Assembly (NCBI GenBank): GCA_964597575.1
Contig: CAZQXB010000001.1
Location: 842,892-906,891, forward strand
Direction: 5' to 3'
DNA length: 64,000 nt
Source of the DNA: an uncultured Gammaproteobacteria bacterium
GTDB taxonomy: Bacteria; Patescibacteriota; Patescibacteriia; Magasanikbacterales; UBA922
Shown here: piece after piece, positions 1 through 64,000 of the stretch
How the letters are laid out: the number at the start of each line of letters is the position of its first letter
Position numbering within the stretch: the first letter of the stretch is position 1
Translations under genes and position numbers: made by a program
The notes under the pieces: generated by a model
Databases searched by the model: none
The model's input: the letters and a program-made list of their open reading frames with translations, nothing else
What the model was told of the DNA's origin: nothing

Positions 1-254
1 ACAAGAATTCCGAGAAGTACGGCGGATACTGCCGGCTGCCAAGGCCAAAAGCCCATAACGAGCGCCAGCCAAACAATAAGTGTCGTTAAAAGGGCGCAAG
101 ACGGCTTGGCTTTTAAATCCAAAATGGTAGTACGAAGAAAATTCGGAGCAAGCATGAAAGAAAACGTACACGCATAGTATAGCGCAAAAAACGCGCTAAG
201 AAAAGACAAAATAAAACACCCACCGGAGAAATCCGATGGGTGTTTTACAATCAT
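1..254 (-). CDS. Partial CDS (N-terminal about 84 aa; runs off the window) of a hydrophobic, membrane-like protein. Manual translation gives MIVKHPSDFSGGCFILSFLSAFFALYYACTF...
   Basis: Open minus-strand frame from ATG (complement of 252-254) to the window edge. Not in the ORF track because its stop lies outside the window. Low-GC host composition. Confidence 0.3.
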   Translation of the reverse strand, partial: MIVKHPSDFSGGCFILSFLSAFFALYYACTFSFMLAPNFLRTTILDLKAKPSCALLTTLIVWLALVMGFWPWQPAVSAVLLGIL

Positions 255-291
255 GAAGCGAGAAACGTATTTCTCGATTTATGATTTTGAG

Positions 292-331
292 GAGACGGCT
301 AGGAATCCTCGGGGATTTCACTAGCCGTCTC
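292..331. other. Perfect 11-bp inverted repeat (GAGACGGCTAG ... CTAGCCGTCTC) with an 18-nt loop, sitting exactly at the left low-GC/high-GC junction.
   Basis: Read directly. It lies 75 nt downstream of the stop of the minus-strand lipoprotein gene. It could be a terminator for the island operon or a junction/recombination site. Confidence 0.5.
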
Positions 332-405
332 GACAGAGGCATCTCCGCTTGGCACCTTGGTGTCTCACGACACGAGGTGCACTTGGGAGAGCTCTTGAGG
401 GAAAC

Positions 406-2412
406 CTACAGCTGCAGGTAGGCGTTGAAGCCGCTCGGGCGGTTGTTGCGCTCGTAGGTAATCCGCGTCGTCATCGTGCTGTGGAGCGTTGTGGGGACCT
501 CGGCTTCGAGGTATCCAGTCTGCTGCAGCAAATGATTTGGCGGGGTACCGTTATCGGCGAGCGCGTACCAGATGTCCGTGTTTCCGGCGTTGTAGCCGAA
601 CACGTTCACCGCACACCGCACGTTCGGCTGCAAGTTCCGGAGGGTCGCCTCGATGACGATGTTCCCTACGGAACCCCACCCGCCTGCTGGCCGGTTCACC
701 TGAACCCCTTGAGGACCCCATTGCATGATCGTGGCTCCCGTACCCGCGTTGGTACGGCACTCGACGATCATCCTGAGGTAGGTCACCTCAGCGGAGATCG
801 ATCCGGCTTCGGCCGCCGGAATTCGATAGAACGCTCGCACCGTCGTGGTCGCACTTCCCGTGCTCGTCACCACGATGATGCCGGGTCCACCAGGGGTGGT
901 ACCACCGTCGGGCGTTCCTCCGTCCCCTGCTCCTGCATCCGGGACCGATGCTGCCGCGTCGGGATTCGACGGGGCGGCGTCCGGGTTGCTCGGAGCTGCG
1001 TCGGGGAACACCGGTGCCGCATCCGGAAAGACCGGAGCGGCATCGGGGAACGTGGGTCCGGCGTCGGGGAAGACAGGCGTTGCGTCGGGGAAGACAGGCG
1101 TTGCGTCGGGGAAGACAGGCGTTGCGTCGGGGTTCACGGGCGCCGCGTCGGGATTCGACGGGGCGGCGTCCGGGTTGCTCGGAGCTGCGTCGGGATTGAC
1201 CACACCTGCGTCCGGGTTCACCACGACACCACCGTCCGGAAGCCGAACACACATGTTCGGCCGACCAGCGACGGGGATGCACGTGAGACCCGTGTTGCAG
1301 GTGAGGTTACCGTAGCAGTCGCCACCCTCGGTGCCCACCGCGGGTCCACCATCGGTCGGCGGAGCGGCATCCGGATTCGGTGCGGCATCAGGGAAGACGG
1401 TCGCGTCGGGCGCAGGACCTGCATCACCGGGAATCACCACCCCACCGTCCGGCAGCCGAACACAGATGCTCGACATGCCGATCGGAAGGCAGCTCAGCCC
1501 CATGTTGCAAGTACCGTTGCCGTAGCACGGTCCACCCTCGGTACCCGTTGGCGGCCCCGAACCGGCGTCGTTCTCCCCTGCATCGATGACGCCCGCGTCC
1601 TGTTGAGGAAGCGGCTCACAGATGTTCACCTGCCCACCCTGATCCTGACATTGGAGGTCGCGATTGCACGTGTCGTTGTCACGACACGGGCAGTTCTCGG
1701 TCCCCCATTGGCAGAAGTCGCAGAAGGTCCCGCGACAGATCAGATCCTCGCGGCAGAACCCCCCGCCTCCACAGTCACACGCGAGCGTCCCCGGAACGCA
1801 GCCCGGCGGCGGCGCCAGCGGGCCGCACGAGAACTCGGAGACGCGCTGACCGTTGCAGGAGAGCGCGACACAGAGATTCGTGATGCCACTTCCGTTCGTC
1901 GAGGTGCGAACCTCGACGATGGTTCCGGGGTTCTGGCACGAGTTGCTGCCACCGATCGGCCGATCGACACACAGCTGACGCTGGGTCGGAGCCGCCGAAC
2001 AGGTGAAGTTCACGCAGAACTTCTCCATGTCCGGAACCGTTGAGCTGCGGGTCTGCACTGACGTGGGCAGGCAGCTCGCACCGTCCATACCGGGAGTCCC
2101 CGGCTGTCCGGGCTCTCCGGGCGAACCGGGCTGACCATCCTGACCCCGCGGGACGTCCACGCAGAACGAAGATCCGGGGTTACACCCCGGGATCCCGTCG
2201 CCGAAGCAGAAGCGAACCCCTGCATCGTTCGCGACGGAGCTCGTCACGGGACATGCGGGTCCCGCCGGCCCTTGCGGACCAGTCGGACCCGTCGCGCCAG
2301 TCGGCCCGACGCCGCCCTTGAAGGGCGGGATCTCGATCGGCTGCTCATCGCAGCCGACGAGGAAAGAGGTGGAACAGAAGAAGAGACAGAACAAGAACCT
2401 CGCCATATTCAT
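406..2412 (-). CDS. Secreted lipoprotein of about 668 aa. It has a lipobox (LVGC), collagen-like G-x-x triplets (GPTGATGPTGPQGPAGP, GQPGSPGEPGQPGTPG), several Cys-rich modules and a C-terminal tandem PDAAP/PDATPVF repeat tract.
   Basis: Start chosen at MNMARF, with RBS GAGAAAGGA 8 nt upstream. Signal peptide plus Cys in LVGC. About 68% GC. The plus-strand ORF 349..2043 is an Arg-rich shadow of this gene. Confidence 0.6.
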   Translation of the reverse strand: MNMARFLFCLFFCSTSFLVGCDEQPIEIPPFKGGVGPTGATGPTGPQGPAGPACPVTSSVANDAGVRFCFGDGIPGCNPGSSFCVDVPRGQDGQPGSPGEPGQPGTPGMDGASCLPTSVQTRSSTVPDMEKFCVNFTCSAAPTQRQLCVDRPIGGSNSCQNPGTIVEVRTSTNGSGITNLCVALSCNGQRVSEFSCGPLAPPPGCVPGTLACDCGGGGFCREDLICRGTFCDFCQWGTENCPCRDNDTCNRDLQCQDQGGQVNICEPLPQQDAGVIDAGENDAGSGPPTGTEGGPCYGNGTCNMGLSCLPIGMSSICVRLPDGGVVIPGDAGPAPDATVFPDAAPNPDAAPPTDGGPAVGTEGGDCYGNLTCNTGLTCIPVAGRPNMCVRLPDGGVVVNPDAGVVNPDAAPSNPDAAPSNPDAAPVNPDATPVFPDATPVFPDATPVFPDAGPTFPDAAPVFPDAAPVFPDAAPSNPDAAPSNPDAAASVPDAGAGDGGTPDGGTTPGGPGIIVVTSTGSATTTVRAFYRIPAAEAGSISAEVTYLRMIVECRTNAGTGATIMQWGPQGVQVNRPAGGWGSVGNIVIEATLRNLQPNVRCAVNVFGYNAGNTDIWYALADNGTPPNHLLQQTGYLEAEVPTTLHSTMTTRITYERNNRPSGFNAYLQL

Positions 2413-2790
2413 GACTACAGTTCCTTTCTCCCCGTAAACCGACGGGGTTGCGGATTCGAACCAGTGGGTTAACTCGCGTGAGGGCACCATACCCCCGGTT
2501 TTTTTAGGACCAGAGGTCATGCCGCTCAAGCGGACACTGAACTCCTCTACGCGCAACGTATCGTTTTCATAAAACAACACATTGCGCGAGAGGAATTATT
2601 TTTGTATAGATTTCCCTCAATTGAAATGAACTTTTTGTATCCAATTTCTGGGATACCAGTCGGGCATATACACTCGTACGTGCACCCCTGGAATACCACA
2701 AACAGTAACTATACATTATACCACTTTTTTACACATTTGTCAATCACGTTATTCACCTCTTTTTTTGCTTATTTAAGAGAAGAAATCTGA

Positions 2791-2818
2791 GGGAGGTTGA
2801 ACACTTTTTCAACCTCCC
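2791..2818 (-). terminator. Hairpin GGGAGGTTGAA-cacTTTTT-CAACCTCCC (11-bp stem) downstream of the 2899..3879 gene. It lies in the AT-rich intergenic/promoter segment inside the high-GC island.
   Basis: Perfect stem read directly, with flanking T/A runs on both strands. Confidence 0.5.
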
Positions 2819-2898
2819 CCGCTTTTGACTTTCCCCTATCCTCCAGGGCGGCCCTCTGAAACTGGTCCAGAGAGCCGCCCGTGTAGCGCTGGGGTGCG

Positions 2899-3879
2899 CT
2901 ACGGCGTGGGAGCGATGACCCCATCCGGCTGCTTTTGCCGTGAGTAGCTGAAGTCACCCACCGTGTCGACGACGATTCCGAGAGAGAACGAGAACGCGCT
3001 CTGCTCGGGACCACCACCCGTCCACGATCGGTGGTCGGTGTCGCGAACCATGGATAGGGGGGACCATTCGATCCCCCACTTCATGAATCCGAACACCTTC
3101 CCGCCGACCTTTGCGCTGACCCCCTGGTAGTGGAACGACGGTCCGTCCCACTCCGCCTCCCCAGTGTTGAAGAGGCGCAGGTAGGAAACACCCACGTCGA
3201 GGGTCGCTTGTCGATCCCTCGACATGAGTGCCCGCCAGCCGACCCCGCCCCCGTACCCGAATGCGAAGTGAGTTCCCCGAGGGGAAGCCGCCAACGCCGA
3301 ACCGGGCATGAGGTATGCCGACAGCACGATGCTGTCGATGATCACCAAATCGAGACCGAACCGTGCTCCGACGGCGACATCTCCGTTGTAGAAGACGACC
3401 GCCGACGGACCGGCACTGATCTCGAAAAGTGCGGGCTCTGTCCTGCGCTCTTTCTCGACCGCGGTGAGGCGCTGTTCGTGGTCGTCGATCCGATCCATGG
3501 CCAAGTCGGTCTGCTCGGTGAGGGCTGCGGTCGCAGTCGCCACCCGCTCGAGCGTGGCCGTGGCGGTCGAAACCGTCCCGACCATCTGCGAGAACAAGTC
3601 TTCCAGATACGTGATCTCGTTGCCGAGGATCACGTCGGACGACTCGCCCGCCTGCTCCTGGCAGAGATCACGGGCCGCCTGGCTCGTCTTCTTCATCTCG
3701 GCGCACTTGCGCCGAGCCTTGCAGTGCTTCACCCAGTCGTTGCCACGCCGCGAGAAGTTCTCCTCGCACGTCTGCTGGTCCAGGGTCCGCATCGTCGGAG
3801 CCGGGGTAGCCGCCGGCTGCGCGAGCGCAACCAGAGGGAGAAAGGTCAGAGCGAACAAACACACCAACAACTTACGCAT
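2899..3879 (-). CDS. Secreted hypothetical protein. It has a signal peptide (MRKLLVCLFALTFLPLVALAQP), a coiled-coil region, and a Gly/aromatic-rich C-terminal domain that looks beta-rich.
   Basis: RBS GAAAGTGAGGA 5 nt upstream of the ATG. The gene sits 7 nt downstream of the stop of the 3886..4851 gene, which suggests an operon. High GC. Confidence 0.55.
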   Translation of the reverse strand: MRKLLVCLFALTFLPLVALAQPAATPAPTMRTLDQQTCEENFSRRGNDWVKHCKARRKCAEMKKTSQAARDLCQEQAGESSDVILGNEITYLEDLFSQMVGTVSTATATLERVATATAALTEQTDLAMDRIDDHEQRLTAVEKERRTEPALFEISAGPSAVVFYNGDVAVGARFGLDLVIIDSIVLSAYLMPGSALAASPRGTHFAFGYGGGVGWRALMSRDRQATLDVGVSYLRLFNTGEAEWDGPSFHYQGVSAKVGGKVFGFMKWGIEWSPLSMVRDTDHRSWTGGGPEQSAFSFSLGIVVDTVGDFSYSRQKQPDGVIAPTP

Positions 3880-3885
3880 ACGTCC

Positions 3886-4851
3886 TCACTTTCCGGGCTT
3901 CTTGACGCCCGAGGCTTCGACTTCGTCGATGCACTTACTACGGAGTACTCCGATGGCCGTCTTGTCGGGGATCGACAGAGGAAGCTTCCGTTCGGCCATG
4001 AGTCGAGTATAGTCACCCGACTGCTTGATGGTCATAGCCACCTCGGGCGGAACACCGCGCTCGATGGCCCGCTTGATGTAAGCAGCCAAGTCACAGCATC
4101 CAGCCGCGGCCGTGCCCTTGCAGATGTCCTTCCAAGTCAGAGTACGCCCTACGGGAACCGCCGGAAACTCCGGAGGCTTCGGCTTGTCTGCCTTGGGCTT
4201 CTTGTCCTCGCGAACCGTCGACGCCGGGGCTGCCTGCACCTTCTTCGGATTGCACTTCTCCTTGTCCTGAGCGATGACCGCGTTGAAGAACGCGATCTGC
4301 CGAGCGATCTCCGCGATACGCGCCGGGTCAGCCTTCACACTCGAGCGAGTCTTCGCCCGATTGAGATAGGTCAACCCATCGCGTGCGTCGCGGACCTGAT
4401 CGGCTTGGAGAGCCTTCGAACCCTTGTCCGTGCCGCATGGCACGACCTTGAGCTCGAGCTCCTCGCAACCAATCAGGTAGGGAACTGAATCAGCACACCA
4501 CCCCGGCGCGACCGTCGCGGTCTTGCCCGGGTGAAGCACGTGCTTCAGCCCCTTCAGGGTCTTGTTCGGATCGGCCTGGCACACATAGGCCAGCTCCTCG
4601 ATCTCGCTGTACCCCCTGTCCGGGTGCCACCAGGCGGTGGACGTGTAGGTCGCCGCGACCGTCGCGGTATTGACCTTACCCACCGTACCCTGGAACGCCG
4701 CCGGGTTGACGCTGATCGTCTGCCCACACTCCGGGAGGAGGAGGGCGACGATGAAGCCGGCGATGAAGCCGAGGAGCGTCCGCAGCTTGTTGCCGCGGGG
4801 CTTCTCGTTGCCGGTCGAAGTGACCGGCGCATCCATGTTCTCTTTTTTCAT
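3886..4851 (-). CDS. Hypothetical membrane-anchored protein. It has an N-terminal TM segment (LLGFIAGFIVALLLP), a Lys/Pro-rich linker and a Cys-containing C-terminal domain.
   Basis: Start chosen at MKKENMDAP, with RBS GGAAAAGGA 8 nt upstream. The ORF-track start at 4968 is probably too far upstream. Confidence 0.5.
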   Translation of the reverse strand: MKKENMDAPVTSTGNEKPRGNKLRTLLGFIAGFIVALLLPECGQTISVNPAAFQGTVGKVNTATVAATYTSTAWWHPDRGYSEIEELAYVCQADPNKTLKGLKHVLHPGKTATVAPGWCADSVPYLIGCEELELKVVPCGTDKGSKALQADQVRDARDGLTYLNRAKTRSSVKADPARIAEIARQIAFFNAVIAQDKEKCNPKKVQAAPASTVREDKKPKADKPKPPEFPAVPVGRTLTWKDICKGTAAAGCCDLAAYIKRAIERGVPPEVAMTIKQSGDYTRLMAERKLPLSIPDKTAIGVLRSKCIDEVEASGVKKPGK

Positions 4852-5180
4852 GGACACATCCTTTTCCCCCGACGCTGTCGGGAATTTCCGGTGGCACGAG
4901 CCACCTTGGCTCATGCCGACATATACATCGGCTGGTTTGTTTTCAGTTTCCTTCCGTGCACCGTGCACGAGGATCGTTCAAATGCTTTTTTCTCAAAGCA
5001 TCTCGACGATCCTCGCCAACGAACACAAAAAGAAACCAAATTTTATAGTATTTCAAAGTGTAATGAACAAATGGGGTTTAGCCCCATTCACCAGACTACA
5101 TGTACTCCTTTCAATGTAATCTCGTCAATGGGACCCGCGGAAGAGAATTGCTTCCGCGGTAGATGTGAAGATGAAGAAAA

Positions 5181-6794
5181 CTACTTGCTGTCTCCGATGG
5201 CCTGGCGCTCGGTGCGGCATCGCTGCTGGAGCGATTTAGGCACCGAGTTGCAACATGCGACCGCGCCGACCACGTCACCAGTTCGCTGCTTGTTCAAGCA
5301 CTGGTTGACCGGATCCGACACTGCCGGAATGGCGACGATCTCGCCTGCCGCATTCTCCATCGACGTCGGCAGGTTGCTCTTCGTGATCATGAAGACCGCG
5401 AATCCAGCACCCGCCGCTACCAGTGCGAGCGCGACGAAGATAAAGTGGAACAAGGTCCACCCCTTCCGCTTCGGCGGCGGACGCCTCGCCCGAGCCTTGA
5501 CCTTCGGCTTGCGCGTCAGATCGTCGTCATCAGATGCCATCTCTCGAAGCAAGTAAGCGTCGCCGAGCTCCGTCGGCTGTTGGTCGGGCACTGCGCCAGA
5601 CCCAGTAGACGGGAGCGGAGCGGTAGTTGAGGGAGAAATAGCAGGAGGAGGCTGAGGAGCGGGCGGCGGGGACTTGAACTCCCAGCCGGTCCGGTCAGCG
5701 AGCCTGAGCAAAAAGACGGACTCGCGATGACCTTTCTTCAGGCTCGACAAGTGGTCGAGCCAGAGGAATCTCTCCCCCTCATCGAGGGGAAAATCCTTCA
5801 GCTTTTCAGGGGCCACAGGCACAAGGGGGAAGAACGCGCTCGGTCGTTCGGCAATTTCTCCGAAGGGACCGAACTCGATGAGGTACTCCTTCGCTCCGAA
5901 AGGAGAGAGGTGATCGTATTCCTCGGGGCTAACGACAAGCCCCATCACCTTCTGCTCTTTCCAGTATCGGAGGCGATACTTCGCCTTCCCGATCACGACC
6001 GTCATCTTCCCCGATCCCTTTTCGAAGGGACGGAGGACACGCGTCGTGCTGTCGGCCGGATCTGCGGTGGGCGCCGAAGCGACCGCCACAGCCTGAGGCC
6101 GAGCCGGCAGAGTCGGTCGAACCGACTGCACCGGTGGACCAGGCATTCCGACCGTGTAATCAACACTCGGGCGGGCAGGCATCGCCGGAACCGTCCTTGC
6201 ACGCGGTGCCGGAGCAGGAACCGGAATCGCCACTCGGGGTGGCGCGACCACGGTCTCTCCGTGAGCCGTAACCTGCTCTTCTGCCATGGCGAGACTCTCA
6301 TCCATCCGCGCGAGGACAGCATCGATGGGAGCATCTTCTCCCAGGTCGGCCCCGACCGTGCGGGCGGTACCGATCCCTATCACGCCAGTGTTGGCCGTGA
6401 TCGGCTCGCTATCCTCATCACCCCTGTCGTCGACTTCGTCCAGGATCTGGTGGGGGTCAATGTGCACCCCCGAAGGCTCGACCCCGGCCTCTTCGAGACC
6501 GATGACGCGCCCAGAGGCGCGGCCCACGATGACGACCCCGTCGCCAGCGACCAACCGCTCATCAGCAGCGATCTGCTGGACGACCAGCGCCGCGACCGTC
6601 ACACGACGATCGAGGCCCGGAATGGGGGCTCCGTCCTCGGTACGCCCCACCTCATCCGCCCAGTTGGTGGACGGCGGAGGCGTGGGCTTGGGCGCCTCCG
6701 TACGAGCGGGTGGCGGGGGGTCGCTCTCGACACCGCGGCTGTTCCGCTCGAGAAAAGACTCCATGAGATCACCGTGATCAAGATCGAACATCAT
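5181..6794 (-). CDS. Hypothetical protein with Pro-rich linkers and one TM helix (GWTLFHFIFVALALVAAGAGFAVFMI). The N-terminal region is weakly FHA-like.
   Basis: RBS GAGAGGGA upstream of ATGATG. The gene start coincides with the right end of the high-GC block. The plus-strand ORF 5727..6956 is an Arg-rich shadow. Confidence 0.5.
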   Translation of the reverse strand: MMFDLDHGDLMESFLERNSRGVESDPPPPARTEAPKPTPPPSTNWADEVGRTEDGAPIPGLDRRVTVAALVVQQIAADERLVAGDGVVIVGRASGRVIGLEEAGVEPSGVHIDPHQILDEVDDRGDEDSEPITANTGVIGIGTARTVGADLGEDAPIDAVLARMDESLAMAEEQVTAHGETVVAPPRVAIPVPAPAPRARTVPAMPARPSVDYTVGMPGPPVQSVRPTLPARPQAVAVASAPTADPADSTTRVLRPFEKGSGKMTVVIGKAKYRLRYWKEQKVMGLVVSPEEYDHLSPFGAKEYLIEFGPFGEIAERPSAFFPLVPVAPEKLKDFPLDEGERFLWLDHLSSLKKGHRESVFLLRLADRTGWEFKSPPPAPQPPPAISPSTTAPLPSTGSGAVPDQQPTELGDAYLLREMASDDDDLTRKPKVKARARRPPPKRKGWTLFHFIFVALALVAAGAGFAVFMITKSNLPTSMENAAGEIVAIPAVSDPVNQCLNKQRTGDVVGAVACCNSVPKSLQQRCRTERQAIGDSK

Positions 6795-7131
6795 TCCCTC
6801 TCATCCTGCTGCATAAGGCGCAGCAATTCCTCGCCAAATCTCTTTGGCGCTTTTCTTAAAAATGTTTTCTTCAAACTTCAGTTGGATAGATCACGATTTG
6901 GAAGAGTTATTTGCGCATTGTGGGCACAAGCAACCCATAGCAAATCGACGGGTTAGAATAGCATAATTTAGCGCTTTTGTCAAGAGAAAGACCCTGTGTA
7001 TAAACGAATATTAAAAAAGGCTCTACTCAGCCACTATTTTAGAGCATTTCTTCTCTTTTTTTCCTGTATAAAAAACACCTGATTTTTCTTCAGGTATTTT
7101 TTACTTTCCTCTATTTCCTCTCCCCAACCCT

Positions 7132-7746
7132 TTATCGATACCTTCGCACGACCACCGCAGCACTGAGAAGTGCCCCGAGGAAGAAGCCAACGGCGATATT
7201 GACCGGGATATTTGGCCGAACCGGAATGTTTGTTGGTACGGGTTGATTAATGATTTTTAAACTCACATCTCCGCCCACGTAGTCGGTTACTTTATTCACC
7301 AGCGCATCTGCTACCGCACCGGATAAAGCCACTGCCCCTTCTTTCGTTTCAGAAAATGCACTCACATTCAACACCCCAGTACCATACACAACCGAGGCAC
7401 CGACCGATCGTTCCCAACGCTTGCGGCGCTCACGCTCGTTTCGAGCGCCCGCGAAATAATCTGCGGGGACTTCTTTTGGCGCATCCGTCATAACTTTTTT
7501 ATAAAAATCATCACTGGCCATCACCTGCACAATATTTTCCCCTACTCGCTCGGCCGACTTAGCGGCGGTGTACGGGTCAATGCCGTACCGCGATTTAGAA
7601 ACAATAAGCACCTGTGCGTCGGCGCGATACTCTAGTGGAAAAGCCAAACTCACCACCCCAGCCACGAAGGCCACAAAAAAACCGCTCACGAAAAGAATAC
7701 GCCACCGCTTTTTTAAAATATGAATGGGATCGTTCAGAAGATACAT
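7132..7746 (-). CDS. Wzz/CpsC-like polysaccharide chain-length determinant (polysaccharide co-polymerase), with N- and C-terminal TM helices.
   Basis: Topology and the C-terminal GFFLGALLSAAVVVRRYR segment match the PCP family. A hairpin terminator (ACCTGA-ttttctt-TCAGGT) lies downstream at about 7075-7100. Confidence 0.45.
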   Translation of the reverse strand: MYLLNDPIHILKKRWRILFVSGFFVAFVAGVVSLAFPLEYRADAQVLIVSKSRYGIDPYTAAKSAERVGENIVQVMASDDFYKKVMTDAPKEVPADYFAGARNERERRKRWERSVGASVVYGTGVLNVSAFSETKEGAVALSGAVADALVNKVTDYVGGDVSLKIINQPVPTNIPVRPNIPVNIAVGFFLGALLSAAVVVRRYR

Positions 7747-7778
7747 ATGTGCGTTAAGTAAAAAGCTATGAAAAAATA

Positions 7779-8828
7779 TTATTTCAAACGAATGGTAATC
7801 CGCTCGCCTTTTCTTTGCACCGTTATAAATAACTCTGTAGAGAGAAGGCTCACTTTCTCAAATGTTTCAAATGAAAACGGCACGTTCCCGAGTGTCATAA
7901 TAATATCGTTTGGCATAATACCAAGTGCGCGCGCTTTCGGCGTTACTTCTGTCACGAGAAAACCTTGTCGTGAAATAATCGTTTCGGCCTCAGGTATCGC
8001 CGATACAAACACTCCCTTAAACCCAAAATCGGGGTAAGTTATTTTTCCACTTTGAAGTACTTGCCGCATGTGCGATTCAACAAGCCACGATGGATAGAGC
8101 ACATTATTTTTGGCCACAAGCCCGAGCACATCTCCGCGGCGATCGACGACAAACGAACCAAAAGGAACTCCTGGCAACACCTGCGGCAAAAGTTCTGGTC
8201 GATCAAACGTGTATGTTTTTTCCGGCACAATAAATTCTCTTGCAGGAATAATCGTCGCATTCTCTATTTTATTTCCTGGGGCAATCGCCCACACGGTTCC
8301 ACCTTCAGCCTCCTCTGAACCAAACGCTGCCACACGAAATCCTTGGCCGACTAAATGCACATACACCAAATCGGTGTAGGGGTCTTCCACAATGGTGTCG
8401 ATCGTTGTCGAAACACTTTGACTATCAACCGCGAGAAGCATTTCTGAACGGGTTTTCAGCGTATCTTGAACAAGTACGGCCCAGCCATCCGAAGAAAGAA
8501 GCATCGCCTCCCCCACCCGTGCAGTAAGCGGAAAAGCACCTTCGCTGACAGTTTTCGTTTTGTCGTACAAAGTTACTGTGCGGGCTCGCGTTTGGTTGAG
8601 CACATAGGGTTCAAGTGTGTCCGGTGTGGTGTCGCGCCGCAAAAGAATTCGATCAGAAAGGCCGGCTGCGCCAATATCGGGAAGAACCCAAACAGCGGCA
8701 GCTAACGCCGAGGCAACGCCAGCGAGAACTGAAAGAAACAACATCAGTGTGACCCACGGCAGTGACTGGCGAACATAGTACGCCGGAATAGAACACGAAC
8801 GTGGAGGGAGATGCGGAGGATGGTTCAT
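7779..8828 (-). CDS. TM-anchored trypsin-like protease/PDZ-domain protein. It is HtrA-like but divergent and may be catalytically degenerate.
   Basis: The architecture is an N-terminal TM, a beta-rich protease-like core and a C-terminal PDZ-like segment. The start was moved to MNHPPHL to avoid overlapping the upstream gene. Confidence 0.4.
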   Translation of the reverse strand: MNHPPHLPPRSCSIPAYYVRQSLPWVTLMLFLSVLAGVASALAAAVWVLPDIGAAGLSDRILLRRDTTPDTLEPYVLNQTRARTVTLYDKTKTVSEGAFPLTARVGEAMLLSSDGWAVLVQDTLKTRSEMLLAVDSQSVSTTIDTIVEDPYTDLVYVHLVGQGFRVAAFGSEEAEGGTVWAIAPGNKIENATIIPAREFIVPEKTYTFDRPELLPQVLPGVPFGSFVVDRRGDVLGLVAKNNVLYPSWLVESHMRQVLQSGKITYPDFGFKGVFVSAIPEAETIISRQGFLVTEVTPKARALGIMPNDIIMTLGNVPFSFETFEKVSLLSTELFITVQRKGERITIRLK

Positions 8829-8830
8829 AT

Positions 8831-9595
8831 TTATAAAAGTCGAGCGACAAAAACCAAAAAGACTATCATGAGTATTCCATTCAAAAGCAAAAACGACAAG
8901 TGTTTCTGCCACAAAATTCCCTGACGACTGACATGAAAACGAACAAATAGTTGCAAAAGATACCACACCCAGGCAGCCAAAAACCCTGAAACAAAATAAT
9001 CAAACGGAAGCATGGTGAGTACCCATAGTAATTCTACCGCTGCAACGCCAACAACAACGAGCCAGGTAAAGAGGCCGGTAAACGTAATATCTTCATACTC
9101 GCGCCAAATCATACCGGCAGCGTAGGCGGCAAAGGCCGCCGCAAACACAGACAACAGCCACCACGGAAATGATGGGAAAAAAATGATTAGCGCAAAATGG
9201 CCGGTAAAAAAAGCATACACACTCCACGTCCACATGGCGACTAAAAATCGGCGAATACGTTTTTGTGCCGGAGGAAGAAGTGCGCCACGCACTGTGGCAA
9301 GCGCGTAAAGAAGCCCAAGCCCTCCAGCCACAAGAGCAATGGAAAGCCACGCCGCTTTATGATGATCAATTGCACTCATGAAAAGAGTTCCTGAAAGCGC
9401 AAATGAAGCTGCTAGTGGAAACACTCGACGTCGCCCGCGTGTGACTAAAAGGACATAGTCGGCAATAAATAAAAACGCGAGCCAAATTGGTAAAACCAGA
9501 GACAAAGTCAGGAGGTTCGGAAACGTTAAAAGAATCGACAGAAATATTCCTGTTACAAAGGCTACGACTGAGGCGAGCCCAACAAGAGGAATCAT
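8831..9595 (-). CDS. Polytopic integral membrane protein (about 8 TM helices), function unknown.
   Basis: Strongly hydrophobic periodic segments throughout the 254 aa. Confidence 0.45.
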   Translation of the reverse strand: MIPLVGLASVVAFVTGIFLSILLTFPNLLTLSLVLPIWLAFLFIADYVLLVTRGRRRVFPLAASFALSGTLFMSAIDHHKAAWLSIALVAGGLGLLYALATVRGALLPPAQKRIRRFLVAMWTWSVYAFFTGHFALIIFFPSFPWWLLSVFAAAFAAYAAGMIWREYEDITFTGLFTWLVVVGVAAVELLWVLTMLPFDYFVSGFLAAWVWYLLQLFVRFHVSRQGILWQKHLSFLLLNGILMIVFLVFVARLL

Positions 9596-9978
9596 AAAGG
9601 AGAAGAAACAAGCGGTGCGAGATCTTCACGGAGTGAGTCGTAACAGTCCACCGAGGAACTTTCTCTTGAGATTTTCGATAAACTGAGAAATGCTTTCAAA
9701 TGTACATCGCGTTTTTCTTTTGGGACGCGAAGTTCTTGTAAACTTTTTGTAACCGCATCAACTTGAGCACCACACGAAGATTGAGCACGAGAAGATTCAA
9801 GTGCCGACCGAACTGCGGCCTCATAAGCATCCCCCACTTCTTTTGGTGACGTGGGTGAAACACGTGGGCCGGTAACGATTTCTTTTTTGCTCATCAAAAA
9901 AACCCCTGCTCCAAGAGCAAGAACGATAACACTTACCAGAAAAAAGACCCAGGCGTATTTTGACGAATTGAGTTTCAT
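9592..9978 (-). CDS. Small membrane-anchored hypothetical protein.
   Basis: N-terminal TM (WVFFLVSVIVLALGAGVFLM). Overlaps the downstream gene by 4 nt. Confidence 0.4.
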   Translation of the reverse strand: MKLNSSKYAWVFFLVSVIVLALGAGVFLMSKKEIVTGPRVSPTSPKEVGDAYEAAVRSALESSRAQSSCGAQVDAVTKSLQELRVPKEKRDVHLKAFLSLSKISRESSSVDCYDSLREDLAPLVSSPL

Positions 9979-10040
9979 ACAGTATCGTACTTACGAGTAT
10001 ACGCAAAAAATGGACATCTGTCCAAGTCTTATCTGAAATC

Positions 10041-10481
10041 ATGCCACAGCTCGCCAAAAACAAAAAAGCCCATTTCGATTATACGATTCAGGAAACCACT
10101 GAGGCGGGCTTGAAGTTGCTTGGGCATGAAGTGAAATCGGTCCGTGACGGGCACATGAAACTCGCGGGAGCGTTTATTCATTTTCGCGGAAGTAAAGCGT
10201 TTTTGGTTGGGGCCGGTATTCCGCCGTACCCTTCAGCAGGGCCGCTCAAAGATTACGACCCAGCCCGAAGCAGAGAAATTCTTTTGCATAAAAAACAAAT
10301 TGATTATTTGCGTGGAAAAAGCGAGGAGCGAGGGTTGACAATTGTGCCTTTAGGCGTATATACTAAGGGCCGATATTTGAAGCTTGAAATTGGTGTGGCG
10401 CTTGGCAAAAAGGCCTATGATAAGCGTGAAACCATTAAGAAGCGTGACCTCGATCGCTCGATGCGACGCGGGGAAGAATGA
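10041..10481 (+). CDS. smpB: SsrA-binding protein SmpB.
   Basis: Full-length match to the SmpB family (KKAHFDYTIQETTEAGLKLLGHEVKS...GYTKGRYLKLEIGVA). tmRNA lies immediately downstream. Confidence 0.9.
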   Translation: MPQLAKNKKAHFDYTIQETTEAGLKLLGHEVKSVRDGHMKLAGAFIHFRGSKAFLVGAGIPPYPSAGPLKDYDPARSREILLHKKQIDYLRGKSEERGLTIVPLGVYTKGRYLKLEIGVALGKKAYDKRETIKKRDLDRSMRRGEE

Positions 10482-10493
10482 TCGTTACAATTT

Positions 10494-10888
10494 GGGGATG
10501 ATTGGTCTCGCTAGACGGACCAGTTATGCATATGTGCATGTCGAGGTTGCTTAACTCCTCGTAAAAAAATAAGCAATCATACGTGCAAACGTATTCCAGG
10601 GCGTGAAGAACGCAATTGCTCGCGCATTTGCCGTTCCTTCATTTGCCCCTGTTCTCGCCTAATACCGAGAACCATCGCTCCCGAGATACTCGATATCGGA
10701 TTCGCGGTGTAAACCCTTTCGAGCGTAGATGTTTGGTCGCTGGCCGACACTAAGCATTGAAGTTCTTTCGGCACAGCTTTGGTGGTTCTGTCGCCTCAAC
10801 ACACCGAAGCGCTTCTAGAGGCGGCAAAGCATGTTGACCATATCCATAACCCGCTCTACACCCGAGTTCGATTCTCGGCATCTCCACA
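10494..10888 (+). ncRNA. ssrA: Transfer-messenger RNA (ssrA).
   Basis: The 5' GGGGATG pairs with the 3' CATCTCC, including the G3-U wobble alanine identity element. The T-arm is CCGAGTTCGATTCTCGG followed by CCA-like ACA. There is a tag-ORF-like stretch ending GCCTAATA. Position is immediately 3' of smpB. Length is about 395 nt. Confidence 0.8.
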
Positions 10889-10897
10889 ATTATAAAG

Positions 10898-10919
10898 CCA
10901 CCCTCTTGGGTGGTTTTAT
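10898..10919 (+). terminator. Rho-independent terminator of ssrA (CCACCC-tctt-GGGTGG + TTTT).
   Basis: Read directly. Confidence 0.7.
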
Positions 10920-10935
10920 AATTGATTGAGTTTTG

Positions 10936-11048
10936 GCCGAGAATCGAACTGGGGAGAGTTTGGGAACCGGAAGGTTCCCACTTTTGCTGGGGGAAGGTTC
11001 TGAAGGGGTGGAAACCTCTTCCCAAGAGGAGCGACAGCGACGAGTGAG
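10936..11048 (+). repeat. Copy 1 of a structured repeat of about 115 nt. The core is TTGGGGGAAGGTT ... GAAGGGGTGGAAACC.CTTCCC ... AGGAG ... GCGACGAGTGAG. Its first 17 nt are the reverse complement of the tmRNA T-arm.
   Basis: Three-way alignment with the copies at 28797..28917 and 61073..61190. Hairpins are maintained by compensatory changes. Confidence 0.7.
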
Positions 11049-11134
11049 CATTCCTCGGCATAGCCTACAGAACTAAAAGAATCACATAAACATGCTATGA
11101 TTCTGCTAGTCATTGTCCAAATAAATATCTTAAT

Positions 11135-11845
11135 ATGAAACAAAAAATATTGACTCCTGAAATAGATGAGCCCTGTAAAGAAATTTTAAATTCTCTTATT
11201 GCACGGGGCATGGAACTAGAATGGTGTATTGATCCGGATATAGGGGGGAAGTCGCTGGTTACCTCGGAAAATACAAATGCCACCATTACCTTCCGGAATA
11301 ACGAAGAAATTACACCGGAGAGTATTCTACACGAATTACTGCACCTAGACTTGTTTACTCGGAGCTACCGTAAAATCATCGCGAAAGAAACAGAATACGA
11401 ATACGCTATTACGATCATAAATGATCTTTTTCAACACATTCTCATGGTAGAAAAAATGGAAGAGTATGGATACTTTCTAAAGAAGACAGAAGGGGCAGCT
11501 TGCGAAAAAATGATTGAACAATTTATTTCCCTAGAGGGAGGTAAATCTTCTAATACCGCAATCGACTTGGTAGTCTTAGGCTCTGCGCTTTTGGCGAGAG
11601 CGGAGTGGGCCAATACGAACAAAACAAAAATTGAAAAATTAGTTGCACACATGAAGAAGACCGAACATTACGACGTTAATTTTATTAAATCCATAGCAGA
11701 GTCTCTTCCCTCACCCAACACAGAACGGGAGGATTATCACAAACTTCAAGCAAAATGTATAAATGGTATTAACCTAGCAAACTGTGTGAACTATACCGAG
11801 TATAACCCAACCGAAGCTAACGAGAAAAAATACTATTTTGAATAG
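11135..11845 (+). CDS. Hypothetical protein (236 aa, low GC).
   Basis: Long ORF with host-like composition. No recognisable motifs. Confidence 0.4.
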   Translation: MKQKILTPEIDEPCKEILNSLIARGMELEWCIDPDIGGKSLVTSENTNATITFRNNEEITPESILHELLHLDLFTRSYRKIIAKETEYEYAITIINDLFQHILMVEKMEEYGYFLKKTEGAACEKMIEQFISLEGGKSSNTAIDLVVLGSALLARAEWANTNKTKIEKLVAHMKKTEHYDVNFIKSIAESLPSPNTEREDYHKLQAKCINGINLANCVNYTEYNPTEANEKKYYFE

Positions 11846-11978
11846 ACACTCCAGAAAATAAACACAGCGGATTAACCAAAATTAAATTTATAAAAAAACA
11901 ATACCCCACGCCGCGCGATCGCAACGTGAGGTACTCCTCATGACCAGCCGAATGCTGGCCATGCCTGATGATGTGAGT

Positions 11979-12674
11979 TCAGGCGCCGAGAGCGATGCGC
12001 GCCCGCTCCTCGTCCGCGGCCTTCTTCGCGAGGTACGCTGCCCCATGCCCGAGGTTGGTGTTGACGGACACACCATCCCGACAGAACGGACAGTCGGCCT
12101 CGGACCACGAATCGAACTTGACCGTGTGGAGCGCGGAGAACGCAGGAAGCTCGAGCATCTCGGCGGTGATACCACCGCGATTGATGATCGCGACCGCACC
12201 GAGCACCTTGCCTCCAGCATCCCGAATGGCTTGAGCCACCTTGCGGATCGTACCGCCGGTCGTGGCCACGTCTTCGACGATGAGCACCCCCTGCCCCCGA
12301 ACCAGCTCATCGTAGCCGCGCTTCAGCGCGAAGTTGTCCGTGCCGTCGACCTTCTCCGCGAAGCCCCACTTCACCGAGTCTGCCGCCGCATTCATCCGCG
12401 TGATCTGCAGAGCCAGGGTGTACGCGAGAACCGGCGCAGCCACAGCCGCTCCGATGACGGCCTGAACGCGCTTGTCCTTCCAGGCACGGGCCGGATCACC
12501 GAACATGTCGTACAGGATCTCGGGATCCGGGTACAGCGCGTTCTTGTTGATGTAGAGATCCCCATGCTTGCCCGAGGCGTACACGAAGTGCCCGCTCGAG
12601 ATCGCACGACGCTGCTCGAGCAAGGCGGCGACTCCCACGATTTCTTCTCCTCTGAACTGACCTGAATCGACCAT
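11979..12674 (-). CDS. Type I phosphoribosyltransferase, orotate-PRTase-like, with a C-terminal Cys-containing extension.
   Basis: PRPP-binding motif VLIVEDVATTGGTI, and an N-terminal GHFVYASGKHGDLYIN resembling the OPRT hood. Strong RBS AAGGAGGA. About 62% GC, flanked by low-GC DNA. The plus-strand ORF 11940..12665 is a shadow. Confidence 0.6.
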   Translation of the reverse strand: MVDSGQFRGEEIVGVAALLEQRRAISSGHFVYASGKHGDLYINKNALYPDPEILYDMFGDPARAWKDKRVQAVIGAAVAAPVLAYTLALQITRMNAAADSVKWGFAEKVDGTDNFALKRGYDELVRGQGVLIVEDVATTGGTIRKVAQAIRDAGGKVLGAVAIINRGGITAEMLELPAFSALHTVKFDSWSEADCPFCRDGVSVNTNLGHGAAYLAKKAADEERARIALGA

Positions 12675-12725
12675 TGTTGTATGGTCCTCCTTGCGGCTGA
12701 CCCTACCACATTTTTCGTCTCATGT

Positions 12726-13736
12726 CTACCCCTCCCACAAATCTCGAAGGATTTTTCGATATAACTGCTCAACAAGCATTTTTTCAGATTTTCCAATCAT
12801 AGAAAAATGGTGTAGCTGCGGGGCTGGGTTTACCTCAAGCACACACCAAGTACTCTCTTTCCGTGGCCGAGTAATCTCACCTTGAATAAGGAAATCAATT
12901 CCAACCAATGTGAGCCCCACATCATTTGCAAGTTGTTTTGCAATTGTGCGCCAAGTTGGGTGAATGAATTTGGTAACGTTTTTTCCCTCACCCCCAGTCG
13001 ACAAGTTCGCATTTGGTAATAGCGCCAGCTCAGTATATCGAGGCAAAATACTGCGAAAAGAATACCCGCTCGCGAGCACCTCTCTTTTTATTCTTTCATC
13101 ATGAATCGTTACACGAACTTTTCTGCCATGAATATTGAAATTTTTTAATTTCTTTTGAATAAGAGCGTGGATAGTATTTTTTCCATCTCCCACAATACCA
13201 AGTGGCACACGTTCATACGCGGCAATCACATCCCCTTTATAAACTACTACTCGGTAATCACGCCCGGACATGACGCGCTGCACCAAAAACACACGATCAA
13301 GCGCGCAGACTTCTTTTACGGCTTTCAAAAATTCTTGTTTGGTGCGCACTTTCGCAACACCAATCCCCTCACTTTTACTATTTGGTTTTACAATCACCGG
13401 AAAACCGAGTGTTTTCGCATAGGTATACGCGGCCAGAATACTTCTCTTTTTTTCCCCAATGGCTTTGGCCCAGGCTGGTGAATAAAACTCCTTGCCAACC
13501 GGTACAGGGTATTTCATTTTTTCTAAAAAATAACTCGAATACGCTTTGTCAGACGCAATTGCCTTCGATCCTGCACCATTCACATCAAACAAACCGAGTC
13601 GAAGATATCGGCGCTGACCGCTCTTTGTTGCAATCGAAGCCACATAGCCGTACCCGGGTTCGGGAAAAAAAGGAACCCCCTCTTGTTTCGCCAGACGAGC
13701 GAGAAGTTTAAGCAGATGCGGGTGGTGTTCCGACAT
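12726..13736 (-). CDS. ATP-grasp domain protein (RimK / cyanophycin-synthetase-like ligase).
   Basis: ATP-grasp signatures (FPVIVKPNSKSEGIGV ... RDYRVVVYKGDVIAAYER ... CVLEVNPAP). Start set at MSEHHPH to avoid overlap with the divergent gene. Confidence 0.55.
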   Translation of the reverse strand: MSEHHPHLLKLLARLAKQEGVPFFPEPGYGYVASIATKSGQRRYLRLGLFDVNGAGSKAIASDKAYSSYFLEKMKYPVPVGKEFYSPAWAKAIGEKKRSILAAYTYAKTLGFPVIVKPNSKSEGIGVAKVRTKQEFLKAVKEVCALDRVFLVQRVMSGRDYRVVVYKGDVIAAYERVPLGIVGDGKNTIHALIQKKLKNFNIHGRKVRVTIHDERIKREVLASGYSFRSILPRYTELALLPNANLSTGGEGKNVTKFIHPTWRTIAKQLANDVGLTLVGIDFLIQGEITRPRKESTWCVLEVNPAPQLHHFSMIGKSEKMLVEQLYRKILRDLWEG

Positions 13737-13797
13737 ACGAATCAACAAAGCAAAAACCGAGGAATGGAGTATAATGCACCTGTTGTACCCTTTCTTT

Positions 13798-14256
13798 ATG
13801 CCAATTGTCAAAACGACTGAAGAACTGCTGCGACACTTTCCACCAATTGATGCGGTACTTGCATATCAGCCGCTTTCTGATGAACCAGACATAACAGCGT
13901 TTCTTTTCGACCTCCCAAAAAATATCTCTATTTTGAATACGCCACAAACAAAAACTGATGACCCTTTCTTATTTGCCGAATCTCTTCTTAAAAAATACGA
14001 TCAGAAAACACTCCTTCTTTTTATTCCCGGACAAAAATTTGATGCACACGGCACTCGACATGGCCGCGGTGGCGGTTGGTACGATCGATTTTTGTCGGGT
14101 GTGCCAAAACAATGGATTCGTGTGGGGGTTTTAACATCGTCACAATTTTCTTCCACCCCACTTTTAAAAGAGCCCTGGGATGAGGCGATGGACCATCTTT
14201 TTTTAGATGAAAAAAACGAATGGAACCTCATTGACACGAAGCAGAAAAACTGTTAG
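13798..14256 (+). CDS. 5-formyltetrahydrofolate cyclo-ligase (MTHFS family).
   Basis: GRGGGWYDRFL motif and size. Confidence 0.6.
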   Translation: MPIVKTTEELLRHFPPIDAVLAYQPLSDEPDITAFLFDLPKNISILNTPQTKTDDPFLFAESLLKKYDQKTLLLFIPGQKFDAHGTRHGRGGGWYDRFLSGVPKQWIRVGVLTSSQFSSTPLLKEPWDEAMDHLFLDEKNEWNLIDTKQKNC

Positions 14257-14451
14257 CGTTCGACACAGAAAGGAGGGCGCATGAAGACGCTCTTTGTGGA
14301 TGGAACCAAAAAAACCTCACGCACTCCCCACCCCCCTGACACACCTGCTCGTGGGGATCTTCTTTTTTAGAGTTCATTAAACACTTGCCAAAACAAGATT
14401 TTGTGGTATACTGAGCCACAACTTACACCTTCTTCTTTTTTCTTTTACACT

Positions 14452-15000
14452 ATGCGCATTTCTCGTAAAAAACGTCCGGATAAAGCCCTCATTTTGGACT
14501 ACCGCAAAAATGAAGGGATTATCGTTCCCGAAGTACGTTTAATTGACCTTGAAGGAAATAACTTAGGGGTGGTGCCCACTTCTGAAGCCATCGAACGGGC
14601 CCGTGCACTTGAGATGGATTTGGTCGAAATTAACCCAAAAGCCAACCCTCCCGTTGCCCAAATTCACAACTTTTCTCACTTTAAATATCAGAAGGAGAAG
14701 GAAGTACGTAAGCAACGTACGAATTCTCATGTCAGCGATATTAAAGGGATCCGCCTATCGATCCGTATTGGCGAGCACGATCTGAATATCCGCCGCGAAC
14801 AGGCCAAAAAGTTCTTGGAACGTGGGGATAAAGTAAAAGCCGAAATCATCCTCCGTGGACGGGAAAATGCGAAGGCAAATATCGCCTTTGATGTGATCAA
14901 GGAGTTCTTTGCCGGGCTCGACGCCATGATTCCGGTTCGCTACGAAGAAGAGGCCAAACGGAATGCCAATAAGGTAACCGCCATTATTATCCGCAGATAA
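14452..15000 (+). CDS. infC: Translation initiation factor IF-3.
   Basis: IF-3 N- and C-domain similarity (EVRLIDLEGNNLGVV ... DLVEINPKANPPV ... KGIRLSIRIGEHD). The infC-rpmI-rplT gene order is conserved. Confidence 0.85.
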   Translation: MRISRKKRPDKALILDYRKNEGIIVPEVRLIDLEGNNLGVVPTSEAIERARALEMDLVEINPKANPPVAQIHNFSHFKYQKEKEVRKQRTNSHVSDIKGIRLSIRIGEHDLNIRREQAKKFLERGDKVKAEIILRGRENAKANIAFDVIKEFFAGLDAMIPVRYEEEAKRNANKVTAIIIRR

Positions 15001-15054
15001 CCCTTGACGAAGGACGATTCCTTTGCTATACTCACCCCACTTGTTTAGCGATTT

Positions 15055-15273
15055 ATGCCGAAACTCAAAACCCGTAAAGCCATGAAGAAACGTATTGACC
15101 TTCGTGTTACGAAGAAAAAAGGGGTCAAAAAGGTTCTCATGTTGAAGCGCAAAGAAGGGCAAAACCACTTCAATGCCAAAGAATCAGGGAATACACGTCG
15201 CAACAAACGAAACGACGTGAATATTCACTCGATGTATAAAAAAGTGGTGCTTCGCGCCATGCCACACGAATAA
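15055..15273 (+). CDS. rpmI: 50S ribosomal protein L35.
   Basis: MPKLKTRKAMKKR... signature. Confidence 0.85.
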   Translation: MPKLKTRKAMKKRIDLRVTKKKGVKKVLMLKRKEGQNHFNAKESGNTRRNKRNDVNIHSMYKKVVLRAMPHE

Positions 15274-15285
15274 TTTGACACTTCT

Positions 15286-15630
15286 ATGCCACGCGTGAAA
15301 CGAGGCGTCCATCACAGCAAACGCCGCAGAAATATAATGCAAAAGGTAAAAGGCTTTGAAGGCGGTCGCAAGAATTTAATCAAACTTGCACAAACTGCCA
15401 TCAAAAAAGCTGGTGCTCACGCTTTCCGTGATCGCCGTGCCAAAAAGCGCACCTTCCGTGCCCTCTGGCAAATTCGTATCAATGCGGCCATTCGCCCATT
15501 TGGTATGAGCTACAGCGTATTTATGGGAGCCCTCAAGAAAAAAGGCATTACCATTGATCGCAAAGTGCTTTCAGAGCTCGGAGCAAAAATGCCACATGTT
15601 TTTGCCGAGATCGTCAAAGCAGCGAAATAA
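15286..15630 (+). CDS. rplT: 50S ribosomal protein L20.
   Basis: MPRVKRGVHHSKRRRNI ... full-length L20 similarity. Confidence 0.9.
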   Translation: MPRVKRGVHHSKRRRNIMQKVKGFEGGRKNLIKLAQTAIKKAGAHAFRDRRAKKRTFRALWQIRINAAIRPFGMSYSVFMGALKKKGITIDRKVLSELGAKMPHVFAEIVKAAK

Positions 15631-15648
15631 CTTCTCATCAAAAACAAG

Positions 15649-15684
15649 AACCGCTTCAGTGAAATACTGAGGCGGTTTTGTTTG
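15649..15684 (+). terminator. Terminator of the infC-rpmI-rplT operon (CCGCTTCAG-tgaaata-CTGAGGCGG + TTTT).
   Basis: Read directly. Confidence 0.65.
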
Positions 15685-15823
15685 CGCTATAATTACTGGA
15701 GCCAGGAAGGCCCCGTCGTTGCGCGGCTTTCTTTGTTTCCAGGGGAATAGGCGCAAAAACCTTTTATTGTAAAATAAAAGGTGTACTATACAGGTGTACT
15801 GTATAGTTATCCACAGTTATACA

Positions 15824-15852
15824 TTGACAAAACGAGAAAAAGGGCGTATACT
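15824..15852 (+). promoter_or_regulatory. Consensus sigma70-type promoter: TTGACA, 17-nt spacer, TATACT.
   Basis: Exact hexamers and spacing read directly. A long imperfect hairpin leader (about 15865-15925) follows, with a CCCCTCCTT loop. Confidence 0.6.
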
Positions 15853-16049
15853 AGCATCTATTAGATAAGGATCTTTCAAGTGTTTGGTGCAGGCTGGAGT
15901 GGCCCCTCCTTCACTCCACATGCCAGCGCCGAACACTTAAAGGGTCTTTGACAAAGACCAATGACTTCTGTGACAACCTCTATCCAGCACACGCTGGATT
16001 TTGTGTTTTACGGGTAAAACGTAGGGCTTTTGGCCACAGGTTATCCATA

Positions 16050-16078
16050 TTGACAACTGAGGCCTACTTCGGTATACT
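16050..16078 (+). promoter_or_regulatory. Second consensus promoter: TTGACA, 17-nt spacer, TATACT.
   Basis: Exact hexamers read directly. It lies upstream of a small basic ORF and tRNA-Asp. Confidence 0.55.
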
Positions 16079-16103
16079 GAGCCCATATTTGATTCCCCTA
16101 CCT

Positions 16104-16223
16104 ATGGGCATGCGTAAAAAAATGCGAAACAAAATGAAAGCTGACTGGAAAGTCGCGAAAATTCATCGTGACAAAAATAAGCTGAAACGCCTCAAAAAGG
16201 CAGCAGCTGCAAAAGCGGCGTAA
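16104..16223 (+). CDS. Candidate small, highly basic protein of 39 aa (MGMRKKMRNKMKADWKVAKIHRDKNKLKRLKKAAAAKAA).
   Basis: It is the 3' part of track ORF 15948..16223. The longer ORF spans the second promoter and is therefore unlikely in full. The composition is ribosomal-protein-like, with a hairpin after the stop. Confidence 0.3.
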   Translation: MGMRKKMRNKMKADWKVAKIHRDKNKLKRLKKAAAAKAA

Positions 16224-16237
16224 GAACCGCTTCTTAC

Positions 16238-16311
16238 GGGCTGGTAGTTCAACTGGTTAGAGCACTGCCCTGTCACGGCAGAAGTTGCGGGTTCGAACCC
16301 CGTCCAGCCCG
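16238..16311 (+). tRNA. tRNA-Asp (GTC).
   Basis: Cloverleaf folded by hand: acceptor GGGCTGG/CCAGCCC, anticodon loop CTGTCAC, T-arm GCGGGTTCGAACCCCGT, discriminator G. Confidence 0.85.
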
Positions 16312-17931
16312 CACAACGGAACGAACAGCGTCAGCATACGCTGTTTTGTTTTTGGTTGAGCCATTTTTTACAGTTATAGTGGCCGCAACCTCTTCTTTTA
16401 GGTCAATCAAAAACTGATATTGCTTTTCGGCTGAGTTGACGACTAATTTATCCTTAAGTGCGGGGTTGTAGTACAAAAATTGGAATACCTCTCTTTTCTT
16501 CTCTAAAGAGAGATTTGGATACTTATTTCTAAGCTCACAAGCAAAATCAAAATAAGCCACACACTTATCATACCAATTCAGTCTTTCCTGCTTTAACTCT
16601 ACCCGTCTTTTCAGGAGTTGGTTTCTCTCATCCACAATCCCCTTTTTTCTTCTTAAGAATTCCTCATTATCTAAAAGTAATCCATCTGTGTTATCAGGAG
16701 AAATCTTAAGTGTGACCAGATTGTCCAACTTAATCTCGCATTCCTTAATTTTTCTCTCCTGCTGCTCATCAATCTTGGTAGACACACCAACCTCCTCCTC
16801 ATTTGCCTTATTAAGCTCTTCGATTGCTAAACGCATAAAATCCTCATCTATCGCGAGCCTGCCAACCTCAACTAACACCTGCTCCTCAACTTTTTCCTCA
16901 CGGATATACGATTTACCTACACATTTCATGCACCGATAATACCTATGCCCCTTGGCCATCATGCCTGAAATAGTACCCCCGCAATCGCCGCAACTCATGA
17001 AATTACTATATGGGTAAAACGTAATCGTAGAAACAGGATGACTATTATTTTTTAAAATCTTTTGATTCTGTACAAAAACTTCCCGAGAAATAATCGGATC
17101 ATGACGATTCTCCGCTGGAAGATCCTCTGGTTCAATAATTTCACCTTTCCAACGAATAGCGCCGTAATAAAAGGGATTCTTTAGAATTCGTTCAATAGTA
17201 GCACCGCTTACCATTTTCTTTGATCTTGTAGCGGTCAACCCTAAATCAAAAGAAGCTCTCCGTAAAGCATTCATACTGTATTGACCCGTTGCGTGTAGCT
17301 CACAAGTTTTTTTTAAAATTTCAGAAATAAAAGGATCTGGCTCAATACGTTTAAGGCGTCTCCCTAGTTTCTGCAAAGCCTCCTGTTTCTCAAAAGAGTA
17401 TTGTTTGCCAGAAATTTTCCCCTCCCTGTCTATATTAAGATACCCAATAGGTGCAAAATCAGGATATTCCCCTTTCCTTAATTTTGCCTGTATATCTCGC
17501 TTAACGAAATCACTAGTGTCATCTGAACTCTTTTTAGCCATGGCAAAATGTATCTGCATCATGAACTTGTCATCTGTAGTATTCGTATAGAGCTTCTCAG
17601 GCGTCCTAATCCCCTTTATAAGCCCCTGATCCATCATATAGATGATTTGCCCGCCATCGAGGCTATTACGTGCTAAGCGCGTCAAATGATAGGTCAGAAT
17701 ACAGTTTGCTTTCCCTGACCGGATAAGCTCTAGCAACCTACCAAATTCTTCACGGCCTTCTTTATACGCACTTTTAGACTCAGCCAAAAGCTCCAACACG
17801 GTAAGCTTGTCCCGTAAGGCAATATCGCCCATTTCTTTCTTTTGTGAATCAATCGAAAGAACTTGTCGATCTTCGGAATCGGAAGACTTTCTACAGTAGG
17901 TAACATACAAGAACTCTGATGTCTTATTCAT
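16273..17931 (-). CDS. Large serine recombinase (integrase).
   Basis: N-terminal resolvase-type catalytic region (YCRKSSDSEDRQVLSIDSQ), recombinase domain, Cys-x2-Cys zinc ribbon (CGDCGG ... YYRCMKC) and coiled coil. The last 13 codons overlap tRNA-Asp. Confidence 0.8.
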   Translation of the reverse strand: MNKTSEFLYVTYCRKSSDSEDRQVLSIDSQKKEMGDIALRDKLTVLELLAESKSAYKEGREEFGRLLELIRSGKANCILTYHLTRLARNSLDGGQIIYMMDQGLIKGIRTPEKLYTNTTDDKFMMQIHFAMAKKSSDDTSDFVKRDIQAKLRKGEYPDFAPIGYLNIDREGKISGKQYSFEKQEALQKLGRRLKRIEPDPFISEILKKTCELHATGQYSMNALRRASFDLGLTATRSKKMVSGATIERILKNPFYYGAIRWKGEIIEPEDLPAENRHDPIISREVFVQNQKILKNNSHPVSTITFYPYSNFMSCGDCGGTISGMMAKGHRYYRCMKCVGKSYIREEKVEEQVLVEVGRLAIDEDFMRLAIEELNKANEEEVGVSTKIDEQQERKIKECEIKLDNLVTLKISPDNTDGLLLDNEEFLRRKKGIVDERNQLLKRRVELKQERLNWYDKCVAYFDFACELRNKYPNLSLEKKREVFQFLYYNPALKDKLVVNSAEKQYQFLIDLKEEVAATITVKNGSTKNKTAYADAVRSVVRAGRGSNPQLLP

Positions 17932-17943
17932 ACAGACAACATC

Positions 17944-18087
17944 TTACCGTTGGTTGCCATAATAAGCAATTTTAACTATCTTAATAAGACGAGAGAATGC
18001 TTCAAAGGCCTCCTGGTGTTCCAGGTGCACACCATACTTCCTTTCGTACAGTGCCATAAATTTTTGGAGGCCTTCCTCAGAGATCAT
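17944..18087 (-). CDS. Small 47-aa ORF (MISEEGLQKFMALYERKYGVHLEHQEAFEAFSRLIKIVKIAYYGNQR) immediately upstream of the recombinase. Candidate regulator or recombination directionality factor.
   Basis: Manual translation. Below the ORF-track size cutoff. Same strand as the recombinase and 12 nt from its start. Confidence 0.25.
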   Translation of the reverse strand: MISEEGLQKFMALYERKYGVHLEHQEAFEAFSRLIKIVKIAYYGNQR

Positions 18088-18194
18088 AGTAAATTACGAA
18101 ACTCTTACTTAATCGTTCTTCTGTAGTTCTACTAAAATAATGGAATTCTTATACGACCTATAAAGTTCCAAATTACGTAACCTGTACACAACAT

Positions 18195-19571
18195 TTAATA
18201 TTTGACTTGTAACCCCATGTCATCTAATTCTTTTTGGAGAGATCCCTCTCCTTTCTTTGACTCCTTAGAAATGTTCATAACATTCATATGTTCAAAATCA
18301 AAACCATACTTTTTCGCTAATTTTTCTAAATTCTCGTTTAACCCATTATCTTCTAGAACAAAACCATTCATCTTTTTTACGACCTTTAGATGAAGTTTAT
18401 TTCTTACAATTTCACCAATTTTTCGAGGGCTTAACACTGTTTCATCAGAAGAAAATAAGTGATTATAGCCCTCAGCAACACGCTTCATTGTAATTCCACG
18501 CTCATCCAGACCAACTCGGATATTAATAATTGTTTCTAATACCTGACCCTCAAAACTCATTCCACGATCATTCATTAACTCTTTACCGTATCCTCGAATC
18601 ATCTCCATGAGTTCTAGTCTTAAATTCTGATCATTAATAATACTCAGTAATGGCGCTATTATCTGATTAAGTCGTGACTCAACAGAGTGATCATAAACCG
18701 AAAGATCGATTGCTTTTTTTCCATAATTCCTTAGTCGCCACATGAGGCACTTATTTCGTATAACCGTAGCTTCCTGGTCGAAACTATCATTTAGGTTAAT
18801 CGGAACATCTCTTCTGGTTAATTTCCCATCCATACGCTCTACTAAAAATCGGCTTTCTAGAGCTTTATCCTCAAACTTATTGCGTGTCGCAACGATCTTG
18901 GGGCAAAACACATCAAATGATGCGATATCATTGGGGTTCTTTCTATCCTTGCAACGTAATATTGCTAAACCGGTCTGAAAACCATTATTAAGAATTTTTA
19001 TAATATCTACATTGGTATCACTAAAACGTAAATCAGCCTCATCTAAAATGAGGGTTCCTTTATACAAATCTATAAGACGAAAAATTGGAGCTGAAGTAGT
19101 CGCCCCCATTGTAAACATAGGTTTATAGCATACAGAACCAACTACCTTTAAAAACCGACTTTTACCGCTACCATAGTCGCCAATAGCGCGAAGATAGGGT
19201 AATTCTTTAAAAGAGTCATATGTCCAAGTCAATAGAACATAATAAGGGGCTATTTTTTCAAAAAACGAACTAATTTCTAAATACTTATGTATAAAATTCG
19301 CAATCTCATCAATAAGGTCTTTATCATTACCATATTCTGAGGGCTCTGTAGGGAATAAAATGACCTTATTCCTCACAAGATCGGCATCTGGAGGAAACGG
19401 GAAGATAACCCCTCCATTTGTTTCTACAAAATCCTTAATAACAACATCTCCATTACAATAACCAACAAATTTTGTGACTTGAGTATTGGGATCATAAATC
19501 ATCTCAAATATACCTTCATCGGTCTTAACCAATGAGGATTTTTTAGTTTTTTCTTCTAAATTCATATTCAT
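18195..19571 (-). CDS. P-loop NTPase, putative phage/plasmid replication protein (primase-helicase / VirE-like).
   Basis: Walker A GDYGSGKS and Walker B LILDEADL. Located on the integrative element. Confidence 0.45.
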   Translation of the reverse strand: MNMNLEEKTKKSSLVKTDEGIFEMIYDPNTQVTKFVGYCNGDVVIKDFVETNGGVIFPFPPDADLVRNKVILFPTEPSEYGNDKDLIDEIANFIHKYLEISSFFEKIAPYYVLLTWTYDSFKELPYLRAIGDYGSGKSRFLKVVGSVCYKPMFTMGATTSAPIFRLIDLYKGTLILDEADLRFSDTNVDIIKILNNGFQTGLAILRCKDRKNPNDIASFDVFCPKIVATRNKFEDKALESRFLVERMDGKLTRRDVPINLNDSFDQEATVIRNKCLMWRLRNYGKKAIDLSVYDHSVESRLNQIIAPLLSIINDQNLRLELMEMIRGYGKELMNDRGMSFEGQVLETIINIRVGLDERGITMKRVAEGYNHLFSSDETVLSPRKIGEIVRNKLHLKVVKKMNGFVLEDNGLNENLEKLAKKYGFDFEHMNVMNISKESKKGEGSLQKELDDMGLQVKY

Positions 19572-19596
19572 TGCATTAAAAGTGTGTAAACCGAAA

Positions 19597-19848
19597 TTAG
19601 CGACGTTTAAAAATTGCCTGAGCAGTACGAATACCTTCTATCATGTCATGGGCATACACCTTTAACTTTTTTGAAAGTAGCTGGGTTAATATGCGTTTAC
19701 ATTTCCCTTGATCCTCAAAACGAAAAAAAACGGTTCCTCGCTCGGCCACTTCATATCCATCAACCACACAACCAGCACTTAGTAAAACGTAGATTTCAAA
19801 ACGATCTTTAGTTACATAAAATGGTACGTAATCTATTTTCATATACAT
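19597..19848 (-). CDS. Hypothetical small protein (83 aa).
   Basis: ORF on the element upstream of the NTPase gene. A perfect 22-nt palindrome (19908-19929) follows the upstream gene. Confidence 0.3.
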   Translation of the reverse strand: MYMKIDYVPFYVTKDRFEIYVLLSAGCVVDGYEVAERGTVFFRFEDQGKCKRILTQLLSKKLKVYAHDMIEGIRTAQAIFKRR

Positions 19849-19937
19849 TAAATTAAAAAAATAAACTGCTTATGATCGCAGTTTATCAAATGGTATTTAT
19901 TGTTATACCCTCGTCGAATGCAGCTGCATTCGACGTA

Positions 19938-20645
19938 TCACCTAAACTTAGCCTTGACTCTTCCTAAATTAGACTTTACGCTATTTGGCGTAACATTTTT
20001 ATAGCCCCATTCTTTCAAGATAGCAGCAATAACCTGATTTTTATACCTGTATTTTTTACTTTTATCTTTTAATAATTGAGGGAGAAAATTGATTGAACAT
20101 TCATTAAGTCTAACACACGCCATGACTAAATTTTTATCTTTGAAAGGGGAGATTCTTTTTAACGGGCTATACACTGCACACCGTTTTATTTCAGATTTTA
20201 TATTCTTCCAATTACTTTTAATATACTGCAAAACATCATCCCTAGATGCCATTTCAGGAATTATTAGTTTTACATATGACTGGCCGTTTTCAATCACTCC
20301 ATCTCTGGAAGGCAATTCAATCAAAAAACCAACACTTGATACTTTTTCTTTAATTTTATCAAAATAATCTCCGAGTATTATGTAATTTTTAAGCAAACTT
20401 AAAAAATTTGGAGTCTGTGGTATTTTGTATTTTTTTAGAATTTCTCTTTCTTTAAGTTGAAATTCAGATAAACTGATAGTAGTTTTCTCGAGTGAAGATA
20501 GATATCTTTTGTAATGATCTTGACTGGAAAATCCCCCTATCGGGATATTAAAAATTAAACGAAATAAGTGTATATCCTCCAAAAACTCCTTATTGAAAAT
20601 GAGAGAGTAGAACAGTTCTTTAGCCTTATTAGTCTCGTTTTTCAT
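19938..20645 (-). CDS. Hypothetical protein (235 aa).
   Basis: AT-rich ORF on the element. Confidence 0.35.
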   Translation of the reverse strand: MKNETNKAKELFYSLIFNKEFLEDIHLFRLIFNIPIGGFSSQDHYKRYLSSLEKTTISLSEFQLKEREILKKYKIPQTPNFLSLLKNYIILGDYFDKIKEKVSSVGFLIELPSRDGVIENGQSYVKLIIPEMASRDDVLQYIKSNWKNIKSEIKRCAVYSPLKRISPFKDKNLVMACVRLNECSINFLPQLLKDKSKKYRYKNQVIAAILKEWGYKNVTPNSVKSNLGRVKAKFR

Positions 20646-20926
20646 AACATATTCATATAATTTTATAAGCTAAATATACACCTTTTTCTTATTTTGATAT
20701 ATCGATAAGACTTGAAGAATAACTCTGGATAAGGTAATCTAAATTCAACAATTCAAGCCTAAACTCAATAGTCCCCCTATTGGGCATGGCACATAAACTA
20801 CACAAATATAGAGATGGCTATGCCGTCTTTGGTATTATTTGTGTAGTCAGTAGTCGAAAGGCTACTGGGCCCCTAACGGGGTCGCCAAAGCAACGGATAG
20901 CCTTTTTTGTTATCTATTTTAGAAAT

Positions 20927-21613
20927 ATGGCAAAATACGAATCTATTGAGGATCTAAAAATAAAGTGGTGGTACCGACTTTTTCAGGTAATACTTACTTG
21001 TTTCTATCTAGCATCTTTAGCGTATGGAATTGGCTTAGTAGTGATTGAAATGGTGCAACCAAATTATGTACTTGATAGACAAAATTCAACCGTTACCTGT
21101 AAATATGGGACAAAAAAATCTTATTCCTTTTTTGAAGGAAATGTTTACGAACCAGTCTTCCCTTCTGACATTCAAAGATTATGTAATGGGAATGGTAACC
21201 AAGAGATAGTAGACCGAGTAAAGGAAATGCGTGACGCAAAATTTGATGATAAGAAAATTTTATCTTTATTCTACGAAGCAAGTGAGCAAGACTGGAGGGA
21301 TTATGTAGACGAAGCAGGAAAAAGTAGTAGCCCCACAGAAATAGTAAATAGTTTTGTTTTAGATAGTCTTATTTTAAGTGAAATTGATGCACAAAAAGTC
21401 CTAAATGACCCCAGAGAAATATACGTATCCGTACATACAGTATTTAAGGCTGATAAAAGTCCTTGGGATTTAATGTGGGCAAAAATTGGATACTCTGTAT
21501 TAACTATTCTTGGTATAAGCACTGTATTTGAAATTATTAGAAGCGTTTTTAATTACATCATTGCAGGGAAATACTTTCCTCTCAAATTTATGAATATTTT
21601 TAATAAGAAATAA
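20927..21613 (+). CDS. Hypothetical membrane protein with two TM segments.
   Basis: Start moved to MAKYES. Hydrophobic helices (VILTCFYLASLAYGIGLVVI; YSVLTILGISTVF). Confidence 0.35.
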   Translation: MAKYESIEDLKIKWWYRLFQVILTCFYLASLAYGIGLVVIEMVQPNYVLDRQNSTVTCKYGTKKSYSFFEGNVYEPVFPSDIQRLCNGNGNQEIVDRVKEMRDAKFDDKKILSLFYEASEQDWRDYVDEAGKSSSPTEIVNSFVLDSLILSEIDAQKVLNDPREIYVSVHTVFKADKSPWDLMWAKIGYSVLTILGISTVFEIIRSVFNYIIAGKYFPLKFMNIFNKK

Positions 21614-21616
21614 TGT

Positions 21617-22846
21617 ATGAGAAAAATTATATTACTGGCGATTTTAGCGGTATCGTTTATTCCAATGGTAACACATGCAAGTTTTGACGCTAGCCTTAGA
21701 TACGGAGCAAAAGGTAAAGCCGTAACTGAGCTTCAGGAATTTCTTGCTCAACAAAAACTATATTCAGGACCTATTACAGGAAATTTTTATAGCATGACCC
21801 TTAAGGCGGTTACAGCTTTCCAAAAGCAAGAAAAGCTTCCCTCAACTGGTTATGTGGGCCCACTTACACGTGAAAAGATGAAACTCTACACTAAAGAAAA
21901 AATGAATATACAAGAATCCGAGAAACCGATACCACCCGCAGATATTCCTTACATAAGCTTTCCTACCAACGCACAAATAATCACAAAAACCGATGATCAA
22001 ACAAAAATTCTGCAGGATCAATTAACTAAACAACAAGCACAGAACGATTTATTAAAGAGACAGATTGAATACCAGAAGCATACACAAAGAAAGATAGAAG
22101 AAAGCTTAAATAAGATAGAACAAAATACCAGATCAATACCCACCCTAAACGCACCTCCTGTTCAACCGCCTCCATCTGTTACTCTAAAAGCTTTCGCACC
22201 AAATAAAAACGGAAAGGTACTGACAATAAAATCAACTGAAAAAATAACAATTGATATTAATATTGGTAATCCTAACGCAAATAACCTAAACCCAGGGTAT
22301 ACCTGCATCAAATTCGGTGATTGGCAAGGTCAAATTGTTCCGGTTGATCACAATGAGTCTAGTGCGCAGGATAGCAACTTAGACTTTTCAAAGTTGATTA
22401 CTGGAGGAAATAAAACATTTGGAGTAACCTGTTCTAATTCAGCAGGTAGCAAAACTGATTCAGTAACAATAGATATTGAACCATTGCCCGTAGTAGCTAA
22501 AAAAGTTCCGACGGACTTAAAGGTTGTCAAAAGTTCTGATTTTGCATATTCCCTAGAGAATCTGGGTGTATTTACAGAGATCCTCCAGTATTCTGTGGAT
22601 TACGAAGTATATCTTGTTGATAAGGATGGCAATAATTATCCAGAATTTGCAAACACAATAATTAGTGTGAATGCACCTGATCGCGATAGAATGACCGCCT
22701 ATCAGCTTACCACTTTGAAACCACCACTTTCGGCTAGCGGTATGGATGGGGTGACATTTCACTACACACCAAGAACAAAAGGGCTACAAACCATAACATT
22801 CTTTACGGATAGTTTCACCAAATCAATAGTCTTGGAAGTGAGGTAA
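21617..22846 (+). CDS. Secreted protein with an N-terminal peptidoglycan-binding-like domain and a coiled-coil/Gln-rich region.
   Basis: Signal peptide. PG_binding_1-like segment (GAKGKAVTELQEFLAQQKLYSGPITGNFYSMTLKAVTAFQKQEKLPSTGYVGPLT). Confidence 0.5.
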   Translation: MRKIILLAILAVSFIPMVTHASFDASLRYGAKGKAVTELQEFLAQQKLYSGPITGNFYSMTLKAVTAFQKQEKLPSTGYVGPLTREKMKLYTKEKMNIQESEKPIPPADIPYISFPTNAQIITKTDDQTKILQDQLTKQQAQNDLLKRQIEYQKHTQRKIEESLNKIEQNTRSIPTLNAPPVQPPPSVTLKAFAPNKNGKVLTIKSTEKITIDINIGNPNANNLNPGYTCIKFGDWQGQIVPVDHNESSAQDSNLDFSKLITGGNKTFGVTCSNSAGSKTDSVTIDIEPLPVVAKKVPTDLKVVKSSDFAYSLENLGVFTEILQYSVDYEVYLVDKDGNNYPEFANTIISVNAPDRDRMTAYQLTTLKPPLSASGMDGVTFHYTPRTKGLQTITFFTDSFTKSIVLEVR

Positions 22847-22995
22847 TACACCCTTCTTTTAGAATGGTGAGTAAACAGGTAAATGTAGGAAGTAAAAATT
22901 TCAAAAAATAGGAATTACGAACGGAAAATTTCCCTAAACGATTCAAATATATTGCTAATTTAAGCCATTTTTTGATATTTAAATATCTTTTCTAC

Positions 22996-23024
22996 TTGAC
23001 CAAAACAAGTGAATAACGTAATAT
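22996..23024 (+). promoter_or_regulatory. Promoter: TTGACC, 17-nt spacer, TAATAT, upstream of the hicB/hicA pair.
   Basis: Read directly. Confidence 0.45.
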
Positions 23025-23082
23025 ATACCATTACAAAGATCGGATAAGATGGTATTATATCTGTATAAATAAACTTAAGCCT

Positions 23083-23391
23083 ATGCTTAACAAATTGTTT
23101 CGTACAATTTTTCCAGCAATGAGTCCCGCGGATATCGTTAAGCAGTACCATATCCCGTCAAAAATCAAATTTAATTTTCAAACAAAAGACGGATGGACTG
23201 TTGCTACTTCTGAGGACTTGCCAGGTTTCGTTACTGAGGCGCGTAATGATCGAGAGTTGTTAGAAATGATTAACGACGGTATTTTAACGTACTTTGATGT
23301 TCCCCGTCGTGCTGGTGACACCCTCCACGGAAAGCTAGTTACTGAGGGGCACGGAATCATATCCTTGAATGAACAGCCTCAAACAGTTTAA
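23083..23391 (+). CDS. hicB: HicB-like antitoxin (N-terminal HicB fold).
   Basis: KIKFNFQTKDGWTVATSEDLPGFVTEARNDRELLEMINDGILTYFD matches the HicB N-domain pattern. It is followed 5 nt later by hicA. Confidence 0.55.
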   Translation: MLNKLFRTIFPAMSPADIVKQYHIPSKIKFNFQTKDGWTVATSEDLPGFVTEARNDRELLEMINDGILTYFDVPRRAGDTLHGKLVTEGHGIISLNEQPQTV

Positions 23392-23396
23392 CTGCT

Positions 23397-23636
23397 ATGG
23401 GCGAATTTACATTTAACCGTCGGGAGTGTATACGAGCATTAGTGAAGTTGGGTTTTTACCTCGATAATAAGCGCTCAGGTAAACACGATAAGTATAAAGC
23501 ACCGTTTAGTAATGCCAACCCGCCATTTATCATGGTTCCTAGACACAATGAGATTCATTGTCAGGATGCAATCATAAAGGAACTGGAAAAAATGGGCGGG
23601 AAAGAATTAGTCGAAAAATTTAAGCACTATTTATAA
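23397..23636 (+). CDS. hicA: HicA toxin (YcfA-like, mRNA interferase).
   Basis: RRECIRALVKLGF ... SGKHDKYK ... IMVPRHNEIHCQDAIIKELEKMG aligns with E. coli HicA (RRWLESQGV ... GSNHLKL ... VMPRHPCDEIKEPLRKAILKQLGL). Confidence 0.75.
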   Translation: MGEFTFNRRECIRALVKLGFYLDNKRSGKHDKYKAPFSNANPPFIMVPRHNEIHCQDAIIKELEKMGGKELVEKFKHYL

Positions 23637-23643
23637 AAAGCCT

Positions 23644-24360
23644 CTAGGAAGGCTTTTTATAAATACTAATCTCACGCTGGCGCATATCTAAAAAGTCGAG
23701 GACTTCTTTGATTTCAGTCTCATTTAAGACTCTCAATCCTCGTTTTATTAACCAAGGAGCAAAACTCCGCCCACCAATCCAGACCCCCTGAACAGGTCGT
23801 TTAATAACCACTCTTGCATGAGGAAATAGAAGAAGGCTGGTGACAGGATAATCCCTGCCAGTCTTTTCTTTTAGTAAGTTCTCTACATAATGGGCCTCAG
23901 CTTTGGCTTGGCCTATAAAATCTCTTTCTGTTTCTTGACCGTTAATTAAAATTCTATTTTCTAGATTTGTAACCACACCCCTCATGGCCTTTACTTCGAT
24001 CGTAAAAATACCAGTTTCTCCGACACAAATATAATCAATGTTCCCACGTCCTGTGTCATAATCAGGCAGTAGCTTATAGGAAGGAGTCAGAGTTTCTAAC
24101 ACACTACCCATCACCCACTCTGCTCCAGTCCCTCTACCCCAAGTGAAATAATTAAGCCTTCTCAGATCACTCAAGATATCTGCAAAAACACCAAATAAAA
24201 AGACGACAAGAAAAATAAATGGAATTGAATATTTACCTGAAAAATTTGCCCCAATGTAAAGAAGGAAAAGCGTATATAAAACTCCACATAAAATTACCAA
24301 CTGAATACGGTTCTTATTCCTTTTATACGTCGTGTACGTATACGAATCCCTGTTATCCAT
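23644..24360 (-). CDS. NERD (nuclease-related domain) protein with two N-terminal TM helices.
   Basis: NIDYICVGETGIFTIEVKAMRG matches the NERD core (IDhvlI..GIFVIExK). Confidence 0.55.
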   Translation of the reverse strand: MDNRDSYTYTTYKRNKNRIQLVILCGVLYTLFLLYIGANFSGKYSIPFIFLVVFLFGVFADILSDLRRLNYFTWGRGTGAEWVMGSVLETLTPSYKLLPDYDTGRGNIDYICVGETGIFTIEVKAMRGVVTNLENRILINGQETERDFIGQAKAEAHYVENLLKEKTGRDYPVTSLLLFPHARVVIKRPVQGVWIGGRSFAPWLIKRGLRVLNETEIKEVLDFLDMRQREISIYKKPS

Positions 24361-24427
24361 ATAAAGGGGCTTGATTTTGATAATAACAGCGATATGATAC
24401 CATTTTAGGCCTTATGGATACATATAT

Positions 24428-25558
24428 ATGCCATCTACAGAACTATATGTTTTCAAATACACCAGAAAACCAGAATACTACAGTGATCTCTATGACAAAG
24501 GGACTATTGCGGAGTGTAAGTATTACCTGGATGCGTTTACCATAGACCCTAAAAAACTCTCAGAACCCCTTAAGGAAGAAAATGGGGAAGAAATGACTCC
24601 TGAGAAAAGGCAGGCACTCTATAAGTCGTTTGCAGACTTGAGCCTGTACTTCACTCGGGGTGAGCGTTATATGGCCAAGGACAAAACGATTAAAGAGTGG
24701 ATGGATAGAGATCGCAAACTAGATGAGAGATTAGCAAGAGTAACCATTAAAACAAGGTATTGTGATCGATGCGGCCAAACCATGGATTGTATAGATAAAA
24801 GCTATCAGGGGGCAAATAACGAGCGAATTATCGTAATGTACATGTGCCCCGACTGTAAAAGAGCACGGGCCTTTTATGATAATGGTGAGGAATATGATCC
24901 AGAGAGTAAGTGTAAAAAATGTTATAGTACAAATACTAGTAAATCCATACGAAACGGGAGGACTATCACTATTACAGACACCTGTGATAATTGTGGAAAC
25001 GTAGAAGTAGATGACATAACACTTAGCGAAGAAAAACAACCGGATAAGGCACAGGAAGAAAAGGAACGCCGTCAGTTTATCGCTGATCGTGAGAAGTATT
25101 GTATTGATGACCAAAAAGGAGGTGAATATATAAGCTTCAAAGAAGGTTTAAAAACAATGGAAGAAATAGCCAATAAGCACAAAGAAAAAGAGAATAATAA
25201 GGCTCTCTACGACGAAGTGGCCAAAGTACAAAAACTCAATGTTGCACAACTGAAACAACTACTCTCCCCTGCCCTAGAGAAAGAAAAGTACACTGCCCTT
25301 GAATTTAGTAACCCTGAAATGAAACGAGGGGTTATTGTTAGTTTTACTGTTCAAGAAAATGATACTGACCGCAAAGAATATGACAGTAAACATGGCTTAC
25401 GTAAATTGATTGACGCCACCCTCCTCAATACCAACTGGCGTTTGATGTCAGATGGTATTTATACTAGACTTGGAGTACTTTCTGGTAGACTTAAAGGGGT
25501 GGAATCTGAAGAGGAAATTGCTAATTTGATTAAAAAGGATAGACTAAAAAATCTATGA
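24428..25558 (+). CDS. Hypothetical protein with four CxxC zinc-ribbon motifs and Lys/Glu-rich coiled-coil regions.
   Basis: CDRCGQ ... CPDCKR ... CKKCYS ... CDNCGN. Confidence 0.4.
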   Translation: MPSTELYVFKYTRKPEYYSDLYDKGTIAECKYYLDAFTIDPKKLSEPLKEENGEEMTPEKRQALYKSFADLSLYFTRGERYMAKDKTIKEWMDRDRKLDERLARVTIKTRYCDRCGQTMDCIDKSYQGANNERIIVMYMCPDCKRARAFYDNGEEYDPESKCKKCYSTNTSKSIRNGRTITITDTCDNCGNVEVDDITLSEEKQPDKAQEEKERRQFIADREKYCIDDQKGGEYISFKEGLKTMEEIANKHKEKENNKALYDEVAKVQKLNVAQLKQLLSPALEKEKYTALEFSNPEMKRGVIVSFTVQENDTDRKEYDSKHGLRKLIDATLLNTNWRLMSDGIYTRLGVLSGRLKGVESEEEIANLIKKDRLKNL

Positions 25559-26034
25559 ACCATACTCAGCTACAGGATGAATCAGAAATAGCGTGTGTCT
25601 CTAGGTTTATCGAGACATACAATGTTACACATGGTACAAATTTTACACTCATCCAAAAAAATCCCATTCAAAACGAGGTGGACATTTTTTGCATAGATGA
25701 ATCTAATGGTACAAAAATTCAGGTACAAGTTAAAAAATCAGATCCTACGATGGCAGGTGATGTGGGTAAACTTCGGGGAGTTCCTTCTGCAAAGAAAAAT
25801 CAAATTCACAGACATAGTACGGGAATTTTAGAAAATGTTATAAACAATATAAACAATGTTGAAAACAAATATAAAGAACAAAACAAAAATATGTCGAAAA
25901 TAATATTATTACTTGATGATCTCGGAGATCCTCCTGATTTTATACTACACCAGACTAAAGAAAAAATTCCAAAAAATTCGTTTAAGGAGATATGGATGAC
26001 AAGAAGGCGACAAAGTCCCTATAGGCTATACTAA
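25555..26034 (+). CDS. Hypothetical protein (159 aa), translationally coupled to the zinc-ribbon protein by a 4-nt overlap.
   Basis: ORF and overlap read directly. Confidence 0.35.
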   Translation: MNHTQLQDESEIACVSRFIETYNVTHGTNFTLIQKNPIQNEVDIFCIDESNGTKIQVQVKKSDPTMAGDVGKLRGVPSAKKNQIHRHSTGILENVINNINNVENKYKEQNKNMSKIILLLDDLGDPPDFILHQTKEKIPKNSFKEIWMTRRRQSPYRLY

Positions 26035-26050
26035 AGGTAAAATATTAGTA

Positions 26051-26788
26051 TCAAATTGAATCTTTACTTTTTAGATATGTTTTTACTGATAGTTCTCTTT
26101 TTAATTCTAAATAAATTTTTTTATGAAGGATTTCTAAGTCCTTATGGGTGATAGCAAAATTATCTGTAAAAGAGAGTTTATTATATTTTTTATTTACTTC
26201 ACAAATTGAACCAAGAATAACTCTGGCAATCTCAGCTATAAAAAATAGATTCGTCCTCACTGTTTTTTCATCCCATTCGTCAAAAAAAGTCATACCGACC
26301 TTTCCATCCATTTTAAAATTTTGAAATGCATTACTAGCATTCGAATGCGAAAAGTTATCGTTCATATAGTCTTTTAATCTTTTTATTTGGCTACTTGCTT
26401 CAGGAAAGTTTAAAAATAACCACTTATACGCATCATCTTTTAGTTTTTTACTTCTAAAAAAGTCAGTCTTCTTATTCTTTTCTTCTGTAAAAACCTTAAC
26501 ATCGAATGACAGTAAATACAGAGCAATCGCCGCAGCTTCAAGCACCTGCCTTAAACACATAAATGATTGAACTTGATGTTTTCTTATAGAAGACAAAAAT
26601 GCAAGTCCTAAATGTTTTTGTATTTGAGAATAAAAAACAAAAAAGAAAAAACCGTCATGGTTTATAGGAGAAAAAGGTGTAGATAGAAATTCAAGCCATT
26701 GATAGGCATTATCATAAAACAGCCCGTTCTCCTGTTGTGCAATATCAGTAAGTCTGTTTTCAATTTCTATTATTTCTTCAAAATTCAT
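26051..26788 (-). CDS. Hypothetical protein (245 aa), downstream partner of the DUF4238-like gene with a 4-nt overlap.
   Basis: ORF and overlap read directly. Confidence 0.4.
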   Translation of the reverse strand: MNFEEIIEIENRLTDIAQQENGLFYDNAYQWLEFLSTPFSPINHDGFFFFVFYSQIQKHLGLAFLSSIRKHQVQSFMCLRQVLEAAAIALYLLSFDVKVFTEEKNKKTDFFRSKKLKDDAYKWLFLNFPEASSQIKRLKDYMNDNFSHSNASNAFQNFKMDGKVGMTFFDEWDEKTVRTNLFFIAEIARVILGSICEVNKKYNKLSFTDNFAITHKDLEILHKKIYLELKRELSVKTYLKSKDSI

Positions 26789-27774
26789 AACGGATAATTG
26801 TCAGGGCTTACTAAAGACAAAAAACGAAGCATTCGATCCAATTTTGTCATCGGCTTTTTTTTGATCTGTTCCTCAAATTCTTCTCGACGAGCCCCATAAG
26901 CTTCTTTCATCGAAAGATTGAGCCGTAAAGTGTTTATATCAAATACTTTTTTATCGTCAGCCCATTTTCTTTTCAACCTTTTACGAGAATGAGGGTAGAT
27001 AAACTCTATAACTACCTTTGGACCGAGGGCAAAATAATGTGTTCTCTCAAGGAAAGACGCACCATAAAAACCTGTTCTCTCTGGAATAAACTCAACAACT
27101 GGTGTATCAGAAGTAAAAAAATCAGACTCCCCTTTGGCGATATGAACCATCCAATTTTTTCCGTAGAATAGGTTGGCAAACCCCCTCATCTCACCTAACA
27201 AATTCAAATGGCTCGCGTTATTGAACTCTAAGCCATACTCTTCATTAATGAGCATTTGCTTATACGAATCTACATCTTCCAAGGAAATCTCTCTTTCACC
27301 GAGAGAGTCTACTTTTTCTTTCAGATCACTGGAGAATGTCTCCTGGCTCGCCCTGAATTTCATGCTGTGTTTATAGAACTCTTCATCCATTCTCTTTATC
27401 TGCCCCCTCATGTAACCTCCTCTCAAATAGAGCATGGAGGCAAGAGTGGCAATGGTATATCTTTCGCTTTCTGTAACAGACTCATAATGAAGTAGCTTTT
27501 GATAAATACCGTCTAATTTACCAGAGATGTCATCTTCGATCTGCCTAAAAAGCTCCTCTATAATCTGACTCACGTCATCGGGCACACCTGTGGTAACTGC
27601 ATAATAAAATTTTTCATAACAAACGCTAGCATAAGGTCTGAATGGCTCAATTCTTACTTTTTTGATATTCAAAACACTAACAAACCCCCTTTCATTGGCG
27701 AAACGTTTTGTGTAAAACTTTGGTACAAAGTGCTGCTTCTCTGTAATTGGCTTTTTAGCACTTATATTTGACAT
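26785..27774 (-). CDS. DUF4238-like protein.
   Basis: N-terminus KQHFVPKFYTKRF fits the H-[FY]-[VI]-P-x-F-[YL] start motif I associate with DUF4238. Located on the integrative element. Confidence 0.45.
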   Translation of the reverse strand: MSNISAKKPITEKQHFVPKFYTKRFANERGFVSVLNIKKVRIEPFRPYASVCYEKFYYAVTTGVPDDVSQIIEELFRQIEDDISGKLDGIYQKLLHYESVTESERYTIATLASMLYLRGGYMRGQIKRMDEEFYKHSMKFRASQETFSSDLKEKVDSLGEREISLEDVDSYKQMLINEEYGLEFNNASHLNLLGEMRGFANLFYGKNWMVHIAKGESDFFTSDTPVVEFIPERTGFYGASFLERTHYFALGPKVVIEFIYPHSRKRLKRKWADDKKVFDINTLRLNLSMKEAYGARREEFEEQIKKKPMTKLDRMLRFLSLVSPDNYPL

Positions 27775-27803
27775 ACCATACGGGCGACATAATAAAACAG
27801 AAA

Positions 27804-28127
27804 CTAGATAACGTCTTTATCTCGTGTGCAAAACATCTCCATAGGTAAATCCCCTTTATCAGGATACTGGGCAGTCATCCTATACTCTAAAATATTCTTT
27901 AAAGCAGAAATATCATTAAAAATTTTTGAAGCTTGTGCACCACATACACTTTTCGGCACATACTTACCTATAACCTTGCGAACCTGCCAATAACGCGTCT
28001 GTAAAGCTTTGAGTTCTGTGGCCATCTCCTTCCAATTCTCTATTGTGGGTTTTTCATATTTTGTCATAAGATATCTGTTATTTATAAAAATTTTTATAAG
28101 GTAAAAGTAGTATCTCACATAGTACAA
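27804..28127 (-). CDS. Hypothetical small protein (107 aa).
   Basis: ORF only. Confidence 0.3.
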   Translation of the reverse strand: MYYVRYYFYLIKIFINNRYLMTKYEKPTIENWKEMATELKALQTRYWQVRKVIGKYVPKSVCGAQASKIFNDISALKNILEYRMTAQYPDKGDLPMEMFCTRDKDVI

Positions 28128-28796
28128 TAATCTGCTGGATGCCTGTGGTTAACTTTAAACGGGGCCACGTACAGCGAATTTTATGGCTAAAATTTTGACT
28201 GAGATAATCATAGCTCATACAACATCTTCCATTTGACCGCATGTAAACCCTGAGCCAGACAGTGTGAGCTGTTAAATTAAAGCGAAAAATAGCCACATTA
28301 TTATAGGAAAAATGAAAATTTGGTTTACAAAAAATCGCTAAATAATCCATTTTTATGCTTTTATACGTTGATTTTCTCTTTATTTTTGTATACATTTTTG
28401 ATTGTAACTTACAGTCTAGTTTTTGCGGGCGATAAATTCAACTCAAACACCCCCGCTTTTTCACGCAAAAACTGTGCAATAATTATTAATTACTTATAAA
28501 AAGTAGCGGAAATTATAGTGTTTTAATAGCTTAATTTAGCTTTTTTTTACAAAGTACAAGCTTAAGTTAATTTTTGCACCATTATTGCGAGTTATCTAAT
28601 TACTTTTTATATACTAAATTAATTAATAATTAATACAAAAAATGAATGTATGAACATTATGAATGTTATAAAGATAATTTGGGTACACAGAAATAGCCTT
28701 GTAACTGAGCAAAGAAAGTTATAATCCCCTCCCGTCGGTTCCGCTACATAAAAAGGAACCTCTCCATAGGGGTTCCTTTTTATGTAGTTGTGTTTT

Positions 28797-28917
28797 GATA
28801 GGATTTCGAACCGAAAGGGTTTGGGAAAACTGCTTGGCGGTTTTCTTAACCTTAGTTGGGGGAAGGTTGGGAAGGGGTGGAAACCCTTTCCCAGGAGGAG
28901 GGGCAGCGACGAGTGAG
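28797..28917 (+). repeat. Copy 2 of the structured repeat. It begins with a TTCGAACC T-loop-like end (GGATTTCGAACCGAAAGGG).
   Basis: Alignment with copies 1 and 3. It lies just right of the integrative element and a long hairpin (CTACATAAAAAGGAACC ... GGTTCCTTTTTATGTAG). Confidence 0.65.
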
Positions 28918-29274
28918 AAAAAAACCGTACACACTTTTGTGTGTACAGCCCCAGAGAGTCCATAGTCGGCGCTGCACAGCGCCATATCGCGGGTGGCGTC
29001 GAGAGGTGGACCACCGGCGGTGGACTCATCGTCGAAGCCGTCGACGACCACATATATCAAGGACCACCATATACACATGGTACGTGATGCAAATCCCATC
29101 CATGATCCAACATATCGCCCAGAGGATGGTTTCTGCCATGACCCTCCTTCTCTACTCTCGACAAGCGTCTAGAATAGAGAAGGGTTTGCTATCAGAACGT
29201 ATTCAAGTTTCTCCACCTTCTTTTTTGAGGTATACTACATGTACACTTTCTTAATAAATTCCCTCAAAAAAAAT

Positions 29275-30486
29275 ATGAAAAAATACACCCTTCTCCTGCT
29301 TCTTACTTTCGTCATAGGCTTTTCTCCTGTCTCTGCGCTCGCTGCAGCATGGAAACCTACTCCTCCGGAGGGTTTTACCCCAATCACCTGGGTAGGTGCA
29401 AACGGCGTAGCGAGTTTCATGCGAGCACCGGAAAATGCGGGGTATATTGACTACGTTACCATCATTCATCTCCCCTCAACGCAGGTAAAATTGATGTCAT
29501 CAGATATACCGAGAATGATTACGAGCCCAGCCGTTGAACCATTTCCTCTTGAAACAGCACAAAACTGGCTATTTACCCGCTCGATTGTAGAAAAACTCAA
29601 GGCAGCAAACCCAGAAGTACGTTTCGTGTGGGACATGCCTTTTTTTAGTGTATCGGGCGACACCACGAACTTAAGCTTTGCGCTCAAATCGACTGATGCC
29701 ATGGGCCCGTACATTACGAGCGGGTATCGGCTACCCTCAGACATCGCAGCACCTCGACGCATGCTTATTGTCGACAATAGTGCTGGTACGGGAAAAATTG
29801 TCGATTTTAACGAGAGTGTTTTTATTGCAGAAGGTGATCAGGCGGTTGAGGGGTTTGCTCCATTTGCTATCCCTAGCGTCGCCTCGGTTCAAACCGCAAG
29901 ATTGTTTGTCGGCGTCCGAGGAGAAGGAAAAGAATTGGTTGTGTACTGCAGTCGAAGTGCGTCTCACGAAGAAGCCAGTAACGCCCTTATGGCTGCTGGG
30001 GTGCCTTTAGAGAATCAGCTTCAGGCGGATGGCGGAGGCAGTACTGCATGCGGATATAACTTACCCGGACAATATTTTGTTGAACCAGGCCGAGCACTTC
30101 CGCATATTATGGGTGCGACCCCGGTTGTTTTTCGCGGAACGATAACAATTGATGAACTTAATGTCCGAAGTGGTGCCAGCACAAATAGCAGCGTTGTGCG
30201 CAAACTTGCACTTGGCACGCCGATTACGGCCTATGAAGAAAAAAATGGTTGGTTCCGTATTGCTGTCGGCGAGTGGATCTCTGCAAAATATGTAAAAAAA
30301 TTAGTGGTGTTTCCCTACTCTGCCAGTGTTTCCATTGATGAATTAAATGTTCGTTCAGGTGCTGGCACCAATTTTCCTGCAGTGCGACGCTTGCCAATCG
30401 GGACCACCGTGAACGTGCTTGAAGAAAAAAATGGTTGGGCACGCATTTCTCTCGATGAATGGGTTTCGGCTAAATATATAAAGTAG
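29275..30486 (+). CDS. Secreted protein with two C-terminal bacterial SH3 (SH3b) domains. The N-terminal domain is unassigned (possible cell-wall-associated hydrolase).
   Basis: Signal peptide MKKYTLLLLLTFVIGFSPVSALA. The module IDELNVRSG.(S/G)TN..VVR.L..GT....EEKNGW.RI...EW.SAKY occurs twice. Confidence 0.5.
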   Translation: MKKYTLLLLLTFVIGFSPVSALAAAWKPTPPEGFTPITWVGANGVASFMRAPENAGYIDYVTIIHLPSTQVKLMSSDIPRMITSPAVEPFPLETAQNWLFTRSIVEKLKAANPEVRFVWDMPFFSVSGDTTNLSFALKSTDAMGPYITSGYRLPSDIAAPRRMLIVDNSAGTGKIVDFNESVFIAEGDQAVEGFAPFAIPSVASVQTARLFVGVRGEGKELVVYCSRSASHEEASNALMAAGVPLENQLQADGGGSTACGYNLPGQYFVEPGRALPHIMGATPVVFRGTITIDELNVRSGASTNSSVVRKLALGTPITAYEEKNGWFRIAVGEWISAKYVKKLVVFPYSASVSIDELNVRSGAGTNFPAVRRLPIGTTVNVLEEKNGWARISLDEWVSAKYIK

Positions 30487-30594
30487 AACACTCTACCGTA
30501 AAATAACCTTCTGTGAAGAAGGTTATTTTATTTAATGGAAAACCGCTTATCACAAACCCGCTCTATCCGTATGGGGTGTGAAAAAAGTGGTTTT

Positions 30595-31809
30595 TTACAC
30601 AACCCTATTATTCTTACAAATATCTGCGTAGAACACCGATGAAGAACGTGGCTTTCGTTCAAACGTCTGAAAATCTACCTCATACAATCCAAATCGTGGA
30701 CGAAACCCCTCGGCCCATTCAAAGTTATCAATAAGCGACCAATGGAAGTAGCCTCGAACATCGGCCCCCTCTTCTATTGCCTTATGAATATTCGCAAGGG
30801 TTTCACGAATATACCATGAACGATGCTGATCTCCTTTATCAGCTAAACCATTCTCCGTAATGTAGACGGGTTTCTGAAATGAGTGTAATTCTTTGAGAGC
30901 ATGGTACATGCCTTCCGGATGCAAACCCCACCCGAGGTCAGAATTTTTTTCATACACATGTTTTTCTCCTCCAATACGGACCAGTGAGTGAAAATAGTAA
31001 TTAAGTCCGATAAAATCTGAGGTATCATGTATGGCGAGAAGAAACCGTCGATTCCACCACCAATCTGCCAACGATTTTGCAACACGATTAGGAAAATAAT
31101 TCTTATACGCCTCAAAATAGATATTATGTTTGGCAATTCCCACTTGGCTCTCAGGACTTATGCGTTTAATACTCGCATACGCTTCTTCGTGACATATCAT
31201 TAAGTGCCGAATCACTTTTATATACGAGAAAAAACTTTTCTTTTGTGGTGGCCACGCCCCCTTAAAATAACCCATCGAACTGTACACCATGGGCTCGTTT
31301 AACGTTATCCAAAAACGCACATCATCCTTGAGCGCGCTGACGACCTTTTCTGTACATCGTGTAAAATATTTGACCATTTCTTTCGATTCAAATCCCCCCT
31401 TGTCTCTCATCCACAGTGGAATTGGCCAATGCCACAGCGTTACAAACGGTTCAATGTGATGTGCACGGAGTTTACGAATAAAATTTTTATACGACTCTAT
31501 CGCGACCTCATTAAATTCCCCTTCACTAGGCTCTATACGAGACCAGTCAATGGAAAAACGATACGCATTCGCGTGTAAGTCAACCAAGCACTGTATATCA
31601 GCATTCTGTTCTAAAAAAGAATTTGCAGCGTGGCCTGAAATAAAGTCTTCAGGTGAAAGGTTTTTTTCTTTGAGCTCACGGAGGCGTTCTTCCGACTGCT
31701 CCCACGCTGACCAGTCATTCGTGAGTCCACCCTCAATCTGGTGCGCACTGGTTGCTGCACCCCAAAAAAATCCACGCGGAAAAGTATATTGTTTCAAGGC
31801 TTCGTGCAT
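30595..31809 (-). CDS. Glycoside hydrolase family 1 beta-glucosidase.
   Basis: FPRGFFWGAATSAHQIEGG N-terminal signature, LNEP (acid/base) and YITENG (nucleophile) motifs. Confidence 0.8.
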   Translation of the reverse strand: MHEALKQYTFPRGFFWGAATSAHQIEGGLTNDWSAWEQSEERLRELKEKNLSPEDFISGHAANSFLEQNADIQCLVDLHANAYRFSIDWSRIEPSEGEFNEVAIESYKNFIRKLRAHHIEPFVTLWHWPIPLWMRDKGGFESKEMVKYFTRCTEKVVSALKDDVRFWITLNEPMVYSSMGYFKGAWPPQKKSFFSYIKVIRHLMICHEEAYASIKRISPESQVGIAKHNIYFEAYKNYFPNRVAKSLADWWWNRRFLLAIHDTSDFIGLNYYFHSLVRIGGEKHVYEKNSDLGWGLHPEGMYHALKELHSFQKPVYITENGLADKGDQHRSWYIRETLANIHKAIEEGADVRGYFHWSLIDNFEWAEGFRPRFGLYEVDFQTFERKPRSSSVFYADICKNNRVV

Positions 31810-31851
31810 ACAAGAAGTAAGTCAGAAGACCCCTTTTTGAAGGGTCTTCTT

Positions 31852-34800
31852 TTATTCACCTGAGCACACTTCGTATCCGGTTGGAACATCGCATGGTGTT
31901 GGATAAAGCGTGCACTCTCCGCCACTGCGCGGTTTCGCATACGTTACAATCTGCACACACGTTCGTTTTTCACGGATATCCCACTGATTTATGGGCTTAT
32001 CTGGAGTACCTTCAAATTTTATGGTGGCCAAAATAGCGTCGAGCTGTGGGGCTGTGGCATTTATTTCCACAAACATATCCGGTAAATCCACCTCAACAAT
32101 TTGATATGGTGCACCGTCTTTTGGAGAAATATCCGTGTAGCGAGTAGCTTTATATTCACCGAGCATGAAATCTGTTTTTCCAGTCGTCTTGGCTGGGTGG
32201 CGAACCAGCTGCTCAAACACACTTACAAAATGTCCGGTTTTCGCATCACGCATCGTCATTCCACCTGGCCAATACTCTACGGCCCAGCCGCGAGGATGTT
32301 CCAAAGAAAAATTAGCAAATGTGGTTACTTTAATGCGTACCGGGTCTTTTCCCAAAGATGTTGCCTCACGCTCAACCTCTTTTGCCGCGTCCAAAGCTTG
32401 TTTTGCCTCTAGTCGTTCTCGAATAAGACCAGGCGCAACATCGGTTACTGGGGCATTTTGAAACGCATTTATTTGAGGGTTCACACAACCAGCCCCAAGA
32501 CCCATGACCGCCGCGGAAAGAAGCCCGACAACTGCGACCAACCCAAGGTATGCCGGATTCGTTTTATGCCCCGTTTTTCCCAGAGTATTCTCGACAAACG
32601 CAATGCGTTCACGAGTTTTTACAATGGTATCGGGATTTAAGGAAATACTATCAATGCCTTCGCGAACTAAAAATTCGGCAAATTCAGGATAGTCGCTCGG
32701 TGCTTGACCACAGATTCCGATTTTTTTCTTGTTCTTTTTGGCCACGCGAATCACTTGGCGAATGAGAGTTTTTACGGCTTCATTGCGTTCATTGTACACA
32801 TGGCTCACAAGTGCTGAATCCCGATCAACCCCAAGAGTAAGTTGTGTAAGATCATTTGACCCGATACTAAACCCATCAAAAATTGCTGCAAATTCTTCAG
32901 CTAAAATAACATTTGAAGGAATTTCGCACATGACGTAGACCTGCAAACCATTTTCCCCACGTTTGAGTCCGAATTCAGCCATGGTTTTAAGTACCTGCTC
33001 ACCTTCTTCTGGGGTGCGACAAAAAGGAACCATGGTAATAACATTTGTAAGACCCCAGTCATTTCGTACTTTTTTGATCGCCTCGCACTCGAGCGCAAAC
33101 CCTGGCTTATATTCTTTTGAGTAGTACCGACTTGCCCCACGCCAACCGATCATCGGGTTTTCTTCTTTTGGCTCAAATTCTTTTCCCCCAAGGAGCGTCG
33201 CGTACTCATTTGTTTTAAAATCAGAAAAACGAATGATGACGTCGTGTGGATAAAATGCTGCCGCAATACGCGCAATACCTTCTGCGAGCCTATCCACGCA
33301 GTAATCCGTTTTTTTCGCATACCCGCGAGTAATCTCGGCAATTTGTTTTTTCGCATTTTTGTCGGCCAAGGTATCGTAGTGAACCAACGCCAACGGATGA
33401 ATGCGAATAAAATTCGTAAAAATAAACTCTTCGCGAGCTAACCCGACGCCATCGCTTGGAAGACGGGCCAGGCTAAACGCATTATCAGGATCACCCACAT
33501 TCATCATGATCTTTGTCTTTGTGGGAACCCCTGGCTTAACGTCGGTTTTCTTCACTTCAAACGGAAGAATACCCGCGTAAATGACCCCTTCATCCCCTTC
33601 GGCACAGGAAATTGTTACCGGGCGGCCCGTTTTAAGAAGTCTTCTTGCGCCTCGTGCCCCAACAATGGCAGGTACACCAAGTTCACGCGAAACAATAGCC
33701 GCATGCGAGGTCTTTCCACCCTCTTCAGTCACAATCGCTGAAGCAATACGCATAATCGGTTCCCAATCTGGGTCAGTAATGCGCGTAACTAAAACTTCTC
33801 CTTTTTTGAAAGATTTCATTTGCGACGGGTGTTCGATAACCCGCACATGGCCTGCACCAATTTTTTGCCCAACCGAAACTCCTCGAAGTAAAATATTCCC
33901 CTTTTGTTTGAGTTCAAATGACTCAATCACTAAATTTCCTTCTGTTTTTGCCTTCACTGTCTCGGGTCGCGCCTGAACAATAAACAATTCCCCGGACTCA
34001 CCATCTTTGGCCCATTCAATATCTTGAGCTCGACCATAGTGATCCTCAATTTGCATTCCCCATTTTGCAAGAGACACCACATCAGCATCGCTAATCGAAA
34101 AAGCATTGCGTTCAGCCTTGCCAGTAGATGCCTGCTTTGTTCCTGATCCGCCTTTTGCGTAAATAAGCTTTGCATCTTTTGTTCCAAGGGTGCGGCTAAT
34201 AATGGCTTTTTTTCCTTGCTTTATCCCTTCTTTGAAGACATAAAATTGATCGGGAGTCACGCGCCCCTTCACCACATACTCCCCAAGACCGTAAGAGGCA
34301 TTGATAAGTACTACCCCAGCAAAACCAGATTCGGTATCGATCGTAAACATGACCCCTGAAGACCCAACGTCAGAGCGAACCATTTTTTGAACACCGACAG
34401 ACAGTGCCACATTTAAGTGGTCAAACCCCTGCGCCTCACGGTAAGAAAGAGCGCGATCCGTAAAGAGTGAGGCCACGCACTTTTTTACCGCCAGAAGGAG
34501 ATCCTTTTCTCCGCGGATATTGAGATACGTCTCTTGTTGACCAGCAAAACTTGCACCAGGTAAGTCTTCAGCTGTCGCAGAAGAACGGACAGCAACTGAA
34601 AGTCGAGCATCTTTATATTCCTTGCCGAGTGCTTTGTACGCCTCACCAATTGCTTTCTCTACTTCCTTTGGCAGACGTTCTTTTAAAATAAGAGTGCGTA
34701 CGATTTTACCCACCTTCGCAAGCATGCGAACATCGGACACATCAAGCCCTTTAATCGCTTGTTTAATTTTTTTATCGAGTCCGGTTTCTTTAAGAAAAAG

Positions 34801-34980
34801 CCAGTAAGCTTCAGCTGTTACAGCAAAACCATTCGGCACACGCACTCCTTTTTGCGTAAGCTTGGCATACATTTCTCCAAGCGACGCATTTTTGCCTCCG
34901 ACAAGCGGCACGTCTGCAATCGTAATATCTTTAAAAGGAAGGACCAAGGCTTTGGATTTTTCAGAAGAAGAAGTGCTCAT
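31852..34980 (-). CDS. ppsA: Phosphoenolpyruvate synthase (pyruvate, water dikinase). The PpsA-like region of about 790 aa is fused to an extra C-terminal segment of about 250 aa that contains a TM helix.
   Basis: Collinear with PpsA throughout (VGGKNASLGEM, SSATAEDLPGASFAGQQETYLN, GGKTSHAAIVSRELGVPA, GFSIGSNDLTQLTLG, ICGQAPSDYPEFAEFLVREGIDSISLNPDT). The extension contains LGLVAVVGLLSAAVMGLGAGC. Confidence 0.8.
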   Translation of the reverse strand: MSTSSSEKSKALVLPFKDITIADVPLVGGKNASLGEMYAKLTQKGVRVPNGFAVTAEAYWLFLKETGLDKKIKQAIKGLDVSDVRMLAKVGKIVRTLILKERLPKEVEKAIGEAYKALGKEYKDARLSVAVRSSATAEDLPGASFAGQQETYLNIRGEKDLLLAVKKCVASLFTDRALSYREAQGFDHLNVALSVGVQKMVRSDVGSSGVMFTIDTESGFAGVVLINASYGLGEYVVKGRVTPDQFYVFKEGIKQGKKAIISRTLGTKDAKLIYAKGGSGTKQASTGKAERNAFSISDADVVSLAKWGMQIEDHYGRAQDIEWAKDGESGELFIVQARPETVKAKTEGNLVIESFELKQKGNILLRGVSVGQKIGAGHVRVIEHPSQMKSFKKGEVLVTRITDPDWEPIMRIASAIVTEEGGKTSHAAIVSRELGVPAIVGARGARRLLKTGRPVTISCAEGDEGVIYAGILPFEVKKTDVKPGVPTKTKIMMNVGDPDNAFSLARLPSDGVGLAREEFIFTNFIRIHPLALVHYDTLADKNAKKQIAEITRGYAKKTDYCVDRLAEGIARIAAAFYPHDVIIRFSDFKTNEYATLLGGKEFEPKEENPMIGWRGASRYYSKEYKPGFALECEAIKKVRNDWGLTNVITMVPFCRTPEEGEQVLKTMAEFGLKRGENGLQVYVMCEIPSNVILAEEFAAIFDGFSIGSNDLTQLTLGVDRDSALVSHVYNERNEAVKTLIRQVIRVAKKNKKKIGICGQAPSDYPEFAEFLVREGIDSISLNPDTIVKTRERIAFVENTLGKTGHKTNPAYLGLVAVVGLLSAAVMGLGAGCVNPQINAFQNAPVTDVAPGLIRERLEAKQALDAAKEVEREATSLGKDPVRIKVTTFANFSLEHPRGWAVEYWPGGMTMRDAKTGHFVSVFEQLVRHPAKTTGKTDFMLGEYKATRYTDISPKDGAPYQIVEVDLPDMFVEINATAPQLDAILATIKFEGTPDKPINQWDIREKRTCVQIVTYAKPRSGGECTLYPTPCDVPTGYEVCSGE

Positions 34981-35020
34981 AGTTCAGAAACAGTATAGCA
35001 TATTTTTTCTCCTCTGCACA

Positions 35021-36469
35021 CTACCGAATTTCTCGCACTTCAAGTAAGTTCACATGACCTTCACCTACGGGTTCTCCGGCCACGATAATAAGCCTATCTC
35101 CCACAACCACTTCTTGACGCTCTCGCAAATGTGCGACGGAACGCTCAACCAATTCTTCAATAGAAGAACATTCAGGTAACATAAAAGGCTCAACGCCCCA
35201 CGATAACACCAACTGGCGATACACTCGGTCCGCGGCAGTAGCTACAAAAATAGGTAATTCTGGGCGATGCCGGCTAATCAGCCGGGCGGTTTCCCCGGAA
35301 AGAGATGCGGCTAAAATTCCTTTTGCTTCAATTTCTTCAGCCACGAGGCGAGCCATGCGCGACACCACGTCGTCAACGGAACGACGATCCCCGTAATCAC
35401 GAATAACCATATTGTCGTACGATGACGCTTCAGCTTCTGACACAATGCTCGCCATCATGCGGACAGTTTCAATGGGGTAGCGACCTGTGGCGGTCTCGTT
35501 CGAAAGCATCACGGCATCTGTATGATCAAACACTGCATTCGCCACATCCGATACTTCTGCGCGAGTAGGGCGCGGGTTGGATTGCATGGAATCAAGCATC
35601 TGGGTTGCCACAATAACCGGCTTTCCAAAATGCAGCGCAGCATCAATAAGCTTTTTTTGAAGTAATGGAACCTCCTCAGCGCGCACCTCAACCCCTAAAT
35701 CTCCTCGTGCCACCATGATACCATCAGCCACAGACAAAATCGGTTCGATGCGTTCGACCGCCTCATGGCGTTCAATTTTCGCAATAACTCGAATCGGCTC
35801 GTGACTTACGATCTCTAGTTCTGATTCATATTGTTTCAAAAGATAGCGCACGTCAATTACGTCTTCAGGGCCCATGACAAACGATACAGCCACAAAATCC
35901 ACACCCGATTGAACACCAAAACGAAGATCTTCTTTATCTTTTTCAGTTAAGGCTCGAATAAAAAGCGCGGTATCAGGCACATTAATTCCTTTATGCGAAC
36001 TCAGTGTTCCACCCACTTTTACATGCGCGGTTATAATGGTGCCTTCTACTTGATCAACAATACACTCTACTCGCCCATCATCAATAAACAAACGCTCCCC
36101 TGGCTTAACATAGGTATGGAGTTTGTCGAAATCAATCGGCAAAGGACCATTCTTCTCGTACGATGTTTTTGAAGTATCAAAATGAAGAATATCACGATCT
36201 GCGATCACAATTCCCTCTAAGGGCAAAGCTCCTAAGCGAATTTTGGGACCCTGCAAGTCTTGCATAATGGCCACAGGCTTTCCTTCTTTTGCGCTCACCT
36301 CTCGAATCAATCGAATAAGTTCTGCGTGATCAGCATGGGTTCCGTGAGAAAAATTAAGCCGGGCGACACTCATCCCTGCCTGCACCATGCTTGTAACAGC
36401 CTCAAAGGTGTGCGATGAAGGACCGAGTGTGCACACTATTTTTGTTCGTGTACCATTCTTTTTTTCCAT
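35021..36469 (-). CDS. pyk: Pyruvate kinase.
   Basis: RTKIVCTLGPSS ... MVARGDLGVE ... signatures. Confidence 0.85.
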   Translation of the reverse strand: MEKKNGTRTKIVCTLGPSSHTFEAVTSMVQAGMSVARLNFSHGTHADHAELIRLIREVSAKEGKPVAIMQDLQGPKIRLGALPLEGIVIADRDILHFDTSKTSYEKNGPLPIDFDKLHTYVKPGERLFIDDGRVECIVDQVEGTIITAHVKVGGTLSSHKGINVPDTALFIRALTEKDKEDLRFGVQSGVDFVAVSFVMGPEDVIDVRYLLKQYESELEIVSHEPIRVIAKIERHEAVERIEPILSVADGIMVARGDLGVEVRAEEVPLLQKKLIDAALHFGKPVIVATQMLDSMQSNPRPTRAEVSDVANAVFDHTDAVMLSNETATGRYPIETVRMMASIVSEAEASSYDNMVIRDYGDRRSVDDVVSRMARLVAEEIEAKGILAASLSGETARLISRHRPELPIFVATAADRVYRQLVLSWGVEPFMLPECSSIEELVERSVAHLRERQEVVVGDRLIIVAGEPVGEGHVNLLEVREIR

Positions 36470-36529
36470 ACGAGACCAGGGTCAAACTGCGAAAAATGAA
36501 TTAAACACGTTGCATTCTTTTAAAACATT

Positions 36530-36841
36530 CTATGACTTCAAAAGATCGAGCATTTCTGCATAAGGATTTTGATTTTTGGACGCGCCTAAAAATTGCTGCG
36601 AAAAATCTTTCAAAAGCGGAGGAAGATAAAGAATCGCAAGCACGATAGGTACAACGATAATCGCCAAACGAAAAAAATTTCCAATCACCGCCCAAAATAA
36701 GTATCGCTGAATACGTGTCTGACCTTCAACTACTTTTTTTGACCAAGCAATGCTCTCTTCAATGCGAGCAAGAAGGTCTGCTGGAAGAGCCGAGGAGGTG
36801 AGAGGTGGTTTTTCTTCTTCAGGCATAAAAACGAAAAACAT
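36530..36841 (-). CDS. Small membrane protein (103 aa), hypothetical.
   Basis: Two hydrophobic helices. Its start abuts the nrdR stop. Confidence 0.35.
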   Translation of the reverse strand: MFFVFMPEEEKPPLTSSALPADLLARIEESIAWSKKVVEGQTRIQRYLFWAVIGNFFRLAIIVVPIVLAILYLPPLLKDFSQQFLGASKNQNPYAEMLDLLKS

Positions 36842-37311
36842 TATACAGACGAACGCTTTCTTTTTCTCCCTAAAGATTTGAGTTCGTTCTGAAAGGTATC
36901 TACATCCTCGAAGGCGCGGTAAATTGAAGCGAAACGAATATACGCCACCGTATCAAATTTTCGTAAATGCTTCATCACAAGCTCCCCAATATCTTGACTT
37001 GTTACTTCACGGCGTTTGTATTTCTGAATATCTCGCTCAATCGCATGAATGAGCGTATCAAAATTCTCTTCAGTATACGGCCGTTTGGTGAGTGACTGCA
37101 AAACTCCTCGTTCTAATTTTGGACGGGAATACGACTCTCGATGCCCATCACGCTTCACAACCATAACATCAAGAAGCTCTGCCTCTTCGAGAGTCGAGAA
37201 ACGAAAATGGCATTTTTCGCATTCCCGACGACGCCGAATGGAGTATCCATCCTGAGCGATTCTCGTATCAATGACTCGTGTTTCTTTGGAACGACAAATC
37301 AAGCATTGCAT
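36841..37311 (-). CDS. nrdR: Transcriptional repressor NrdR.
   Basis: MQCLICRSKETRVIDTR ... CEKCHFRFSTLE zinc ribbon plus ATP-cone. Confidence 0.85.
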   Translation of the reverse strand: MQCLICRSKETRVIDTRIAQDGYSIRRRRECEKCHFRFSTLEEAELLDVMVVKRDGHRESYSRPKLERGVLQSLTKRPYTEENFDTLIHAIERDIQKYKRREVTSQDIGELVMKHLRKFDTVAYIRFASIYRAFEDVDTFQNELKSLGRKRKRSSV

Positions 37312-37356
37312 ATGGACAAGTATACCACAAAAACGGAAAGAGGGGCCGGCCGAAAA

Positions 37357-38679
37357 TTACATGCCCATTTTCTTGCGAATAAACGCAGGGATCTCAAGAT
37401 CGTTTTGATCAATCGGTTTTGGTTCAGCAGGCGGCGTCTGCGGACGAAGCGGTTGAATTTGCGGTGGAGGGGTTGGAGCAGATTCTTCAACCATCGGAGT
37501 TTGCCGCGTTTGAAACATACGACGTACCGGCTGAGGTGTAGGTGTTTCTTCTACAACCTCTTCCGCTACTTCCGCAGTGCTTGGTGTGGAAAACGGTTTG
37601 AGAAGTGGGGTTTTTTTCGGAAAAAGAGTTCCGCTATAGAGTGGTCGTTTCGGACGAGTGGCAAACTGCTCATCTTCCTCTGTGGTAATAACCGGTGGTG
37701 GTGCCTGCATTCCAAGCCGCCGATCGCGCGACTCAAAACCCGTCGCAATGACAGTAACACGCACATCTTCTCCCATACTATCATCGAACATGACACCAAA
37801 AATAACTTTTGCATCACCATCGGAAGAATTAGTGATGATTTTCGCCGCCTCATTCACCTCTTGCATGGTAAGGCTGCTTGAGGCAGTAATGGTAAAAAGA
37901 ATACCGCGTGCACCATCAATTGAAAGGTCAAGGAGAGGGCTCGAAATAGCCATGTTTGCCGCATCAACCGCTCGTGTTTCTCCACGACCGACACCAATAC
38001 CCATAAGCGCCGAACCCGTATTTGACATGATCGTTTTCACGTCGGCAAAATCAACATTGATGTGCCCTGGCACTGTAATAACTTCAGAAATTCCCTGAAC
38101 ACCTTGGCGCAAAATATCATCGACAATTTTGAACGCCTCCATCATCGAAGTTTTTTTGTCGATCACTTGAAGTACTCGATCGTTTGGAATTGTAATAATC
38201 GCATCAACATGGCGAGACAACTCATCGTGAGCGCGCTCTGCGATTGCTTTTCTTTGTGGTCCCTCGAAAGAAAAAGGTTTTGTTACTACGGCCACAGTAA
38301 GCGCGCCAAGTTCTTTGGCTATCGCCGCAACAACCGGAGCTGCTCCAGAACCGGTACCACCGCCAAGGCCGCAGGTAATAAAAACCATATCCGTATTTGC
38401 AAGCGCGTCCCGAATTTCATTCTGTGCCTCTTCCGCACTGCGACGACCCATTTCTGGATCCATACCTGCCCCAAGACCACGAGTGACTGTTTTTCCAATA
38501 TGGAGTTTTTGTGAAGCGCTGTTATGATGGAGTGCCTGAACATCTGTATTTAGAGCCATGAACTCCACACCACGAATCCCCTCTTTCACCATGCGCTCAA
38601 CAGCTGAGCCACCCCCCCCACCTACACCTACCACTTTTATTTTGGCAAATGTTTCAATATCAGGTTTTACTTGAGGCAT
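37357..38679 (-). CDS. ftsZ: Cell division protein FtsZ, with a long Pro-rich C-terminal tail.
   Basis: IKVVGVGGGGGSAVERM and GGGTGSGAAPVVA tubulin signatures. Start set at MPQVKP. Confidence 0.9.
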   Translation of the reverse strand: MPQVKPDIETFAKIKVVGVGGGGGSAVERMVKEGIRGVEFMALNTDVQALHHNSASQKLHIGKTVTRGLGAGMDPEMGRRSAEEAQNEIRDALANTDMVFITCGLGGGTGSGAAPVVAAIAKELGALTVAVVTKPFSFEGPQRKAIAERAHDELSRHVDAIITIPNDRVLQVIDKKTSMMEAFKIVDDILRQGVQGISEVITVPGHINVDFADVKTIMSNTGSALMGIGVGRGETRAVDAANMAISSPLLDLSIDGARGILFTITASSSLTMQEVNEAAKIITNSSDGDAKVIFGVMFDDSMGEDVRVTVIATGFESRDRRLGMQAPPPVITTEEDEQFATRPKRPLYSGTLFPKKTPLLKPFSTPSTAEVAEEVVEETPTPQPVRRMFQTRQTPMVEESAPTPPPQIQPLRPQTPPAEPKPIDQNDLEIPAFIRKKMGM

Positions 38680-38840
38680 ATGAAGAGTGTTACTGAACAA
38701 CAAATGTGTTCAAATGTATGTCAACTGAGCGAATTTGTGGATGTAGTGTATCGGGGTGAAGAACCCTATGTCAAGTGAACAAAAAACTGAGATCAAAAAA
38801 AACCGGCTTTCTCGTGGAACCGGCCATTCTTTTTTTAACA

Positions 38841-40097
38841 CTACGGAATGAGGGAAGAGAAAATTTTACGAAATTTTTCTGCGATCTTACTTGTCGTGCC
38901 CGAAAAAGAGAATGATCGCTTGCCGCCAGATCGACGCATCATCTCACTCCCCCATCGCACGAGCCCAACAGCCGGCACAAACGCAGCATCATGAATTTTT
39001 TGCGTAATACTTGGCATATCAATCGGCGTACCAATCGTTACCGGGAGACGAAGAATTTCTTTTGCCAAAGGAAGGAGGCCTTCAATTTTTGATCCGCCAC
39101 CCGTAAACACAACTCCGGCAGGTAAACGACCTGAGCGATCAATTCGAGCAAGCTCACGATCAACAGTCTCTAAAATTTCTGCCATGCGAGCACTTACAAT
39201 CTCGGCAATATATTGCCGAGAAATTTCTTCGCTCTGTTTCGCCCCAACATCTTTCAGATTAATAAGATCTTTCTTTTTCACAGCCTCGGGAAGAGAGTGA
39301 CCGTATAATAATTTCACCCTCTCCGCCACATCGATATCGGTTCGAAGCCCAATCGCAATGTCGCTCGTTACGTGAACCGAACCAATCGGAAGAGTGGCAG
39401 TATGAATCATATCACCATTCTCATACACCACCACATTTGTAGTCGCTCCTCCAATATCCACAACCGCCACCCCAATATCGCGCTGGCGCGCGGTGGTGAC
39501 GACCTGGCTGGTCGCAAAAATAGAAACGACTAAATCATGAATGTCATACCCTGTGCGATAAATCGCTCTCTCGACATTCTTTAAATGACTCGAAAGAACA
39601 TAGAGCATGTTCGCTTCTACCTCAAGGCGCACCCCGGTCATGCCGACTGGATCTTTAATCCCCATCTGACCATCCACGGTATAACGGTGCGGTAAAATAT
39701 CAATCACTTCATAATTGAGCGGGGTTGAAACCATTCGAGAAGCTTCATGTGCTCGCGCCACATCATCTTCGGAAATTTCTCCATCAGCTTTAGCCACAGC
39801 CACGACCCCTTTAGTTGGTTGAAGCAAAATATGATTTCCTGTCACCCCCACCCAAACAGCCTCCAAAGGAACACCAACTAATCGCTCTGCCTGTTCAAGA
39901 GCACCGGCAATAGTTGAAACAACCTCTTCAATACTTGTGATCGTGCCCCGTTCGATACCATTTGAAGGCACCTCAACAACTGCAATAATGTTCATTTCGC
40001 CGCTGTCTCGCCCACTTTGGCCAACCGCAACCCGAACAGCCGTAGAACCAATATCGAGGCCGGTGATAAGTGCGGGTTGTCGACGATGTTTAGACAT
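38841..40097 (-). CDS. ftsA: Cell division protein FtsA.
   Basis: Actin-like ATPase fold motifs (LDIGSTAVRVAVG ... VVDIGGATTNVVVYE ... FTGGGSKIEGL). Adjacent to ftsZ. Confidence 0.85.
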   Translation of the reverse strand: MSKHRRQPALITGLDIGSTAVRVAVGQSGRDSGEMNIIAVVEVPSNGIERGTITSIEEVVSTIAGALEQAERLVGVPLEAVWVGVTGNHILLQPTKGVVAVAKADGEISEDDVARAHEASRMVSTPLNYEVIDILPHRYTVDGQMGIKDPVGMTGVRLEVEANMLYVLSSHLKNVERAIYRTGYDIHDLVVSIFATSQVVTTARQRDIGVAVVDIGGATTNVVVYENGDMIHTATLPIGSVHVTSDIAIGLRTDIDVAERVKLLYGHSLPEAVKKKDLINLKDVGAKQSEEISRQYIAEIVSARMAEILETVDRELARIDRSGRLPAGVVFTGGGSKIEGLLPLAKEILRLPVTIGTPIDMPSITQKIHDAAFVPAVGLVRWGSEMMRRSGGKRSFSFSGTTSKIAEKFRKIFSSLIP

Positions 40098-40130
40098 AGG
40101 GCACTGGCGATGAGTATACCGTATTCTTAA

Positions 40131-40496
40131 CTACAAGAAAAGATGTATAATGCGCGGAAGAAAGACCGTGAGTCCAATAACAATTGCGATAAACGATGAA
40201 ACGAGAACTGCACCGGCAAGCATATCTTTTACACGCGCAATAGGTTCAGACAAACGCGGGTTCGTAATGTCGATGAGCGCCTCAATCGCACTATTCACCA
40301 GTTCAAGAGAAAAAACCATGCCAACCACCAAAAAAAGACTAACCCATTCGCTCAGGGAAATACGAAAAAAGATACCGAAGAGAAAAACAACAGTAGCACA
40401 CACTACATGAAAACGAATATTTTTTTCAGTTCGATACGCTGAAATAAGCCCTCGAAATGCATGGCGGATACTGTAGCGAAAGGAAATCGGGTTCAT
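40131..40496 (-). CDS. dgkA: Diacylglycerol kinase / undecaprenol kinase family (DgkA).
   Basis: Small 3-TM protein with an SFRYSIRHAFRG N-terminus and an ELVNSAIE motif. Confidence 0.65.
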   Translation of the reverse strand: MNPISFRYSIRHAFRGLISAYRTEKNIRFHVVCATVVFLFGIFFRISLSEWVSLFLVVGMVFSLELVNSAIEALIDITNPRLSEPIARVKDMLAGAVLVSSFIAIVIGLTVFLPRIIHLFL

Positions 40497-40936
40497 AGGA
40501 CACGCTTTACAATAGCTTCTTGAAGCGGGTACATTTTTGCCTGCTCTGCTTTTGTACCATGATCAAAACCGAAAAGATGCAGCACTCCGTGCACAAGCAT
40601 GCGCGTAAATTCTTCTTGAATGCGAATACCGTGCTTTTTGGCCTGGCGACAAATTTGTGGGTACGAGATGAAAATATCACCCATCTCATTTGAAGGAAAG
40701 AAACCAGGTAAACCTTCTTGAGTCGGGAAAGATAAGACATCGGTAGTCCCCTTCATGCGGCGATGCCGGCGATTGAGCGTTGTCATGCGTGTATCTCCAA
40801 TAACATGAACACTCACACTGGCTTTCGGACGCCCGAGCTTTTTTAGTATTTCAGAAATAATTCCAAGAATATACCGATCAGAAAATGGAGATCCCGACAC
40901 GGTTCGGTAGATCGTGGAAGATGAGGCCATAGACAT
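40493..40936 (-). CDS. ybeY: Endoribonuclease YbeY (rRNA maturation).
   Basis: HGVLHLFGFDH metal-binding motif. Confidence 0.8.
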   Translation of the reverse strand: MSMASSSTIYRTVSGSPFSDRYILGIISEILKKLGRPKASVSVHVIGDTRMTTLNRRHRRMKGTTDVLSFPTQEGLPGFFPSNEMGDIFISYPQICRQAKKHGIRIQEEFTRMLVHGVLHLFGFDHGTKAEQAKMYPLQEAIVKRVL

Positions 40937-40938
40937 GG

Positions 40939-42138
40939 TTAATTTCCTACCTCCGGAATTCTCGGCTGTTCGGCAGTTTCTACTGCACTTTTCTCTGGCC
41001 GAAAACTTTGATATACCATCTCCATCACATGACGGTAGAGCACCGTGTCGGCTGACCCTTGGCGATACAGAAGAACATACACCTTATTTGGAGTATCTTT
41101 GTAGGCGACAAGACCATCCTGACGAACAAAGATTTCTTCCATGAATCGATTTGTTTTTCGATTAATATCACTAAAACGCTGAGATAGTGCTACGCGTCCA
41201 AACCACATTTCAAACGTTTCTCCTGGCAATTTTGTCATCGTACGGATCTCGATGAAATCTCCCGTAACAGAACTTACCAAGACTTGAGTGGCTGCAGTAT
41301 CTACGATACCTACGTCCCACGCCGACGGATAAAATAATCGCCAAGTATTCTCCGGATGGACAAACTCACGGACAAGTCCGGAATCAATAATTTTGACCGG
41401 AGCAAAACCGCTCGGATTATATAAATTTACCACTTCCTGACCATCAAAGTACCCGTCCGCATCACTATCCCAAGTACCACTGTCGGTTCGAAAAACCTCC
41501 TCCTCAATATCAGTAAGCGTATCTTTATCCACATCTTCTGCATCGACTAATCCTGTGAGAGGAAAAACAAGAGGTAATTCTCGAGACGGTGAGGTTGTTG
41601 GCACGGTCATTTCTGAGCTCGTAGAGGCAACGGGCGGAGGCACAATAACCGGCTCTGGTGCTACCGGAGGTGGGATAGGGACTGGTTCCGGCACAACCAC
41701 AAGTGGCTCATTCGAAGTATTGGGCTGTTCTGGAAGCGAACGCGCAACATACCACCAAGAAATGCCTCCGAGCACAATGATAGTGAGCCCCCCTCCAACC
41801 CAGAAAAGTAAACGCCCCCTCCCCTTTTGTGGCGGCTGCACCAGACCCACATCTTCATTTGGAGGCACGGGTTGAGCAACCTCTTCCAGAGCCTCTTCTT
41901 GAATCATTTTCGCAACATCCTGACGATGTGTTTGCGATAATTGACGTGAAACAGAGTTTTGGGATTCAACAGTAATTGCTTTTGGTACGACAGACGACTC
42001 CGATTTTGCGTCGGTATCAGCATAAACCACAGGGTTTGCTCCACCATAAAAAACATCAGGGATACGAGTCACTCTCGCCTGAAGTGGTGGAGCTGCCGGC
42101 GCTGTGGGTTCTGTTTTTTTCTTCGACCAGAAAGCCAT
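40939..42138 (-). CDS. Membrane-anchored Pro-rich protein with a thrombospondin-type-3-like Ca-binding motif (DTDSGTWDSDADGYFDGQE) and a C-terminal globular domain.
   Basis: Start set at MAFWSKKK. TM helix LLFWVGGGLTIIVLGGISWWYV. PxP-rich linker. Confidence 0.45.
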   Translation of the reverse strand: MAFWSKKKTEPTAPAAPPLQARVTRIPDVFYGGANPVVYADTDAKSESSVVPKAITVESQNSVSRQLSQTHRQDVAKMIQEEALEEVAQPVPPNEDVGLVQPPQKGRGRLLFWVGGGLTIIVLGGISWWYVARSLPEQPNTSNEPLVVVPEPVPIPPPVAPEPVIVPPPVASTSSEMTVPTTSPSRELPLVFPLTGLVDAEDVDKDTLTDIEEEVFRTDSGTWDSDADGYFDGQEVVNLYNPSGFAPVKIIDSGLVREFVHPENTWRLFYPSAWDVGIVDTAATQVLVSSVTGDFIEIRTMTKLPGETFEMWFGRVALSQRFSDINRKTNRFMEEIFVRQDGLVAYKDTPNKVYVLLYRQGSADTVLYRHVMEMVYQSFRPEKSAVETAEQPRIPEVGN

Positions 42139-42151
42139 AGAAAATAATTGT

Positions 42152-42976
42152 CTACAAGGTACGCGGAGAAGTCGTTGGTGGTTCAAAGATACGTCCGGCA
42201 CCTAAGGGGCTATATCCGTTTTTAATCTCTTCTTCATCGGTGTACCCATCATTATCAGTATCTGGGTTTTGCGGGTTACTCTTCCATGTTACCACTTCAT
42301 CATAATCCGACAAACCGTCACCATCGGTATCGAATCGTTTTGGGTCGGTTCCAATATCCCCTTCTTTCAAATCATCGAGGCCGTCGCCATCCGTATCAGG
42401 AACATTCCCGAACAAAATTGCATCATCAATAGGGTCGGTTTCGTCATCTTCTGTAGGTTCTGGAATCACACCACCACCTTGGGTATCTGACGGAATCACA
42501 CCGTCATTCTCATTCGGCACCTTGCCGCTATTGAGCGTAGGCGCAATATATGTTTTGTATGCCCAGTATCCACCAAACCCGAGACCTGCAACCAGGATAA
42601 GAATAGCAATAACCAAAAAGATGCTTTTAAAAATGGATGGCTCTTGGATACGGTATTCTGGATAGCTCGCTGGTGCCTCATGAAGTGGCTCTGTACCCCT
42701 TGGTGCTGGAACGTCTACCGGTCGAGCCATTGGTGTTTCTTCAAGAACTTCAAAATCGTCCGCGGGTAAAGGTTCTGCCAATTTTGGTGCCGCACTCGCC
42801 CGACGCACCTTCGGTTTAAGTACACCTGCCTCAAGAGCCGAGGGAGGGTCATCGCTCAAGCGAGGAGCTTCTTCTTTTGCCAATGCGCCAGAAAACATAT
42901 CTTCTGGCTCCCCAATAGGAAGATTTGATGGTACTTGCCCTCTGGTTCCCGAACCTGTCAATTGATCGTCGAACAT
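42152..42976 (-). CDS. Membrane-anchored protein with tandem thrombospondin type-3 (Asp-rich, Ca-binding) repeats.
   Basis: TM IFLVIAILILVAGLGFGGYWAY. Repeats DTDGDGLDDLKEGD, DTDGDGLSDYDE and DTDNDGYTDEEE. Confidence 0.5.
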   Translation of the reverse strand: MFDDQLTGSGTRGQVPSNLPIGEPEDMFSGALAKEEAPRLSDDPPSALEAGVLKPKVRRASAAPKLAEPLPADDFEVLEETPMARPVDVPAPRGTEPLHEAPASYPEYRIQEPSIFKSIFLVIAILILVAGLGFGGYWAYKTYIAPTLNSGKVPNENDGVIPSDTQGGGVIPEPTEDDETDPIDDAILFGNVPDTDGDGLDDLKEGDIGTDPKRFDTDGDGLSDYDEVVTWKSNPQNPDTDNDGYTDEEEIKNGYSPLGAGRIFEPPTTSPRTL

Positions 42977-42993
42977 ACAAACAGAATATATGG

Positions 42994-43395
42994 TTATGGA
43001 AGCTTCCCAGCCCCTCGTGGATTATACCCACCTAACACCTCAACGCCGTCAGAGAATGTATCTCCGTCAGTATCTGCCTTTGTTGGATCAGTTTTCGTAA
43101 GGTTTACCTCAAGCGCATCCGAGAGTCCATCACTATCCGAATCAAAATCGTTTGGATTGGTTTTTAGTTTTTTTTCTTCATCATTCGTTAACCCATCACG
43201 GTCATCATCATCGGGAAATGGGTTTGGGTTTGGGACCGGAGGAGGTGGGTCTACTGTCTTCACTTCCTCTTGATTTCCAATTATTTGTGGAGGAGAGGGT
43301 GATTTCGCGCTTGGCCGCAGGATGAAAAACAACCCGCCAACCAAGAGAATACCAGCAATAACGATTAGGATAATGCGACGCATGCGGCTGAACAT
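42994..43395 (-). CDS. Small membrane-anchored thrombospondin-type-3-repeat protein.
   Basis: TM at the N-terminus. DDDDRDGLTNDEE, DSDSDGLSDALE and DTDGDTFSDGVE. C-terminal GYNPRGAG motif shared with the neighbouring gene. Confidence 0.5.
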   Translation of the reverse strand: MFSRMRRIILIVIAGILLVGGLFFILRPSAKSPSPPQIIGNQEEVKTVDPPPPVPNPNPFPDDDDRDGLTNDEEKKLKTNPNDFDSDSDGLSDALEVNLTKTDPTKADTDGDTFSDGVEVLGGYNPRGAGKLP

Positions 43396-43444
43396 ATGGT
43401 GTATTATAGCACGAGAAGTCTATTCCCCAAATGAAGCCCCCCTT

Positions 43445-46400
43445 TTAGGTGTTGTTATGAATATCCACGATATCGGTTTCAATACTTCCATCACCAGTCG
43501 GACCAACTGGACGAATTTCATAGGTTCCTGTTGCTTGATTTCGAACAATGTTAAACACATGCCAGTAGTTCGCATTTGGATTTGAACTTGTACCTGCGAT
43601 ATTTCGAATTCTAAAGACACGGGGCGCATACACAGAACGAGCACTGTCTTGATCTTGCTGATATTCGTAGACCTCCACAATCAGACCTGGGTTTGCAACA
43701 TACCTCCCCATCGGCCGGACACTATCATCAACAAAATACTGGAACGGAGCACTCGTCTGAGCTTGACTCAGGTCGATTGTCAGTGCTTTGACAAATGTAT
43801 CCTCTAGCTGAATTTGTGGATGAACAAAGACGCGAGCCGTGCCGTCTGAAGTATTGAAGGTGGTACAGCCTGTTGACCACCAGTACGACTCATTCGGCCG
43901 GAGTGTCTGAAGGGAGATATTGTTGCAGAGATAATTTGTTCTTGACAAACGGGTTTGAGTATCCGCCACTGAAAAATCGATAATACGCCCAAAGACAGGA
44001 GAAAAATCATTATGATACAAGCGCCCCAAGAAACGCCCATCGTCCTCGGCACCAGACCAACGAAGAACGACACGGAAAACGTTTGGTGGTACCGCTGGAG
44101 AAAATACAAACTCACGAGTTACTTCCTGCTGTTCTCCATTTACAGGGAATGGAAATAAGGATCCTCGTCTCTGTGGCGTAAGCGGTTGACCAAATGCACG
44201 GCTGTAGCTCCCGATAAACATGCGATTAATATCAAGGTGGTACACGTCGGTACAAAGATTGTTGGTATTAATATTAAGCTGATCATTTAACCGAGCAGTA
44301 TTTGCAGGGTAGGCAAACACTGATCCTGGTTGTCTGAAACTAAAGAGGGCACTCACTTCTTCGGTTAACAAACGACTGCCTAAAAGGCCACGGAACGCCC
44401 AGGTTCGGAGAATGACACCTCCAGCAGAAGAAGACTCCTGGAGAACGAATCCTGCAGTAGACGAGGCACGAAGCATGCTCACCTCAGTTGACTGTCCCCA
44501 CGCATTCGCCCCACTTTGCGCATAATCAACGATAGGGTTAATTACGGCAATACGTGGATTTGCTCCACCCCCGGTAAAGTCGGCACAATCGACCAAACCA
44601 TCCCCATCATCATCAAGGCCATTCGTACAAATAGGATTTGTATTGTCGGTATAACGGCAGTTCGTTGCCTGACCTGGCGCACACTGCACTCGATTTGCCC
44701 CTGACGAACAAAGCGCATCCTGGCAGCTTGGCTGCGAAGAAGAACCGTTCACGCGGCACAAACCCTGCTGCGCGCTACATGTTTCAATAACTCCACAAAC
44801 CGTACAGTTATCTACGAGACGGCGGCAGTTATTTTGACAAGAAAACGCTCCTCGATTCGCCGTAGGAAGCGTTCCTCGGCTACAGGTAAGTGCAGGGCCG
44901 TTTGCAATAGTGCTCGTTGTTACACCCCCGGTCGAAAGAGTGTCGCATACTTCTCCAGCATCTCGCTGAACAATACCATCACCACAATATGTTATCGGAT
45001 CACGGGTAACTGTAGTACATTCTGCCGAACACAATGTTACTCTCTGACCATATGGTGGATTTTGCGGTACAAGGCCGTTCGCATCCGCCTCATCACACGT
45101 CTCTCCTAAATTACTCTGAACAATTCCATCACCACAGAATGGACCGGCATTTGGATTTGAAATTACAACATTCGTTCGACGGAAACAGAGGTTCGAACAC
45201 GAGTCTAAGTTATCGGTATTGCCGTCGTCACACTCTTCATGCGGCTCATTCACAAAACTATCCCCACAGTATCCTCCCGTAGCCTGACAATCAAACGAAC
45301 AACTTGCTCCCCGAAGCGGATGATAGGTTGGGCGGGCGGTGAGTACACATGAATCTCCAGAAGAGCACTGACTATCCTGATCACAGGCAGTAGCCGCAGC
45401 ACAGTATGTCGATCGAGTAAATCGTAAAAATTGGTTTAACCCTCGGAACAGTCCAATAATCTGATTTCCTGGAGCAAATTCAATTGTTCGTACAAATCCA
45501 TTATTATTTGGCGTGGAAACCACCACCCATCGCTCTCCTCCATTGTTTGTAGCCCAAGCAGCGTACCCTGCTTGTCCACTGAATCCTTGGTACAAAACGA
45601 TACGATCCAAAACAACTACAGTCTGTGCATCGAGGAGGGCAATAGCGCTCGGACCGGCAGAAGAAACAATTGCACGGTCAGGCGCCGGAAGATCAAGGGA
45701 AGTCCATGTTACACCGCTGTCTGTTGTACGAAAGACGCGACGAGATGCATCGGTTACCAAATACCCCAAATTTCTGTTTGCAAATACAAAGTCGACTTGC
45801 TCAGTTGCAGGATTTTCAGGCAACCGTTGCGCCACCCACGTTAACCCACCGTTGGTGGTACTGAAAAATCCTGCGGTTCCGTATGCAAAGCCTGTTTGCT
45901 GATCGATAAATTGTAATTTTGAAATCGAAGTATTTGCCGCAAGCGGTGCGTACGATTGCTGCGACCAAGTGTCACCAGCATTTTCTGTTCTCCACACATT
46001 TTCCCCTGTTCCAGCAACGTACACCATAGTTGGGGAAACCGCATGAACAGCCTGAAGCACCACTCCCGAAGTATTTGGAATTTCGCGAGTAGTCCAATTG
46101 GCGCCACCGTTACTCGTCCGCATTAAAATTGCATTCCGTGAACCTCCAGTCTGCGCTCCGACAGCAAACCCAACCTGCGCATTCAAGAAGGTGATACCGC
46201 GCAAAATGATGCCGGTTTCTTGACGACTCACGCTCCAGCCAAAACCTGAGAATCTCATAATCGACGCACGATTCTGCGCTGTGTCAGTCATAACCGCCCA
46301 CGCACTCTGTTCACCCAAAACCGAGAGAGATTGAGCACCAATAATTTCTCCAGGATTTGGGGTGAGAAGAGGAACTACCGTCACATCAAACCGAGGATCA

Positions 46401-49400
46401 CGACAGGATTGCTTGTCACAGAACCCTCTTTGGAACTGTGGTTGTGATTTCTCACAAAATTCAAGCGGAGCATTTGTCGCAGGGTCAACATCGATTACCA
46501 AGTTCGCTGCAACAGCAGCATCTTCGCCACATGCTAAATCTGACAACCCGGTACAACTCGCGTTACATCTTCCATACTGCTGCCCATTCACTCGGCCATC
46601 GTCACACACTTCTGGAGCTTCAATAACCCCATTACCGCAAAGGCCCGTTGCTCGGCACTGACCAAGCACAAGCCGGCACTCATTCGTACACTCAGTGGTG
46701 CGAATTTGCCCAGCCGAACAACCGTTCGTCGTAGTGCCTCGGCTATTCGCCGGATTATCACATTCTTCGCCTGGGTTAATAATTCCATTTCCGCAAACAC
46801 CTGCAGACGGACTTTGTGGGGTACCCACGCACCAACGCGTTACAGATAAACGATCAGTATCCAAAAGACCATCCACAATACCGGTTTCACCTGAAAAATA
46901 TTCAAGTGGAACATGGAGCTGGTAATTGGTGCCGTCGGCACGAACACTATATTCGTACATACTTGCCGAAGCTGGGCATTGAAATGTCGCCACATCAGGG
47001 CTCCAGCAAGTTTGAGGGTCAATCCCATCACACCCACTCCATGTGTTTAACGGGTCACTTGGGATAGCTCCACCAAGCGCCCCGGCGAGCGTACCACCCC
47101 AAGATGGCCAACGAGAATTGGTATATCCTGGAATATATGTCCCCGAATTAAGCACAGGAAAACGACCACCATTGAGAAGTGAGGCATTCAACGCTAAGTT
47201 CTGGAATGAGCTTGCATCCTGCAAACGATCCCAGTCACGAAGCATCTTCGTGCGTGCATTTGCACAGATACGATTTCCAGGAAGAGCACTGCACTGACTA
47301 TCAACGGAACAAGCGATATTACTCTGAAGATCTGGTGTTGAAATATCTTCCCGATCTGTTCCATTACCGACGGAACAGTACCCAACATCGCTCAAGTTAA
47401 TGTTGAAACGAATGGAGTTAACAAGAGAGGTGAAGACTCGTTTTGTATTATCAGAAGCATCTGCATTTACCGTAAAAAGATACACGAAACTTCCCACTTC
47501 ATTGCGCTCTGACTCATCATACTGATTAAGCGCATTAATGTAGTACGTATTTCCATCAGTGAGGGCTTCGTACCCATCAACAGTAACGGAACGCATGGTT
47601 GATGGAACTTCACCAAACTTCTCACGATACCACTGTCGAAGAGGACGGAGAGATGACACTGTTGGACCACCACTAGCGACCGGAACCGGCGGCACAACAG
47701 GAGCTGATCGAGTTAGGGTAAAACGAGTCGAGAAACCTTGTGCCTGCGTCCCTTCTTCCACCACAATAATTTCATACAAACTATCTGGAGCTGGCTGAAG
47801 AACTCTCTGAGGAATGGTGATATAAGCCGAACCATCATTTACGATGTTACCCGTGAGATCAATCTGACCATTAGTGTCATTTGAATAAGCGTAACGTCCT
47901 TGGTCGTCGAGAACAAGCAGAAGGAGACTCAGTCGCACCTGCTGACCTGGCTGACCACCTCTCCACTGAATAAGCACGGGTTCGCCGATTGGGAAATCTG
48001 ATCTGGTTGCAGCCGAGTCAACAAACCGAAGAGCTCCTCCGTCTGGAGTGACAGCGGGCGGAAGAGGAAGATTCGGAGCTGCTGGAGGTGGCGGTGGCGT
48101 CGCTGACCCACCTACGGCACGAGTCGTGTTGTTAAAAATCTGGAATCCAATAGCATCATCATTTTTTTCATTAAAGAAGAAAATACGACGCACAGAATCT
48201 CCAAATGGAGGAATAGGTGAAGTACCATTCGCACCTAAAATGCTTGGTCGCAAATATGGCAAGTCGTCTGTTATATCACCTGTTCTTCCGGCATCAGCGC
48301 AGTATCCGAATCGAACATTTCCGAAAATAGTATCACTACCGAGGGCAATACCTGGAATTGACTGGCCCGTAAATACACCGCCCGTGTAATCATCGTTGTT
48401 CGCGTTTCTTCCTCGCGAAACCCCATCTTCATACGGATAAATTCCACGCGGTGGCCACGGACGTTCACAGAAAAACGTGATTAATTCTGCAGTGTCAGAA
48501 AAACGTGGAAGAGTTGTGCCAGTAGCCGCCAAACGATCTTCTGTCACGCGAAGTTCAGCCACTAATGTTCCTGTTTCCCCTTGACCCAAGTTGCGAGAAC
48601 GGACCGTTGCCTGGTCTGACGCACCAGTATTTCCTGCGGCTGGAATTACAAACGCTGGGTGGGTTGATGGACCCCAGCTCCACACCCAATTATAAATTCC
48701 AGGAATTGGTGCGATGGCGCGGTTGTTCAATGTTCTCGCTGTCGCAATAAAATCGGTTGAAGTGTTTGGAGCTGTAAAAAGATATGATTCCGGTTCCACG
48801 GTCACAGACTCTACACGACACACATCTCCCGTTTGTGTACGGAACACCCAAGAACTTGCGGACGTACCGACGGAGTTTGTATCCGGGCGAATGCCTACCC
48901 CTCGAGTATTTTCTATACCATTTACCCCACCCTGAAGAAGGACGGCGTATGTAGTACCCGCATCAAGAAGTGAAGTAAGCTGCAAACGAACTCGCGTTTC
49001 TGTAACAACACCACTTGCGTCGGTTACCGGAGTGACGGTTGGAACAAATCGAATCTGCCCACCACACCAAGATCCTACGTTTATTTGATCCGGTCGAAGA
49101 GCCGAAGCAAATGCCTGCCCCTCAAGTAGTGCGCGGAAAAAATATCGAACACGATAAATCGTTCCACGGAAAAATCCTTCTGGTGGATTTTCGTACGCGA
49201 GTGTACCGCGGACCACAGTGGTCACATCATCGTTCGTCCCCTGACATGGCACTGCTGAGGCACCGACCGCATACCCTCGCGCAATCAAGATATTGTCTTG
49301 AAGTGATGCTTCATCAATTTCACCAGAAAGCGTAAATTCAATGAGGGTATTTCTACATGCCGCTTCAGACCCATTAAACCCGGTTCCGTCTGCAGGATAA

Positions 49401-52400
49401 GTAGAGGTACGCTCAGGACGAAGTTGGCAACATGAATTCGTACCAACCCCATATCGATTCAAAGCATTCCCACTATTTTGGGGGCAATTATTATATTGAT
49501 TCGCTTGTGGAGCATTATTTGCATACTCTTCAAAACCACATTGAAGTGCGTACGCACCACTGCCTCGTACCGAAAGGGTTCTCCCCCCGGTCGTTGCGAT
49601 GGCTTCGGCCTGGATTGTCGTTTCTTGTCGGCCGTCCGCAGGGATGTTTGTAGAAGCGCCAACTGCAGTCACAATCTGCGTTGCATTTTGACCAAGTGGT
49701 ACCCGTGTTCCAAGATCACCTGGTTGATACTCACACATTGCGTACTCCCCTATCCCTCGAACACCGTCTCCACACAATGAAGGTGTGCCGTACGAAATAT
49801 CTGAGCCACGCAAGGTACAATTCTCTGTACACCCTTCGGCGTTTCGATCACAACGGAATGTATTTGGAATAGTAGTTTCACTGCAAATATTTCCAAGTAA
49901 ACACCGTGAGGAGCATACACCAACATCTTGGACCGCAATAGGATTTGGTTCGCCATATACGCGAATCGTACCAGCGCTTCCAGGATTTCCTGTAACAATT
50001 TCACATGCCTCACCGCGATTAACAACCCCATCACCGCAAATACTCACTCCCCGATTGCGGCAAGCAGAAACAACCTCAGCCGAAGTACCCACAAGAGGTC
50101 GCGATTCACACCAACTTGCAGCAAGCGATGGTACACCGATATTCAAACACGTAGAGGTACAGCTTTCGTTCTCAACTGCCCCGTTTACTCCTGGTTCACA
50201 CTCTTCTCCTGGGGAAACAGTTCGATCACCACAAAACGGCGCACCGCTTGTTGCAATACCCGGAGTAAAGCGATCACTTGTCCCTGTTCTTAAACATCGT
50301 TCGTTACAAAAACGTACATCAGGGCTCCCTGTGGCCGGATCACACTCCTCACCACCTTCAACGGTGGCGTTACCACACTGGCCAGGTCCGGTACCACGAT
50401 TCGTATTTCCGGGTCGAAGACAGGTGAGGGTACAGGTTGTACCAACCACTTCTCCATTCGCTGCCACATCACAGTCTTCACCAACATCAATACGTCCGTT
50501 ACCACACATTGATCGGTTCGGCGCACCTACAGCCAACGTTGAACCGAGTGGAATACAGGTTGCGGTACACTGACTTCGTGGTGACCCAAGGCTTGAAAAG
50601 GTAGTAACACGGGCAACGGCCGGATCAGCACTTCCCCAGCGCCATCCAAATAACCAAGGGTTTAATTCTTGCCCCAAAGCACTGCATTGATCTGGGGAAC
50701 TTTGTGGAAGAGCAACATATCCGGTAGTTTCGCCAATAGTTGTTGCAGTAAAAGGAGTTGGCTCCACCTGAACACTCGCGGCCACACAGAATCCATCACT
50801 CGATTTTGTACGGAATCTCCAAGAGAACGGAGCGAGAGGATTTCCAGGATTGGTTGAACCGATGGCAGATTGCGCACGAATCGTATCCGCGACAGTAACA
50901 AGGTACCAGGTATTTTCAAGAAGTGGTGTTTGCGAAGGTGGAGCAAACCGATACAACATTGGGTTACCGCCCTCAACCACATCAAAAAAGATTTCTTCGG
51001 CTCTGACCGCACACAAAGCGTCGGCACAGCGATACATACGCACAGCGCCCGGATACGTATCTGGAAGCATCATTTGGTTAAATCGGATACCGATACCCGC
51101 ATTCGTACATGACTCACTACAATTTGGCCAAAAACCAACCACCCGTGGATCCCCAAGATCAACGGTAAGAGTACTTACCGCCGTAATAACTGGGGCACCT
51201 GGTTGGCTTGACACAGCTCGGATTTGAGCCGTATTCGGAGCACTGTTTGCAAGTGCCGTAACCGTTGCTCGTGAATCAGTAAAATCAGGAGGATCACGGT
51301 CAAGAAGAACTCGTGCATACGCATTTCCTGGGGCTGGCACTGACCAATTCCACCCTAAACCATCCGCACGAATAACAGTACACGCTTCATTCGGAGCACC
51401 CCACACATAGTAATAGAAAGGATGTGGCGGGCTAAGCACATTCGTCGTCACGCGAGGATAGCTTGGGTCCTGGAGCATCCCAAGCATGTTTGTCGTGTAT
51501 GTTGGAGGACGAATGAACGCATTCGCAATTTCACACCGACGACTCCCTGCTTGGAAGGTAAAGCAATAGGCAGTTCCTGCGCCACACGGACGAGTCGCCA
51601 AAATCGGTTCGTTTACCGTAACTTGTCGACTTAAAATTTCTCTTGTTTCGTTCGAACGGATACCCGACCCGAGTTCAACACGATACCACGTGTCTGCGGT
51701 AAGCACAGCTCCTGCACCACGTGGACGAGCAACGACATTCGGATTCTCATATCGGATATCGAATTGATCGGTAACATTCACCCGATTTGAACAGTTCGCA
51801 CTGGTGCCATTTCCACAAGTATAGATACGCGTATTCGCGACAACACTTGCCGGATCCATTTCCACAGTAAACCGGGCATTAATTTCCGCATTGATACACG
51901 CGGCTCCACGGAGAGTTTGAACATCTGGGGTTGGAGACGGCATGGTTGAAGAACCCTGTTCACAAAATTCGTCCACTTGTGGCAAACGACTTAATTGCCC
52001 AGTGGTAAAACGCCATACATATCCGGCATTCCGACTCTCTCCAGGACACGATTGATTTTCTGGGAGAAAACTTCCATCGGTGCAGCAACGAAGTCCAGCA
52101 GGAATCTGACTTTGCGGCAAGGCTCGGCAATCTTCTACGGTATAGGTCAAACTATTTGATAACTGACCACCTGAACCAACCCGAATTGGACCAGTTTGCA
52201 TCGTTACACCGTTTCTCTCAGGAATTGGGGTCAGAATCTGCGTCGCAGTAAGAATTTGGGCTTCAGGAGCACGAGTTGAGAGCCACGTTGTGACATCATT
52301 CGCCACAGCGCCGCGCGTCCAAAAATAGGTTGTCGCTGCTGCTGCAAAATTAACCCCGGTTAAAGTAAGACCTGGGCTTGCAGGAGCAAGTGGAGCTGGA

Positions 52401-54802
52401 CCACGTGCAGGGGAAATACGACAAAGACCAGGGCGAGGGGTACCGGCCTGAACAGTGAGGCGCGCCGTGTTAGCTAATTGAGTTTGAAGACCATTCGTCG
52501 TTCTGACCGTTACATACCACTGACCCGGAGCAAGAGTTGTAGGAACTTGAACCACAACACTCTCGGGAGTCCAGGTATCACCACACGCCGGAGGCAAAGT
52601 CACTTGTGCCGCCACACAGCCAGCGGGCATGTTTGGGGGTGCACAAACGAGGCTAATATCATTCGCAAAATAAACATTCCCTGTAGCTCCCCCGAATCCC
52701 CGACCAGCAAGTGTAATCAAACTCCCCGGGGTCGTGGTTTCAGGGTCAATCGCAGTAATAGAAGGCAGTGAAGCATCGTCCGGAGAAAGAATGGTAAACG
52801 GAACAGCATTACTTGAAACTCCATCGATAACTGCAGCCACAGAAACAACTCCGGGTCGGAGGCCGGCTGGTACGCGAGTATCAACACGTGCATCCGCCCA
52901 CGAAGTGACTGGTGCACTGGCAAGCCCGAAACGAAGCTCACGATTTGTGCCCCCTGAAAACTGCCCAATAGCACGGGCATCCGTTGAAGGAAGTCCGGCT
53001 GAAACACCAGCGCCGACTTCTACACGACATAAACGAGGACGATTGGTCGTATTTTTCAAAAACAAGCCGTTACGAGTACCCCCACGAGGACCACGACTAT
53101 CGATCGTGGTATCAGTAAGAGTATTATTATCCGCTCGAACGATACGAATCGCAGAAAAAGACCCTTGCGGCAAGGCCGCGTCTCCTGGGACTTCAACCAC
53201 GGTATATGTGTCAGTCCAAGTAACCGCTCCACCACACGTTGCAGGAGCGGCCGTAATCCATTCGGCACCAGCAATCGTACCACTATTATCACGATCAATT
53301 CCGAATTGAACTTGCCCTGGAGTTGTTCCAAAAAAACGACCACTAACCGTCACCCATGAACCGGCCGCGGCATCCCACGGATCAACATTCGTAATAAGCG
53401 GACTCGATACACACTGTCCTGAAACACACTGCCCAGATGCACATTGCCAATTTTGCGCACACTGCCCAACCCCTTGGCAGGAACCGCCAGCATCAACGTC
53501 CGTTTCGTCGCCATCTTGGACACCGTTACCACAATGCGCTGCCACGCTTACAAAAGTAGTACTTGCGGTTGCGCGATTTCCATCAATGTCATAGGCAGTC
53601 GCTGTAACAACATATCGCTCACCCGGACGAGTATTTGCGGCCAAAAATAAACGGTATGTGTATACGAATGGATCAAGAACTGTCGTTCCAGATCCACGCG
53701 CAATGGTTGGGCCACCAACCGAAACAATCGAGGCCGCTCGGCCTTCTTGACCAATATCAAGCCGAACGTACCCTGCACCCGTATTGTCGGTCATTGGTAC
53801 TGAAATTTCCACTTCACGATTCACGGGAAGTGGCTGATCATTAGCACGAACACCATCGACAGAAATACCACCGGGAATAACCGGAGCGGTAACATCGAGA
53901 GTGTTTGGCGTATTTACTCGAAACGTTGCTTCTCGTGGAAAGTTGCCACAGGCAACAGATTCTTGAATGCTTCCCCCACGAGCATCGACCACGGTATTGC
54001 GAACACTGACACGGTATTCCCCTGAAGGCATACACCCATTTGTGCCGGCACACACCGTAGCACCCGTATAGGTAGCTTCAAGCACTTGGTTCGCTGGATC
54101 AGCAAAACGGAAAGAGAAGTCAGTCACGGGTTCGCCGTCTCGCGTAATGGTAACCACCTGATTCGCAGCGGTTCGAACACCACGGCTAAACACCACACGA
54201 ATAGTGGCGTTATTCATGTTTGTTGTTTCTGTGCGTGGGGTGATACTCTGCACGATAAAATTATCACGGCCGCAGCACCATGACGGATTTGAGGAGCAAT
54301 TAAGCGATGGCCCGGTTCGCCCACACAATTCGTCGTACCGTGGGTCATTTGCTAACGCAAGATCAGCACAACTTGCAAGAGGATCACTTTGCCCCAAACC
54401 CGTTGCTCCCTGAAGCCGAGTTAACACGAAACGGCTGATGGCAAAAGCAGAAAGAACAATCACAAGACCAATTGCCCCGTTCATAAGGATTTTACGCGCG
54501 TCCTCCACCTTACCCTCATCCCCTCCTGCGGTCATGTACGTAATACCACCATAGATCACGATACCAACTGCAATAACCGAAAGAAGGCCGAGAAAAATAT
54601 TAATAATCCGAGCCACGATGACACGGATATCGGTTCCGGCTAAATTACTCGCACCGTCAAATGCCGTTACCCCAAGCGCATCATTTGCTTCTTGCGCAAA
54701 TGTGATCTGAGGAAGAAAAACAAAAACGGCTGCTAGGAAAATGAAAAAGGAAATAGCGTGCAGGGCGCGGGCTCGAGAAAAAAAAGACATGAGGCGGGAC
54801 AT
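43445..54802 (-). CDS. Giant extracellular protein of about 3785 aa. It has an N-terminal signal peptide plus two-TM module, many Myxococcus-type Cys-rich repeats (CGNG/CGDG ... GEECD ... C), Ig-like/beta-rich regions and a C-terminal block of BNR/Asp-box repeats (S-x-D-x-G-x-T-W).
   Basis: Single uninterrupted ORF. Start set at MSRLMSFF. At least 11 CG[ND]G-x(5-9)-GE[EA]CD repeats. Five BNR motifs (TSNGGANWTT, TENAGDTWSQ, TTNGGLTWVA, TTDSGVTWTS, TNNGGERWVV). Confidence 0.7.
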   Translation of the reverse strand: MSRLMSFFSRARALHAISFFIFLAAVFVFLPQITFAQEANDALGVTAFDGASNLAGTDIRVIVARIINIFLGLLSVIAVGIVIYGGITYMTAGGDEGKVEDARKILMNGAIGLVIVLSAFAISRFVLTRLQGATGLGQSDPLASCADLALANDPRYDELCGRTGPSLNCSSNPSWCCGRDNFIVQSITPRTETTNMNNATIRVVFSRGVRTAANQVVTITRDGEPVTDFSFRFADPANQVLEATYTGATVCAGTNGCMPSGEYRVSVRNTVVDARGGSIQESVACGNFPREATFRVNTPNTLDVTAPVIPGGISVDGVRANDQPLPVNREVEISVPMTDNTGAGYVRLDIGQEGRAASIVSVGGPTIARGSGTTVLDPFVYTYRLFLAANTRPGERYVVTATAYDIDGNRATASTTFVSVAAHCGNGVQDGDETDVDAGGSCQGVGQCAQNWQCASGQCVSGQCVSSPLITNVDPWDAAAGSWVTVSGRFFGTTPGQVQFGIDRDNSGTIAGAEWITAAPATCGGAVTWTDTYTVVEVPGDAALPQGSFSAIRIVRADNNTLTDTTIDSRGPRGGTRNGLFLKNTTNRPRLCRVEVGAGVSAGLPSTDARAIGQFSGGTNRELRFGLASAPVTSWADARVDTRVPAGLRPGVVSVAAVIDGVSSNAVPFTILSPDDASLPSITAIDPETTTPGSLITLAGRGFGGATGNVYFANDISLVCAPPNMPAGCVAAQVTLPPACGDTWTPESVVVQVPTTLAPGQWYVTVRTTNGLQTQLANTARLTVQAGTPRPGLCRISPARGPAPLAPASPGLTLTGVNFAAAATTYFWTRGAVANDVTTWLSTRAPEAQILTATQILTPIPERNGVTMQTGPIRVGSGGQLSNSLTYTVEDCRALPQSQIPAGLRCCTDGSFLPENQSCPGESRNAGYVWRFTTGQLSRLPQVDEFCEQGSSTMPSPTPDVQTLRGAACINAEINARFTVEMDPASVVANTRIYTCGNGTSANCSNRVNVTDQFDIRYENPNVVARPRGAGAVLTADTWYRVELGSGIRSNETREILSRQVTVNEPILATRPCGAGTAYCFTFQAGSRRCEIANAFIRPPTYTTNMLGMLQDPSYPRVTTNVLSPPHPFYYYVWGAPNEACTVIRADGLGWNWSVPAPGNAYARVLLDRDPPDFTDSRATVTALANSAPNTAQIRAVSSQPGAPVITAVSTLTVDLGDPRVVGFWPNCSESCTNAGIGIRFNQMMLPDTYPGAVRMYRCADALCAVRAEEIFFDVVEGGNPMLYRFAPPSQTPLLENTWYLVTVADTIRAQSAIGSTNPGNPLAPFSWRFRTKSSDGFCVAASVQVEPTPFTATTIGETTGYVALPQSSPDQCSALGQELNPWLFGWRWGSADPAVARVTTFSSLGSPRSQCTATCIPLGSTLAVGAPNRSMCGNGRIDVGEDCDVAANGEVVGTTCTLTCLRPGNTNRGTGPGQCGNATVEGGEECDPATGSPDVRFCNERCLRTGTSDRFTPGIATSGAPFCGDRTVSPGEECEPGVNGAVENESCTSTCLNIGVPSLAASWCESRPLVGTSAEVVSACRNRGVSICGDGVVNRGEACEIVTGNPGSAGTIRVYGEPNPIAVQDVGVCSSRCLLGNICSETTIPNTFRCDRNAEGCTENCTLRGSDISYGTPSLCGDGVRGIGEYAMCEYQPGDLGTRVPLGQNATQIVTAVGASTNIPADGRQETTIQAEAIATTGGRTLSVRGSGAYALQCGFEEYANNAPQANQYNNCPQNSGNALNRYGVGTNSCCQLRPERTSTYPADGTGFNGSEAACRNTLIEFTLSGEIDEASLQDNILIARGYAVGASAVPCQGTNDDVTTVVRGTLAYENPPEGFFRGTIYRVRYFFRALLEGQAFASALRPDQINVGSWCGGQIRFVPTVTPVTDASGVVTETRVRLQLTSLLDAGTTYAVLLQGGVNGIENTRGVGIRPDTNSVGTSASSWVFRTQTGDVCRVESVTVEPESYLFTAPNTSTDFIATARTLNNRAIAPIPGIYNWVWSWGPSTHPAFVIPAAGNTGASDQATVRSRNLGQGETGTLVAELRVTEDRLAATGTTLPRFSDTAELITFFCERPWPPRGIYPYEDGVSRGRNANNDDYTGGVFTGQSIPGIALGSDTIFGNVRFGYCADAGRTGDITDDLPYLRPSILGANGTSPIPPFGDSVRRIFFFNEKNDDAIGFQIFNNTTRAVGGSATPPPPPAAPNLPLPPAVTPDGGALRFVDSAATRSDFPIGEPVLIQWRGGQPGQQVRLSLLLLVLDDQGRYAYSNDTNGQIDLTGNIVNDGSAYITIPQRVLQPAPDSLYEIIVVEEGTQAQGFSTRFTLTRSAPVVPPVPVASGGPTVSSLRPLRQWYREKFGEVPSTMRSVTVDGYEALTDGNTYYINALNQYDESERNEVGSFVYLFTVNADASDNTKRVFTSLVNSIRFNINLSDVGYCSVGNGTDREDISTPDLQSNIACSVDSQCSALPGNRICANARTKMLRDWDRLQDASSFQNLALNASLLNGGRFPVLNSGTYIPGYTNSRWPSWGGTLAGALGGAIPSDPLNTWSGCDGIDPQTCWSPDVATFQCPASASMYEYSVRADGTNYQLHVPLEYFSGETGIVDGLLDTDRLSVTRWCVGTPQSPSAGVCGNGIINPGEECDNPANSRGTTTNGCSAGQIRTTECTNECRLVLGQCRATGLCGNGVIEAPEVCDDGRVNGQQYGRCNASCTGLSDLACGEDAAVAANLVIDVDPATNAPLEFCEKSQPQFQRGFCDKQSCRDPRFDVTVVPLLTPNPGEIIGAQSLSVLGEQSAWAVMTDTAQNRASIMRFSGFGWSVSRQETGIILRGITFLNAQVGFAVGAQTGGSRNAILMRTSNGGANWTTREIPNTSGVVLQAVHAVSPTMVYVAGTGENVWRTENAGDTWSQQSYAPLAANTSISKLQFIDQQTGFAYGTAGFFSTTNGGLTWVAQRLPENPATEQVDFVFANRNLGYLVTDASRRVFRTTDSGVTWTSLDLPAPDRAIVSSAGPSAIALLDAQTVVVLDRIVLYQGFSGQAGYAAWATNNGGERWVVVSTPNNNGFVRTIEFAPGNQIIGLFRGLNQFLRFTRSTYCAAATACDQDSQCSSGDSCVLTARPTYHPLRGASCSFDCQATGGYCGDSFVNEPHEECDDGNTDNLDSCSNLCFRRTNVVISNPNAGPFCGDGIVQSNLGETCDEADANGLVPQNPPYGQRVTLCSAECTTVTRDPITYCGDGIVQRDAGEVCDTLSTGGVTTSTIANGPALTCSRGTLPTANRGAFSCQNNCRRLVDNCTVCGVIETCSAQQGLCRVNGSSSQPSCQDALCSSGANRVQCAPGQATNCRYTDNTNPICTNGLDDDGDGLVDCADFTGGGANPRIAVINPIVDYAQSGANAWGQSTEVSMLRASSTAGFVLQESSSAGGVILRTWAFRGLLGSRLLTEEVSALFSFRQPGSVFAYPANTARLNDQLNINTNNLCTDVYHLDINRMFIGSYSRAFGQPLTPQRRGSLFPFPVNGEQQEVTREFVFSPAVPPNVFRVVLRWSGAEDDGRFLGRLYHNDFSPVFGRIIDFSVADTQTRLSRTNYLCNNISLQTLRPNESYWWSTGCTTFNTSDGTARVFVHPQIQLEDTFVKALTIDLSQAQTSAPFQYFVDDSVRPMGRYVANPGLIVEVYEYQQDQDSARSVYAPRVFRIRNIAGTSSNPNANYWHVFNIVRNQATGTYEIRPVGPTGDGSIETDIVDIHNNT

Positions 54803-54818
54803 ATGGTAAAACAAGGGT

Positions 54819-56918
54819 CTATCGAACTCCAACCGGACTAATTGCCGGTCTCTGTAAAACAGAAATACATGCAGGAATATCTGCTTGTACTCGCAAATTT
54901 TGACCCCCTTCTTGCAGCTGGGTCGTCTGAATGCATCCGGTATCTTGATCCACATTCGTCTGAGGCAATACCGGTGCACAGTTAGTTGAACGAACCACTA
55001 CTCCGTCAGCATTTTCCTCGTAATCACACATGGTAGGAAGTCCAGGAGAATTTGCGATTGGTCCACGACCGGGGTAAAAACAATTCTGGTTTGCCCCGCG
55101 AACACTACTTGGAACACGGACAAAGTAGTAGAACGGCTGTCCATTTGGACCGAACATTCGATGACGAAGTGTTACACGCGTAGAGAGAATACCGAGTGCG
55201 TCTGAAACTGACTCTGCTATTGGAGCAACCCAAGGAGCCTCGATGCCAGCTGGTGCAGGGTGTTCAGTAAGGCCAATATCAAGCAGGGTCGAAGGCCACA
55301 TAGCGCCCGCAAACGTCATTTCCGTTGGAGCATCACTTTGTACCGCTTCTTCGTCAATCGCAGGGCGAACTTCTCGAATATACGGCACACTCCGATCAAT
55401 AAGCGGCTCTACTTCAAAACTCCACCAAAAGTTATCAGGCGCCTGTTCTGTTGCACTTGCCCGGAGACTGGTTACGATTGACGGCTTATGAGGGTCTGCG
55501 AGACGACCATCACCCGGAAAAACTCCATTTCCATTTCTCGCTCCGCTACTGCTATCAAGGGCATTCCCGGCCATATCCATAACCCCACTAAATGGTACGG
55601 CCTCAAAACTATTACCAATAACATCTGCGGTACGAATAAGAACCGTAAGTGGGTTTGCACAAGCAGCATTGCTGTCATCGGTACAAATGGTTGGCAAACA
55701 ATACATGGCATCACCGCAACTATTGCGGCCACACGGCTCACTTGGGATAAATTCAACTGACTGATATCCATTCGATACGCGCCATTCTCCAGATGGCATC
55801 ACCCCATTCGCTGCGCTTGATCCAAACACAATATGGGTAAATACACCGGTTTGCCCCTGCACCACTGTTGGATCCATGGCCTCATTAAACTGCACCTGTA
55901 CAATGGTATTGCGAGCAATATCTGAAGCGTGATTCGGATAAATTTGTGTAACGCGTGGCGGAATGGTGTCGAGTTCAGTATTAGTTTCAAAATTCCAGCT
56001 ATAGCGCTGCGCACGCTCATTCGCAAAGATACTCGCACTTCTATTTTGCACCTGAATACCAGTAAGCAAATCAACAGTGTAGCGTACAGCATCTGTTTCA
56101 TTCCCCAAAAGTTCGAGTGGGCGAAAAAGTACCGTTCGAACGGTTCCGTCTCCGGCATAGCTGAGAATTGCCGCAAGCTCCACCCCAGATGGAGTACCTG
56201 AGGCGGTTAAACGAACTGCGGCCGTGGCTCGATCACAATCAAGACTCCAGTCCATAGGGCGGGCAGCAGGGGTAACACAGTCACCGAAAATACCGTTTCC
56301 ATTTCTATCGTCAGCGATACTGCCAGGGTAAACAGCCTCACGAAAGGTAACTGAAATACGACTATTTCGTGGGACATCACGCTGATTTCGGAACGGATAA
56401 TGATCGCGCACAGCACGCCCAAGAGCCCCACTCGCAAAAAAGGTGTCGCCTGTATTTCCTTGAGCAACAAACGCACCAGAGCCTGTTCCTGTTGCTCCGG
56501 CGAAACGAGATAAAATAAATCGAGTAATCCCCCAAGCTGACATGATAATAATGAGCCCAATGATGGCATTGGTAATAATCCTTCGACCTTCAGCAACAGC
56601 ATCTTCATTTCCATTAGAAAAGAGAATCTTCCCCCCTGCGTATAAAATAAGCCCAACCGTAATAATTCCAAGTAACGTTAAGAAAATATTAATAATCCGC
56701 AAAGCAATCACCCGAATGTCGGTTCCAGCAAGTGGCAGGGCATTATCAAGCGCCGTTACGCCAAGGGCGTCTGTATTGTCAGGAACATTCTGAGCAAAAC
56801 TAACCGTCAAATCAAAGGCTCCAAAAAAGCTAGCAACAAAAAAGACTGCCACAAGAAGTACCCCGAGGGTATGTGCAGTCTTCTTTGAGAATATATATTG
56901 TGTGAACCCCGGAAGCAT
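54819..56918 (-). CDS. Large surface protein (699 aa) with the same N-terminal signal peptide plus two-TM module as the giant protein. Paralogous upstream partner.
   Basis: N-termini align: ...ALGVTA[LF]D ... AGTDIRVI ... RIINIF ... YGG / ...NA.IGL.I..SA..I.RF.L.R.AGATG.G. Confidence 0.6.
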   Translation of the reverse strand: MLPGFTQYIFSKKTAHTLGVLLVAVFFVASFFGAFDLTVSFAQNVPDNTDALGVTALDNALPLAGTDIRVIALRIINIFLTLLGIITVGLILYAGGKILFSNGNEDAVAEGRRIITNAIIGLIIIMSAWGITRFILSRFAGATGTGSGAFVAQGNTGDTFFASGALGRAVRDHYPFRNQRDVPRNSRISVTFREAVYPGSIADDRNGNGIFGDCVTPAARPMDWSLDCDRATAAVRLTASGTPSGVELAAILSYAGDGTVRTVLFRPLELLGNETDAVRYTVDLLTGIQVQNRSASIFANERAQRYSWNFETNTELDTIPPRVTQIYPNHASDIARNTIVQVQFNEAMDPTVVQGQTGVFTHIVFGSSAANGVMPSGEWRVSNGYQSVEFIPSEPCGRNSCGDAMYCLPTICTDDSNAACANPLTVLIRTADVIGNSFEAVPFSGVMDMAGNALDSSSGARNGNGVFPGDGRLADPHKPSIVTSLRASATEQAPDNFWWSFEVEPLIDRSVPYIREVRPAIDEEAVQSDAPTEMTFAGAMWPSTLLDIGLTEHPAPAGIEAPWVAPIAESVSDALGILSTRVTLRHRMFGPNGQPFYYFVRVPSSVRGANQNCFYPGRGPIANSPGLPTMCDYEENADGVVVRSTNCAPVLPQTNVDQDTGCIQTTQLQEGGQNLRVQADIPACISVLQRPAISPVGVR

Positions 56919-56951
56919 GATACCAAGGAATCACGAATGAATCAGAACAAT

Positions 56952-57389
56952 CTAGGCCAGAAGTTCGGTGACCATGGCTCGAACCCGAGCCCCGTCTGCC
57001 TCGCCTCTTACCTCTTTCATTACCGCACCCATCACTTTCCCAACATCTTTCACATCTCCAAGCGACGCGATTACTTTCTGAATACGTGCTTTGAGATCTT
57101 CATCAGGAATCTGTGCTGGCAGATATGCCTCAAGTACGGCAATCTCGGCCAGTGCAGCTTCTTGTAAATCAGTTCGTCCGCCTTTTTCATATTCTGAAAC
57201 GGCATCCTTGAGCTGTTTTACTTGTTTTTGAACCACACCAACAATCGCCTCATCCGAAAGCGGTTCTTTATTATCAATATCCGCATTCCGAATTGCCGAC
57301 CACAACATCCGAAGAGGGTTGAGCCGGGCCTGATTTTTGGTTTTCATGGCTTCCACTTGAGCCTCTTTAATTTGGTCGCGAAGCGACAT
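56952..57389 (-). CDS. GatB/YqeY domain protein.
   Basis: Full-length YqeY-like similarity (MSLRDQIKEAQVEAMK ... GKVMGAVMKEVRGEADG). Confidence 0.7.
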   Translation of the reverse strand: MSLRDQIKEAQVEAMKTKNQARLNPLRMLWSAIRNADIDNKEPLSDEAIVGVVQKQVKQLKDAVSEYEKGGRTDLQEAALAEIAVLEAYLPAQIPDEDLKARIQKVIASLGDVKDVGKVMGAVMKEVRGEADGARVRAMVTELLA

Positions 57390-57406
57390 ACAAAATACCA
57401 GTATTA

Positions 57407-57658
57407 CTACGCTCGTTTAAAACGCTGCTGAGGTTCTTCCTCTAAAGGAAGTTTCCCTGTTTTGCGCAGATATTGCTCTTTTGACTGTTCTTGAGCGTAG
57501 GCAACCGCCTGTTTGCGGCGAACATTACGACTTTTTGGCGGCGTGTAATATTTTACTTTTTTCGCCTGAAGAATCTTGCCTGATTGTTGCCAGCTTCGTT
57601 TAACCCGGCGCATGAACCCTTCAAAAGATTCCCCTTTCTTTCGTTTCATTTCTGACAT
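57407..57658 (-). CDS. rpsU: 30S ribosomal protein S21.
   Basis: Small basic protein with S21-like KRSWQQSGKILQ ... YTPPKSRNVRRKQA. Confidence 0.75.
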   Translation of the reverse strand: MSEMKRKKGESFEGFMRRVKRSWQQSGKILQAKKVKYYTPPKSRNVRRKQAVAYAQEQSKEQYLRKTGKLPLEEEPQQRFKRA

Positions 57659-57745
57659 AAACCACTCGTCACCTCCTCATGGGTGAATTAAAAATAGATA
57701 ATACCTTCACTATAGCAGGTTTTTTTTGACTCGTCAATTGCCGTC

Positions 57746-59155
57746 TTAGGCCTTCCCTTGGAGAATTTTCCGAACATGGACGGAGAGCTGTTTTTCGTCA
57801 ATAATCTCCTGAATTCCTGAAGCCATATCCCGAATAATCACTGTACCATCCTGGATCTCTTTTTGACCCAAAATAATCGCATGAGTAACGGCCAAACGAT
57901 TTGCGATCTCAAGCTGCGCCTTCAGAGAGCCTTTTGCCAAGGCATGGTATACAAATACCCCATCACGACGCATGGTTTCAATAAGTTTAAGTGCGCGGCG
58001 GCGTGATTGTTCGCCTAAATGAGCGAAAAACAAGCGGGAAAACGGTTCAAATACCTGCGCCTGACCGCCCTTTGCCTCATCATTTTTCCGCATAATCGCA
58101 ATAATGCGCTCTACCCCAAGGCCAAACCCTGCAGCAGGAGTCGGTCTCCCCCCAAGCTGTTCCACCAGTCCGTCATAGCGTCCTCCGCCACCTAAAGAGA
58201 GCGGTCGACTTCCTTCAGCAGCCACTTGGTCTTCAGCAAAAAACTCGAAAACCGTATCAGAATAGTAATCAAGTCCACGAACAAGAGTTGGTTCTGGTAA
58301 ATACGGAATCTCCATCTCGTCGAGATACTCGAGGACGTGCATGAAGTACTTACGGGAATCATCGGAAAGCCAATCAATAATCTTCGGTGCCTCAGCAATG
58401 AGTTCCTGATCCTCAGGTTCTTTTGAATCTAGAATACGAAGTGGGTTTTTTACGAGGCGCTTCTTCGATTCTTCAGAGAGCGCATGGCGCTTGCTTCGGA
58501 AATAACCGACGAGCTCAACCAAATAGCGCTCACGATCTTCTTTTGTACCAATACTATTCACATGAACACGAGTCATCACACCCAAATCGCGCATAAAATT
58601 ATACGCAAGGGCAATAAGCTCCGCATCAATTACTGCATCGCGCTCTCCGAGCACATCGGCGTTAAATTGATGAAATTGACGATAACGGCCAGCCTGGGGA
58701 CGATCATGGCGAAACACTGGTCCGAGATCCCATACTTTTACCGGCTGTGGAACAGCATGCAAACCATGTTCGATGTATGCACGGGCAACAGAGGCTGTGG
58801 TTTCTGGACGAAGTGCAATCTTTTTGGCCTCAGCATCTTCAAAGACATACATTTCTTTGTCGACCACATCTGTCCCCTTCCCTACACCACGCACAAAAAG
58901 GTTCGCATCTTCCAAAATGGGTGTGCCAATATGGCCGAACCCATACGCCTCAGAAACATTTTCTGCAGCGTGTGTTACTTTTTTCCAATAGTGCTCCTCA
59001 CGAGGCAAAATATCACGCATGCCCCGAAGAAGGGAAAACGTTTTTGCTGATTTCGCAGCAGGAGCAACTGCGGGTGCAGCCTGAGCCTTCGCTGGAGCCG
59101 ATGCCTTTTTTGGCGCTGTTTTTTTTGCAGCTGGTTTGGTTTTTTTAGTCGTCAT
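57746..59155 (-). CDS. hisS: Histidine--tRNA ligase, with a Lys/Ala-rich N-terminal extension of about 40 aa.
   Basis: Class II aaRS motifs (LRGMRDILP, FRHDRPQAGRYRQFHQ, GGGRYDGL) and an anticodon-binding C-domain. Confidence 0.85.
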   Translation of the reverse strand: MTTKKTKPAAKKTAPKKASAPAKAQAAPAVAPAAKSAKTFSLLRGMRDILPREEHYWKKVTHAAENVSEAYGFGHIGTPILEDANLFVRGVGKGTDVVDKEMYVFEDAEAKKIALRPETTASVARAYIEHGLHAVPQPVKVWDLGPVFRHDRPQAGRYRQFHQFNADVLGERDAVIDAELIALAYNFMRDLGVMTRVHVNSIGTKEDRERYLVELVGYFRSKRHALSEESKKRLVKNPLRILDSKEPEDQELIAEAPKIIDWLSDDSRKYFMHVLEYLDEMEIPYLPEPTLVRGLDYYSDTVFEFFAEDQVAAEGSRPLSLGGGGRYDGLVEQLGGRPTPAAGFGLGVERIIAIMRKNDEAKGGQAQVFEPFSRLFFAHLGEQSRRRALKLIETMRRDGVFVYHALAKGSLKAQLEIANRLAVTHAIILGQKEIQDGTVIIRDMASGIQEIIDEKQLSVHVRKILQGKA

Positions 59156-59176
59156 AGAGCGATATCAAAGAGTAGA

Positions 59177-59908
59177 TTATTCAGATGTTGTGGTTTCGTA
59201 ACTTGGTGTCGTAAAAATACCGGCTTTCGAAAATGGCCACCCACGGAACCAGGCGCGACCAACAATACTTTGGCGATCGATAGGGCCGAACCCTCGAGAA
59301 TCAAAACTTTCATCTCGATTATCTCCCATAACAAAGTACTGAAGATCAGTTAAAACAAAGTTTTTGTCGGTTCTAGGAGTTGGTTCTGCCAAGTAGGTTT
59401 CCTGAAGGACAAAGCCTTGAGGAAACTCTGAATTGTAGATAATAATTTGCCCTTCTTTGATGGAAACCCGTTCACCCGGAAGACCGATGACACGTTTCAG
59501 GTAATGCTCAGTCGGGTTGACCGGAGACACAATGACAACCACCTCACCTCGCTGTACGTTTTCCTGATGCTGCAAGGTGCGCAATCGGTAGGTAAGCTTA
59601 TCGATAATCAAGTACTCATTTTCATGAAAGTTTGGTTCCATTGACTTACCCTTCACATAAAAAGGTTTGAAGAGGAACGTACGCACAAGACCAATGGTAA
59701 TCCCTGCCAACACCACAATTTTAATCACCTCAAGAAAAAAAAGGCCAAGAGACGAAAAAAACGAAGTGTCAGACGAGCCCGGCGGCGGCGTGGGAGGGGT
59801 ACCAACTGGTGCGAAAGGCTGATTTTCCACAAAAAATTGGCTAAAATAAGAAAAAAGTATTGGTACTATAGCAGGAAAATAGGGGTGTGTCAATGTAAGA
59901 AGAAGCAA
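59177..59908 (-). CDS. lepB: Signal peptidase I.
   Basis: GKSMEP (catalytic Ser box) and GDNRDESFDSRGFG box E. Confidence 0.75.
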   Translation of the reverse strand: MLLLTLTHPYFPAIVPILFSYFSQFFVENQPFAPVGTPPTPPPGSSDTSFFSSLGLFFLEVIKIVVLAGITIGLVRTFLFKPFYVKGKSMEPNFHENEYLIIDKLTYRLRTLQHQENVQRGEVVVIVSPVNPTEHYLKRVIGLPGERVSIKEGQIIIYNSEFPQGFVLQETYLAEPTPRTDKNFVLTDLQYFVMGDNRDESFDSRGFGPIDRQSIVGRAWFRGWPFSKAGIFTTPSYETTTSE

Positions 59909-59980
59909 CGTATTTTTAGTGGAAACTTACAATTCTTGCGGCGTGGAGTATACTCACTATGTACTCTAAAACGCTTTTTT

Positions 59981-61057
59981 ATGAAAAGAATACTTTTACT
60001 CACCCTTCTCGCAATCCTCCTTCTCCCCTATCGCACACTTGCAACGAGCGAGGCGACAACCACAGACAGGGCACGAATGAGAAATGCTCCATCAACCATA
60101 AATACCGCTACGCTGCTCGTGATACCAAAAGGCGCAGCGGTGACTGTTTTTGAAGAAACAGATGGATGGTCGCGACTCTCATACGGAAATAAAGAAGGGT
60201 GGACCGCGAGTTGGCTTTTAAAGCCAACGATAGCAGTCACCCCTCAGACACCAAGTACTGCCACCCTAAATGAACATGGACAATACATAAGTGCTGCTCG
60301 AGTTCGAAGTGGAGCATCACTCTCAGGTGCGATTGTTACTACCCTCTCGAAAGGAACCGGAGTCGACATTCTTGAAGAAGTTTCTGGATGGTACCGCGTT
60401 CGGACGACAGCAGGCGTCGAGGGTTTTACCGCCACATGGCTTATTACAAAAATACCGGCCTCTCCACCTCCAGAACCAACCCCGCCTCCACCAACACCGA
60501 TATTACCCAGAGCTACACCCCAACCCCAAGTAATAGATGCCAGTGTTCAGCAAGTAGGGGTTGTACCAAGTGATGTTGACCTTACACAACTGAGTCAGTA
60601 TTGGTTAGAAAAAGTAAATTCTCTCCGACGAGAAAAAGGGCTCCGTGAACTTGTGCTCGATCAACGCTTCGTGAATACTGCGAGTGAGTATGCCGGGTAT
60701 ATGGGAACAACAGGGGCAAAAAACCACGAACGAGCAGATGGAAAAACCATGCACCAATGGATTGACAGCCAAGGCCTCGCTTTTACGAAGCGCTATAGTG
60801 CCGGTGGTTGGCAGACCAATTATTTTAGCGAAAATATTTCTTGGGGATATGCTTCGGGAAACACTGAAGCCGTGAAAAAAGTACTCGATGATACCATGGA
60901 CATGTACTTGGCCGAGGCTTCGTATAATGGCGCACATTATCGCACAACGTATCACCCGGATTGGAATGTTCTTGGTGTAGGATTTTATTTTAAAGACGAG
61001 GGGGATGGACGGTACCAGGTGTTTTGCGTGTTTCATTATGGAAGTCTGACGCTTTAG
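59981..61057 (+). CDS. Secreted protein with two SH3b domains, a Pro-rich linker and a C-terminal CAP/SCP (YkwD-like) domain.
   Basis: Signal peptide MKRILLLTLLAILLLPYRTLA. Two SH3b-like modules. C-terminal YkwD-like segment. Confidence 0.5.
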   Translation: MKRILLLTLLAILLLPYRTLATSEATTTDRARMRNAPSTINTATLLVIPKGAAVTVFEETDGWSRLSYGNKEGWTASWLLKPTIAVTPQTPSTATLNEHGQYISAARVRSGASLSGAIVTTLSKGTGVDILEEVSGWYRVRTTAGVEGFTATWLITKIPASPPPEPTPPPPTPILPRATPQPQVIDASVQQVGVVPSDVDLTQLSQYWLEKVNSLRREKGLRELVLDQRFVNTASEYAGYMGTTGAKNHERADGKTMHQWIDSQGLAFTKRYSAGGWQTNYFSENISWGYASGNTEAVKKVLDDTMDMYLAEASYNGAHYRTTYHPDWNVLGVGFYFKDEGDGRYQVFCVFHYGSLTL

Positions 61058-61072
61058 GGCGTGGATCGGAAT

Positions 61073-61190
61073 CTCACTCGTCGCTTCGCTCCTCTTGGGA
61101 AAGGGTTTCCACCCCTTCCCAACCTTCCCCCAACTGAAGTGAGAACCTTCCGGTTCTCGAACCCTCCCCCGGTTCGACTCCATCAATCCC
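61073..61190 (-). repeat. Copy 3 of the structured repeat (minus orientation). Its outer end GGTTCGACTCCATC is identical to the T-arm 3' half of the adjacent tRNA-Ile, but on the opposite strand.
   Basis: Alignment with copies 1 and 2. Track ORF 61061..61294 is only a translation of this repeat. Confidence 0.65.
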
Positions 61191-61203
61191 AACACACGAA
61201 TAC

Positions 61204-61232
61204 AAAAACAGACGCGCGATGCGTCTGTTTTT
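61204..61232. terminator. Bidirectional-type hairpin terminator (CAGACGC-gcgat-GCGTCTG flanked by A/T runs) downstream of tRNA-Ile.
   Basis: Read directly. Confidence 0.6.
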
Positions 61233-61239
61233 GTATTCG

Positions 61240-61313
61240 TGGGCGTGGATGGAGTCGAACCATCGACCTTTACATTATCAGTGTAACGCTCTAACCAACT
61301 GAGCTACACGCCC
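61240..61313 (-). tRNA. tRNA-Ile (GAT).
   Basis: Cloverleaf folded by hand: acceptor GGGCGTG/CACGCCC, anticodon loop CTGATAA, T-arm GATGGTTCGACTCCATC. Confidence 0.85.
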
Positions 61314-61322
61314 ATGTCCCCG

Positions 61323-61396
61323 TGGGTCCGAGAAGAGTCGAACTTCTGACCTCCACAATGTCAATGTGGCGCTCTAACCAACTGAGCTACGAACCC
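61323..61396 (-). tRNA. tRNA-Val (GAC).
   Basis: Cloverleaf folded by hand: acceptor GGGTTCG/CGGACCC (one G-U), anticodon loop TTGACAT, T-arm AGAAGTTCGACTCTTCT. Confidence 0.8.
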
Positions 61397-61485
61397 TTCT
61401 CAAACTAAAATGCAAAAAGAGTATAACCCATTCTTTCTCACCTGTCAATACAAAAAACCAGCCTTTCGGCCGGTTATTTGTGATA

Positions 61486-61824
61486 TTAGATGTTCAAATT
61501 TTCTACAGCGCTCGTATCGATATCATCGTTGTAGTGCGCTGCGGCAACCGGAGCCTGGAACGAAGGTCCACGACCACCAGCTGGTTCATTAATTTTCAAA
61601 TTAACGCGGGCATTGTTTTTTGCCCCAACCACACGAAGTAAGGTGCGGATCGCTCGGGCAGTTTGACCTTGACGGCCAATCACATATCCCATATCACTTG
61701 GGTTCACGTCAAGCGTGATAAGAACCCCACGTTCGTCCACCGTACGAGTTGTTTTCACATCGTTCGGATTGTTGACAATGGCTTTCACCACGAAGTCAAC
61801 GAATTGCAAATCTGATTCCGGCAT
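61486..61824 (-). CDS. KH-domain RNA-binding protein (UPF0109/YlqC-like), the usual partner of rpsP.
   Basis: KH GxxG loop (VIGRQGQTARAIRTLL). Position downstream of rpsP. Confidence 0.7.
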   Translation of the reverse strand: MPESDLQFVDFVVKAIVNNPNDVKTTRTVDERGVLITLDVNPSDMGYVIGRQGQTARAIRTLLRVVGAKNNARVNLKINEPAGGRGPSFQAPVAAAHYNDDIDTSAVENLNI

Positions 61825-61908
61825 AGGAAATCGTTACAGAAATAATTGAATGAACAAAGAACTGCAATAAAGTATACCAAGTCCTGAAAAAACCTGTCAA
61901 TTCTTATT

Positions 61909-62235
61909 TTACGCTGCTTTGGCTTTCTTTGCTTCGAGTTTCGCTTTGCGCTTCTTCGAAACAATCACTGAGCGGCGTTTTTCCCCTGCTTTCATAATGC
62001 CAGCTTTCGCAAGCACATTTTCCATAGTAACTGAAGCCTGAGCTCCAAGTGAGAGCCAGTGCTTTACGCGATCAGCGTCTACGATCAACTGTTTTTCCGC
62101 ATCTTTACTGAGCGGATAATACTGACCCAAAAGTTCCAAATACCGACCTTGAGTATCACGACGTTTGTCTGACACGATAATGCGGTATGTTGGGGCTTTG
62201 ATTTTTCCGACACGCTGCAAGCGAATCATGAGCAT
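61909..62235 (-). CDS. rpsP: 30S ribosomal protein S16, with a Lys/Ala-rich C-terminal tail.
   Basis: MIRLQRVGKIKAPTYRIIVSDKRRDTQGRYLELLGQYYP signature. Confidence 0.85.
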   Translation of the reverse strand: MLMIRLQRVGKIKAPTYRIIVSDKRRDTQGRYLELLGQYYPLSKDAEKQLIVDADRVKHWLSLGAQASVTMENVLAKAGIMKAGEKRRSVIVSKKRKAKLEAKKAKAA

Positions 62236-62340
62236 AATACCTGATGTACATTACCTCAACGAATAAATAAATTGACGGATCTGTGAGAGTGATCCGAAGT
62301 ATAGCACAAAAACACGAAAAAGGTCAAGACCGGCCTGCTT

Positions 62341-64000
62341 TTAGCCAAGTTTGATCCCAATGAGCTGACTAATACCATCATTTCCCATAGTGACCCCGTA
62401 TAAGGCGTCGGCTGCGTGCATGGTGGTTCGATTATGGGAAATAAGGATAAACTGCGAAGCTTCGGCAAGCTCTTTTAGAATGGTCGTAAAACGAAGGGTA
62501 TTCGCCTCATCGAGGGCCGCCTCAACTTCATCAAGAAGCACGAATGGCGAAGGGTTCGTTTTTAAAATAGCACAAATGAGGGCGATCGAGGTCATCGTGC
62601 GCTCTCCGCCAGAAAGCGAGGCCAGTTCTTTAATCTTCTTCCCTGGAGGGTTTGCGACAATATCGATACCAATAAGCACCTCTTCGGCTTTAGGTTTTTC
62701 TTCTGTCGAAACTTGAAGAGTCTCTCCTTCCCCGGCCTCCCCCATATCTTCCCCTTCTTCACCCTCTGGGGTCTCTGCCGAACCATACACTTCCACCAAA
62801 TCGGCCTTTCCTCCCTCAAATAAAATCTCGAAGTAGCGTGAAAATTCTTTTTTGATTTTACGAAATGCTTTATCCCGTCGTTTCTTCATGACCTCATCCA
62901 ACTCCTTTACTAAGCCAGATAAATCACGAAGTGCTTTTTCCAAATCATTCAATTCGGCAGCGAGATGTTCGTGGCGGTTTTTCGTCTCTTCGTGTTCACG
63001 AATAACATCTTCATCAATTCCGCCGATAAGGGTCAATTTATATTTCAATTTTTGGATATTTCCAAGCACACCCTCAAGCGCCTCTGGAGAAACGGTTGGG
63101 ATACCGCGCGAAACAATAGCAGACATTGACTCGTGCAGTTCTTGAAAAACCTCTTGCGATACATCTTCACACTTCGTATCGTACTTCGCAAGTTCAATTT
63201 GTTTACTATTTCTTTCTTCGGAAAGAACATTTAACCCTGACTGTTCGCTTTGCATCGAATCTTGGAGAGCGAATACACGACGTTTTTTCTCCTCCTCTTC
63301 TTCTTGAAAAGCTGCCATACCATTCTCGGCTTTTTTCTGTACCGCAAGCGCCGCTTCTACTTTTTCTTGAAGAACCGCTTGTTCCGCCTCAAGCAATTTC
63401 AACGCTTCCGTATATTCTTCCGGACTCATGGTCAGAAGCGCACGCTCTTGTTCAAGCCGAGCAAGCTCCTGAAGAGCGGTTTGTTTTTGCTCAGAAAGCA
63501 CAGACAACTTTGTTTGCGCAGCAACTTCAGCCCCTTCGCGACTTCGTTTTTCATTCAAGATGTCAGCAATACGCGCCTCTACTTCTTGTTGACGCTCAAC
63601 GAGAATTTGCCGATCTTCTTCTTTTACAGCGTGGGCTGCGAGTGGCACCTCATGCGACCCAAAACTGAGCCCTTCATGACGACGCCGACGAAAACCCCCC
63701 TTCATACTTCCATTCATTTCCATAAGATCCCCTTCAAGGGTGACCATACGCGCCCGACCGATCCCAATATTTCGAGCAATCGGAGTGGCATCGACCACAA
63801 CGGTACCACCAAATACAAAAGCAAAAATGTCGGCAAAGCGTTTATCAAAACGAAGTAAATCAAGCGCGCGACCATGTACACCAGCAGTGGCTAGAATATC
63901 AGTTGCCACCGTCACAGGTCGTGGGCGAATGGTTGAGAGCGGCAAAAATGTTGCGATACCAAGTTCTTCTCGACGTAAAAATTCAATACATCGTTCAGCC
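62341..64000 (-). CDS. smc: Chromosome partition protein SMC, C-terminal part. The gene continues beyond the window end.
   Basis: Long coiled coil, the ABC signature LSGGE (SLSGGERTMTSIAL) and the Walker B/D-loop FVLLDEVEAALD in the C-terminal head. Confidence 0.8.
   Translation of the reverse strand, partial: AERCIEFLRREELGIATFLPLSTIRPRPVTVATDILATAGVHGRALDLLRFDKRFADIFAFVFGGTVVVDATPIARNIGIGRARMVTLEGDLMEMNGSMKGGFRRRRHEGLSFGSHEVPLAAHAVKEEDRQILVERQQEVEARIADILNEKRSREGAEVAAQTKLSVLSEQKQTALQELARLEQERALLTMSPEEYTEALKLLEAEQAVLQEKVEAALAVQKKAENGMAAFQEEEEEKKRRVFALQDSMQSEQSGLNVLSEERNSKQIELAKYDTKCEDVSQEVFQELHESMSAIVSRGIPTVSPEALEGVLGNIQKLKYKLTLIGGIDEDVIREHEETKNRHEHLAAELNDLEKALRDLSGLVKELDEVMKKRRDKAFRKIKKEFSRYFEILFEGGKADLVEVYGSAETPEGEEGEDMGEAGEGETLQVSTEEKPKAEEVLIGIDIVANPPGKKIKELASLSGGERTMTSIALICAILKTNPSPFVLLDEVEAALDEANTLRFTTILKELAEASQFILISHNRTTMHAADALYGVTMGNDGISQLIGIKLG

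Follow-up and report, generated by a model that had tools for sequence, protein, structure and literature searches.

A divergent DUF4238 gene and a gene of an unannotated, repeatedly restriction-modification-embedded family adjoin on a tRNA-Asp-associated island without forming a conserved operon

A DUF4238 gene and the overlapping gene of a 245-aa protein, neighbours on an integrated island, do not form a conserved two-gene operon. Within 4-5 kb of the DUF4238 genes of ~100 loci, we found no ORF of the family to which the 245-aa protein belongs (hereafter, the partner family), and a DUF4238 gene occurred in none of 88 partner-family loci (~65 of them non-redundant). It is probable, in our view, that the DUF4238 protein acts alone and that the 245-aa protein constitutes a distinct, defence-associated module, both being merely co-transcribed cargo of one island. 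The 'DUF4238 two-gene system' put forward in a preliminary description of this DNA is not a conserved unit and pursuing it would mislead. The real lead is the partner family, which is unannotated, has a fold without solved relative, and is repeatedly embedded in restriction-modification (R-M) operons.

Both genes lie on the minus strand of the window, by which we mean the whole stretch of 64,000 nucleotides analysed, and their ORFs were present exactly at positions 26785-27774 (DUF4238, 329 aa) and 26051-26788 (245 aa). Reading of the sequence confirmed the 4-nt overlap by which the preliminary description had coupled them, an ATGA stop/start junction at 26785-26788 on the minus strand (ccg tta TGA overlapping ATG Aat). 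Together with the common orientation, this overlap implies co-expression of the two genes, possibly with translational coupling. As evidence of a functional link it is weak, because 4 of the 36 same-strand adjacent gene pairs of the window (11%) have an overlap of the same type. Upstream, a small ORF on the same strand (27804-28067, 87 aa from its ATG, taken from the ORF list and the sequence) ends 29 nt ahead of the DUF4238 start and is possibly co-transcribed with this gene; it showed no family, and tblastn retrieved a homologue in none of the fetched loci. The same genes, including the 87-aa ORF and the DUF4238/245-aa pair, were called in L172, an independently assembled version of this locus.

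Composition profiles placed both genes in a low-GC island of ~12 kb (16300-28700), with 25-43% GC across ~16.3-28.7 kb versus ~47% in the backbone and downstream. Its left end (16238-17931) is occupied by a tRNA-Asp gene at the island edge (16238-16312, plus strand; ARAGORN and Rfam) and by a large serine recombinase of 552 aa (16273-17931, minus strand); the recombinase carries Resolvase, Recombinase and Zn_ribbon_recom domains, and the 3' end of its gene overlaps the tRNA. We detected no att-like direct repeats or tRNA-end duplications at the island borders, a result compatible with a serine recombinase; the right border is therefore set by composition only. Between 23083 and 24360, Pfam searches identified a HicB-like DUF1902 protein (23083-23391, plus strand, E 2e-4, just under the cutoff), HicA (23397-23636, plus strand, E 5e-8) and a NERD nuclease-related gene (23644-24360, minus strand, E 1e-11). 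The context of an integrated, tRNA-Asp-associated mobile element with toxin-antitoxin and NERD genes close to the pair is thus supported, in agreement with the mobile element and the toxin-antitoxin and NERD neighbours described for this locus, and a defence role remains plausible.

The island and its surroundings exhibited several other features. A second unannotated pair, encoding proteins of 376 and 159 aa (24428-26034, plus strand) and likewise joined by a 4-nt overlap, is convergent with the DUF4238 pair, with 16 nt between the gene ends. The 376-aa protein carries several CxxC zinc-ribbon-like motifs; neither protein matched anything in Pfam, NCBIfam, PHROGs or PADLOC or had a homologue in any fetched locus. 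A LOOT RNA (RF03000) was recognised by Rfam within the low-GC island at 20756-20883 (plus strand), with 78.6 bits against a gathering score of 46.4, just upstream of the ORF at 20780-21613. Adjoining the serine recombinase is the gene of a 458-aa protein (18195-19571, minus strand) without Pfam family, a homologue of which (39% identical) is found in an Alphaproteobacteria MAG (L015, 6799-8064), 1.9 kb from a DUF4238 gene; this proximity may mark a related mobile element. This homologue apart, tblastn revealed no co-travelling genes for the other island proteins in any fetched locus. At the right island edge, the stretch 28700-29240 (~51% GC) has overlapping ORFs on both strands without Rfam match and could be a non-coding stretch or a gene remnant. 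Elsewhere in the window, the first 7000 positions have 56-67% GC, compared with ~47% in the rest of the backbone, and represent a second strong compositional break. One giant ORF of ~3,844 aa occupies 43445-54979 (minus strand), and the translation of a PEP-synthase-like ORF of 1,042 aa (31852-34980, minus strand) shows a C-terminal extension of ~250 aa with a hydrophobic segment.

The assignment of the 329-aa protein to DUF4238, first made from its KQHFVPKFY motif, was borne out by profile search: residues 13-296 matched positions 1-279 of the 281 of the Pfam model (PF14022), that is, its full length, with an E-value of 5.5e-31 and 108.4 bits versus a cutoff of 27. The N-terminal QH(F/Y)VPxFYL motif is present as KQHFVPKFY (residues 13-21, within residues 12-25, EKQHFVPKFYTKRF) and the C-terminal (T/S)SD(N/T)P motif as TSDTP (residues 221-225). 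In an alignment with 21 DUF4238 relatives, the columns of both motifs were invariant or nearly so (Q14, H15 and P18 among the nearly invariant ones), and the clade invariants comprised T62, G63, D66, S69, E73, E80, R118, R123, N186, H189, W208, F219, T221, D223, P225, R244, H246, P252 and N281. The ORF of the window is intact and keeps every one of these clade-invariant residues, the polar ones of which look like an enzyme or nucleotide-binding site. Its AF2 model is confident (pLDDT 88, pTM 0.84) and starts with a region of beta-strands, which is followed by a long insert of helices and, at the C terminus, by a beta-sheet; Foldseek returned no significant fold neighbour in the PDB (best E 0.53).

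DUF4238 is already a validated single-gene anti-phage family rather than an undescribed candidate. A single DUF4238 protein from a P2-prophage hotspot of E. coli conferred strong resistance to T7 (Rousset et al. 2022; PMC9122126), subsequent surveys have counted DUF4238 among the defence systems that they track, and PADLOC lists the family as 'DUF4238-Pers'. The preliminary description had presented the family as functionally uncharacterised, which holds for its mechanism but not for its activity, given the published anti-T7 resistance. TIR defence systems of the multi-domain or two-gene kind have also been reported to include a DUF4238 domain, so that this domain sometimes works with other modules. 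The PADLOC DUF4238-Pers model (PDLC03000) did not match the protein of the window at E<=0.1, and it did match 14 of its 21 close relatives (best E 1.2e-11). The gene of the window therefore adds a divergent member to a defence family that is already known, and, since it falls below the PADLOC model, its likeness to the tested E. coli protein is one of family only. Its value lies in providing a divergent DUF4238 representative, probably of a Patescibacteria lineage, for which a confident model and invariant residues to target by mutagenesis are now available. As for further DUF4238 genes, the phage and plasmid collections yielded only distant ones of Staphylococcus and Alicyclobacillus. The DUF4238 and the 245-aa protein both had their nearest relatives mostly in Patescibacteria MAGs, so that a Patescibacteria host is likely.

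The 245-aa protein had been described as belonging to no recognisable family. This stands as far as annotated families are concerned, with no match in Pfam, NCBIfam, PHROGs or PADLOC, but the protein is a member of a family that is itself unannotated. When 1.84 billion representatives were scanned exhaustively with HMMER, 371 clusters (50% identity) were recovered at E<=1e-3, 207 of them at E<=1e-10, nearly all with lengths of 235-265 aa. By these profile searches, the protein belongs to a real and sizeable family and is not an orphan. When 50 members were compared with Pfam and PADLOC, they yielded no meaningful match (the best PADLOC E-value was 0.0019, and only single members gave such matches), and none of the HEC models in the PADLOC library matched the family. 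No regulatory HTH domain was recognisable. Likewise, no Pfam domain was found fused to four longer members (P0073, P0093, P0065 and P0184); by eye, the extension of P0073 resembles several transmembrane helices.

Six residues (L62, R69, Q74, R80, E84 and H148) were invariant in the 50 aligned members and nine more (E10, F49, S66, H71, W123, K139, N150, F169 and D170) nearly so. The ORF of the window is intact and retains all the family-invariant residues. Its AF2 model (pLDDT 88.6, pTM 0.87) is all-helical, with eight helices, and had no significant Foldseek match in the PDB or BFVD. A PDB profile search produced a match to aldehyde-deformylating oxygenase that was only local (positions 84-141) and of borderline significance (E 1.5e-3), with E84 opposite an iron-ligand Glu. 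We rejected a ferritin-like di-iron or aldehyde-deformylating oxygenase identity, as the two E...ExxH motifs are not conserved and there is no match to the ferritin fold.

Across the ~65 non-redundant loci, the neighbours of the partner gene were heterogeneous. In five loci, this gene lies between the genes for the subunits of a known defence operon, of type I R-M in four of them (L121, L118, L190 and L191) and of type III R-M in the fifth (L120). With X for the partner gene, the arrangements are HsdM-X-HsdS-HsdR, with gaps of 6 and 0 nt (L121), HsdM-BroN-X-HsdS-SduA_C (L118), HsdM-BroN-X-HsdS-AbiJ_NTD4-...-HsdR (L190 and L191) and Mod-...-X-Res (L120). X-HsdS was also found in L113 and L163, and the position directly before hsdS recurs in five divergent loci. 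The R-M-embedded members are only 31-38% identical to one another. As a separate observation, in the operon segments L118 2485-4256 and L190 2984-4523, in which a Bro-N gene precedes the partner gene, the Bro-N proteins are 64% identical, versus only 32% for the partner proteins, so that turnover seems quicker in the position ahead of hsdS than in its Bro-N neighbour. Other members follow a reverse transcriptase (L153), MmeI and a KAP NTPase (L011) or a DUF2726 gene (L010), or lie, in Paenibacillus, close to RadC, ArdA and an integrase (L009), next to an AbiEii toxin on the Caulobacter henricii plasmid pCB4 (L173), or downstream of a MazG-like/SLFN helicase cassette (L188). This last cassette, with a MazG-like protein and an SLFN-group-3 helicase, adjoins the partner gene in L188 (1890-5729) and a DUF4238 gene in L003 (5001-8075), which suggests a common defence-island hotspot.

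R-M subunits and recombinases (Methylase_S, Resolvase, ResIII, SWI2_SNF2, Phage_integrase, N6_Mtase and N6_N4_Mtase) were the commonest families among the 148 neighbours recorded in 56 of these loci. R-M or defence genes lay within a few kb in ~12 of the ~65 non-redundant loci, a minority; many of these loci consist of short contigs, and housekeeping genes are found among the neighbours as well. The Caulobacter plasmid was the only context added by the phage and plasmid collections. No member was found in phage records, nor in viral contigs at the sensitivity of an IMG/VR pattern scan. The copy of the window has no R-M neighbour and follows DUF4238. Repeatedly, genes lodged within type I R-M, BREX, DISARM or Hma operons have been shown to be defence systems in their own right (TgvAB; the 'guilt-by-embedding' study), and by the same reasoning the partner family appears a worthwhile defence candidate. 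With its genomic signature (nested between hsdM and hsdS or mod and res, and found next to reverse transcriptase, KAP NTPase and DUF2726 genes), and being covered by none of Pfam, NCBIfam and PADLOC, the family offers a concrete target that could be put to phage challenge at low cost.

These contexts also bear on whether the 245-aa family could be a generic accessory or regulatory subunit that modulates or backs up the adjacent defence gene, as PrrC does for EcoprrI, instead of standing alone. Its members usually lie directly downstream of diverse defence genes with tight spacing (gaps of 0-30 nt in L010, L011, L121, L153 and L190), and the recurrent slot before hsdS would fit such a role. However, many members stand by themselves, with gaps >150 nt or non-defence neighbours (L001 and L009), no interaction partner is common to the loci of the family, and a recognisable regulatory HTH is lacking. 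We therefore regard an accessory subunit as an unlikely explanation, and favour a self-contained module.

The pairing itself was evaluated from both sides. The ~100 DUF4238 loci comprised six around the three closest homologues, 80 from species-representative genomes and 14 from viral contigs. We searched their six-frame ORFs by hmmsearch with the family HMMs at E<=1e-3 and read the called genes; the only partner-HMM match in the DUF4238 loci was the window itself, and the ORFs immediately downstream of DUF4238 still gave no partner-family match with the HMMER filters off. The DUF4238 relatives thus display a single-gene architecture, with no recurrent partner-family gene. In the three closest loci, the DUF4238 gene either lacks a downstream gene or is followed by one that is convergent or >120 nt away, and the partner is absent from all three: P0004 (49% identity; L002) is followed by a convergent integrase in a locus flanked by integrases, P0005 (43%; L003) belongs to a GmrSD-MutH-Dcm-DUF4238-MazG-SLFN helicase island, and P0008 (41%; L006) comes after a type I/IIG R-M cluster. 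In the opposite direction, the 88 partner loci corresponded to L001, L008-L011, 80 metagenome loci retrieved with an alignment of eight partner sequences (50 of them with >=1 kb of upstream flank), the Caulobacter plasmid (L173), L188 and L190, the last two being judged from their called genes. The closest partner homologue, P0002 (54% identity; L001), has a disrupted glycosyltransferase on one side and an unrelated gene on the other. The proposal of a conserved two-gene operon had been staked on the partner being conserved next to DUF4238 homologues, and it is not.

A narrower version of that proposal would be an obligate two-gene system (sensor plus effector, or toxin plus regulator) that is lineage-specific, a new combination existing only here. 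The same-strand ATGA overlap, the presence of both genes together in the independent assembly L172 as well, and the reported DUF4238 domains in multi-domain or two-gene TIR systems are in its favour. Nevertheless, the pairing was seen once among the ~100 DUF4238 and 88 partner loci, the nearest relatives of the two proteins (41-49% identity for DUF4238, 54% for the partner) are unpaired, and overlaps of this type are found in 11% of the same-strand gene pairs of the window, which makes an obligate pair improbable. That neither gene is anti-phage in this host, both being mobile-element cargo with another role (e.g., element maintenance) or decaying passengers, might be suspected from a DUF4238 protein below PADLOC detection and from a partner family that has some housekeeping neighbours and is absent from phage records and, as far as the pattern scan could detect, from viral contigs, but it is very unlikely in view of the two intact ORFs with all family-invariant residues, the confident structure models of both proteins, and the relatives' contexts dominated by R-M genes and recombinases.

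The reading that we prefer is, thus, one of two independent defence-island cargo genes placed side by side on a tRNA-Asp-associated integrated element and probably co-transcribed. For this host, we infer defence activity of either gene, and any catalytic mechanism, as follows. By analogy with the E. coli DUF4238 protein, the DUF4238 protein would act alone here too, presumably through an enzyme-like site of invariant polar residues formed by the QH(F/Y)VP motif, the TSD(T/N)P motif and the residues R118, R123, H189, R244 and H246. The partner family would move independently among defence loci, and the 245-aa protein would be a self-contained defence or defence-accessory module, analogous to other R-M-embedded genes. 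Its putative site is the invariant cluster R69, H71, Q74, R80, E84, K139, H148, N150 and D170, with which it would most likely function as an infection-triggered hydrolase or as a metal- or ligand-binding effector. More tentatively, with a likelihood that we place somewhat short of even, the partner family could be a new and fairly widespread anti-phage family (at least 371 clusters, from Patescibacteria to Paenibacillus and a Caulobacter plasmid) that has a conserved R/H/Q/R/E/K/H/N/D site and a helical fold without solved relative, acts by itself or, where nested in R-M operons of types I and III, as a back-up effector, and has here been recruited behind DUF4238.

Three kinds of known systems offer points of comparison. 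With the HEPN abortive-infection RNases, the 245-aa protein shares its small size, its all-helical make-up and an invariant His on a long helix, and the partner family occurs in defence islands and R-M operons. In the Foldseek search of the PDB, the only suggestive resemblance, a weak one, was to two HEPN structures, 2q00_A (E 0.45, probability 0.91, target TM-score 0.57) and 4nqf_B (E 0.74, probability 0.69); neither E-value is significant, and no match reached E<=0.001. In contrast with these RNases, the protein has no Pfam HEPN match and the family lacks the Rx4-6H motif, for which we rejected HEPN membership: H148 has a conserved Asn (N143), not an Arg, at -5 and K139 at -9, H71 has R69 at -2, and neither His is accompanied by a conserved Arg at -5 to -7.

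The second comparison is with the DUF4238 system itself (Rst_DUF4238/DUF4238-Pers). The protein of the window differs from it by being too divergent for the PADLOC model, by coming from a small-genome, probably Patescibacteria, lineage, by having its gene overlapped by a downstream one, and by a function that is still putative. The two agree in belonging, over the full length, to the same Pfam family; the gene of the window, too, is carried by an integrated mobile element along with further defence genes, and its relatives are single genes without fixed partner.

Finally, the partner family can be compared with the defence genes embedded in R-M operons (the HEC/PDC candidates of Payne et al. 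2024, TgvAB in a type I R-M operon of V. cholerae, and PrrC in EcoprrI). The family has no known domain and matches no PADLOC model, HEC or otherwise, and its copy in the window follows DUF4238 instead of residing in an R-M operon. As with many embedded systems, members also occur outside such operons, and those that are embedded sit, with near-zero gaps, between hsdM and hsdS or mod and res, just as these defence genes are nested in their own R-M operons.

Follow-up and report, generated by a model that had tools for sequence, protein, structure and literature searches.

A conserved gene block of Magasanikbacteria-type Patescibacteria encoding two probable surface proteins with a pilin-type hairpin and three TSP3-repeat membrane proteins

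Do five neighbouring genes directly upstream of a cell-division gene cluster encode a single surface apparatus, and could that apparatus attach the cell to a host? The genes occupy positions 40939-56918 of the window (the whole 64-kb stretch of DNA analysed here) and had been singled out in the original prediction as a dedicated surface locus. We know of no host for Magasanikbacteria. Giant membrane proteins of another CPR bacterium, Vampirococcus, are thought to mediate host attachment (PMC8080830). Our tentative reading, to which we would give slightly less than an even chance, is that the locus encodes a hairpin-anchored fibre, stabilised by Ca and disulfides, for attachment to a partner or host cell; a T4SS pilus may present this fibre. 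That the five products might act as one apparatus, and that it might serve in host attachment, can reasonably be inferred from the domains, the predicted topology and the conserved adjacency.

Analysis of the ORF list revealed five co-directional minus-strand genes with products of 699, 3785, 133, 274 and 399 aa, all located where the original prediction had placed them, and followed downstream by ybeY, dgkA, ftsA and ftsZ as it had proposed:

54819..56918, minus strand: p699, 699 aa; signal peptide, VirB2-like hairpin, disordered linker and tandem Ig-like ectodomains
43445..54802, minus strand: giant protein, 3785 aa; signal peptide, VirB2-like hairpin and a ~3650-aa ectodomain rich in Ig-like domains and Cys
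42994..43395, minus strand: t133; anchored in the membrane by its N-terminus, with a Pro-rich linker, TSP3 repeats and C-terminal GYNPRGAG
42152..42976, minus strand: t274; cytoplasmic N-terminal region with a conserved NLPIGEPEDMFS motif, one TM helix, three TSP3 repeats and GYSPLGAG
40939..42138, minus strand: t399; cytoplasmic N-terminal region with the IPDVFYGG motif, one TM helix and, after a Pro-rich linker, two TSP3-like Ca sites plus a globular domain resembling PsbP

The giant ORF spans 43445..54979, and its start was taken at 54802, the first Met preceding the signal peptide; t399 was counted from its ATG, the ORF itself opening at a GTG at 42201. The public gene call starts the giant protein four codons later, giving 3781 aa. 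Intergenic gaps within the block measure 2-49 nt. A consensus scan of the locus identified promoter-like sites at a frequency not above chance expectation and no obvious strong terminator.

A pilin-type module in both large proteins

The two large proteins had been predicted to share an N-terminal module of about 170 aa. Their similarity is real (47% identity over 138 aa, BLASTP E = 7e-30), but the module is shorter, at about 140 aa, and no significant BLASTP alignment between p699 and the giant protein was found outside it. It consists of a signal peptide with a conserved, predicted A-Q cleavage site and a two-helix hairpin, which together account for the three hydrophobic segments of each protein:

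56793..56918, minus strand: p699 signal peptide, aa 1-42; predicted cleavage between SFA and QN; hydrophobic segment aa 13-42
56490..56720, minus strand: p699 pilin-type helical hairpin, aa 67-143; PF18895 at aa 68-135
54695..54802, minus strand: giant signal peptide, aa 1-36; predicted cleavage between TFA and QE; hydrophobic segment aa 10-39
54410..54631, minus strand: giant pilin-type hairpin, aa 58-131; PF18895 at aa 59-125; hydrophobic segments aa 58-92 and 104-131

Residues A42 and Q43 of p699 are near-invariant across 65 homologs, and A36 and Q37 of the giant protein are invariant in alignment A3. AlphaFold2 placed the two hairpin helices of p699 at H68-99 and H105-143, with a disordered linker of ~20 aa between the hairpin and its cargo. 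The suspected likeness to VirB2/TrbC was borne out by Pfam, where p699 (32.0 bits) and the giant protein (32.7 bits) both exceeded the gathering cut-off of PF18895 T4SS_pilin (26.6 bits) with a full-length match (profile positions 5-71 of 71). PF18895 was also matched by all 65 of the 65 p699 relatives scanned, 12 of which matched PF04956 TrbC/VirB2 as well. The modelled hairpin lends further support, as do stand-alone relatives of 96-150 aa (E down to 3e-18); the closest of these are small pilins, one within an array of six and one beside a gene that faintly matches a TrwB-type coupling protein. The motifs of the module persisted on wide alignment, which argues against a generic signal peptide plus TM segment. 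Some family members already carry the NCBI labels 'pilin' or 'pilin-like conjugal transfer protein'.

Given this layout, both large proteins would be exported via Sec, cut by signal peptidase I at the conserved A-Q site and held in the cytoplasmic membrane by the VirB2/TrbC-type hairpin with both ends outside, so that their entire C-terminal part would be extracellular. The cleavable signal peptide and even helix count, the 128 Cys residues of the giant protein, the Ig-like folds and the Big_5, TIG, Cys-rich and propeller domains all point to the same topology. No other part of the p699 family is as well conserved as the hairpin (median all-against-all identity 59%, compared with 42% for the ectodomain), which argues for a role beyond anchoring, for example self-association or docking to a T4SS or to other pilins. 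Incorporation into a pilus would explain such conservation no less well than simple anchoring.

The hairpin data bear on an alternative that we judge unlikely, namely that p699 and the giant protein are modular VirB2 pilins. A T4SS encoded elsewhere in the genome would extract the hairpin from the membrane and polymerise it with stand-alone pilins; the first subunit incorporated would stay at the tip, and both proteins would therefore be tip-located or sparsely interspersed adhesins, filling the role of VirB5 in diderm systems and paralleling the modular type IV pilins of T4P. Pilin subunits of F and T pili have their C-terminus on the outer face of the filament, an arrangement whose geometry would permit a C-terminal fusion. 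The strong conservation of the hairpin, its identity between paralogs whose ectodomains do not align and the full-length PF18895 match all agree with this model, and the disordered linker ahead of the cargo resembles that of modular T4P pilins (PMC8179133). Moreover, Magasanikbacteria genomes contain VirB4, a coupling protein and dispersed VirB2 matches away from virB4 (PMC12102498, Tables S1 and S3), and a cultivated Saccharibacterium requires its T4SS pilins (PMC10633639). However, no T4SS gene or stand-alone pilin was found within the 64-kb window or the flanks of related loci, a cargo of 3650 aa far exceeds what pilin fusions are known to tolerate, no VirB2-type pilus is known to have been observed in a Patescibacterium, and the ectodomain is long enough to form a fibre by itself.

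Predicted extracellular domains and putative Ca-binding partners

We return to the anchored attachment fibre and the parts that would build it. Pfam matches in p699 comprised PF18895 and Big_5, and its AlphaFold2 model (mean pLDDT 87.5) retrieved only Ig-like arrays by Foldseek, including LdtMt2 BIg domains, DSCAM, titin and protocadherins. The protein has 189 homologs, the 120 listed being mostly 630-760 aa long, and its Ig-like domains may serve as a short stalk. The giant protein matched PF18895, Big_5, TIG, Kre9_KNH Ig-like, DUF4215 Cys-rich repeats and a PSII_BNR/Sortilin propeller. Its Cys-richness is retained in homologs (median 3.7%, compared with 0.2-1.1% in housekeeping proteins). 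Homologs in related loci range from 2276 to >3500 aa, and among the best 150 database representatives 48 reach 2000 aa or more, the longest being 5289 aa. Two distal regions behave differently among relatives:

45653..46237, minus strand: giant variable beta-propeller module (BNR/Ycf48/sortilin-like), aa ~2856-3050; Pfam PSII_BNR, Sortilin-Vps10
43448..44554, minus strand: giant conserved C-terminal region, aa ~3417-3785; 26-34% identity to giant C-termini in L019, L021 and L023

Residues 1-2230 and 2388-2790 can be aligned in most relatives. Among relatives that reach the propeller region, it was aligned only in the closest one (L002); no strong propeller match was found in the three long-contig relatives, two of which have VWA or Laminin_G_3 instead. 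Ycf48 was the sole match of the propeller among PDB sequences, and the C-terminal region has no Pfam match. We propose that the conserved proximal stalk would provide reach and the variable distal modules (a beta-propeller here, VWA or LamG in relatives) specificity. The modules themselves (Ig-like, propeller and Cys-rich) are of generic kinds, and no domain of proven adhesin specificity was found in the locus proteins.

All three small proteins had been predicted to carry TSP3 repeats. Pfam TSP3_bac was matched by t133 (E = 1.1e-12) and t274 (E = 2.3e-13); t399 itself had no Pfam match, and its two Asp-rich repeats were recognised by profile comparison with the t274 repeats (probability 97.5%, E = 6.5e-12). 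Within the t399 family, TSP3_bac was matched by 12 of 52 members and PsbP by 2 of 52. The protein has 76 homologs, and its residues D202/D204/D206 and D224/D226/D228/D232 are invariant. The C-terminal G-Y-[NS]-P-x-G-A-G motif described as common to the trio is exact in t133 and t274, which share 45% identity over 60 aa, but is degenerate (NLYNPSGFAP) and internal in t399. Membrane anchoring was confirmed at the level of prediction, each protein having one hydrophobic segment: aa 1-30 in t133, a TM helix at aa 110-140 in t274, where three D-x-D-x-D-G repeats follow at aa 194, 216 and 239, and a TM helix at 109-134 in the AlphaFold2 model of t399. The globular region of that model (aa ~190-380; block-mean pLDDT mostly >93) matched BT_1490, CyanoP/PsbP and SciW by Foldseek (E = 5e-4 to 5e-2). 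The small proteins are predicted to be tethered to the membrane and to display Ca2+-binding TSP3 repeats on Pro-rich linkers that extend outward, with the PsbP-like domain of t399 as a possible additional protein-binding domain. Together they might form a Ca2+-stiffened collar or base round both stalks.

Gene order in related loci

Gene order was kept in every relative in which the region is visible. The visible part of the order lepB-hisS-S21-yqeY-[fused pilins]-[TSP3 proteins]-ybeY-dgkA-ftsA-ftsZ is identical in 24 of 24 non-duplicate related loci, down to ~25% identity. The fused pair follows S21/yqeY in 15/15 loci from GTDB genomes showing both positions; two cut loci outside these 15 (L011 and L017) each show one member of the pair. 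In all seven non-duplicate loci with a visible downstream end, small TM/TSP3 proteins and a t399 homolog lie between the large protein and ybeY, an arrangement retained at 23-27% identity and also in L027, where a single fused protein of 1894 aa replaces the pair. Counterparts of t133 (130-169 aa) stand behind the large fused-pilin protein in L019, L021, L023, L025 and L026, and syntenic homologs of t274 were identified in the same five loci and in L003 and L027. We infer that Magasanikbacteria-type Patescibacteria (GTDB class ABY1) have inherited the locus vertically and that it serves as a cell-surface module throughout the lineage.

The flanking housekeeping genes (lepB, hisS, S21, yqeY, ybeY, dgkA, ftsA, ftsZ, nrdR and pyk) are equally collinear, so synteny alone is no proof of functional coupling and a frozen gene order could explain it. 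The fused pilins could accordingly be one system and the TSP3 trio a separate envelope- or divisome-associated set, an interpretation that we regard as improbable. In its favour, the 49 nt that separate the giant gene from t133 contain a TGcTATAAT-like sequence, and TSP3 repeats are known in many unrelated envelope proteins, such as CglD and MtsD. Nevertheless, the promoter scan was at chance level, the gaps are short, and the adjacency has outlasted both divergence to 23-27% identity and changes in copy number (one or two fused proteins; one or two small TM/TSP3 proteins preceding the t399 homolog).

Least probable of all is a structural layer or wall-spanning scaffold of the S-layer type, needed by every cell and possibly coordinated with division, in which the Ig-rich pair and Ca2+ on the TSP3 proteins would make a coat and no host-specific adhesin: the block is present in every related locus recovered, within a housekeeping string directly upstream of ybeY-dgkA-ftsA-ftsZ, Big_5 domains are of an Ig-like type found in S-layer proteins, S-layers are commonly Ca2+-dependent, and the conserved cytoplasmic motifs of t274 and t399 suggest coupling to an intracellular partner, but these motifs only loosely resemble the FtsZ C-terminal peptide (IPDVF versus IPAF, with different spacing), the Pfam scan found no SLH or other S-layer anchoring domain, and a ~400 kDa protein with variable distal modules would be atypical as a lattice subunit.

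Relation to described systems

The suggestion that this is not a described system holds in part. Neither the fusion of the hairpin to giant proteins nor its link to TSP3 proteins was found in the searchable literature, and the use of a secretion-system pilin as the N-terminal anchor of surface proteins is undescribed in searchable papers; VirB2-like pilins of Patescibacteria (PMC10633639, PMC12102498) and giant surface proteins of CPR bacteria (PMC8080830) have been described.

The VirB2-like T4SS pilins and pilin arrays of Patescibacteria (PF18895; Wang et al. 2023, PMC10633639; Quinonero-Coronel et al. 2025, PMC12102498) share the Pfam family, the layout of signal peptide plus two helices and the phylum, and the nearest stand-alone relatives of the present hairpin are found in pilin arrays. 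The pilins described so far are small and stand-alone, usually close to virB4 and frequently arranged in divergent arrays with a mean identity of 25%. In contrast, the present hairpin is the N-terminal portion (4-20%) of the 699- and 3785-aa proteins, lies among housekeeping genes in 64 kb that contain no T4SS gene and has a median identity of 59%. Modular type IV pilins such as PilB of Streptococcus sanguinis (Raynaud et al. 2021, PMC8179133) follow the same design, in which a small N-terminal pilin module and a short linker precede a bulky functional or adhesive module thought to be presented by the filament. They belong to another filament superfamily, with a class III signal peptide and a single N-terminal helix, whereas the prepilin-peptidase motif is not conserved in the present proteins; the largest named in the type IV pilin survey is 860 aa (PMC8179133), compared with 699 to >5000 aa for the present fused family.

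The giant proteins of Vampirococcus lugosii (1392-4163 aa; Moreira et al. 2021, PMC8080830) are alike in size range, membrane localisation, repeats of interaction or adhesion domains and presumed host recognition, but belong to another CPR lineage (Absconditabacteria), with no pilin-type anchor reported and no conserved partner genes described. The bacterial TSP3 envelope proteins CglD and MtsD of Myxococcus (PF18884) have in common with the present trio the Asp-rich DxDxDG Ca2+-binding repeats in extracytoplasmic segments. The similarity is confined to these repeats (28 bits, compared with a family cut-off of 400), and the present proteins are instead short and single-pass, with Pro-rich linkers, a GY[NS]PxGxG motif and, in one of them, a PsbP-like domain.

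The five-gene block and its surroundings

ORF calling in the window identified five co-directional ORFs on the minus strand, spanning 40939-56918 with intergenic gaps of 2-49 nt. Two encode large proteins, p699 and a giant protein (the giant), and three encode small proteins, designated t133, t274 and t399 by length:

54819..56918, minus strand: p699, ORF of 699 aa
43445..54979, minus strand: ORF of the giant, 3785 aa; the first Met with a signal peptide after it is at 54802
3' of the giant, minus strand, in this order: t133, t274 and t399, ORFs of 133, 274 and 399 aa

The public gene call on an identical contig starts the giant four codons downstream, giving 3781 aa. The block is preceded by lepB, hisS, rpsU (S21) and yqeY and followed by ybeY, dgkA, ftsA, ftsZ, nrdR, pyk and ppdk, and these ORFs confirm the original prediction of a co-directional five-gene locus running into ybeY-dgkA-ftsA-ftsZ. 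A consensus scan gave a promoter-like site count below the shuffle mean and a terminator-like site count only ~2 sd above it.

In this genome, the giant and p699 contain almost no lysine (K, 0.3% and 0.6%; R, 6.3-6.6%), compared with 6.4% K in housekeeping proteins and 3.5-6% in the three small proteins of the same window. Lysine scarcity as a family trait of surface proteins was rejected on the homolog median of ~4.5% K (medians of 4.5% and 4.6% and minima of 0.4% and 0.6% for homologs of the giant and p699, respectively); the scarcity is an oddity of this genome at least.

Examination of the rest of the window revealed several further features. The long string of minus-strand genes is broken by two plus-strand genes, one at 59837-61057 encoding SH3_3 and CAP domains, with a counterpart in an identical Logan contig (358 aa as called there), and one at 29239-30486 encoding SH3_3 domains. 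The smpB gene (10041..10481) lies directly upstream of the tmRNA gene (10494..10887), whose tag peptide is ARAFAVPSFAPVLA. Positions 1-7000 have 59-62% G+C compared with ~46-49% in most of the window, and their ORFs matched no Pfam family; this segment may have arrived by horizontal transfer or reflect a join made during assembly. It includes a 724-aa ORF (406..2580, minus strand) that looks secreted and Cys-rich and has G-x-y triplets of the collagen-like kind. It also contains a series of 7-aa NPDAAPS / VFPDA[AT]P units, which show in the nucleotide sequence as a 21/42/63-bp tandem repeat (953..1197). Another segment, 16238-28400, is low in G+C (33-38%) and starts at a tRNA-Asp gene (16238..16312), which overlaps a large gene for a serine recombinase (16273..17931, minus strand). 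This segment also holds NERD, DUF4238 and PG_binding_1 genes and several ORFs without a family, and looks like a mobile element integrated at the tRNA gene.

VirB2-like hairpins, ectodomains and TSP3 proteins

BLASTP comparison of the two large proteins revealed that their N-termini alone align, with 47% identity over 138 aa (E=7e-30). The shared N-terminal module proposed from inspection of the sequence is therefore real, and because the similarity is confined to these 138 aa its length is ~140 aa rather than 170. Hydropathy analysis of each protein identified three hydrophobic segments, corresponding to a signal peptide and two long helices. The AlphaFold2 model of p699 (built on a 65-sequence alignment; mean pLDDT 87.5) placed helices at residues 11-32, 68-99 and 105-143, followed by a disordered 20-aa linker. 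Both analyses predict the layout of a pilin, with a Sec signal peptide and two hydrophobic helices separated by a short polar loop. A putative signal-peptidase site is conserved as A|Q in family alignments; Agrobacterium VirB2 is cleaved before a Gln, a possible parallel.

Pfam analysis assigned both proteins to PF18895 (T4SS_pilin), with scores of 32.0 bits for p699 and 32.7 bits for the giant against a gathering cut-off of 26.6 and matches spanning profile positions 5-71 of 71. The same family was matched by 65/65 scanned p699 relatives (best E=6e-15), and these data bear out the suggestion of a VirB2/TrbC-type pilin-like anchor. PF04956 (TrbC/VirB2) was matched by 12 of the 65 relatives (best E=7.6e-8) and, at E<=0.01, by neither p699 nor the giant. 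NF045849, the NCBIfam model for the Mbov_0395 family pilin-like conjugal transfer protein of a Mycoplasma ICE, scored 25.9 and 31.1 bits, below its 40-bit cut-off; NCBI still assigns its name to one homolog (P0219), and some family members already carry the NCBI labels 'pilin' or 'pilin-like conjugal transfer protein'. In a word-indexed search, the module retrieved 39 proteins. Stand-alone pilins of 96-150 aa make up nearly all of them, and the top two matches are N-terminal fragments of fused proteins. One stand-alone relative is located in an array of six pilin genes; for another, the adjoining gene carries DUF8128 and shows a faint TrwB-type match. When the module profile was compared with PDB sequences, no VirB2 or TraA chain was retrieved and the only matches were chance-level transmembrane matches to HtrII (E>2); the pilin assignment thus rests on Pfam and on the stand-alone relatives and family context rather than on a solved structure.

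At 699 and 3785 aa, both proteins exceed the size of a stand-alone pilin precursor (~100-150 aa), with ectodomains of ~550 aa (p699) and ~3650 aa (giant) after the hairpin. Residues 167-699 of p699 were modelled by AlphaFold2 as tandem beta-sandwich domains (pLDDT >90), and Foldseek matched this ectodomain to Ig-like arrays only (LdtMt2 BIg domains, DSCAM, titin and protocadherins); the possibility that p699 conceals an enzyme was rejected on this result. Domain searches of the giant located the following regions:

aa 183-279 and ~1219-1332: Big_5
aa ~680: TIG
aa ~1433, 2670, 2722, 3176-3273 and 3388: Cys-rich acidic repeats
aa ~2266-2363: Kre9_KNH Ig-like domain
aa ~2856-3050: Ycf48/sortilin-type beta-propeller

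The Ycf48-like propeller was the sole match of the whole giant to PDB sequences. The giant contains 128 cysteines, and Cys-richness is kept in its homologs (median 3.7% compared with 0.2-1.1% in housekeeping proteins), a composition that fits an extracellular and probably disulfide-bonded protein. Residues 1-2230, 2388-2790 and the C-terminal 3417-3785 align with most relatives; the propeller region is unaligned except in the closest relative (locus L002), and two relatives bear VWA or Laminin_G_3. The pattern is one of a conserved stalk with exchangeable distal modules.

Each of the three small proteins contains one hydrophobic segment. TSP3_bac (PF18884; cut-off 25) was matched by t133 (47.9 bits, E=1e-12) and t274 (50.1 bits, E=2e-13), which are 45% identical over 60 aa including a terminal GY[NS]PxGAG motif. 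TSP3 repeats had been proposed for all three proteins, and the claim holds for t399 through hhalign profile comparison, in which its repeats aligned to those of t274 (probability 97.5%, E=6.5e-12); t399 has no Pfam match of its own. The two Asp clusters of t399 are invariant in 52 homologs, and 12 of these 52 family members match TSP3_bac. The GY[NS]PxGAG motif, proposed as a C-terminal feature of the whole trio, applies to t133 and t274; the t399 version is degenerate (NLYNPSGFAP) and internal.

The AlphaFold2 model of t399 (mean pLDDT 79; block means mostly >93 for residues 190-380) begins its ordered part with a TM helix (109-134), which a disordered, Pro-rich linker connects to a globular domain. 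Among PDB entries this domain matched BT_1490 and cyanobacterial PsbP best, with weaker matches to DUF1795 chaperones such as SciW, and Pfam PsbP was weakly matched by 2/52 family members; we tentatively predict a PsbP/Mog1/DUF1795-like fold. The t274 and t399 families also have conserved cytoplasmic N-terminal motifs before the TM helix, a short NLPIGEPEDIFS (also given as MFDDQ...VPSNLPIGEPEDIFS) in t274 and IPDxFYGGxNPxIY in t399. These motifs resemble the C-terminal peptide of FtsZ (LEIPAFIRKK; encoded 3 kb downstream) only loosely, and mimicry of this FtsA-binding peptide seems unlikely, the spacing being different (IPDVF compared with IPAF).

Synteny and distribution

When one genome per GTDB species was scanned with a four-sequence module alignment, 17 loci were identified, mostly named Candidatus Magasanikbacteria or Patescibacteria. 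The order lepB-hisS-S21-(yqeY), followed by a fused pilin of 537-744 aa and a giant fused pilin, was found in 15/15 loci showing both positions, with identities down to 30% (p699) and 25% (giant). The first fused-pilin gene is split into two ORFs at locus L016, and one member of the pair is visible in each of two cut loci (L011 and L017). The downstream half of the block was seen on long contigs reached through t399 homologs (three loci). On these, a giant of 3683-3872 aa with PF18895 is followed by a 130-150-aa protein (TSP3_bac match in 2/3), a 270-340-aa TSP3-type protein (Pfam match in 2/3, BLAST match to t274 in 3/3), the t399 homolog and ybeY-dgkA-ftsA-ftsZ, an arrangement retained at the most distant t399 homologs (23-27% identical). 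The locus is thus syntenic in relatives, both for the fused pair and for the order downstream. At L027:3549-9233, a single 1894-aa fused pilin right after yqeY replaces the pair, with one TSP3 protein and a t399 homolog downstream. A giant split into ORFs of 2276 aa and >1181 aa was observed at L008:4630-15007.

An exhaustive phmmer search with residues 1-140 of the giant returned 26,258 cluster representatives at E<=1e-3. Among the best 150 of these, 48 are proteins of 2000-5289 aa with one N-terminal module, 32 are proteins of 600-773 aa with one module and 37 have 2-8 tandem modules; because so many long one-module proteins rank among the best matches, the fused architecture is common in public data. 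We also observed 'polypilins', proteins of ~190-930 aa built of 2-8 tandem T4SS_pilin modules (P0237-P0365, e.g. P0253, 820 aa; P0036 and P0038), and found no mention of concatenated pilins in the literature examined. The TPA MAG records of seven loci (L002, L005, L009, L010, L012, L014 and L018) are titled 'uncultured Gammaproteobacteria bacterium' despite a Patescibacteria-type locus, which looks like mislabelling.

Proposed function and comparison with known systems

We tentatively favor a reading in which the block encodes a hairpin-anchored, partner-binding fibre with a TSP3 base. Both large proteins would be exported by Sec and cleaved at A|Q, and the hairpin would adopt an N-out/C-out topology that leaves the entire C-terminal part outside the cell. 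This part would extend as a long fibre, to which disulfides and Ca2+ lend stability and whose variable distal modules bind a partner cell, and the three single-pass TSP3 proteins would provide a Ca2+-stiffened base.

In the main alternative, which we consider rather unlikely, the hairpin would still function as a pilin, with the large proteins placed at the tip of a T4SS pilus or built into it as minor subunits. Median all-against-all identity within the p699 family was highest in the hairpin (59%, compared with 42% in the ectodomain), and the signal peptide and linker were ~30% identical to the window protein. Such conservation is unusual for a mere membrane anchor and, together with the flexible linker, argues for a working pilin; the size of the cargo and the gene neighbourhood argue against one. 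Pfam analysis detected no T4SS family (VirB4, VirB6, VirB3/PrgI or TrsD) in any scanned ORF of the 64-kb window or among the called genes of related loci and fetched flanks, and no pilin module beyond the two fused genes was found in the window or locus flanks. Magasanikbacteria (class ABY1) genomes were VirB4-positive in a published survey, and in GCA_000990355.1 the VirB2 matches are located away from virB4 (PMC12102498, Tables S1 and S3). The survey criterion for VirB2 was >50% HMM coverage (PMC12102498), under which the fused proteins may already be counted as VirB2.

Because the housekeeping flanks are as collinear as the block itself, conserved order leaves room for two weaker explanations. 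Coincidental adjacency of two unrelated gene sets is quite improbable in our judgement. More improbable still is an envelope or S-layer scaffold: no Pfam family for S-layer anchoring or lattice domains (e.g. SLH) was matched in p699 or the giant, whose recognised ectodomain families are Big_5, TIG and other Ig-like domains.

A further proposal, which we regard as unlikely, is that these are the first 'modular VirB2 pilins', in which a hairpin carrier would nucleate or cap a T4SS-dependent pilus in a monoderm, with tip adhesins of up to ~5000 aa and the TSP3 trio as a Ca2+-dependent assembly platform. If true, this would mean that the essential T4SS pili of Patescibacteria serve a definite purpose, namely host capture.

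The role of essential T4SS pilins, and whether a pilus forms, becomes testable through the large, conserved family of fusions, in which one hairpin with extracellular extensions ranging from hundreds to thousands of residues constitutes a natural experiment; since the hairpin bears large extracellular cargo, the pilin C-terminus would be outside the cell. Evolution appears to have recruited the module repeatedly for holding or presenting adhesive cargo, and family members are concrete targets for cryo-ET, metaproteomics and multimer modelling. Host range in Magasanikbacteria may be determined by the exchangeable distal modules (propeller, VWA, LamG). The five-gene block also serves as a clean marker of synteny for genes with scattered current labels ('hypothetical', 'Ig-like domain-containing', 'pilin').

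Earlier work has described VirB2-like pilins and pilin arrays of Patescibacteria and found them essential in Southlakia (PMC10633639, PMC12102498, PMC12857230), T4SS pilins being essential in the one genetically tractable Patescibacterium (PMC10633639). Giant membrane proteins have been described in the CPR bacterium Vampirococcus (PMC8080830). We found no paper in the searchable literature that reports large ectodomains on a VirB2-type hairpin or links such a fusion to TSP3 proteins. For type IV pili, which belong to another filament family, modular pilins have been reported (PMC8179133). Neither p699 nor the giant has a Pfam match to an N-terminal methylation motif; p699 starts MLPGFTQYI with no Glu at +5, in a stretch not conserved in the family consensus, and the giant lacks a prepilin-peptidase motif. 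Both large proteins thus differ from the modular pilins of type IV pili (IPR012902), which have a class III signal peptide, a G|F-x-x-x-E site and a single N-terminal helix.

Follow-up and report, generated by a model that had tools for sequence, protein, structure and literature searches.

The gene for tRNA-Ile in the 64,000-nt stretch of Magasanikbacterales DNA analysed here (the window, whose numbering is used throughout) is followed, beyond a terminator hairpin, by a short segment that mirrors the T-arm of the same tRNA. Why the DNA behind a tRNA gene should carry an inverted copy of the end of that gene, and whether the copy belongs to the tRNA, to the terminator or to some third element, is the question that this locus raises. 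Integration into tRNA genes is the commonest route of island acquisition in bacteria, and the general view is that it requires an integrase, the target being set by the specificity of that protein. On balance, we favor the reading that the mirror copy is one part of a T-loop cassette, a gene-less insertion of about 180 bp, and that this cassette is a member of a family residing at tRNA and tmRNA genes of Magasanikbacteria-like Patescibacteria. The unit carries no gene of its own, shows the full footprint of an insertion at six tRNA-type genes, and leaves its targets functional.

The genes of the locus and the inverted T-arm copy are as follows.

61239/61240-61313, minus strand: tRNA-Ile(GAT), by ARAGORN, Rfam (tRNA, 78 bits) and direct reading of the sequence
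Minus strand, parts of tRNA-Ile: 5' T-stem 61264-61260; T-loop 61259-61253; 3' T-stem 61252-61248; acceptor 3' strand 61247-61241; A73 61240
61322-61396, minus strand: tRNA-Val(GAC), upstream in the tRNA-Ile operon, by ARAGORN and Rfam
61448-61420, minus strand: promoter of the tRNA-Val/tRNA-Ile operon, TTGACA-17-TATACT
61171-61184, plus strand: t', the inverted T-arm copy of cassette copy 3, reading GGTTCGACTCCATC (GATGGAGTCGAACC on the tRNA strand), by exact match and census

The first-pass annotation had read 61171-61184 as identical to the T-loop and 3' T-stem of tRNA-Ile, and both direct reading and a search of the window bear this out with 14 of 14 identities. The plus-strand segment is an exact inverted copy of the T-arm at 61248-61261 on the minus strand, which is the one further site for this 14-mer in the window when up to two mismatches are allowed. 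On the tRNA strand the shared nucleotides are G52-G53, the T-loop TTCGACT (61259-61253) and the 3' T-stem CCATC (61252-61248). Chance can be excluded as the origin of the match because, by simple arithmetic, the expectation for an exact 14-mer is about 5e-4 in 2 x 64 kb. Past the match the repeat runs AATCCCA against CACGCCCA in the tRNA, also as claimed. A tRNA fragment or pseudogene on the plus strand was considered and rejected: the nucleotides 5' of the loop are CCCGG instead of GATGG, and neither ARAGORN nor Rfam makes a call there.

The two T-arm copies flank a terminator as an inverted repeat, and 61165-61267 folds into a single hairpin of -40.5 kcal/mol (shuffled sequences, -14.2 +/- 2.5; z = -10.4). 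A terminator hairpin is present between the copies, as had been proposed, but its extent had been set too short at 61204-61232; the stem is formed by 61197-61215 and 61221-61239. The same geometry had been reported for ssrA, and there GCCGAGAATCGAACT at 10936-10950 exactly complements the tmRNA T-arm at 10865-10879 across the terminator at 10888-10923.

Alignment of the two sides of the tRNA-Ile locus resolves it into an insert and a displaced gene end, with the following parts.

61074-61256, minus strand: cassette copy 3, whole insert of 183 bp, from T-loop G57 to the final A of the tail GAGTGA (attL/attR alignments, ORF list)
61240-61256, minus strand: element-borne tRNA 3' end ("t", copy A), GACT + CCATC + CACGCCC + A; identity with the displaced copy begins at R57
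61197-61239, no strand assigned: terminator hairpin T1, 19-bp stem, 5-nt loop, flanked by an A-tract and, on the opposite side, a T-tract (sequence, inverted repeat, fold)
61185-61196, no strand assigned: 12-nt spacer, degenerately complementary to the acceptor strand (sequence, fold)
61072-61184, minus strand: conserved folded domain, 113 nt (covariance model R1, 121.8 bits)
Minus strand, helices of the domain: hp0 61177-61171/61163-61157; hpA 61158-61141 (GGAA loop); P1 61141-61132/61085-61075; hpB 61120-61097
61057-61073, minus strand: displaced native tRNA-Ile 3' end (copy B, attR side), GATTCCGATCCACGCCC (sequence, alignment)

An exact 10-nt direct repeat, ATCCACGCCC, is shared by 61057-61066 and 61241-61250, and in the fold the 12-nt spacer faces the 8-nt acceptor strand to give an 8 x 12 internal loop. 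The domain has purine-rich joints, GGGGGAAGGTT and AAGAGGAG; a small ORF behind the SD-like AAGAGGAG is not conserved among the copies and was set aside. The displaced tRNA-Ile end abuts the stop codon of a convergent SH3/CAP gene (59837-61057).

The same layout was seen 12 times in the window and on related Magasanikbacteria-like Patescibacteria contigs (window copies 1-3, L001, L002, L004 (= L007), L006 (= L019 = L020), L012, L013 (twice), L019 (tRNA-Asp) and L022), with tmRNA, tRNA-Ile, tRNA-Asp, tRNA-Pro, tRNA-Phe and one tRNA-like gene as hosts. On the tRNA strand, the gene runs to C56 and is followed by a new tRNA 3' end, T1, an inverted copy of the new end, a conserved hairpin domain of about 100 nt ending in GAGTGA, and, as a direct repeat, the displaced native tRNA 3' end. 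The cassette starts directly after C56, at the junction of C56 and R57, and brings its own T-loop positions 57-60, 3' T-stem, acceptor strand and discriminator. Because this replacement 3' end is supplied, the host gene remains intact, and both ARAGORN and Rfam call the tRNA-Ile, tmRNA, tRNA-Asp, tRNA-Pro and tRNA-Phe genes intact. The final 17 nt of these tRNA genes, together with their terminators, are imported DNA. Identity between attL and attR begins at T-loop R57 and stops at the tRNA end or 1-4 nt beyond it, and the constant tail ...GACGAGTGA directly precedes this block. Whether position 57 is G or A is mirrored in the tail-side copy in each of the eight attL/attR pairs aligned, and by eye in L002. 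Direct repeats of the gene 3' end, starting in the T-loop, measure 10-19 nt in 8 copies, and native terminators stand behind the displaced copy in L002, L004, L006, L012, L013 and L022. The direct repeat and the junction, taken together, show that the unit arrived by insertion into the T-loop. The inserts (178-183 bp) contain no credible ORF, no recombinase gene was found within or adjoining any copy, and the neighboring genes vary from locus to locus.

A mini-census of 14 tRNA and tmRNA genes from the window and its relatives tested each gene for a complement of its own T-arm. All seven repeat-bearing genes had one, either as an exact stretch of 11-15 nt or, where there were changes, at 12/14 and 13/15, whereas the seven genes without the repeat reached only 6-10 nt; the longest two of the latter (9-10 nt, both tRNA-Val) owe their complement to the adjacent tRNA-Ile. 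Cross-matches between different genes were low. The inverted copy is present solely where the cassette is present, and throughout it corresponds to the adjoining tRNA-type gene. These results divide the earlier proposal that the terminus of the repeat is templated on, or selected to pair with, the neighboring tRNA. Specificity and T-arm complementarity hold at the seven census genes and at three further cassettes, but the repeat is no separate neighbor that pairs with the tRNA, since tRNA end, terminator, inverted copy and repeat form one inserted unit. Similarly, T-arm complements do occur downstream at repeat-bearing genes, and are confined to loci with the ~113-nt repeat rather than being a general property of tRNAs. 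Of two patterns used to scan a genome collection, the first gave no match and the second gave nine, four of them by chance in coding DNA of unrelated bacteria. We found no description of this arrangement in the literature.

The other two copies in the window lie at tmRNA and, at a distance, behind tRNA-Asp.

10870-11047, plus strand: cassette copy 1, within the tmRNA T-loop (ARAGORN, fold, attL/attR alignment, model R1)
10494-10887/9, plus strand: tmRNA (ssrA), host gene of copy 1 (ARAGORN)
Plus strand, parts of copy 1: T1 10888-10923; spacer 10924-10935; t' 10936-10950, a 15/15 match to 10865-10879; folded domain 10937-11049
11048-11065, plus strand: displaced tmRNA 3' end of copy 1, beginning CTCGGCAT (attL/attR alignment)
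28744-28918, plus strand: cassette copy 2 (model R1; unsplit counterpart in L019)
Plus strand, parts of copy 2: T1 28744-28787; t' 28800-28812, matching the tRNA-Asp T-arm at 10/12; folded domain 28799-28918
16238-16312, plus strand: tRNA-Asp(GTC), original host gene of copy 2 (ARAGORN; L019 comparison)
16313-28743, no strand assigned: low-GC island, 31-43% GC, between the tRNA-Asp end and T1 of copy 2
16273-17931, minus strand: large serine recombinase of the island, its 3' end overlapping tRNA-Asp

Copy 2 is the tRNA-Asp cassette, split from its tRNA by a later island so that the two now lie 12.4 kb apart; it has no adjoining tRNA because the serine-recombinase island inserted between them. 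The tRNA-Asp gene in the window carries both the cassette and the island, and the island is not part of the cassette. The serine recombinase of the island, the one such enzyme near the cassette, is of a family specific to tRNA-Asp whose insertion point is just past the tRNA end. In another reading, copy 2 would be the island's right end, and the mini-cassettes would have arisen from the island by deletion. This was rejected on three grounds: homologous serine-recombinase islands at tRNA-Asp are devoid of a cassette within 10 kb in three cases of three, the island junction falls after the tRNA end, unlike that of the cassette, and L019 has the same cassette fused directly to tRNA-Asp with no island. 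Nor can the repeats be the ends of one large element, each copy having its own displaced tRNA end immediately behind it.

On the tRNA-sense strand the conserved domain (about 100 nt) forms four helices, and its last nucleotides are GAGTGA; the T-loop complement doubles as part of helix hp0, and the hpA tetraloops are GNRA-like or related (GGAA, GTAA, GGGA, GGTA, GATA). In the aligned helices 93% of the cells are paired and 8 pairs are changed on both sides, values that none of 500 shuffles reached, and slid controls were 34-61% paired. About 35 cells in the conserved helices are G-U on the tRNA-sense strand only, with A-C mismatches on the opposite strand, and the sense strand folds 6-17 kcal/mol better in 9 of the 9 copies tested. 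As sequence patterns, the GNRA-type loops and the G-U pairs point to a probable RNA rather than a DNA hairpin. Orthologous copies of the domain are 81-85% identical, whereas identity is 62-64% in the terminator and intergenic DNA beside it and 76% in the tmRNA gene, and between orthologues hpA shows a compensatory change (GGGAACC/GGTTCCC vs GAAAACC/GGTTTTC). The identity matrix is flat at about 80%, with paralogues at 85% and orthologues at 81%, and we make no claim of concerted evolution within the genome.

No known RNA family accounts for the domain. At the gathering threshold of Rfam 15 only tRNA, tmRNA and LOOT pass on the window; below it the domain scores best with ar14, reaching 18 bits where 58.8 are required, and gathering-threshold and E-value searches covering the window, both repeat regions and L001 and L002 returned nothing relevant. 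A CsrA-type sponge with loop GGA motifs was rejected, the motifs not being conserved across copies. No sigma-70-type promoter was found before the domain, and a terminator separates it from the tRNA promoter.

A domain of this kind could be a small RNA that the host has retained on its tRNA operons. Read-through of T1 would produce it, with the inverted copy as a processing signal: t' and the T-arm would pair into a stem of 35-40 bp that includes T1 and is cut, for example by RNase III, so that the small RNA is freed and the read-through tRNA discarded. The persistence of the tmRNA and tRNA-Ile orthologues, with compensatory changes, at 77% HisRS identity would suit such a role, as would the want of a promoter proper to the domain, the great stability of the long hairpin, and the state of the T-stem part of t', intact beside the tRNA and degraded in the island-separated copy 2. 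We nonetheless hold it unlikely. It leaves both the direct repeat of the tRNA end and the T-loop junction unexplained, T1 looks to be an efficient terminator, the hairpins of L022 have been replaced by unrelated ones, and L016, where the tmRNA site resembles a deletion scar, lost the unit without obvious compensation.

The same RNA-like characters (covariation, strand-specific G-U pairs, GNRA-like loops), and a conservation exceeding that of the tmRNA gene, could instead belong to a guide-type RNA encoded on the tRNA-sense strand, running from t' through a scaffold to the sense tRNA end and a terminator, the latter being T0 for an integrated cassette and T1 for a circular one. Each of its two target-derived ends would base-pair with a different strand of the tRNA gene, to either side of the T-loop crossover, and together they would direct a recombinase there, in a manner likened to the target-binding loop of the IS110 bridge RNA. 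The domain is indeed flanked 5' by the target complement and 3' by a target copy and then a terminator, and the parts taken from the target differ from tRNA to tRNA against a scaffold of about 80% identity. We consider this quite unlikely, given that no recombinase gene in or beside any copy, no promoter and no Rfam match was found, that the complement is a single 5' stretch of 10-17 nt and not a pair of guides inside an internal loop, and that the 3' "guide" may be just the functional tRNA end that the cassette must carry anyway. A TnpB-type guide RNA, in which a scaffold is followed by the flanking target as guide and the T-loop serves as the adjacent motif, was rejected: it would target itself, because the occupied site restores the same target sequence.

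In six copies the tRNA end pairs with its inverted copy around T1, and the whole, an imperfect palindrome, forms a single hairpin (DNA folds, z from -7.6 to -12); the 8 x 12 unpaired acceptor geometry is found in copies 1 and 3 and in L004, and the tRNA-Pro and tRNA-Phe copies are near-perfect palindromes without it. At tRNA-Ile the inverted copy reads AGTC, which fits the element-borne GACT and not the displaced GATT; the cassette-free L005 also has GATT. Against a background of 50-65%, T1 of L004 (tRNA-Ile) is 77% identical to that of L012 (tRNA-Asp, different genome), and T1 of L001 is 86% identical to that of the tRNA-Phe copy of L013. Such likeness between different tRNA loci implies that the palindrome travels with the cassette and is not made locally.

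The last point bears on another account, in which the inverted copy is the passive by-product of fold-back (template-switch) synthesis at the terminator palindrome and has since been decaying without a role. In favor of this account, the palindrome is centered on the terminator loop. The tRNA-Pro and tRNA-Phe copies are near-complete, while the shared and presumably older copies are degraded in the acceptor part, and L006 and L012 each have a second, body-less inverted T-arm behind the native terminator. The decay is uneven, however: in copies 1 and 3 the T-arm part matches at 15/15 and 14/14, beside a stretch of 8-9 nt that is scrambled and has grown by 4 nt. Moreover, the same 8 x 12 geometry occurs at two different genes and the T-loop complement also forms the conserved helix hp0, so that with the T1 similarities across loci we regard a mere by-product as quite unlikely. 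An antisense RNA on the plus strand, running through the repeat and ending in a tRNA-like T-arm and acceptor motif at a shared bidirectional terminator, in line with the antisense transcripts that the first-pass annotation had proposed to look for, is barely credible, since, even if T1 with its A-tract and T-tract could terminate in both directions and the plus-strand repeat does end in GGTTCGACTCCATC and then an acceptor-like run, no T-arm can form with CCCGG in place of the 5' T-stem partner GATGG, G-U bias (some 35 A-C mismatches in the helices) and fold energy (6-17 kcal/mol worse) both favor the tRNA-sense strand, no plus-strand promoter was found, and ARAGORN and Rfam find nothing tRNA-like there.

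Under the favored reading of an inserted cassette, sites with and without the unit would be expected, and tRNA-Ile in L005, tmRNA in L012 and tmRNA in L016 (with its scar-like remnant) have none. Among the loci compared, no occupied and empty pair was found inside one population; no excised circle or copy in a phage or plasmid was seen, scans of viral contigs giving no match, and neither an autonomous relative nor a parent element sharing its ends turned up. Genomes whose HisRS proteins are only 77% identical have the tmRNA and tRNA-Ile insertions in common, which implies that the cassettes may be old and immobile.

To judge by the product, a small circular or single-stranded element would have recombined with the T-loop. 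Its attachment region would comprise the tail, joined to RANN and the tRNA end, the terminator and the inverted tRNA end, so that the circle junction would join GAGTGA to GACTCCATCC...T1; the T-arm and the inverted copy would match because both belong to one imported palindrome. This palindrome might fold in single-stranded DNA or RNA, rebuilding a double-stranded T-arm beside an unpaired acceptor region, and might in that form be the site for a recombinase supplied in trans, while the folded domain may be an RNA or single-strand module needed for spread or maintenance of the cassette. Our best guess, drawn from analogy with known elements, is that the double carriage of the target sequence represents a folded, hairpin-type recombination site. 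Against the folded site count the lack of the 8 x 12 unpaired region in the tRNA-Pro and tRNA-Phe copies and the RNA-like loops and G-U pairs of the domain, and against the cassette reading as such count the lack of a recombinase linked to the cassette and the need for one family to acquire matched sense and antisense copies of six tRNA ends.

The nearest analogy is with the attP(+) site of CTX phage and the attC sites of integrons. There too an imperfect palindrome forms a hairpin that rebuilds a duplex copy of the chromosomal target, and the duplex center is unpaired in three of the cassette copies; the second arm lies just inside the cassette at the junction, as single-strand exchange would give. 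The cassette target is a tRNA T-loop, unlike dif or attI; no GTTRRRY or dif-like boxes were found in the cassette sequences, no tyrosine recombinase adjoins any copy and no Xer or IntI enzyme was identified there, and single-strandedness of the cassette is suggested only by the G-T/G-U asymmetry elsewhere in it.

Williams, in 2002, reportedly distinguished sublocation classes for islands whose integration site is the 3' part of a tRNA or tmRNA gene. Like such islands, the cassette keeps the gene intact with a replacement 3' end and leaves a direct repeat of 10-19 nt at the far boundary, and several elements can stack at one gene. In contrast to them it measures 180 bp without an integrase or other gene, adds an inverted tRNA end across a terminator and a conserved folded domain of about 100 nt, and, as a single family whose domains share about 80% identity, occupies at least six tRNA-type genes. 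Ordinary islands have neither the mirrored target nor the folded domain, which here is more conserved than tmRNA. In Dehalococcoides, tandem islands moved by the serine recombinase DsiB insert in the middle of the tmRNA (ssrA) T-loop with 20-bp direct repeats (PMC3146451).

CIMEs and other non-autonomous elements resemble the cassette in being small, gene-less, bounded by att-like sequences and present in several copies per genome, and the cassette presumably depends, as they do, on an enzyme encoded elsewhere; RNA-type covariation in the interior sets it apart from decayed remnants. It is not a MITE, because it has neither terminal inverted repeats, its ends being RANN plus the tRNA end and GAGTGA, nor a target duplication of fixed length, its flanking repeat being 10-19 nt and always coincident with the tRNA end. 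With IS110 bridge RNAs and TnpB or IscB guides it shares a structured non-coding module that carries its own target sequence, but no DEDD recombinase or nuclease gene adjoins it. Further, it matches its target in one terminal stretch (10-17 nt), where a bridge RNA has split guides in internal loops, and restoring the target at an occupied site would not be tolerable for a homing nuclease guide.

If the mirror copy or the domain helps to choose or process the target, the unit would be a compact, sequence-programmed insertion system. It is possible, though we think it unlikely, that the cassette is a self-contained, re-targetable mobile unit, with the tRNA 3' end as its target present in both orientations around a hairpin beside a conserved RNA or single-strand scaffold. 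The target would then be chosen by nucleic-acid pairing, through a folded att site or a guide RNA, and not by the sequence preference of a protein. Target choice by pairing would, if true, explain the presence of one family with scaffolds about 80% identical at tmRNA, tRNA-Ile, tRNA-Asp, tRNA-Pro and tRNA-Phe, and bacteria whose genomes are very small would then possess a programmable form of site-specific insertion that is new. If neither the mirror copy nor the domain helps to choose or process the target, the domain is still a conserved, undescribed and putatively non-coding RNA motif, and the cassette would be a useful marker of T-loop insertion in candidate-phyla-radiation (CPR) bacteria, whose mobile elements are poorly known. 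Within the window, copies 1 and 3 are inverted with respect to each other and 50 kb apart, and copies 1 and 2 are in direct orientation and bracket low-GC DNA.

The inverted copy of the tRNA-Ile T-arm is real, and the finding extends beyond what the first-pass annotation had seen. Read directly, GGTTCGACTCCATC stands on the plus strand at 61171-61184, and a search of the window allowing two mismatches returned one other site only, on the minus strand at 61248-61261, which bears out the reported copy. That site lies within tRNA-Ile(GAT) (61240-61313), where it takes in the T-loop (TTCGACT) together with G52-G53 on one side and the 3' T-stem (CCATC) on the other. The two T-arm copies are separated by a terminator hairpin at 61197-61239 (19-bp stem, 5-nt loop), of which the extent originally assigned, 61204-61232, is only the central part. 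By fold prediction, 61165-61267 is a single long hairpin of -40.5 kcal/mol, as compared to -14.2 +/- 2.5 kcal/mol for shuffles. The same geometry had been claimed at ssrA, and it holds there: the tmRNA T-arm (10865-10879) has an exact 15-nt complement at 10936-10950, across a terminator at 10888-10923.

Both inserts, which interrupt the T-loops of their genes, are without a credible ORF:

61074-61256, insert in tRNA-Ile, 183 bp
10870-11047, insert in the tmRNA gene, 178 bp

Copies of this cassette were compared between the window and contigs of related Patescibacteria (L-numbers). On the tRNA-sense strand, every copy has the same order of parts: the tRNA up to its T-loop; an element-borne tRNA 3' end (t), running from the 3' T-stem through the acceptor strand to the discriminator; the cassette terminator (T1); a short spacer; the tRNA end in inverted form (t'), which takes in at minimum the T-loop and usually reaches into the 3' T-stem; a conserved folded domain; its GAGTGA tail; and a direct copy of the tRNA end. 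A second, native terminator (T0) follows that direct copy in L002, L004, L006, L012, L013, and L022. When the tRNA side (attL) and tail side (attR) were aligned, identity began at T-loop position 57 and ended at the gene end or 1-4 nt past it, with everything up to position 56 substituted by the constant tail on the tail side. The G57 or A57 of the tRNA is mirrored by the tail-side copy in 8/8 aligned attL/attR pairs, and L002 was concordant by eye. Insertion occurs at C56/R57 with the gene restored, the replacement 3' end coming from the element and the native end being moved to the far side. The earlier proposal, that the neighboring tRNA either templates the repeat's end or imposes selection for pairing with it, was right in substance, except that the paired part of the tRNA itself belongs to the insert.

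A repeat of about 113 nt occurs three times in the window, and further copies were gathered through pattern scans and look-ups of neighboring proteins:

Copy 1, after the tmRNA gene
Copy 2, 28799-28918
Copy 3, minus strand, after tRNA-Ile
L001 and L002, one metagenome, cassette at a tRNA-like gene and a tRNA-Asp remnant
L004 (= L007), CAZYEQ01 MAG, cassette at tRNA-Ile
L006 (= L019 = L020), CAZYEQ01 MAG, cassette at tmRNA
L013, CAZYEQ01 MAG, cassettes at tRNA-Pro and tRNA-Phe
L019, CAZYEQ01 MAG, cassette at tRNA-Asp
L012, Magasanikbacteria GW2011_GWA2_56_11, cassette at tRNA-Asp
L022, a Logan assembly, diverged copy at tmRNA

Four other genome pattern matches fall in coding DNA and were rejected as chance, and the viral contigs scanned held no copy. 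The cassette of L001 (about 3100-3180, minus strand) is preceded by a 71-nt tRNA-like sequence whose T-arm is of the tRNA-Phe type and whose acceptor stem pairs (GTCATTG/CAATGGC); neither ARAGORN nor Rfam gave a tRNA call for it. The CAZYEQ01 MAG (L006, L007, L010, L013) is titled "uncultured Gammaproteobacteria bacterium" but plainly represents the window's kind of organism; Patescibacteria-type contigs from the JACCDG/JACCDT metagenomes match its own exactly (L007 = L004, L010 = L002), its SmpB and HisRS neighborhoods are Magasanikbacteria-like, and the label looks wrong. For the window itself, which belongs to a contig of 913,817 bp, HisRS homologues indicate a member of the Patescibacteria near Candidatus Magasanikbacteria.

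The inverted copy tracks the gene beside it. A census of self-T-arm complements, envisaged genome-wide in the first-pass annotation, was run on all 14 tRNA and tmRNA genes in the window and fetched relatives, seven with a cassette and seven without. Each of the seven cassette-bearing genes has its own T-arm complement 40-58 nt downstream, with exact runs of 15, 14, 13, 12, and 11 nt in five of them and matches of 12/14 (L004) and 13/15 (L006) in the remaining two, whereas the cassette-free genes reach only 6-10 nt. The two top values among the latter belong to tRNA-Val, because the adjacent tRNA-Ile carries a cassette. In the cross-matrix, downstream regions match their own gene and no other. 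Beyond the census, t' matches in L001 (13/13), at tRNA-Asp of L019 (11/11), and on the T-loop of the L022 tmRNA (10/10), and at three tmRNA loci the T-loops TTCGATT, TTCAAAT, and TTCGAAT are paralleled by t' sequences AATCGAA, CTTGAA, and ATTCGAA.

At tRNA-Ile, GACT in the present gene agrees with AGTC in t', and the displaced copy reads GATT in both the window and L004. The T-loop half of the cassette-free tRNA-Ile of a more distant relative (L005) is also GATT, and the displaced copy therefore appears native. That the tRNA end, terminator, and t' arrived as one imported palindrome is suggested, but not proven, by this one nucleotide position. Likeness of T1 across loci points the same way: identity is 77% between L004 (tRNA-Ile) and L012 (tRNA-Asp) and 86% between L001 and the tRNA-Phe copy of L013, against a background of 50-65%.

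The cassette also carries a conserved single-strand fold, whose consensus has four helices: hp0, in which the T-loop complement CGAAC pairs with GTTTG; hpA; a two-part closing helix, P1; and hpB. They are joined by two conserved purine-rich stretches, GGGGGA(A/T)GGTT and AAGAGGAG. Compensatory changes are frequent. Helix hpA occurs as GGGAACC/GGTTCCC, GAGAACC/GGTTCTC, GAAAACC/GGTTTTC, and GGAAACC/GGTTTCC, with loops of GNRA types (GGAA, GTAA, GGGA) as well as GGTA and GATA, and copy 2, L002, and L022 have longer hairpins of unrelated sequence in its place; the tRNA-Phe copy has GGGAAAACC/GGTTTTCCC in place of hpB, and P1 of L004 is altered on both strands. In a model-based alignment, whose fitting flatters the pairing figures, 93% of cells are paired and eight pairs show both-sided changes; 0/500 shuffles reached the observed values, and pairing fell to 34-61% when partners were slid by 1-3 columns. 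Read on the tRNA-sense strand, about 35 cells hold G-U pairs that would be A-C on the opposite one, and the sense strand folds better by 6-17 kcal/mol in 9/9 copies tested. Between the window and CAZYEQ01, whose HisRS proteins are 77% identical, identity of the domain is 81-85%; the tmRNA gene reaches 76%, an ordinary intergenic region 64%, and T1 with its spacer 62-63%. Selection therefore acts on the domain as a folded single strand with the polarity of the tRNA. No Rfam family matches it; a terminator precedes it, and no sigma-70-type promoter was found ahead of it.

We propose that a small circular or single-stranded element would integrate into the T-loop by an enzyme supplied in trans. 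Dehalococcoides islands, which insert in the tmRNA T-loop, are analogous (PMC3146451), as are non-autonomous att-flanked elements. Folding models showed a stable predicted hairpin of t, T1, and t', and our favored guess is that t' would serve in an attachment site whose folding restores a duplex T-arm, with an 8 x 12 acceptor region left unpaired in copies 1 and 3 and L004. Single-strand exchange would leave a second arm just inside the element, which is the position where one is observed. The likeness to CTX-phage attP and integron attC is in principle only, the cassettes having neither the defining boxes of those systems nor their enzymes. Rivals to a folded attachment site are a guide-type RNA with target-derived ends and a small RNA retained by the host, its 5' end made by cleaving the long read-through stem. 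A third rival, in which t' is a passive fold-back by-product, fits poorly with its non-uniform decay, the T-arm part being perfect and the neighboring acceptor part scrambled, and with the role of the T-loop complement in hp0. T-loop insertion in tRNA and tmRNA genes is of a known kind; unusual here are the miniature, gene-less form, the mirror copy of the target, the undescribed conserved folded domain, and a range of targets that spans at least six different tRNA-type genes.

Copy 2 has no adjoining tRNA. Its counterpart in L019 is unsplit and directly 3' of tRNA-Asp; in the window, a low-GC island separates that gene from the T1 of copy 2:

16238-16312, plus strand, tRNA-Asp
16273-17931, minus strand, large serine recombinase (552 aa), gene 3' end overlapping the last 40 nt of tRNA-Asp
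16313-28743, island, about 12.4 kb

Three homologues of the recombinase on other Patescibacteria contigs (L015, L016, L017; 52-63% identical) overlap tRNA-Asp likewise, none has a cassette within 10 kb, and conserved sequence of the homologous islands starts immediately past the tRNA end. The recombinase was therefore rejected as the cassette's enzyme, and the island is a separate, later arrival with a different junction; it looks like a member of a tRNA-Asp-specific serine-integrase island family. The t' match of copy 2 is 10/12, versus 11/11 in L019, a hint from one case that proximity of t' to the tRNA matters. Immediately before T1, the window (28718-28743) and L002 (1573-1607) have in common TTATAATCCCnTCCCGTCGGTTCCGC, which resembles a diverged tRNA-Asp 3' end, has a TATAAT box, and is read as the putative right end (P arm) of the island. 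Inside the island, a full-length Rfam LOOT RNA (78.6 bits; 20756-20883, plus strand) lies immediately ahead of an ORF at 20780-21613 or overlaps its start.

The tmRNA and tRNA-Ile cassettes are common to the window and CAZYEQ01 genomes. The tmRNA cassette of L022 is much more diverged, and its native terminator is the same as that of L006. Sites are unoccupied at tmRNA in L012 and tRNA-Ile in L005. In syntenic L016, the tmRNA abuts IF3 (infC) with only a scar-like stretch and no cassette; there, GTTTTATATTTTGTATGCG (8395-8414, minus strand), downstream of the tmRNA, resembles the T1 3' arm and spacer of L006, the bases after it resemble the displaced tmRNA end, and deletion of a former cassette would fit. 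Extra inverted T-arms without a folded domain follow T0 in L006 (4525-4536; GAGATTTGAACT, 12 nt exact to tmRNA) and L012 (about 2598-2613, minus strand; CGGACGGGACTCGAAC, 16 nt exact to tRNA-Asp), and may be remnants of older cassette layers. From these sequence comparisons, the shared cassettes, the divergence in L022, the cassette-free relatives, and the body-less T-arms, the family thus appears to show gain, loss, and replacement; no sign of current movement was found among the window and fetched relatives.

Several other features of these regions were recorded. Predicted tmRNA tag peptides (window 10494-10887, L006, L016, L022) end in FAPVLA, FAPALA, or YPALA, versus the usual ALAA, and the resume codon picked by ARAGORN varies among relatives. 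The region between copy 1 and infC (11050-14300) contains an ORF of 236 aa without a Pfam match, a phosphoribosyltransferase-like ORF, an ATP-grasp ORF, and a stretch of 57% GC at 12-13 kb. L019 has only one unknown gene and a 5-FTHF cyclo-ligase at this locus, and L016 has none of this DNA between tmRNA and infC; the ssrA locus of the window has therefore gained more DNA. Genes adjoining copies 2 and 3 (29239-30486 and 59837-61057, both plus strand) encode SH3_3-domain proteins, one with a CAP domain; the SH3/CAP gene is absent at the L004 tRNA-Ile locus and adjoins another serine-recombinase island in L003, and it may be cargo delivered at these sites. Over positions 1-7000 the GC content is 57-67%, against about 47% for the genome; long ORFs overlap there on both strands, and one has within it a tandem repeat of 21-nt period and at least 11 units (934-1236). 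The block probably represents foreign DNA or a gene for a repeat protein. An ORF of 3844 aa occupies 43445-54979 on the minus strand, and the L005 gene syntenic to it gives weak matches to T4SS_pilin, Big_5, and BNR.
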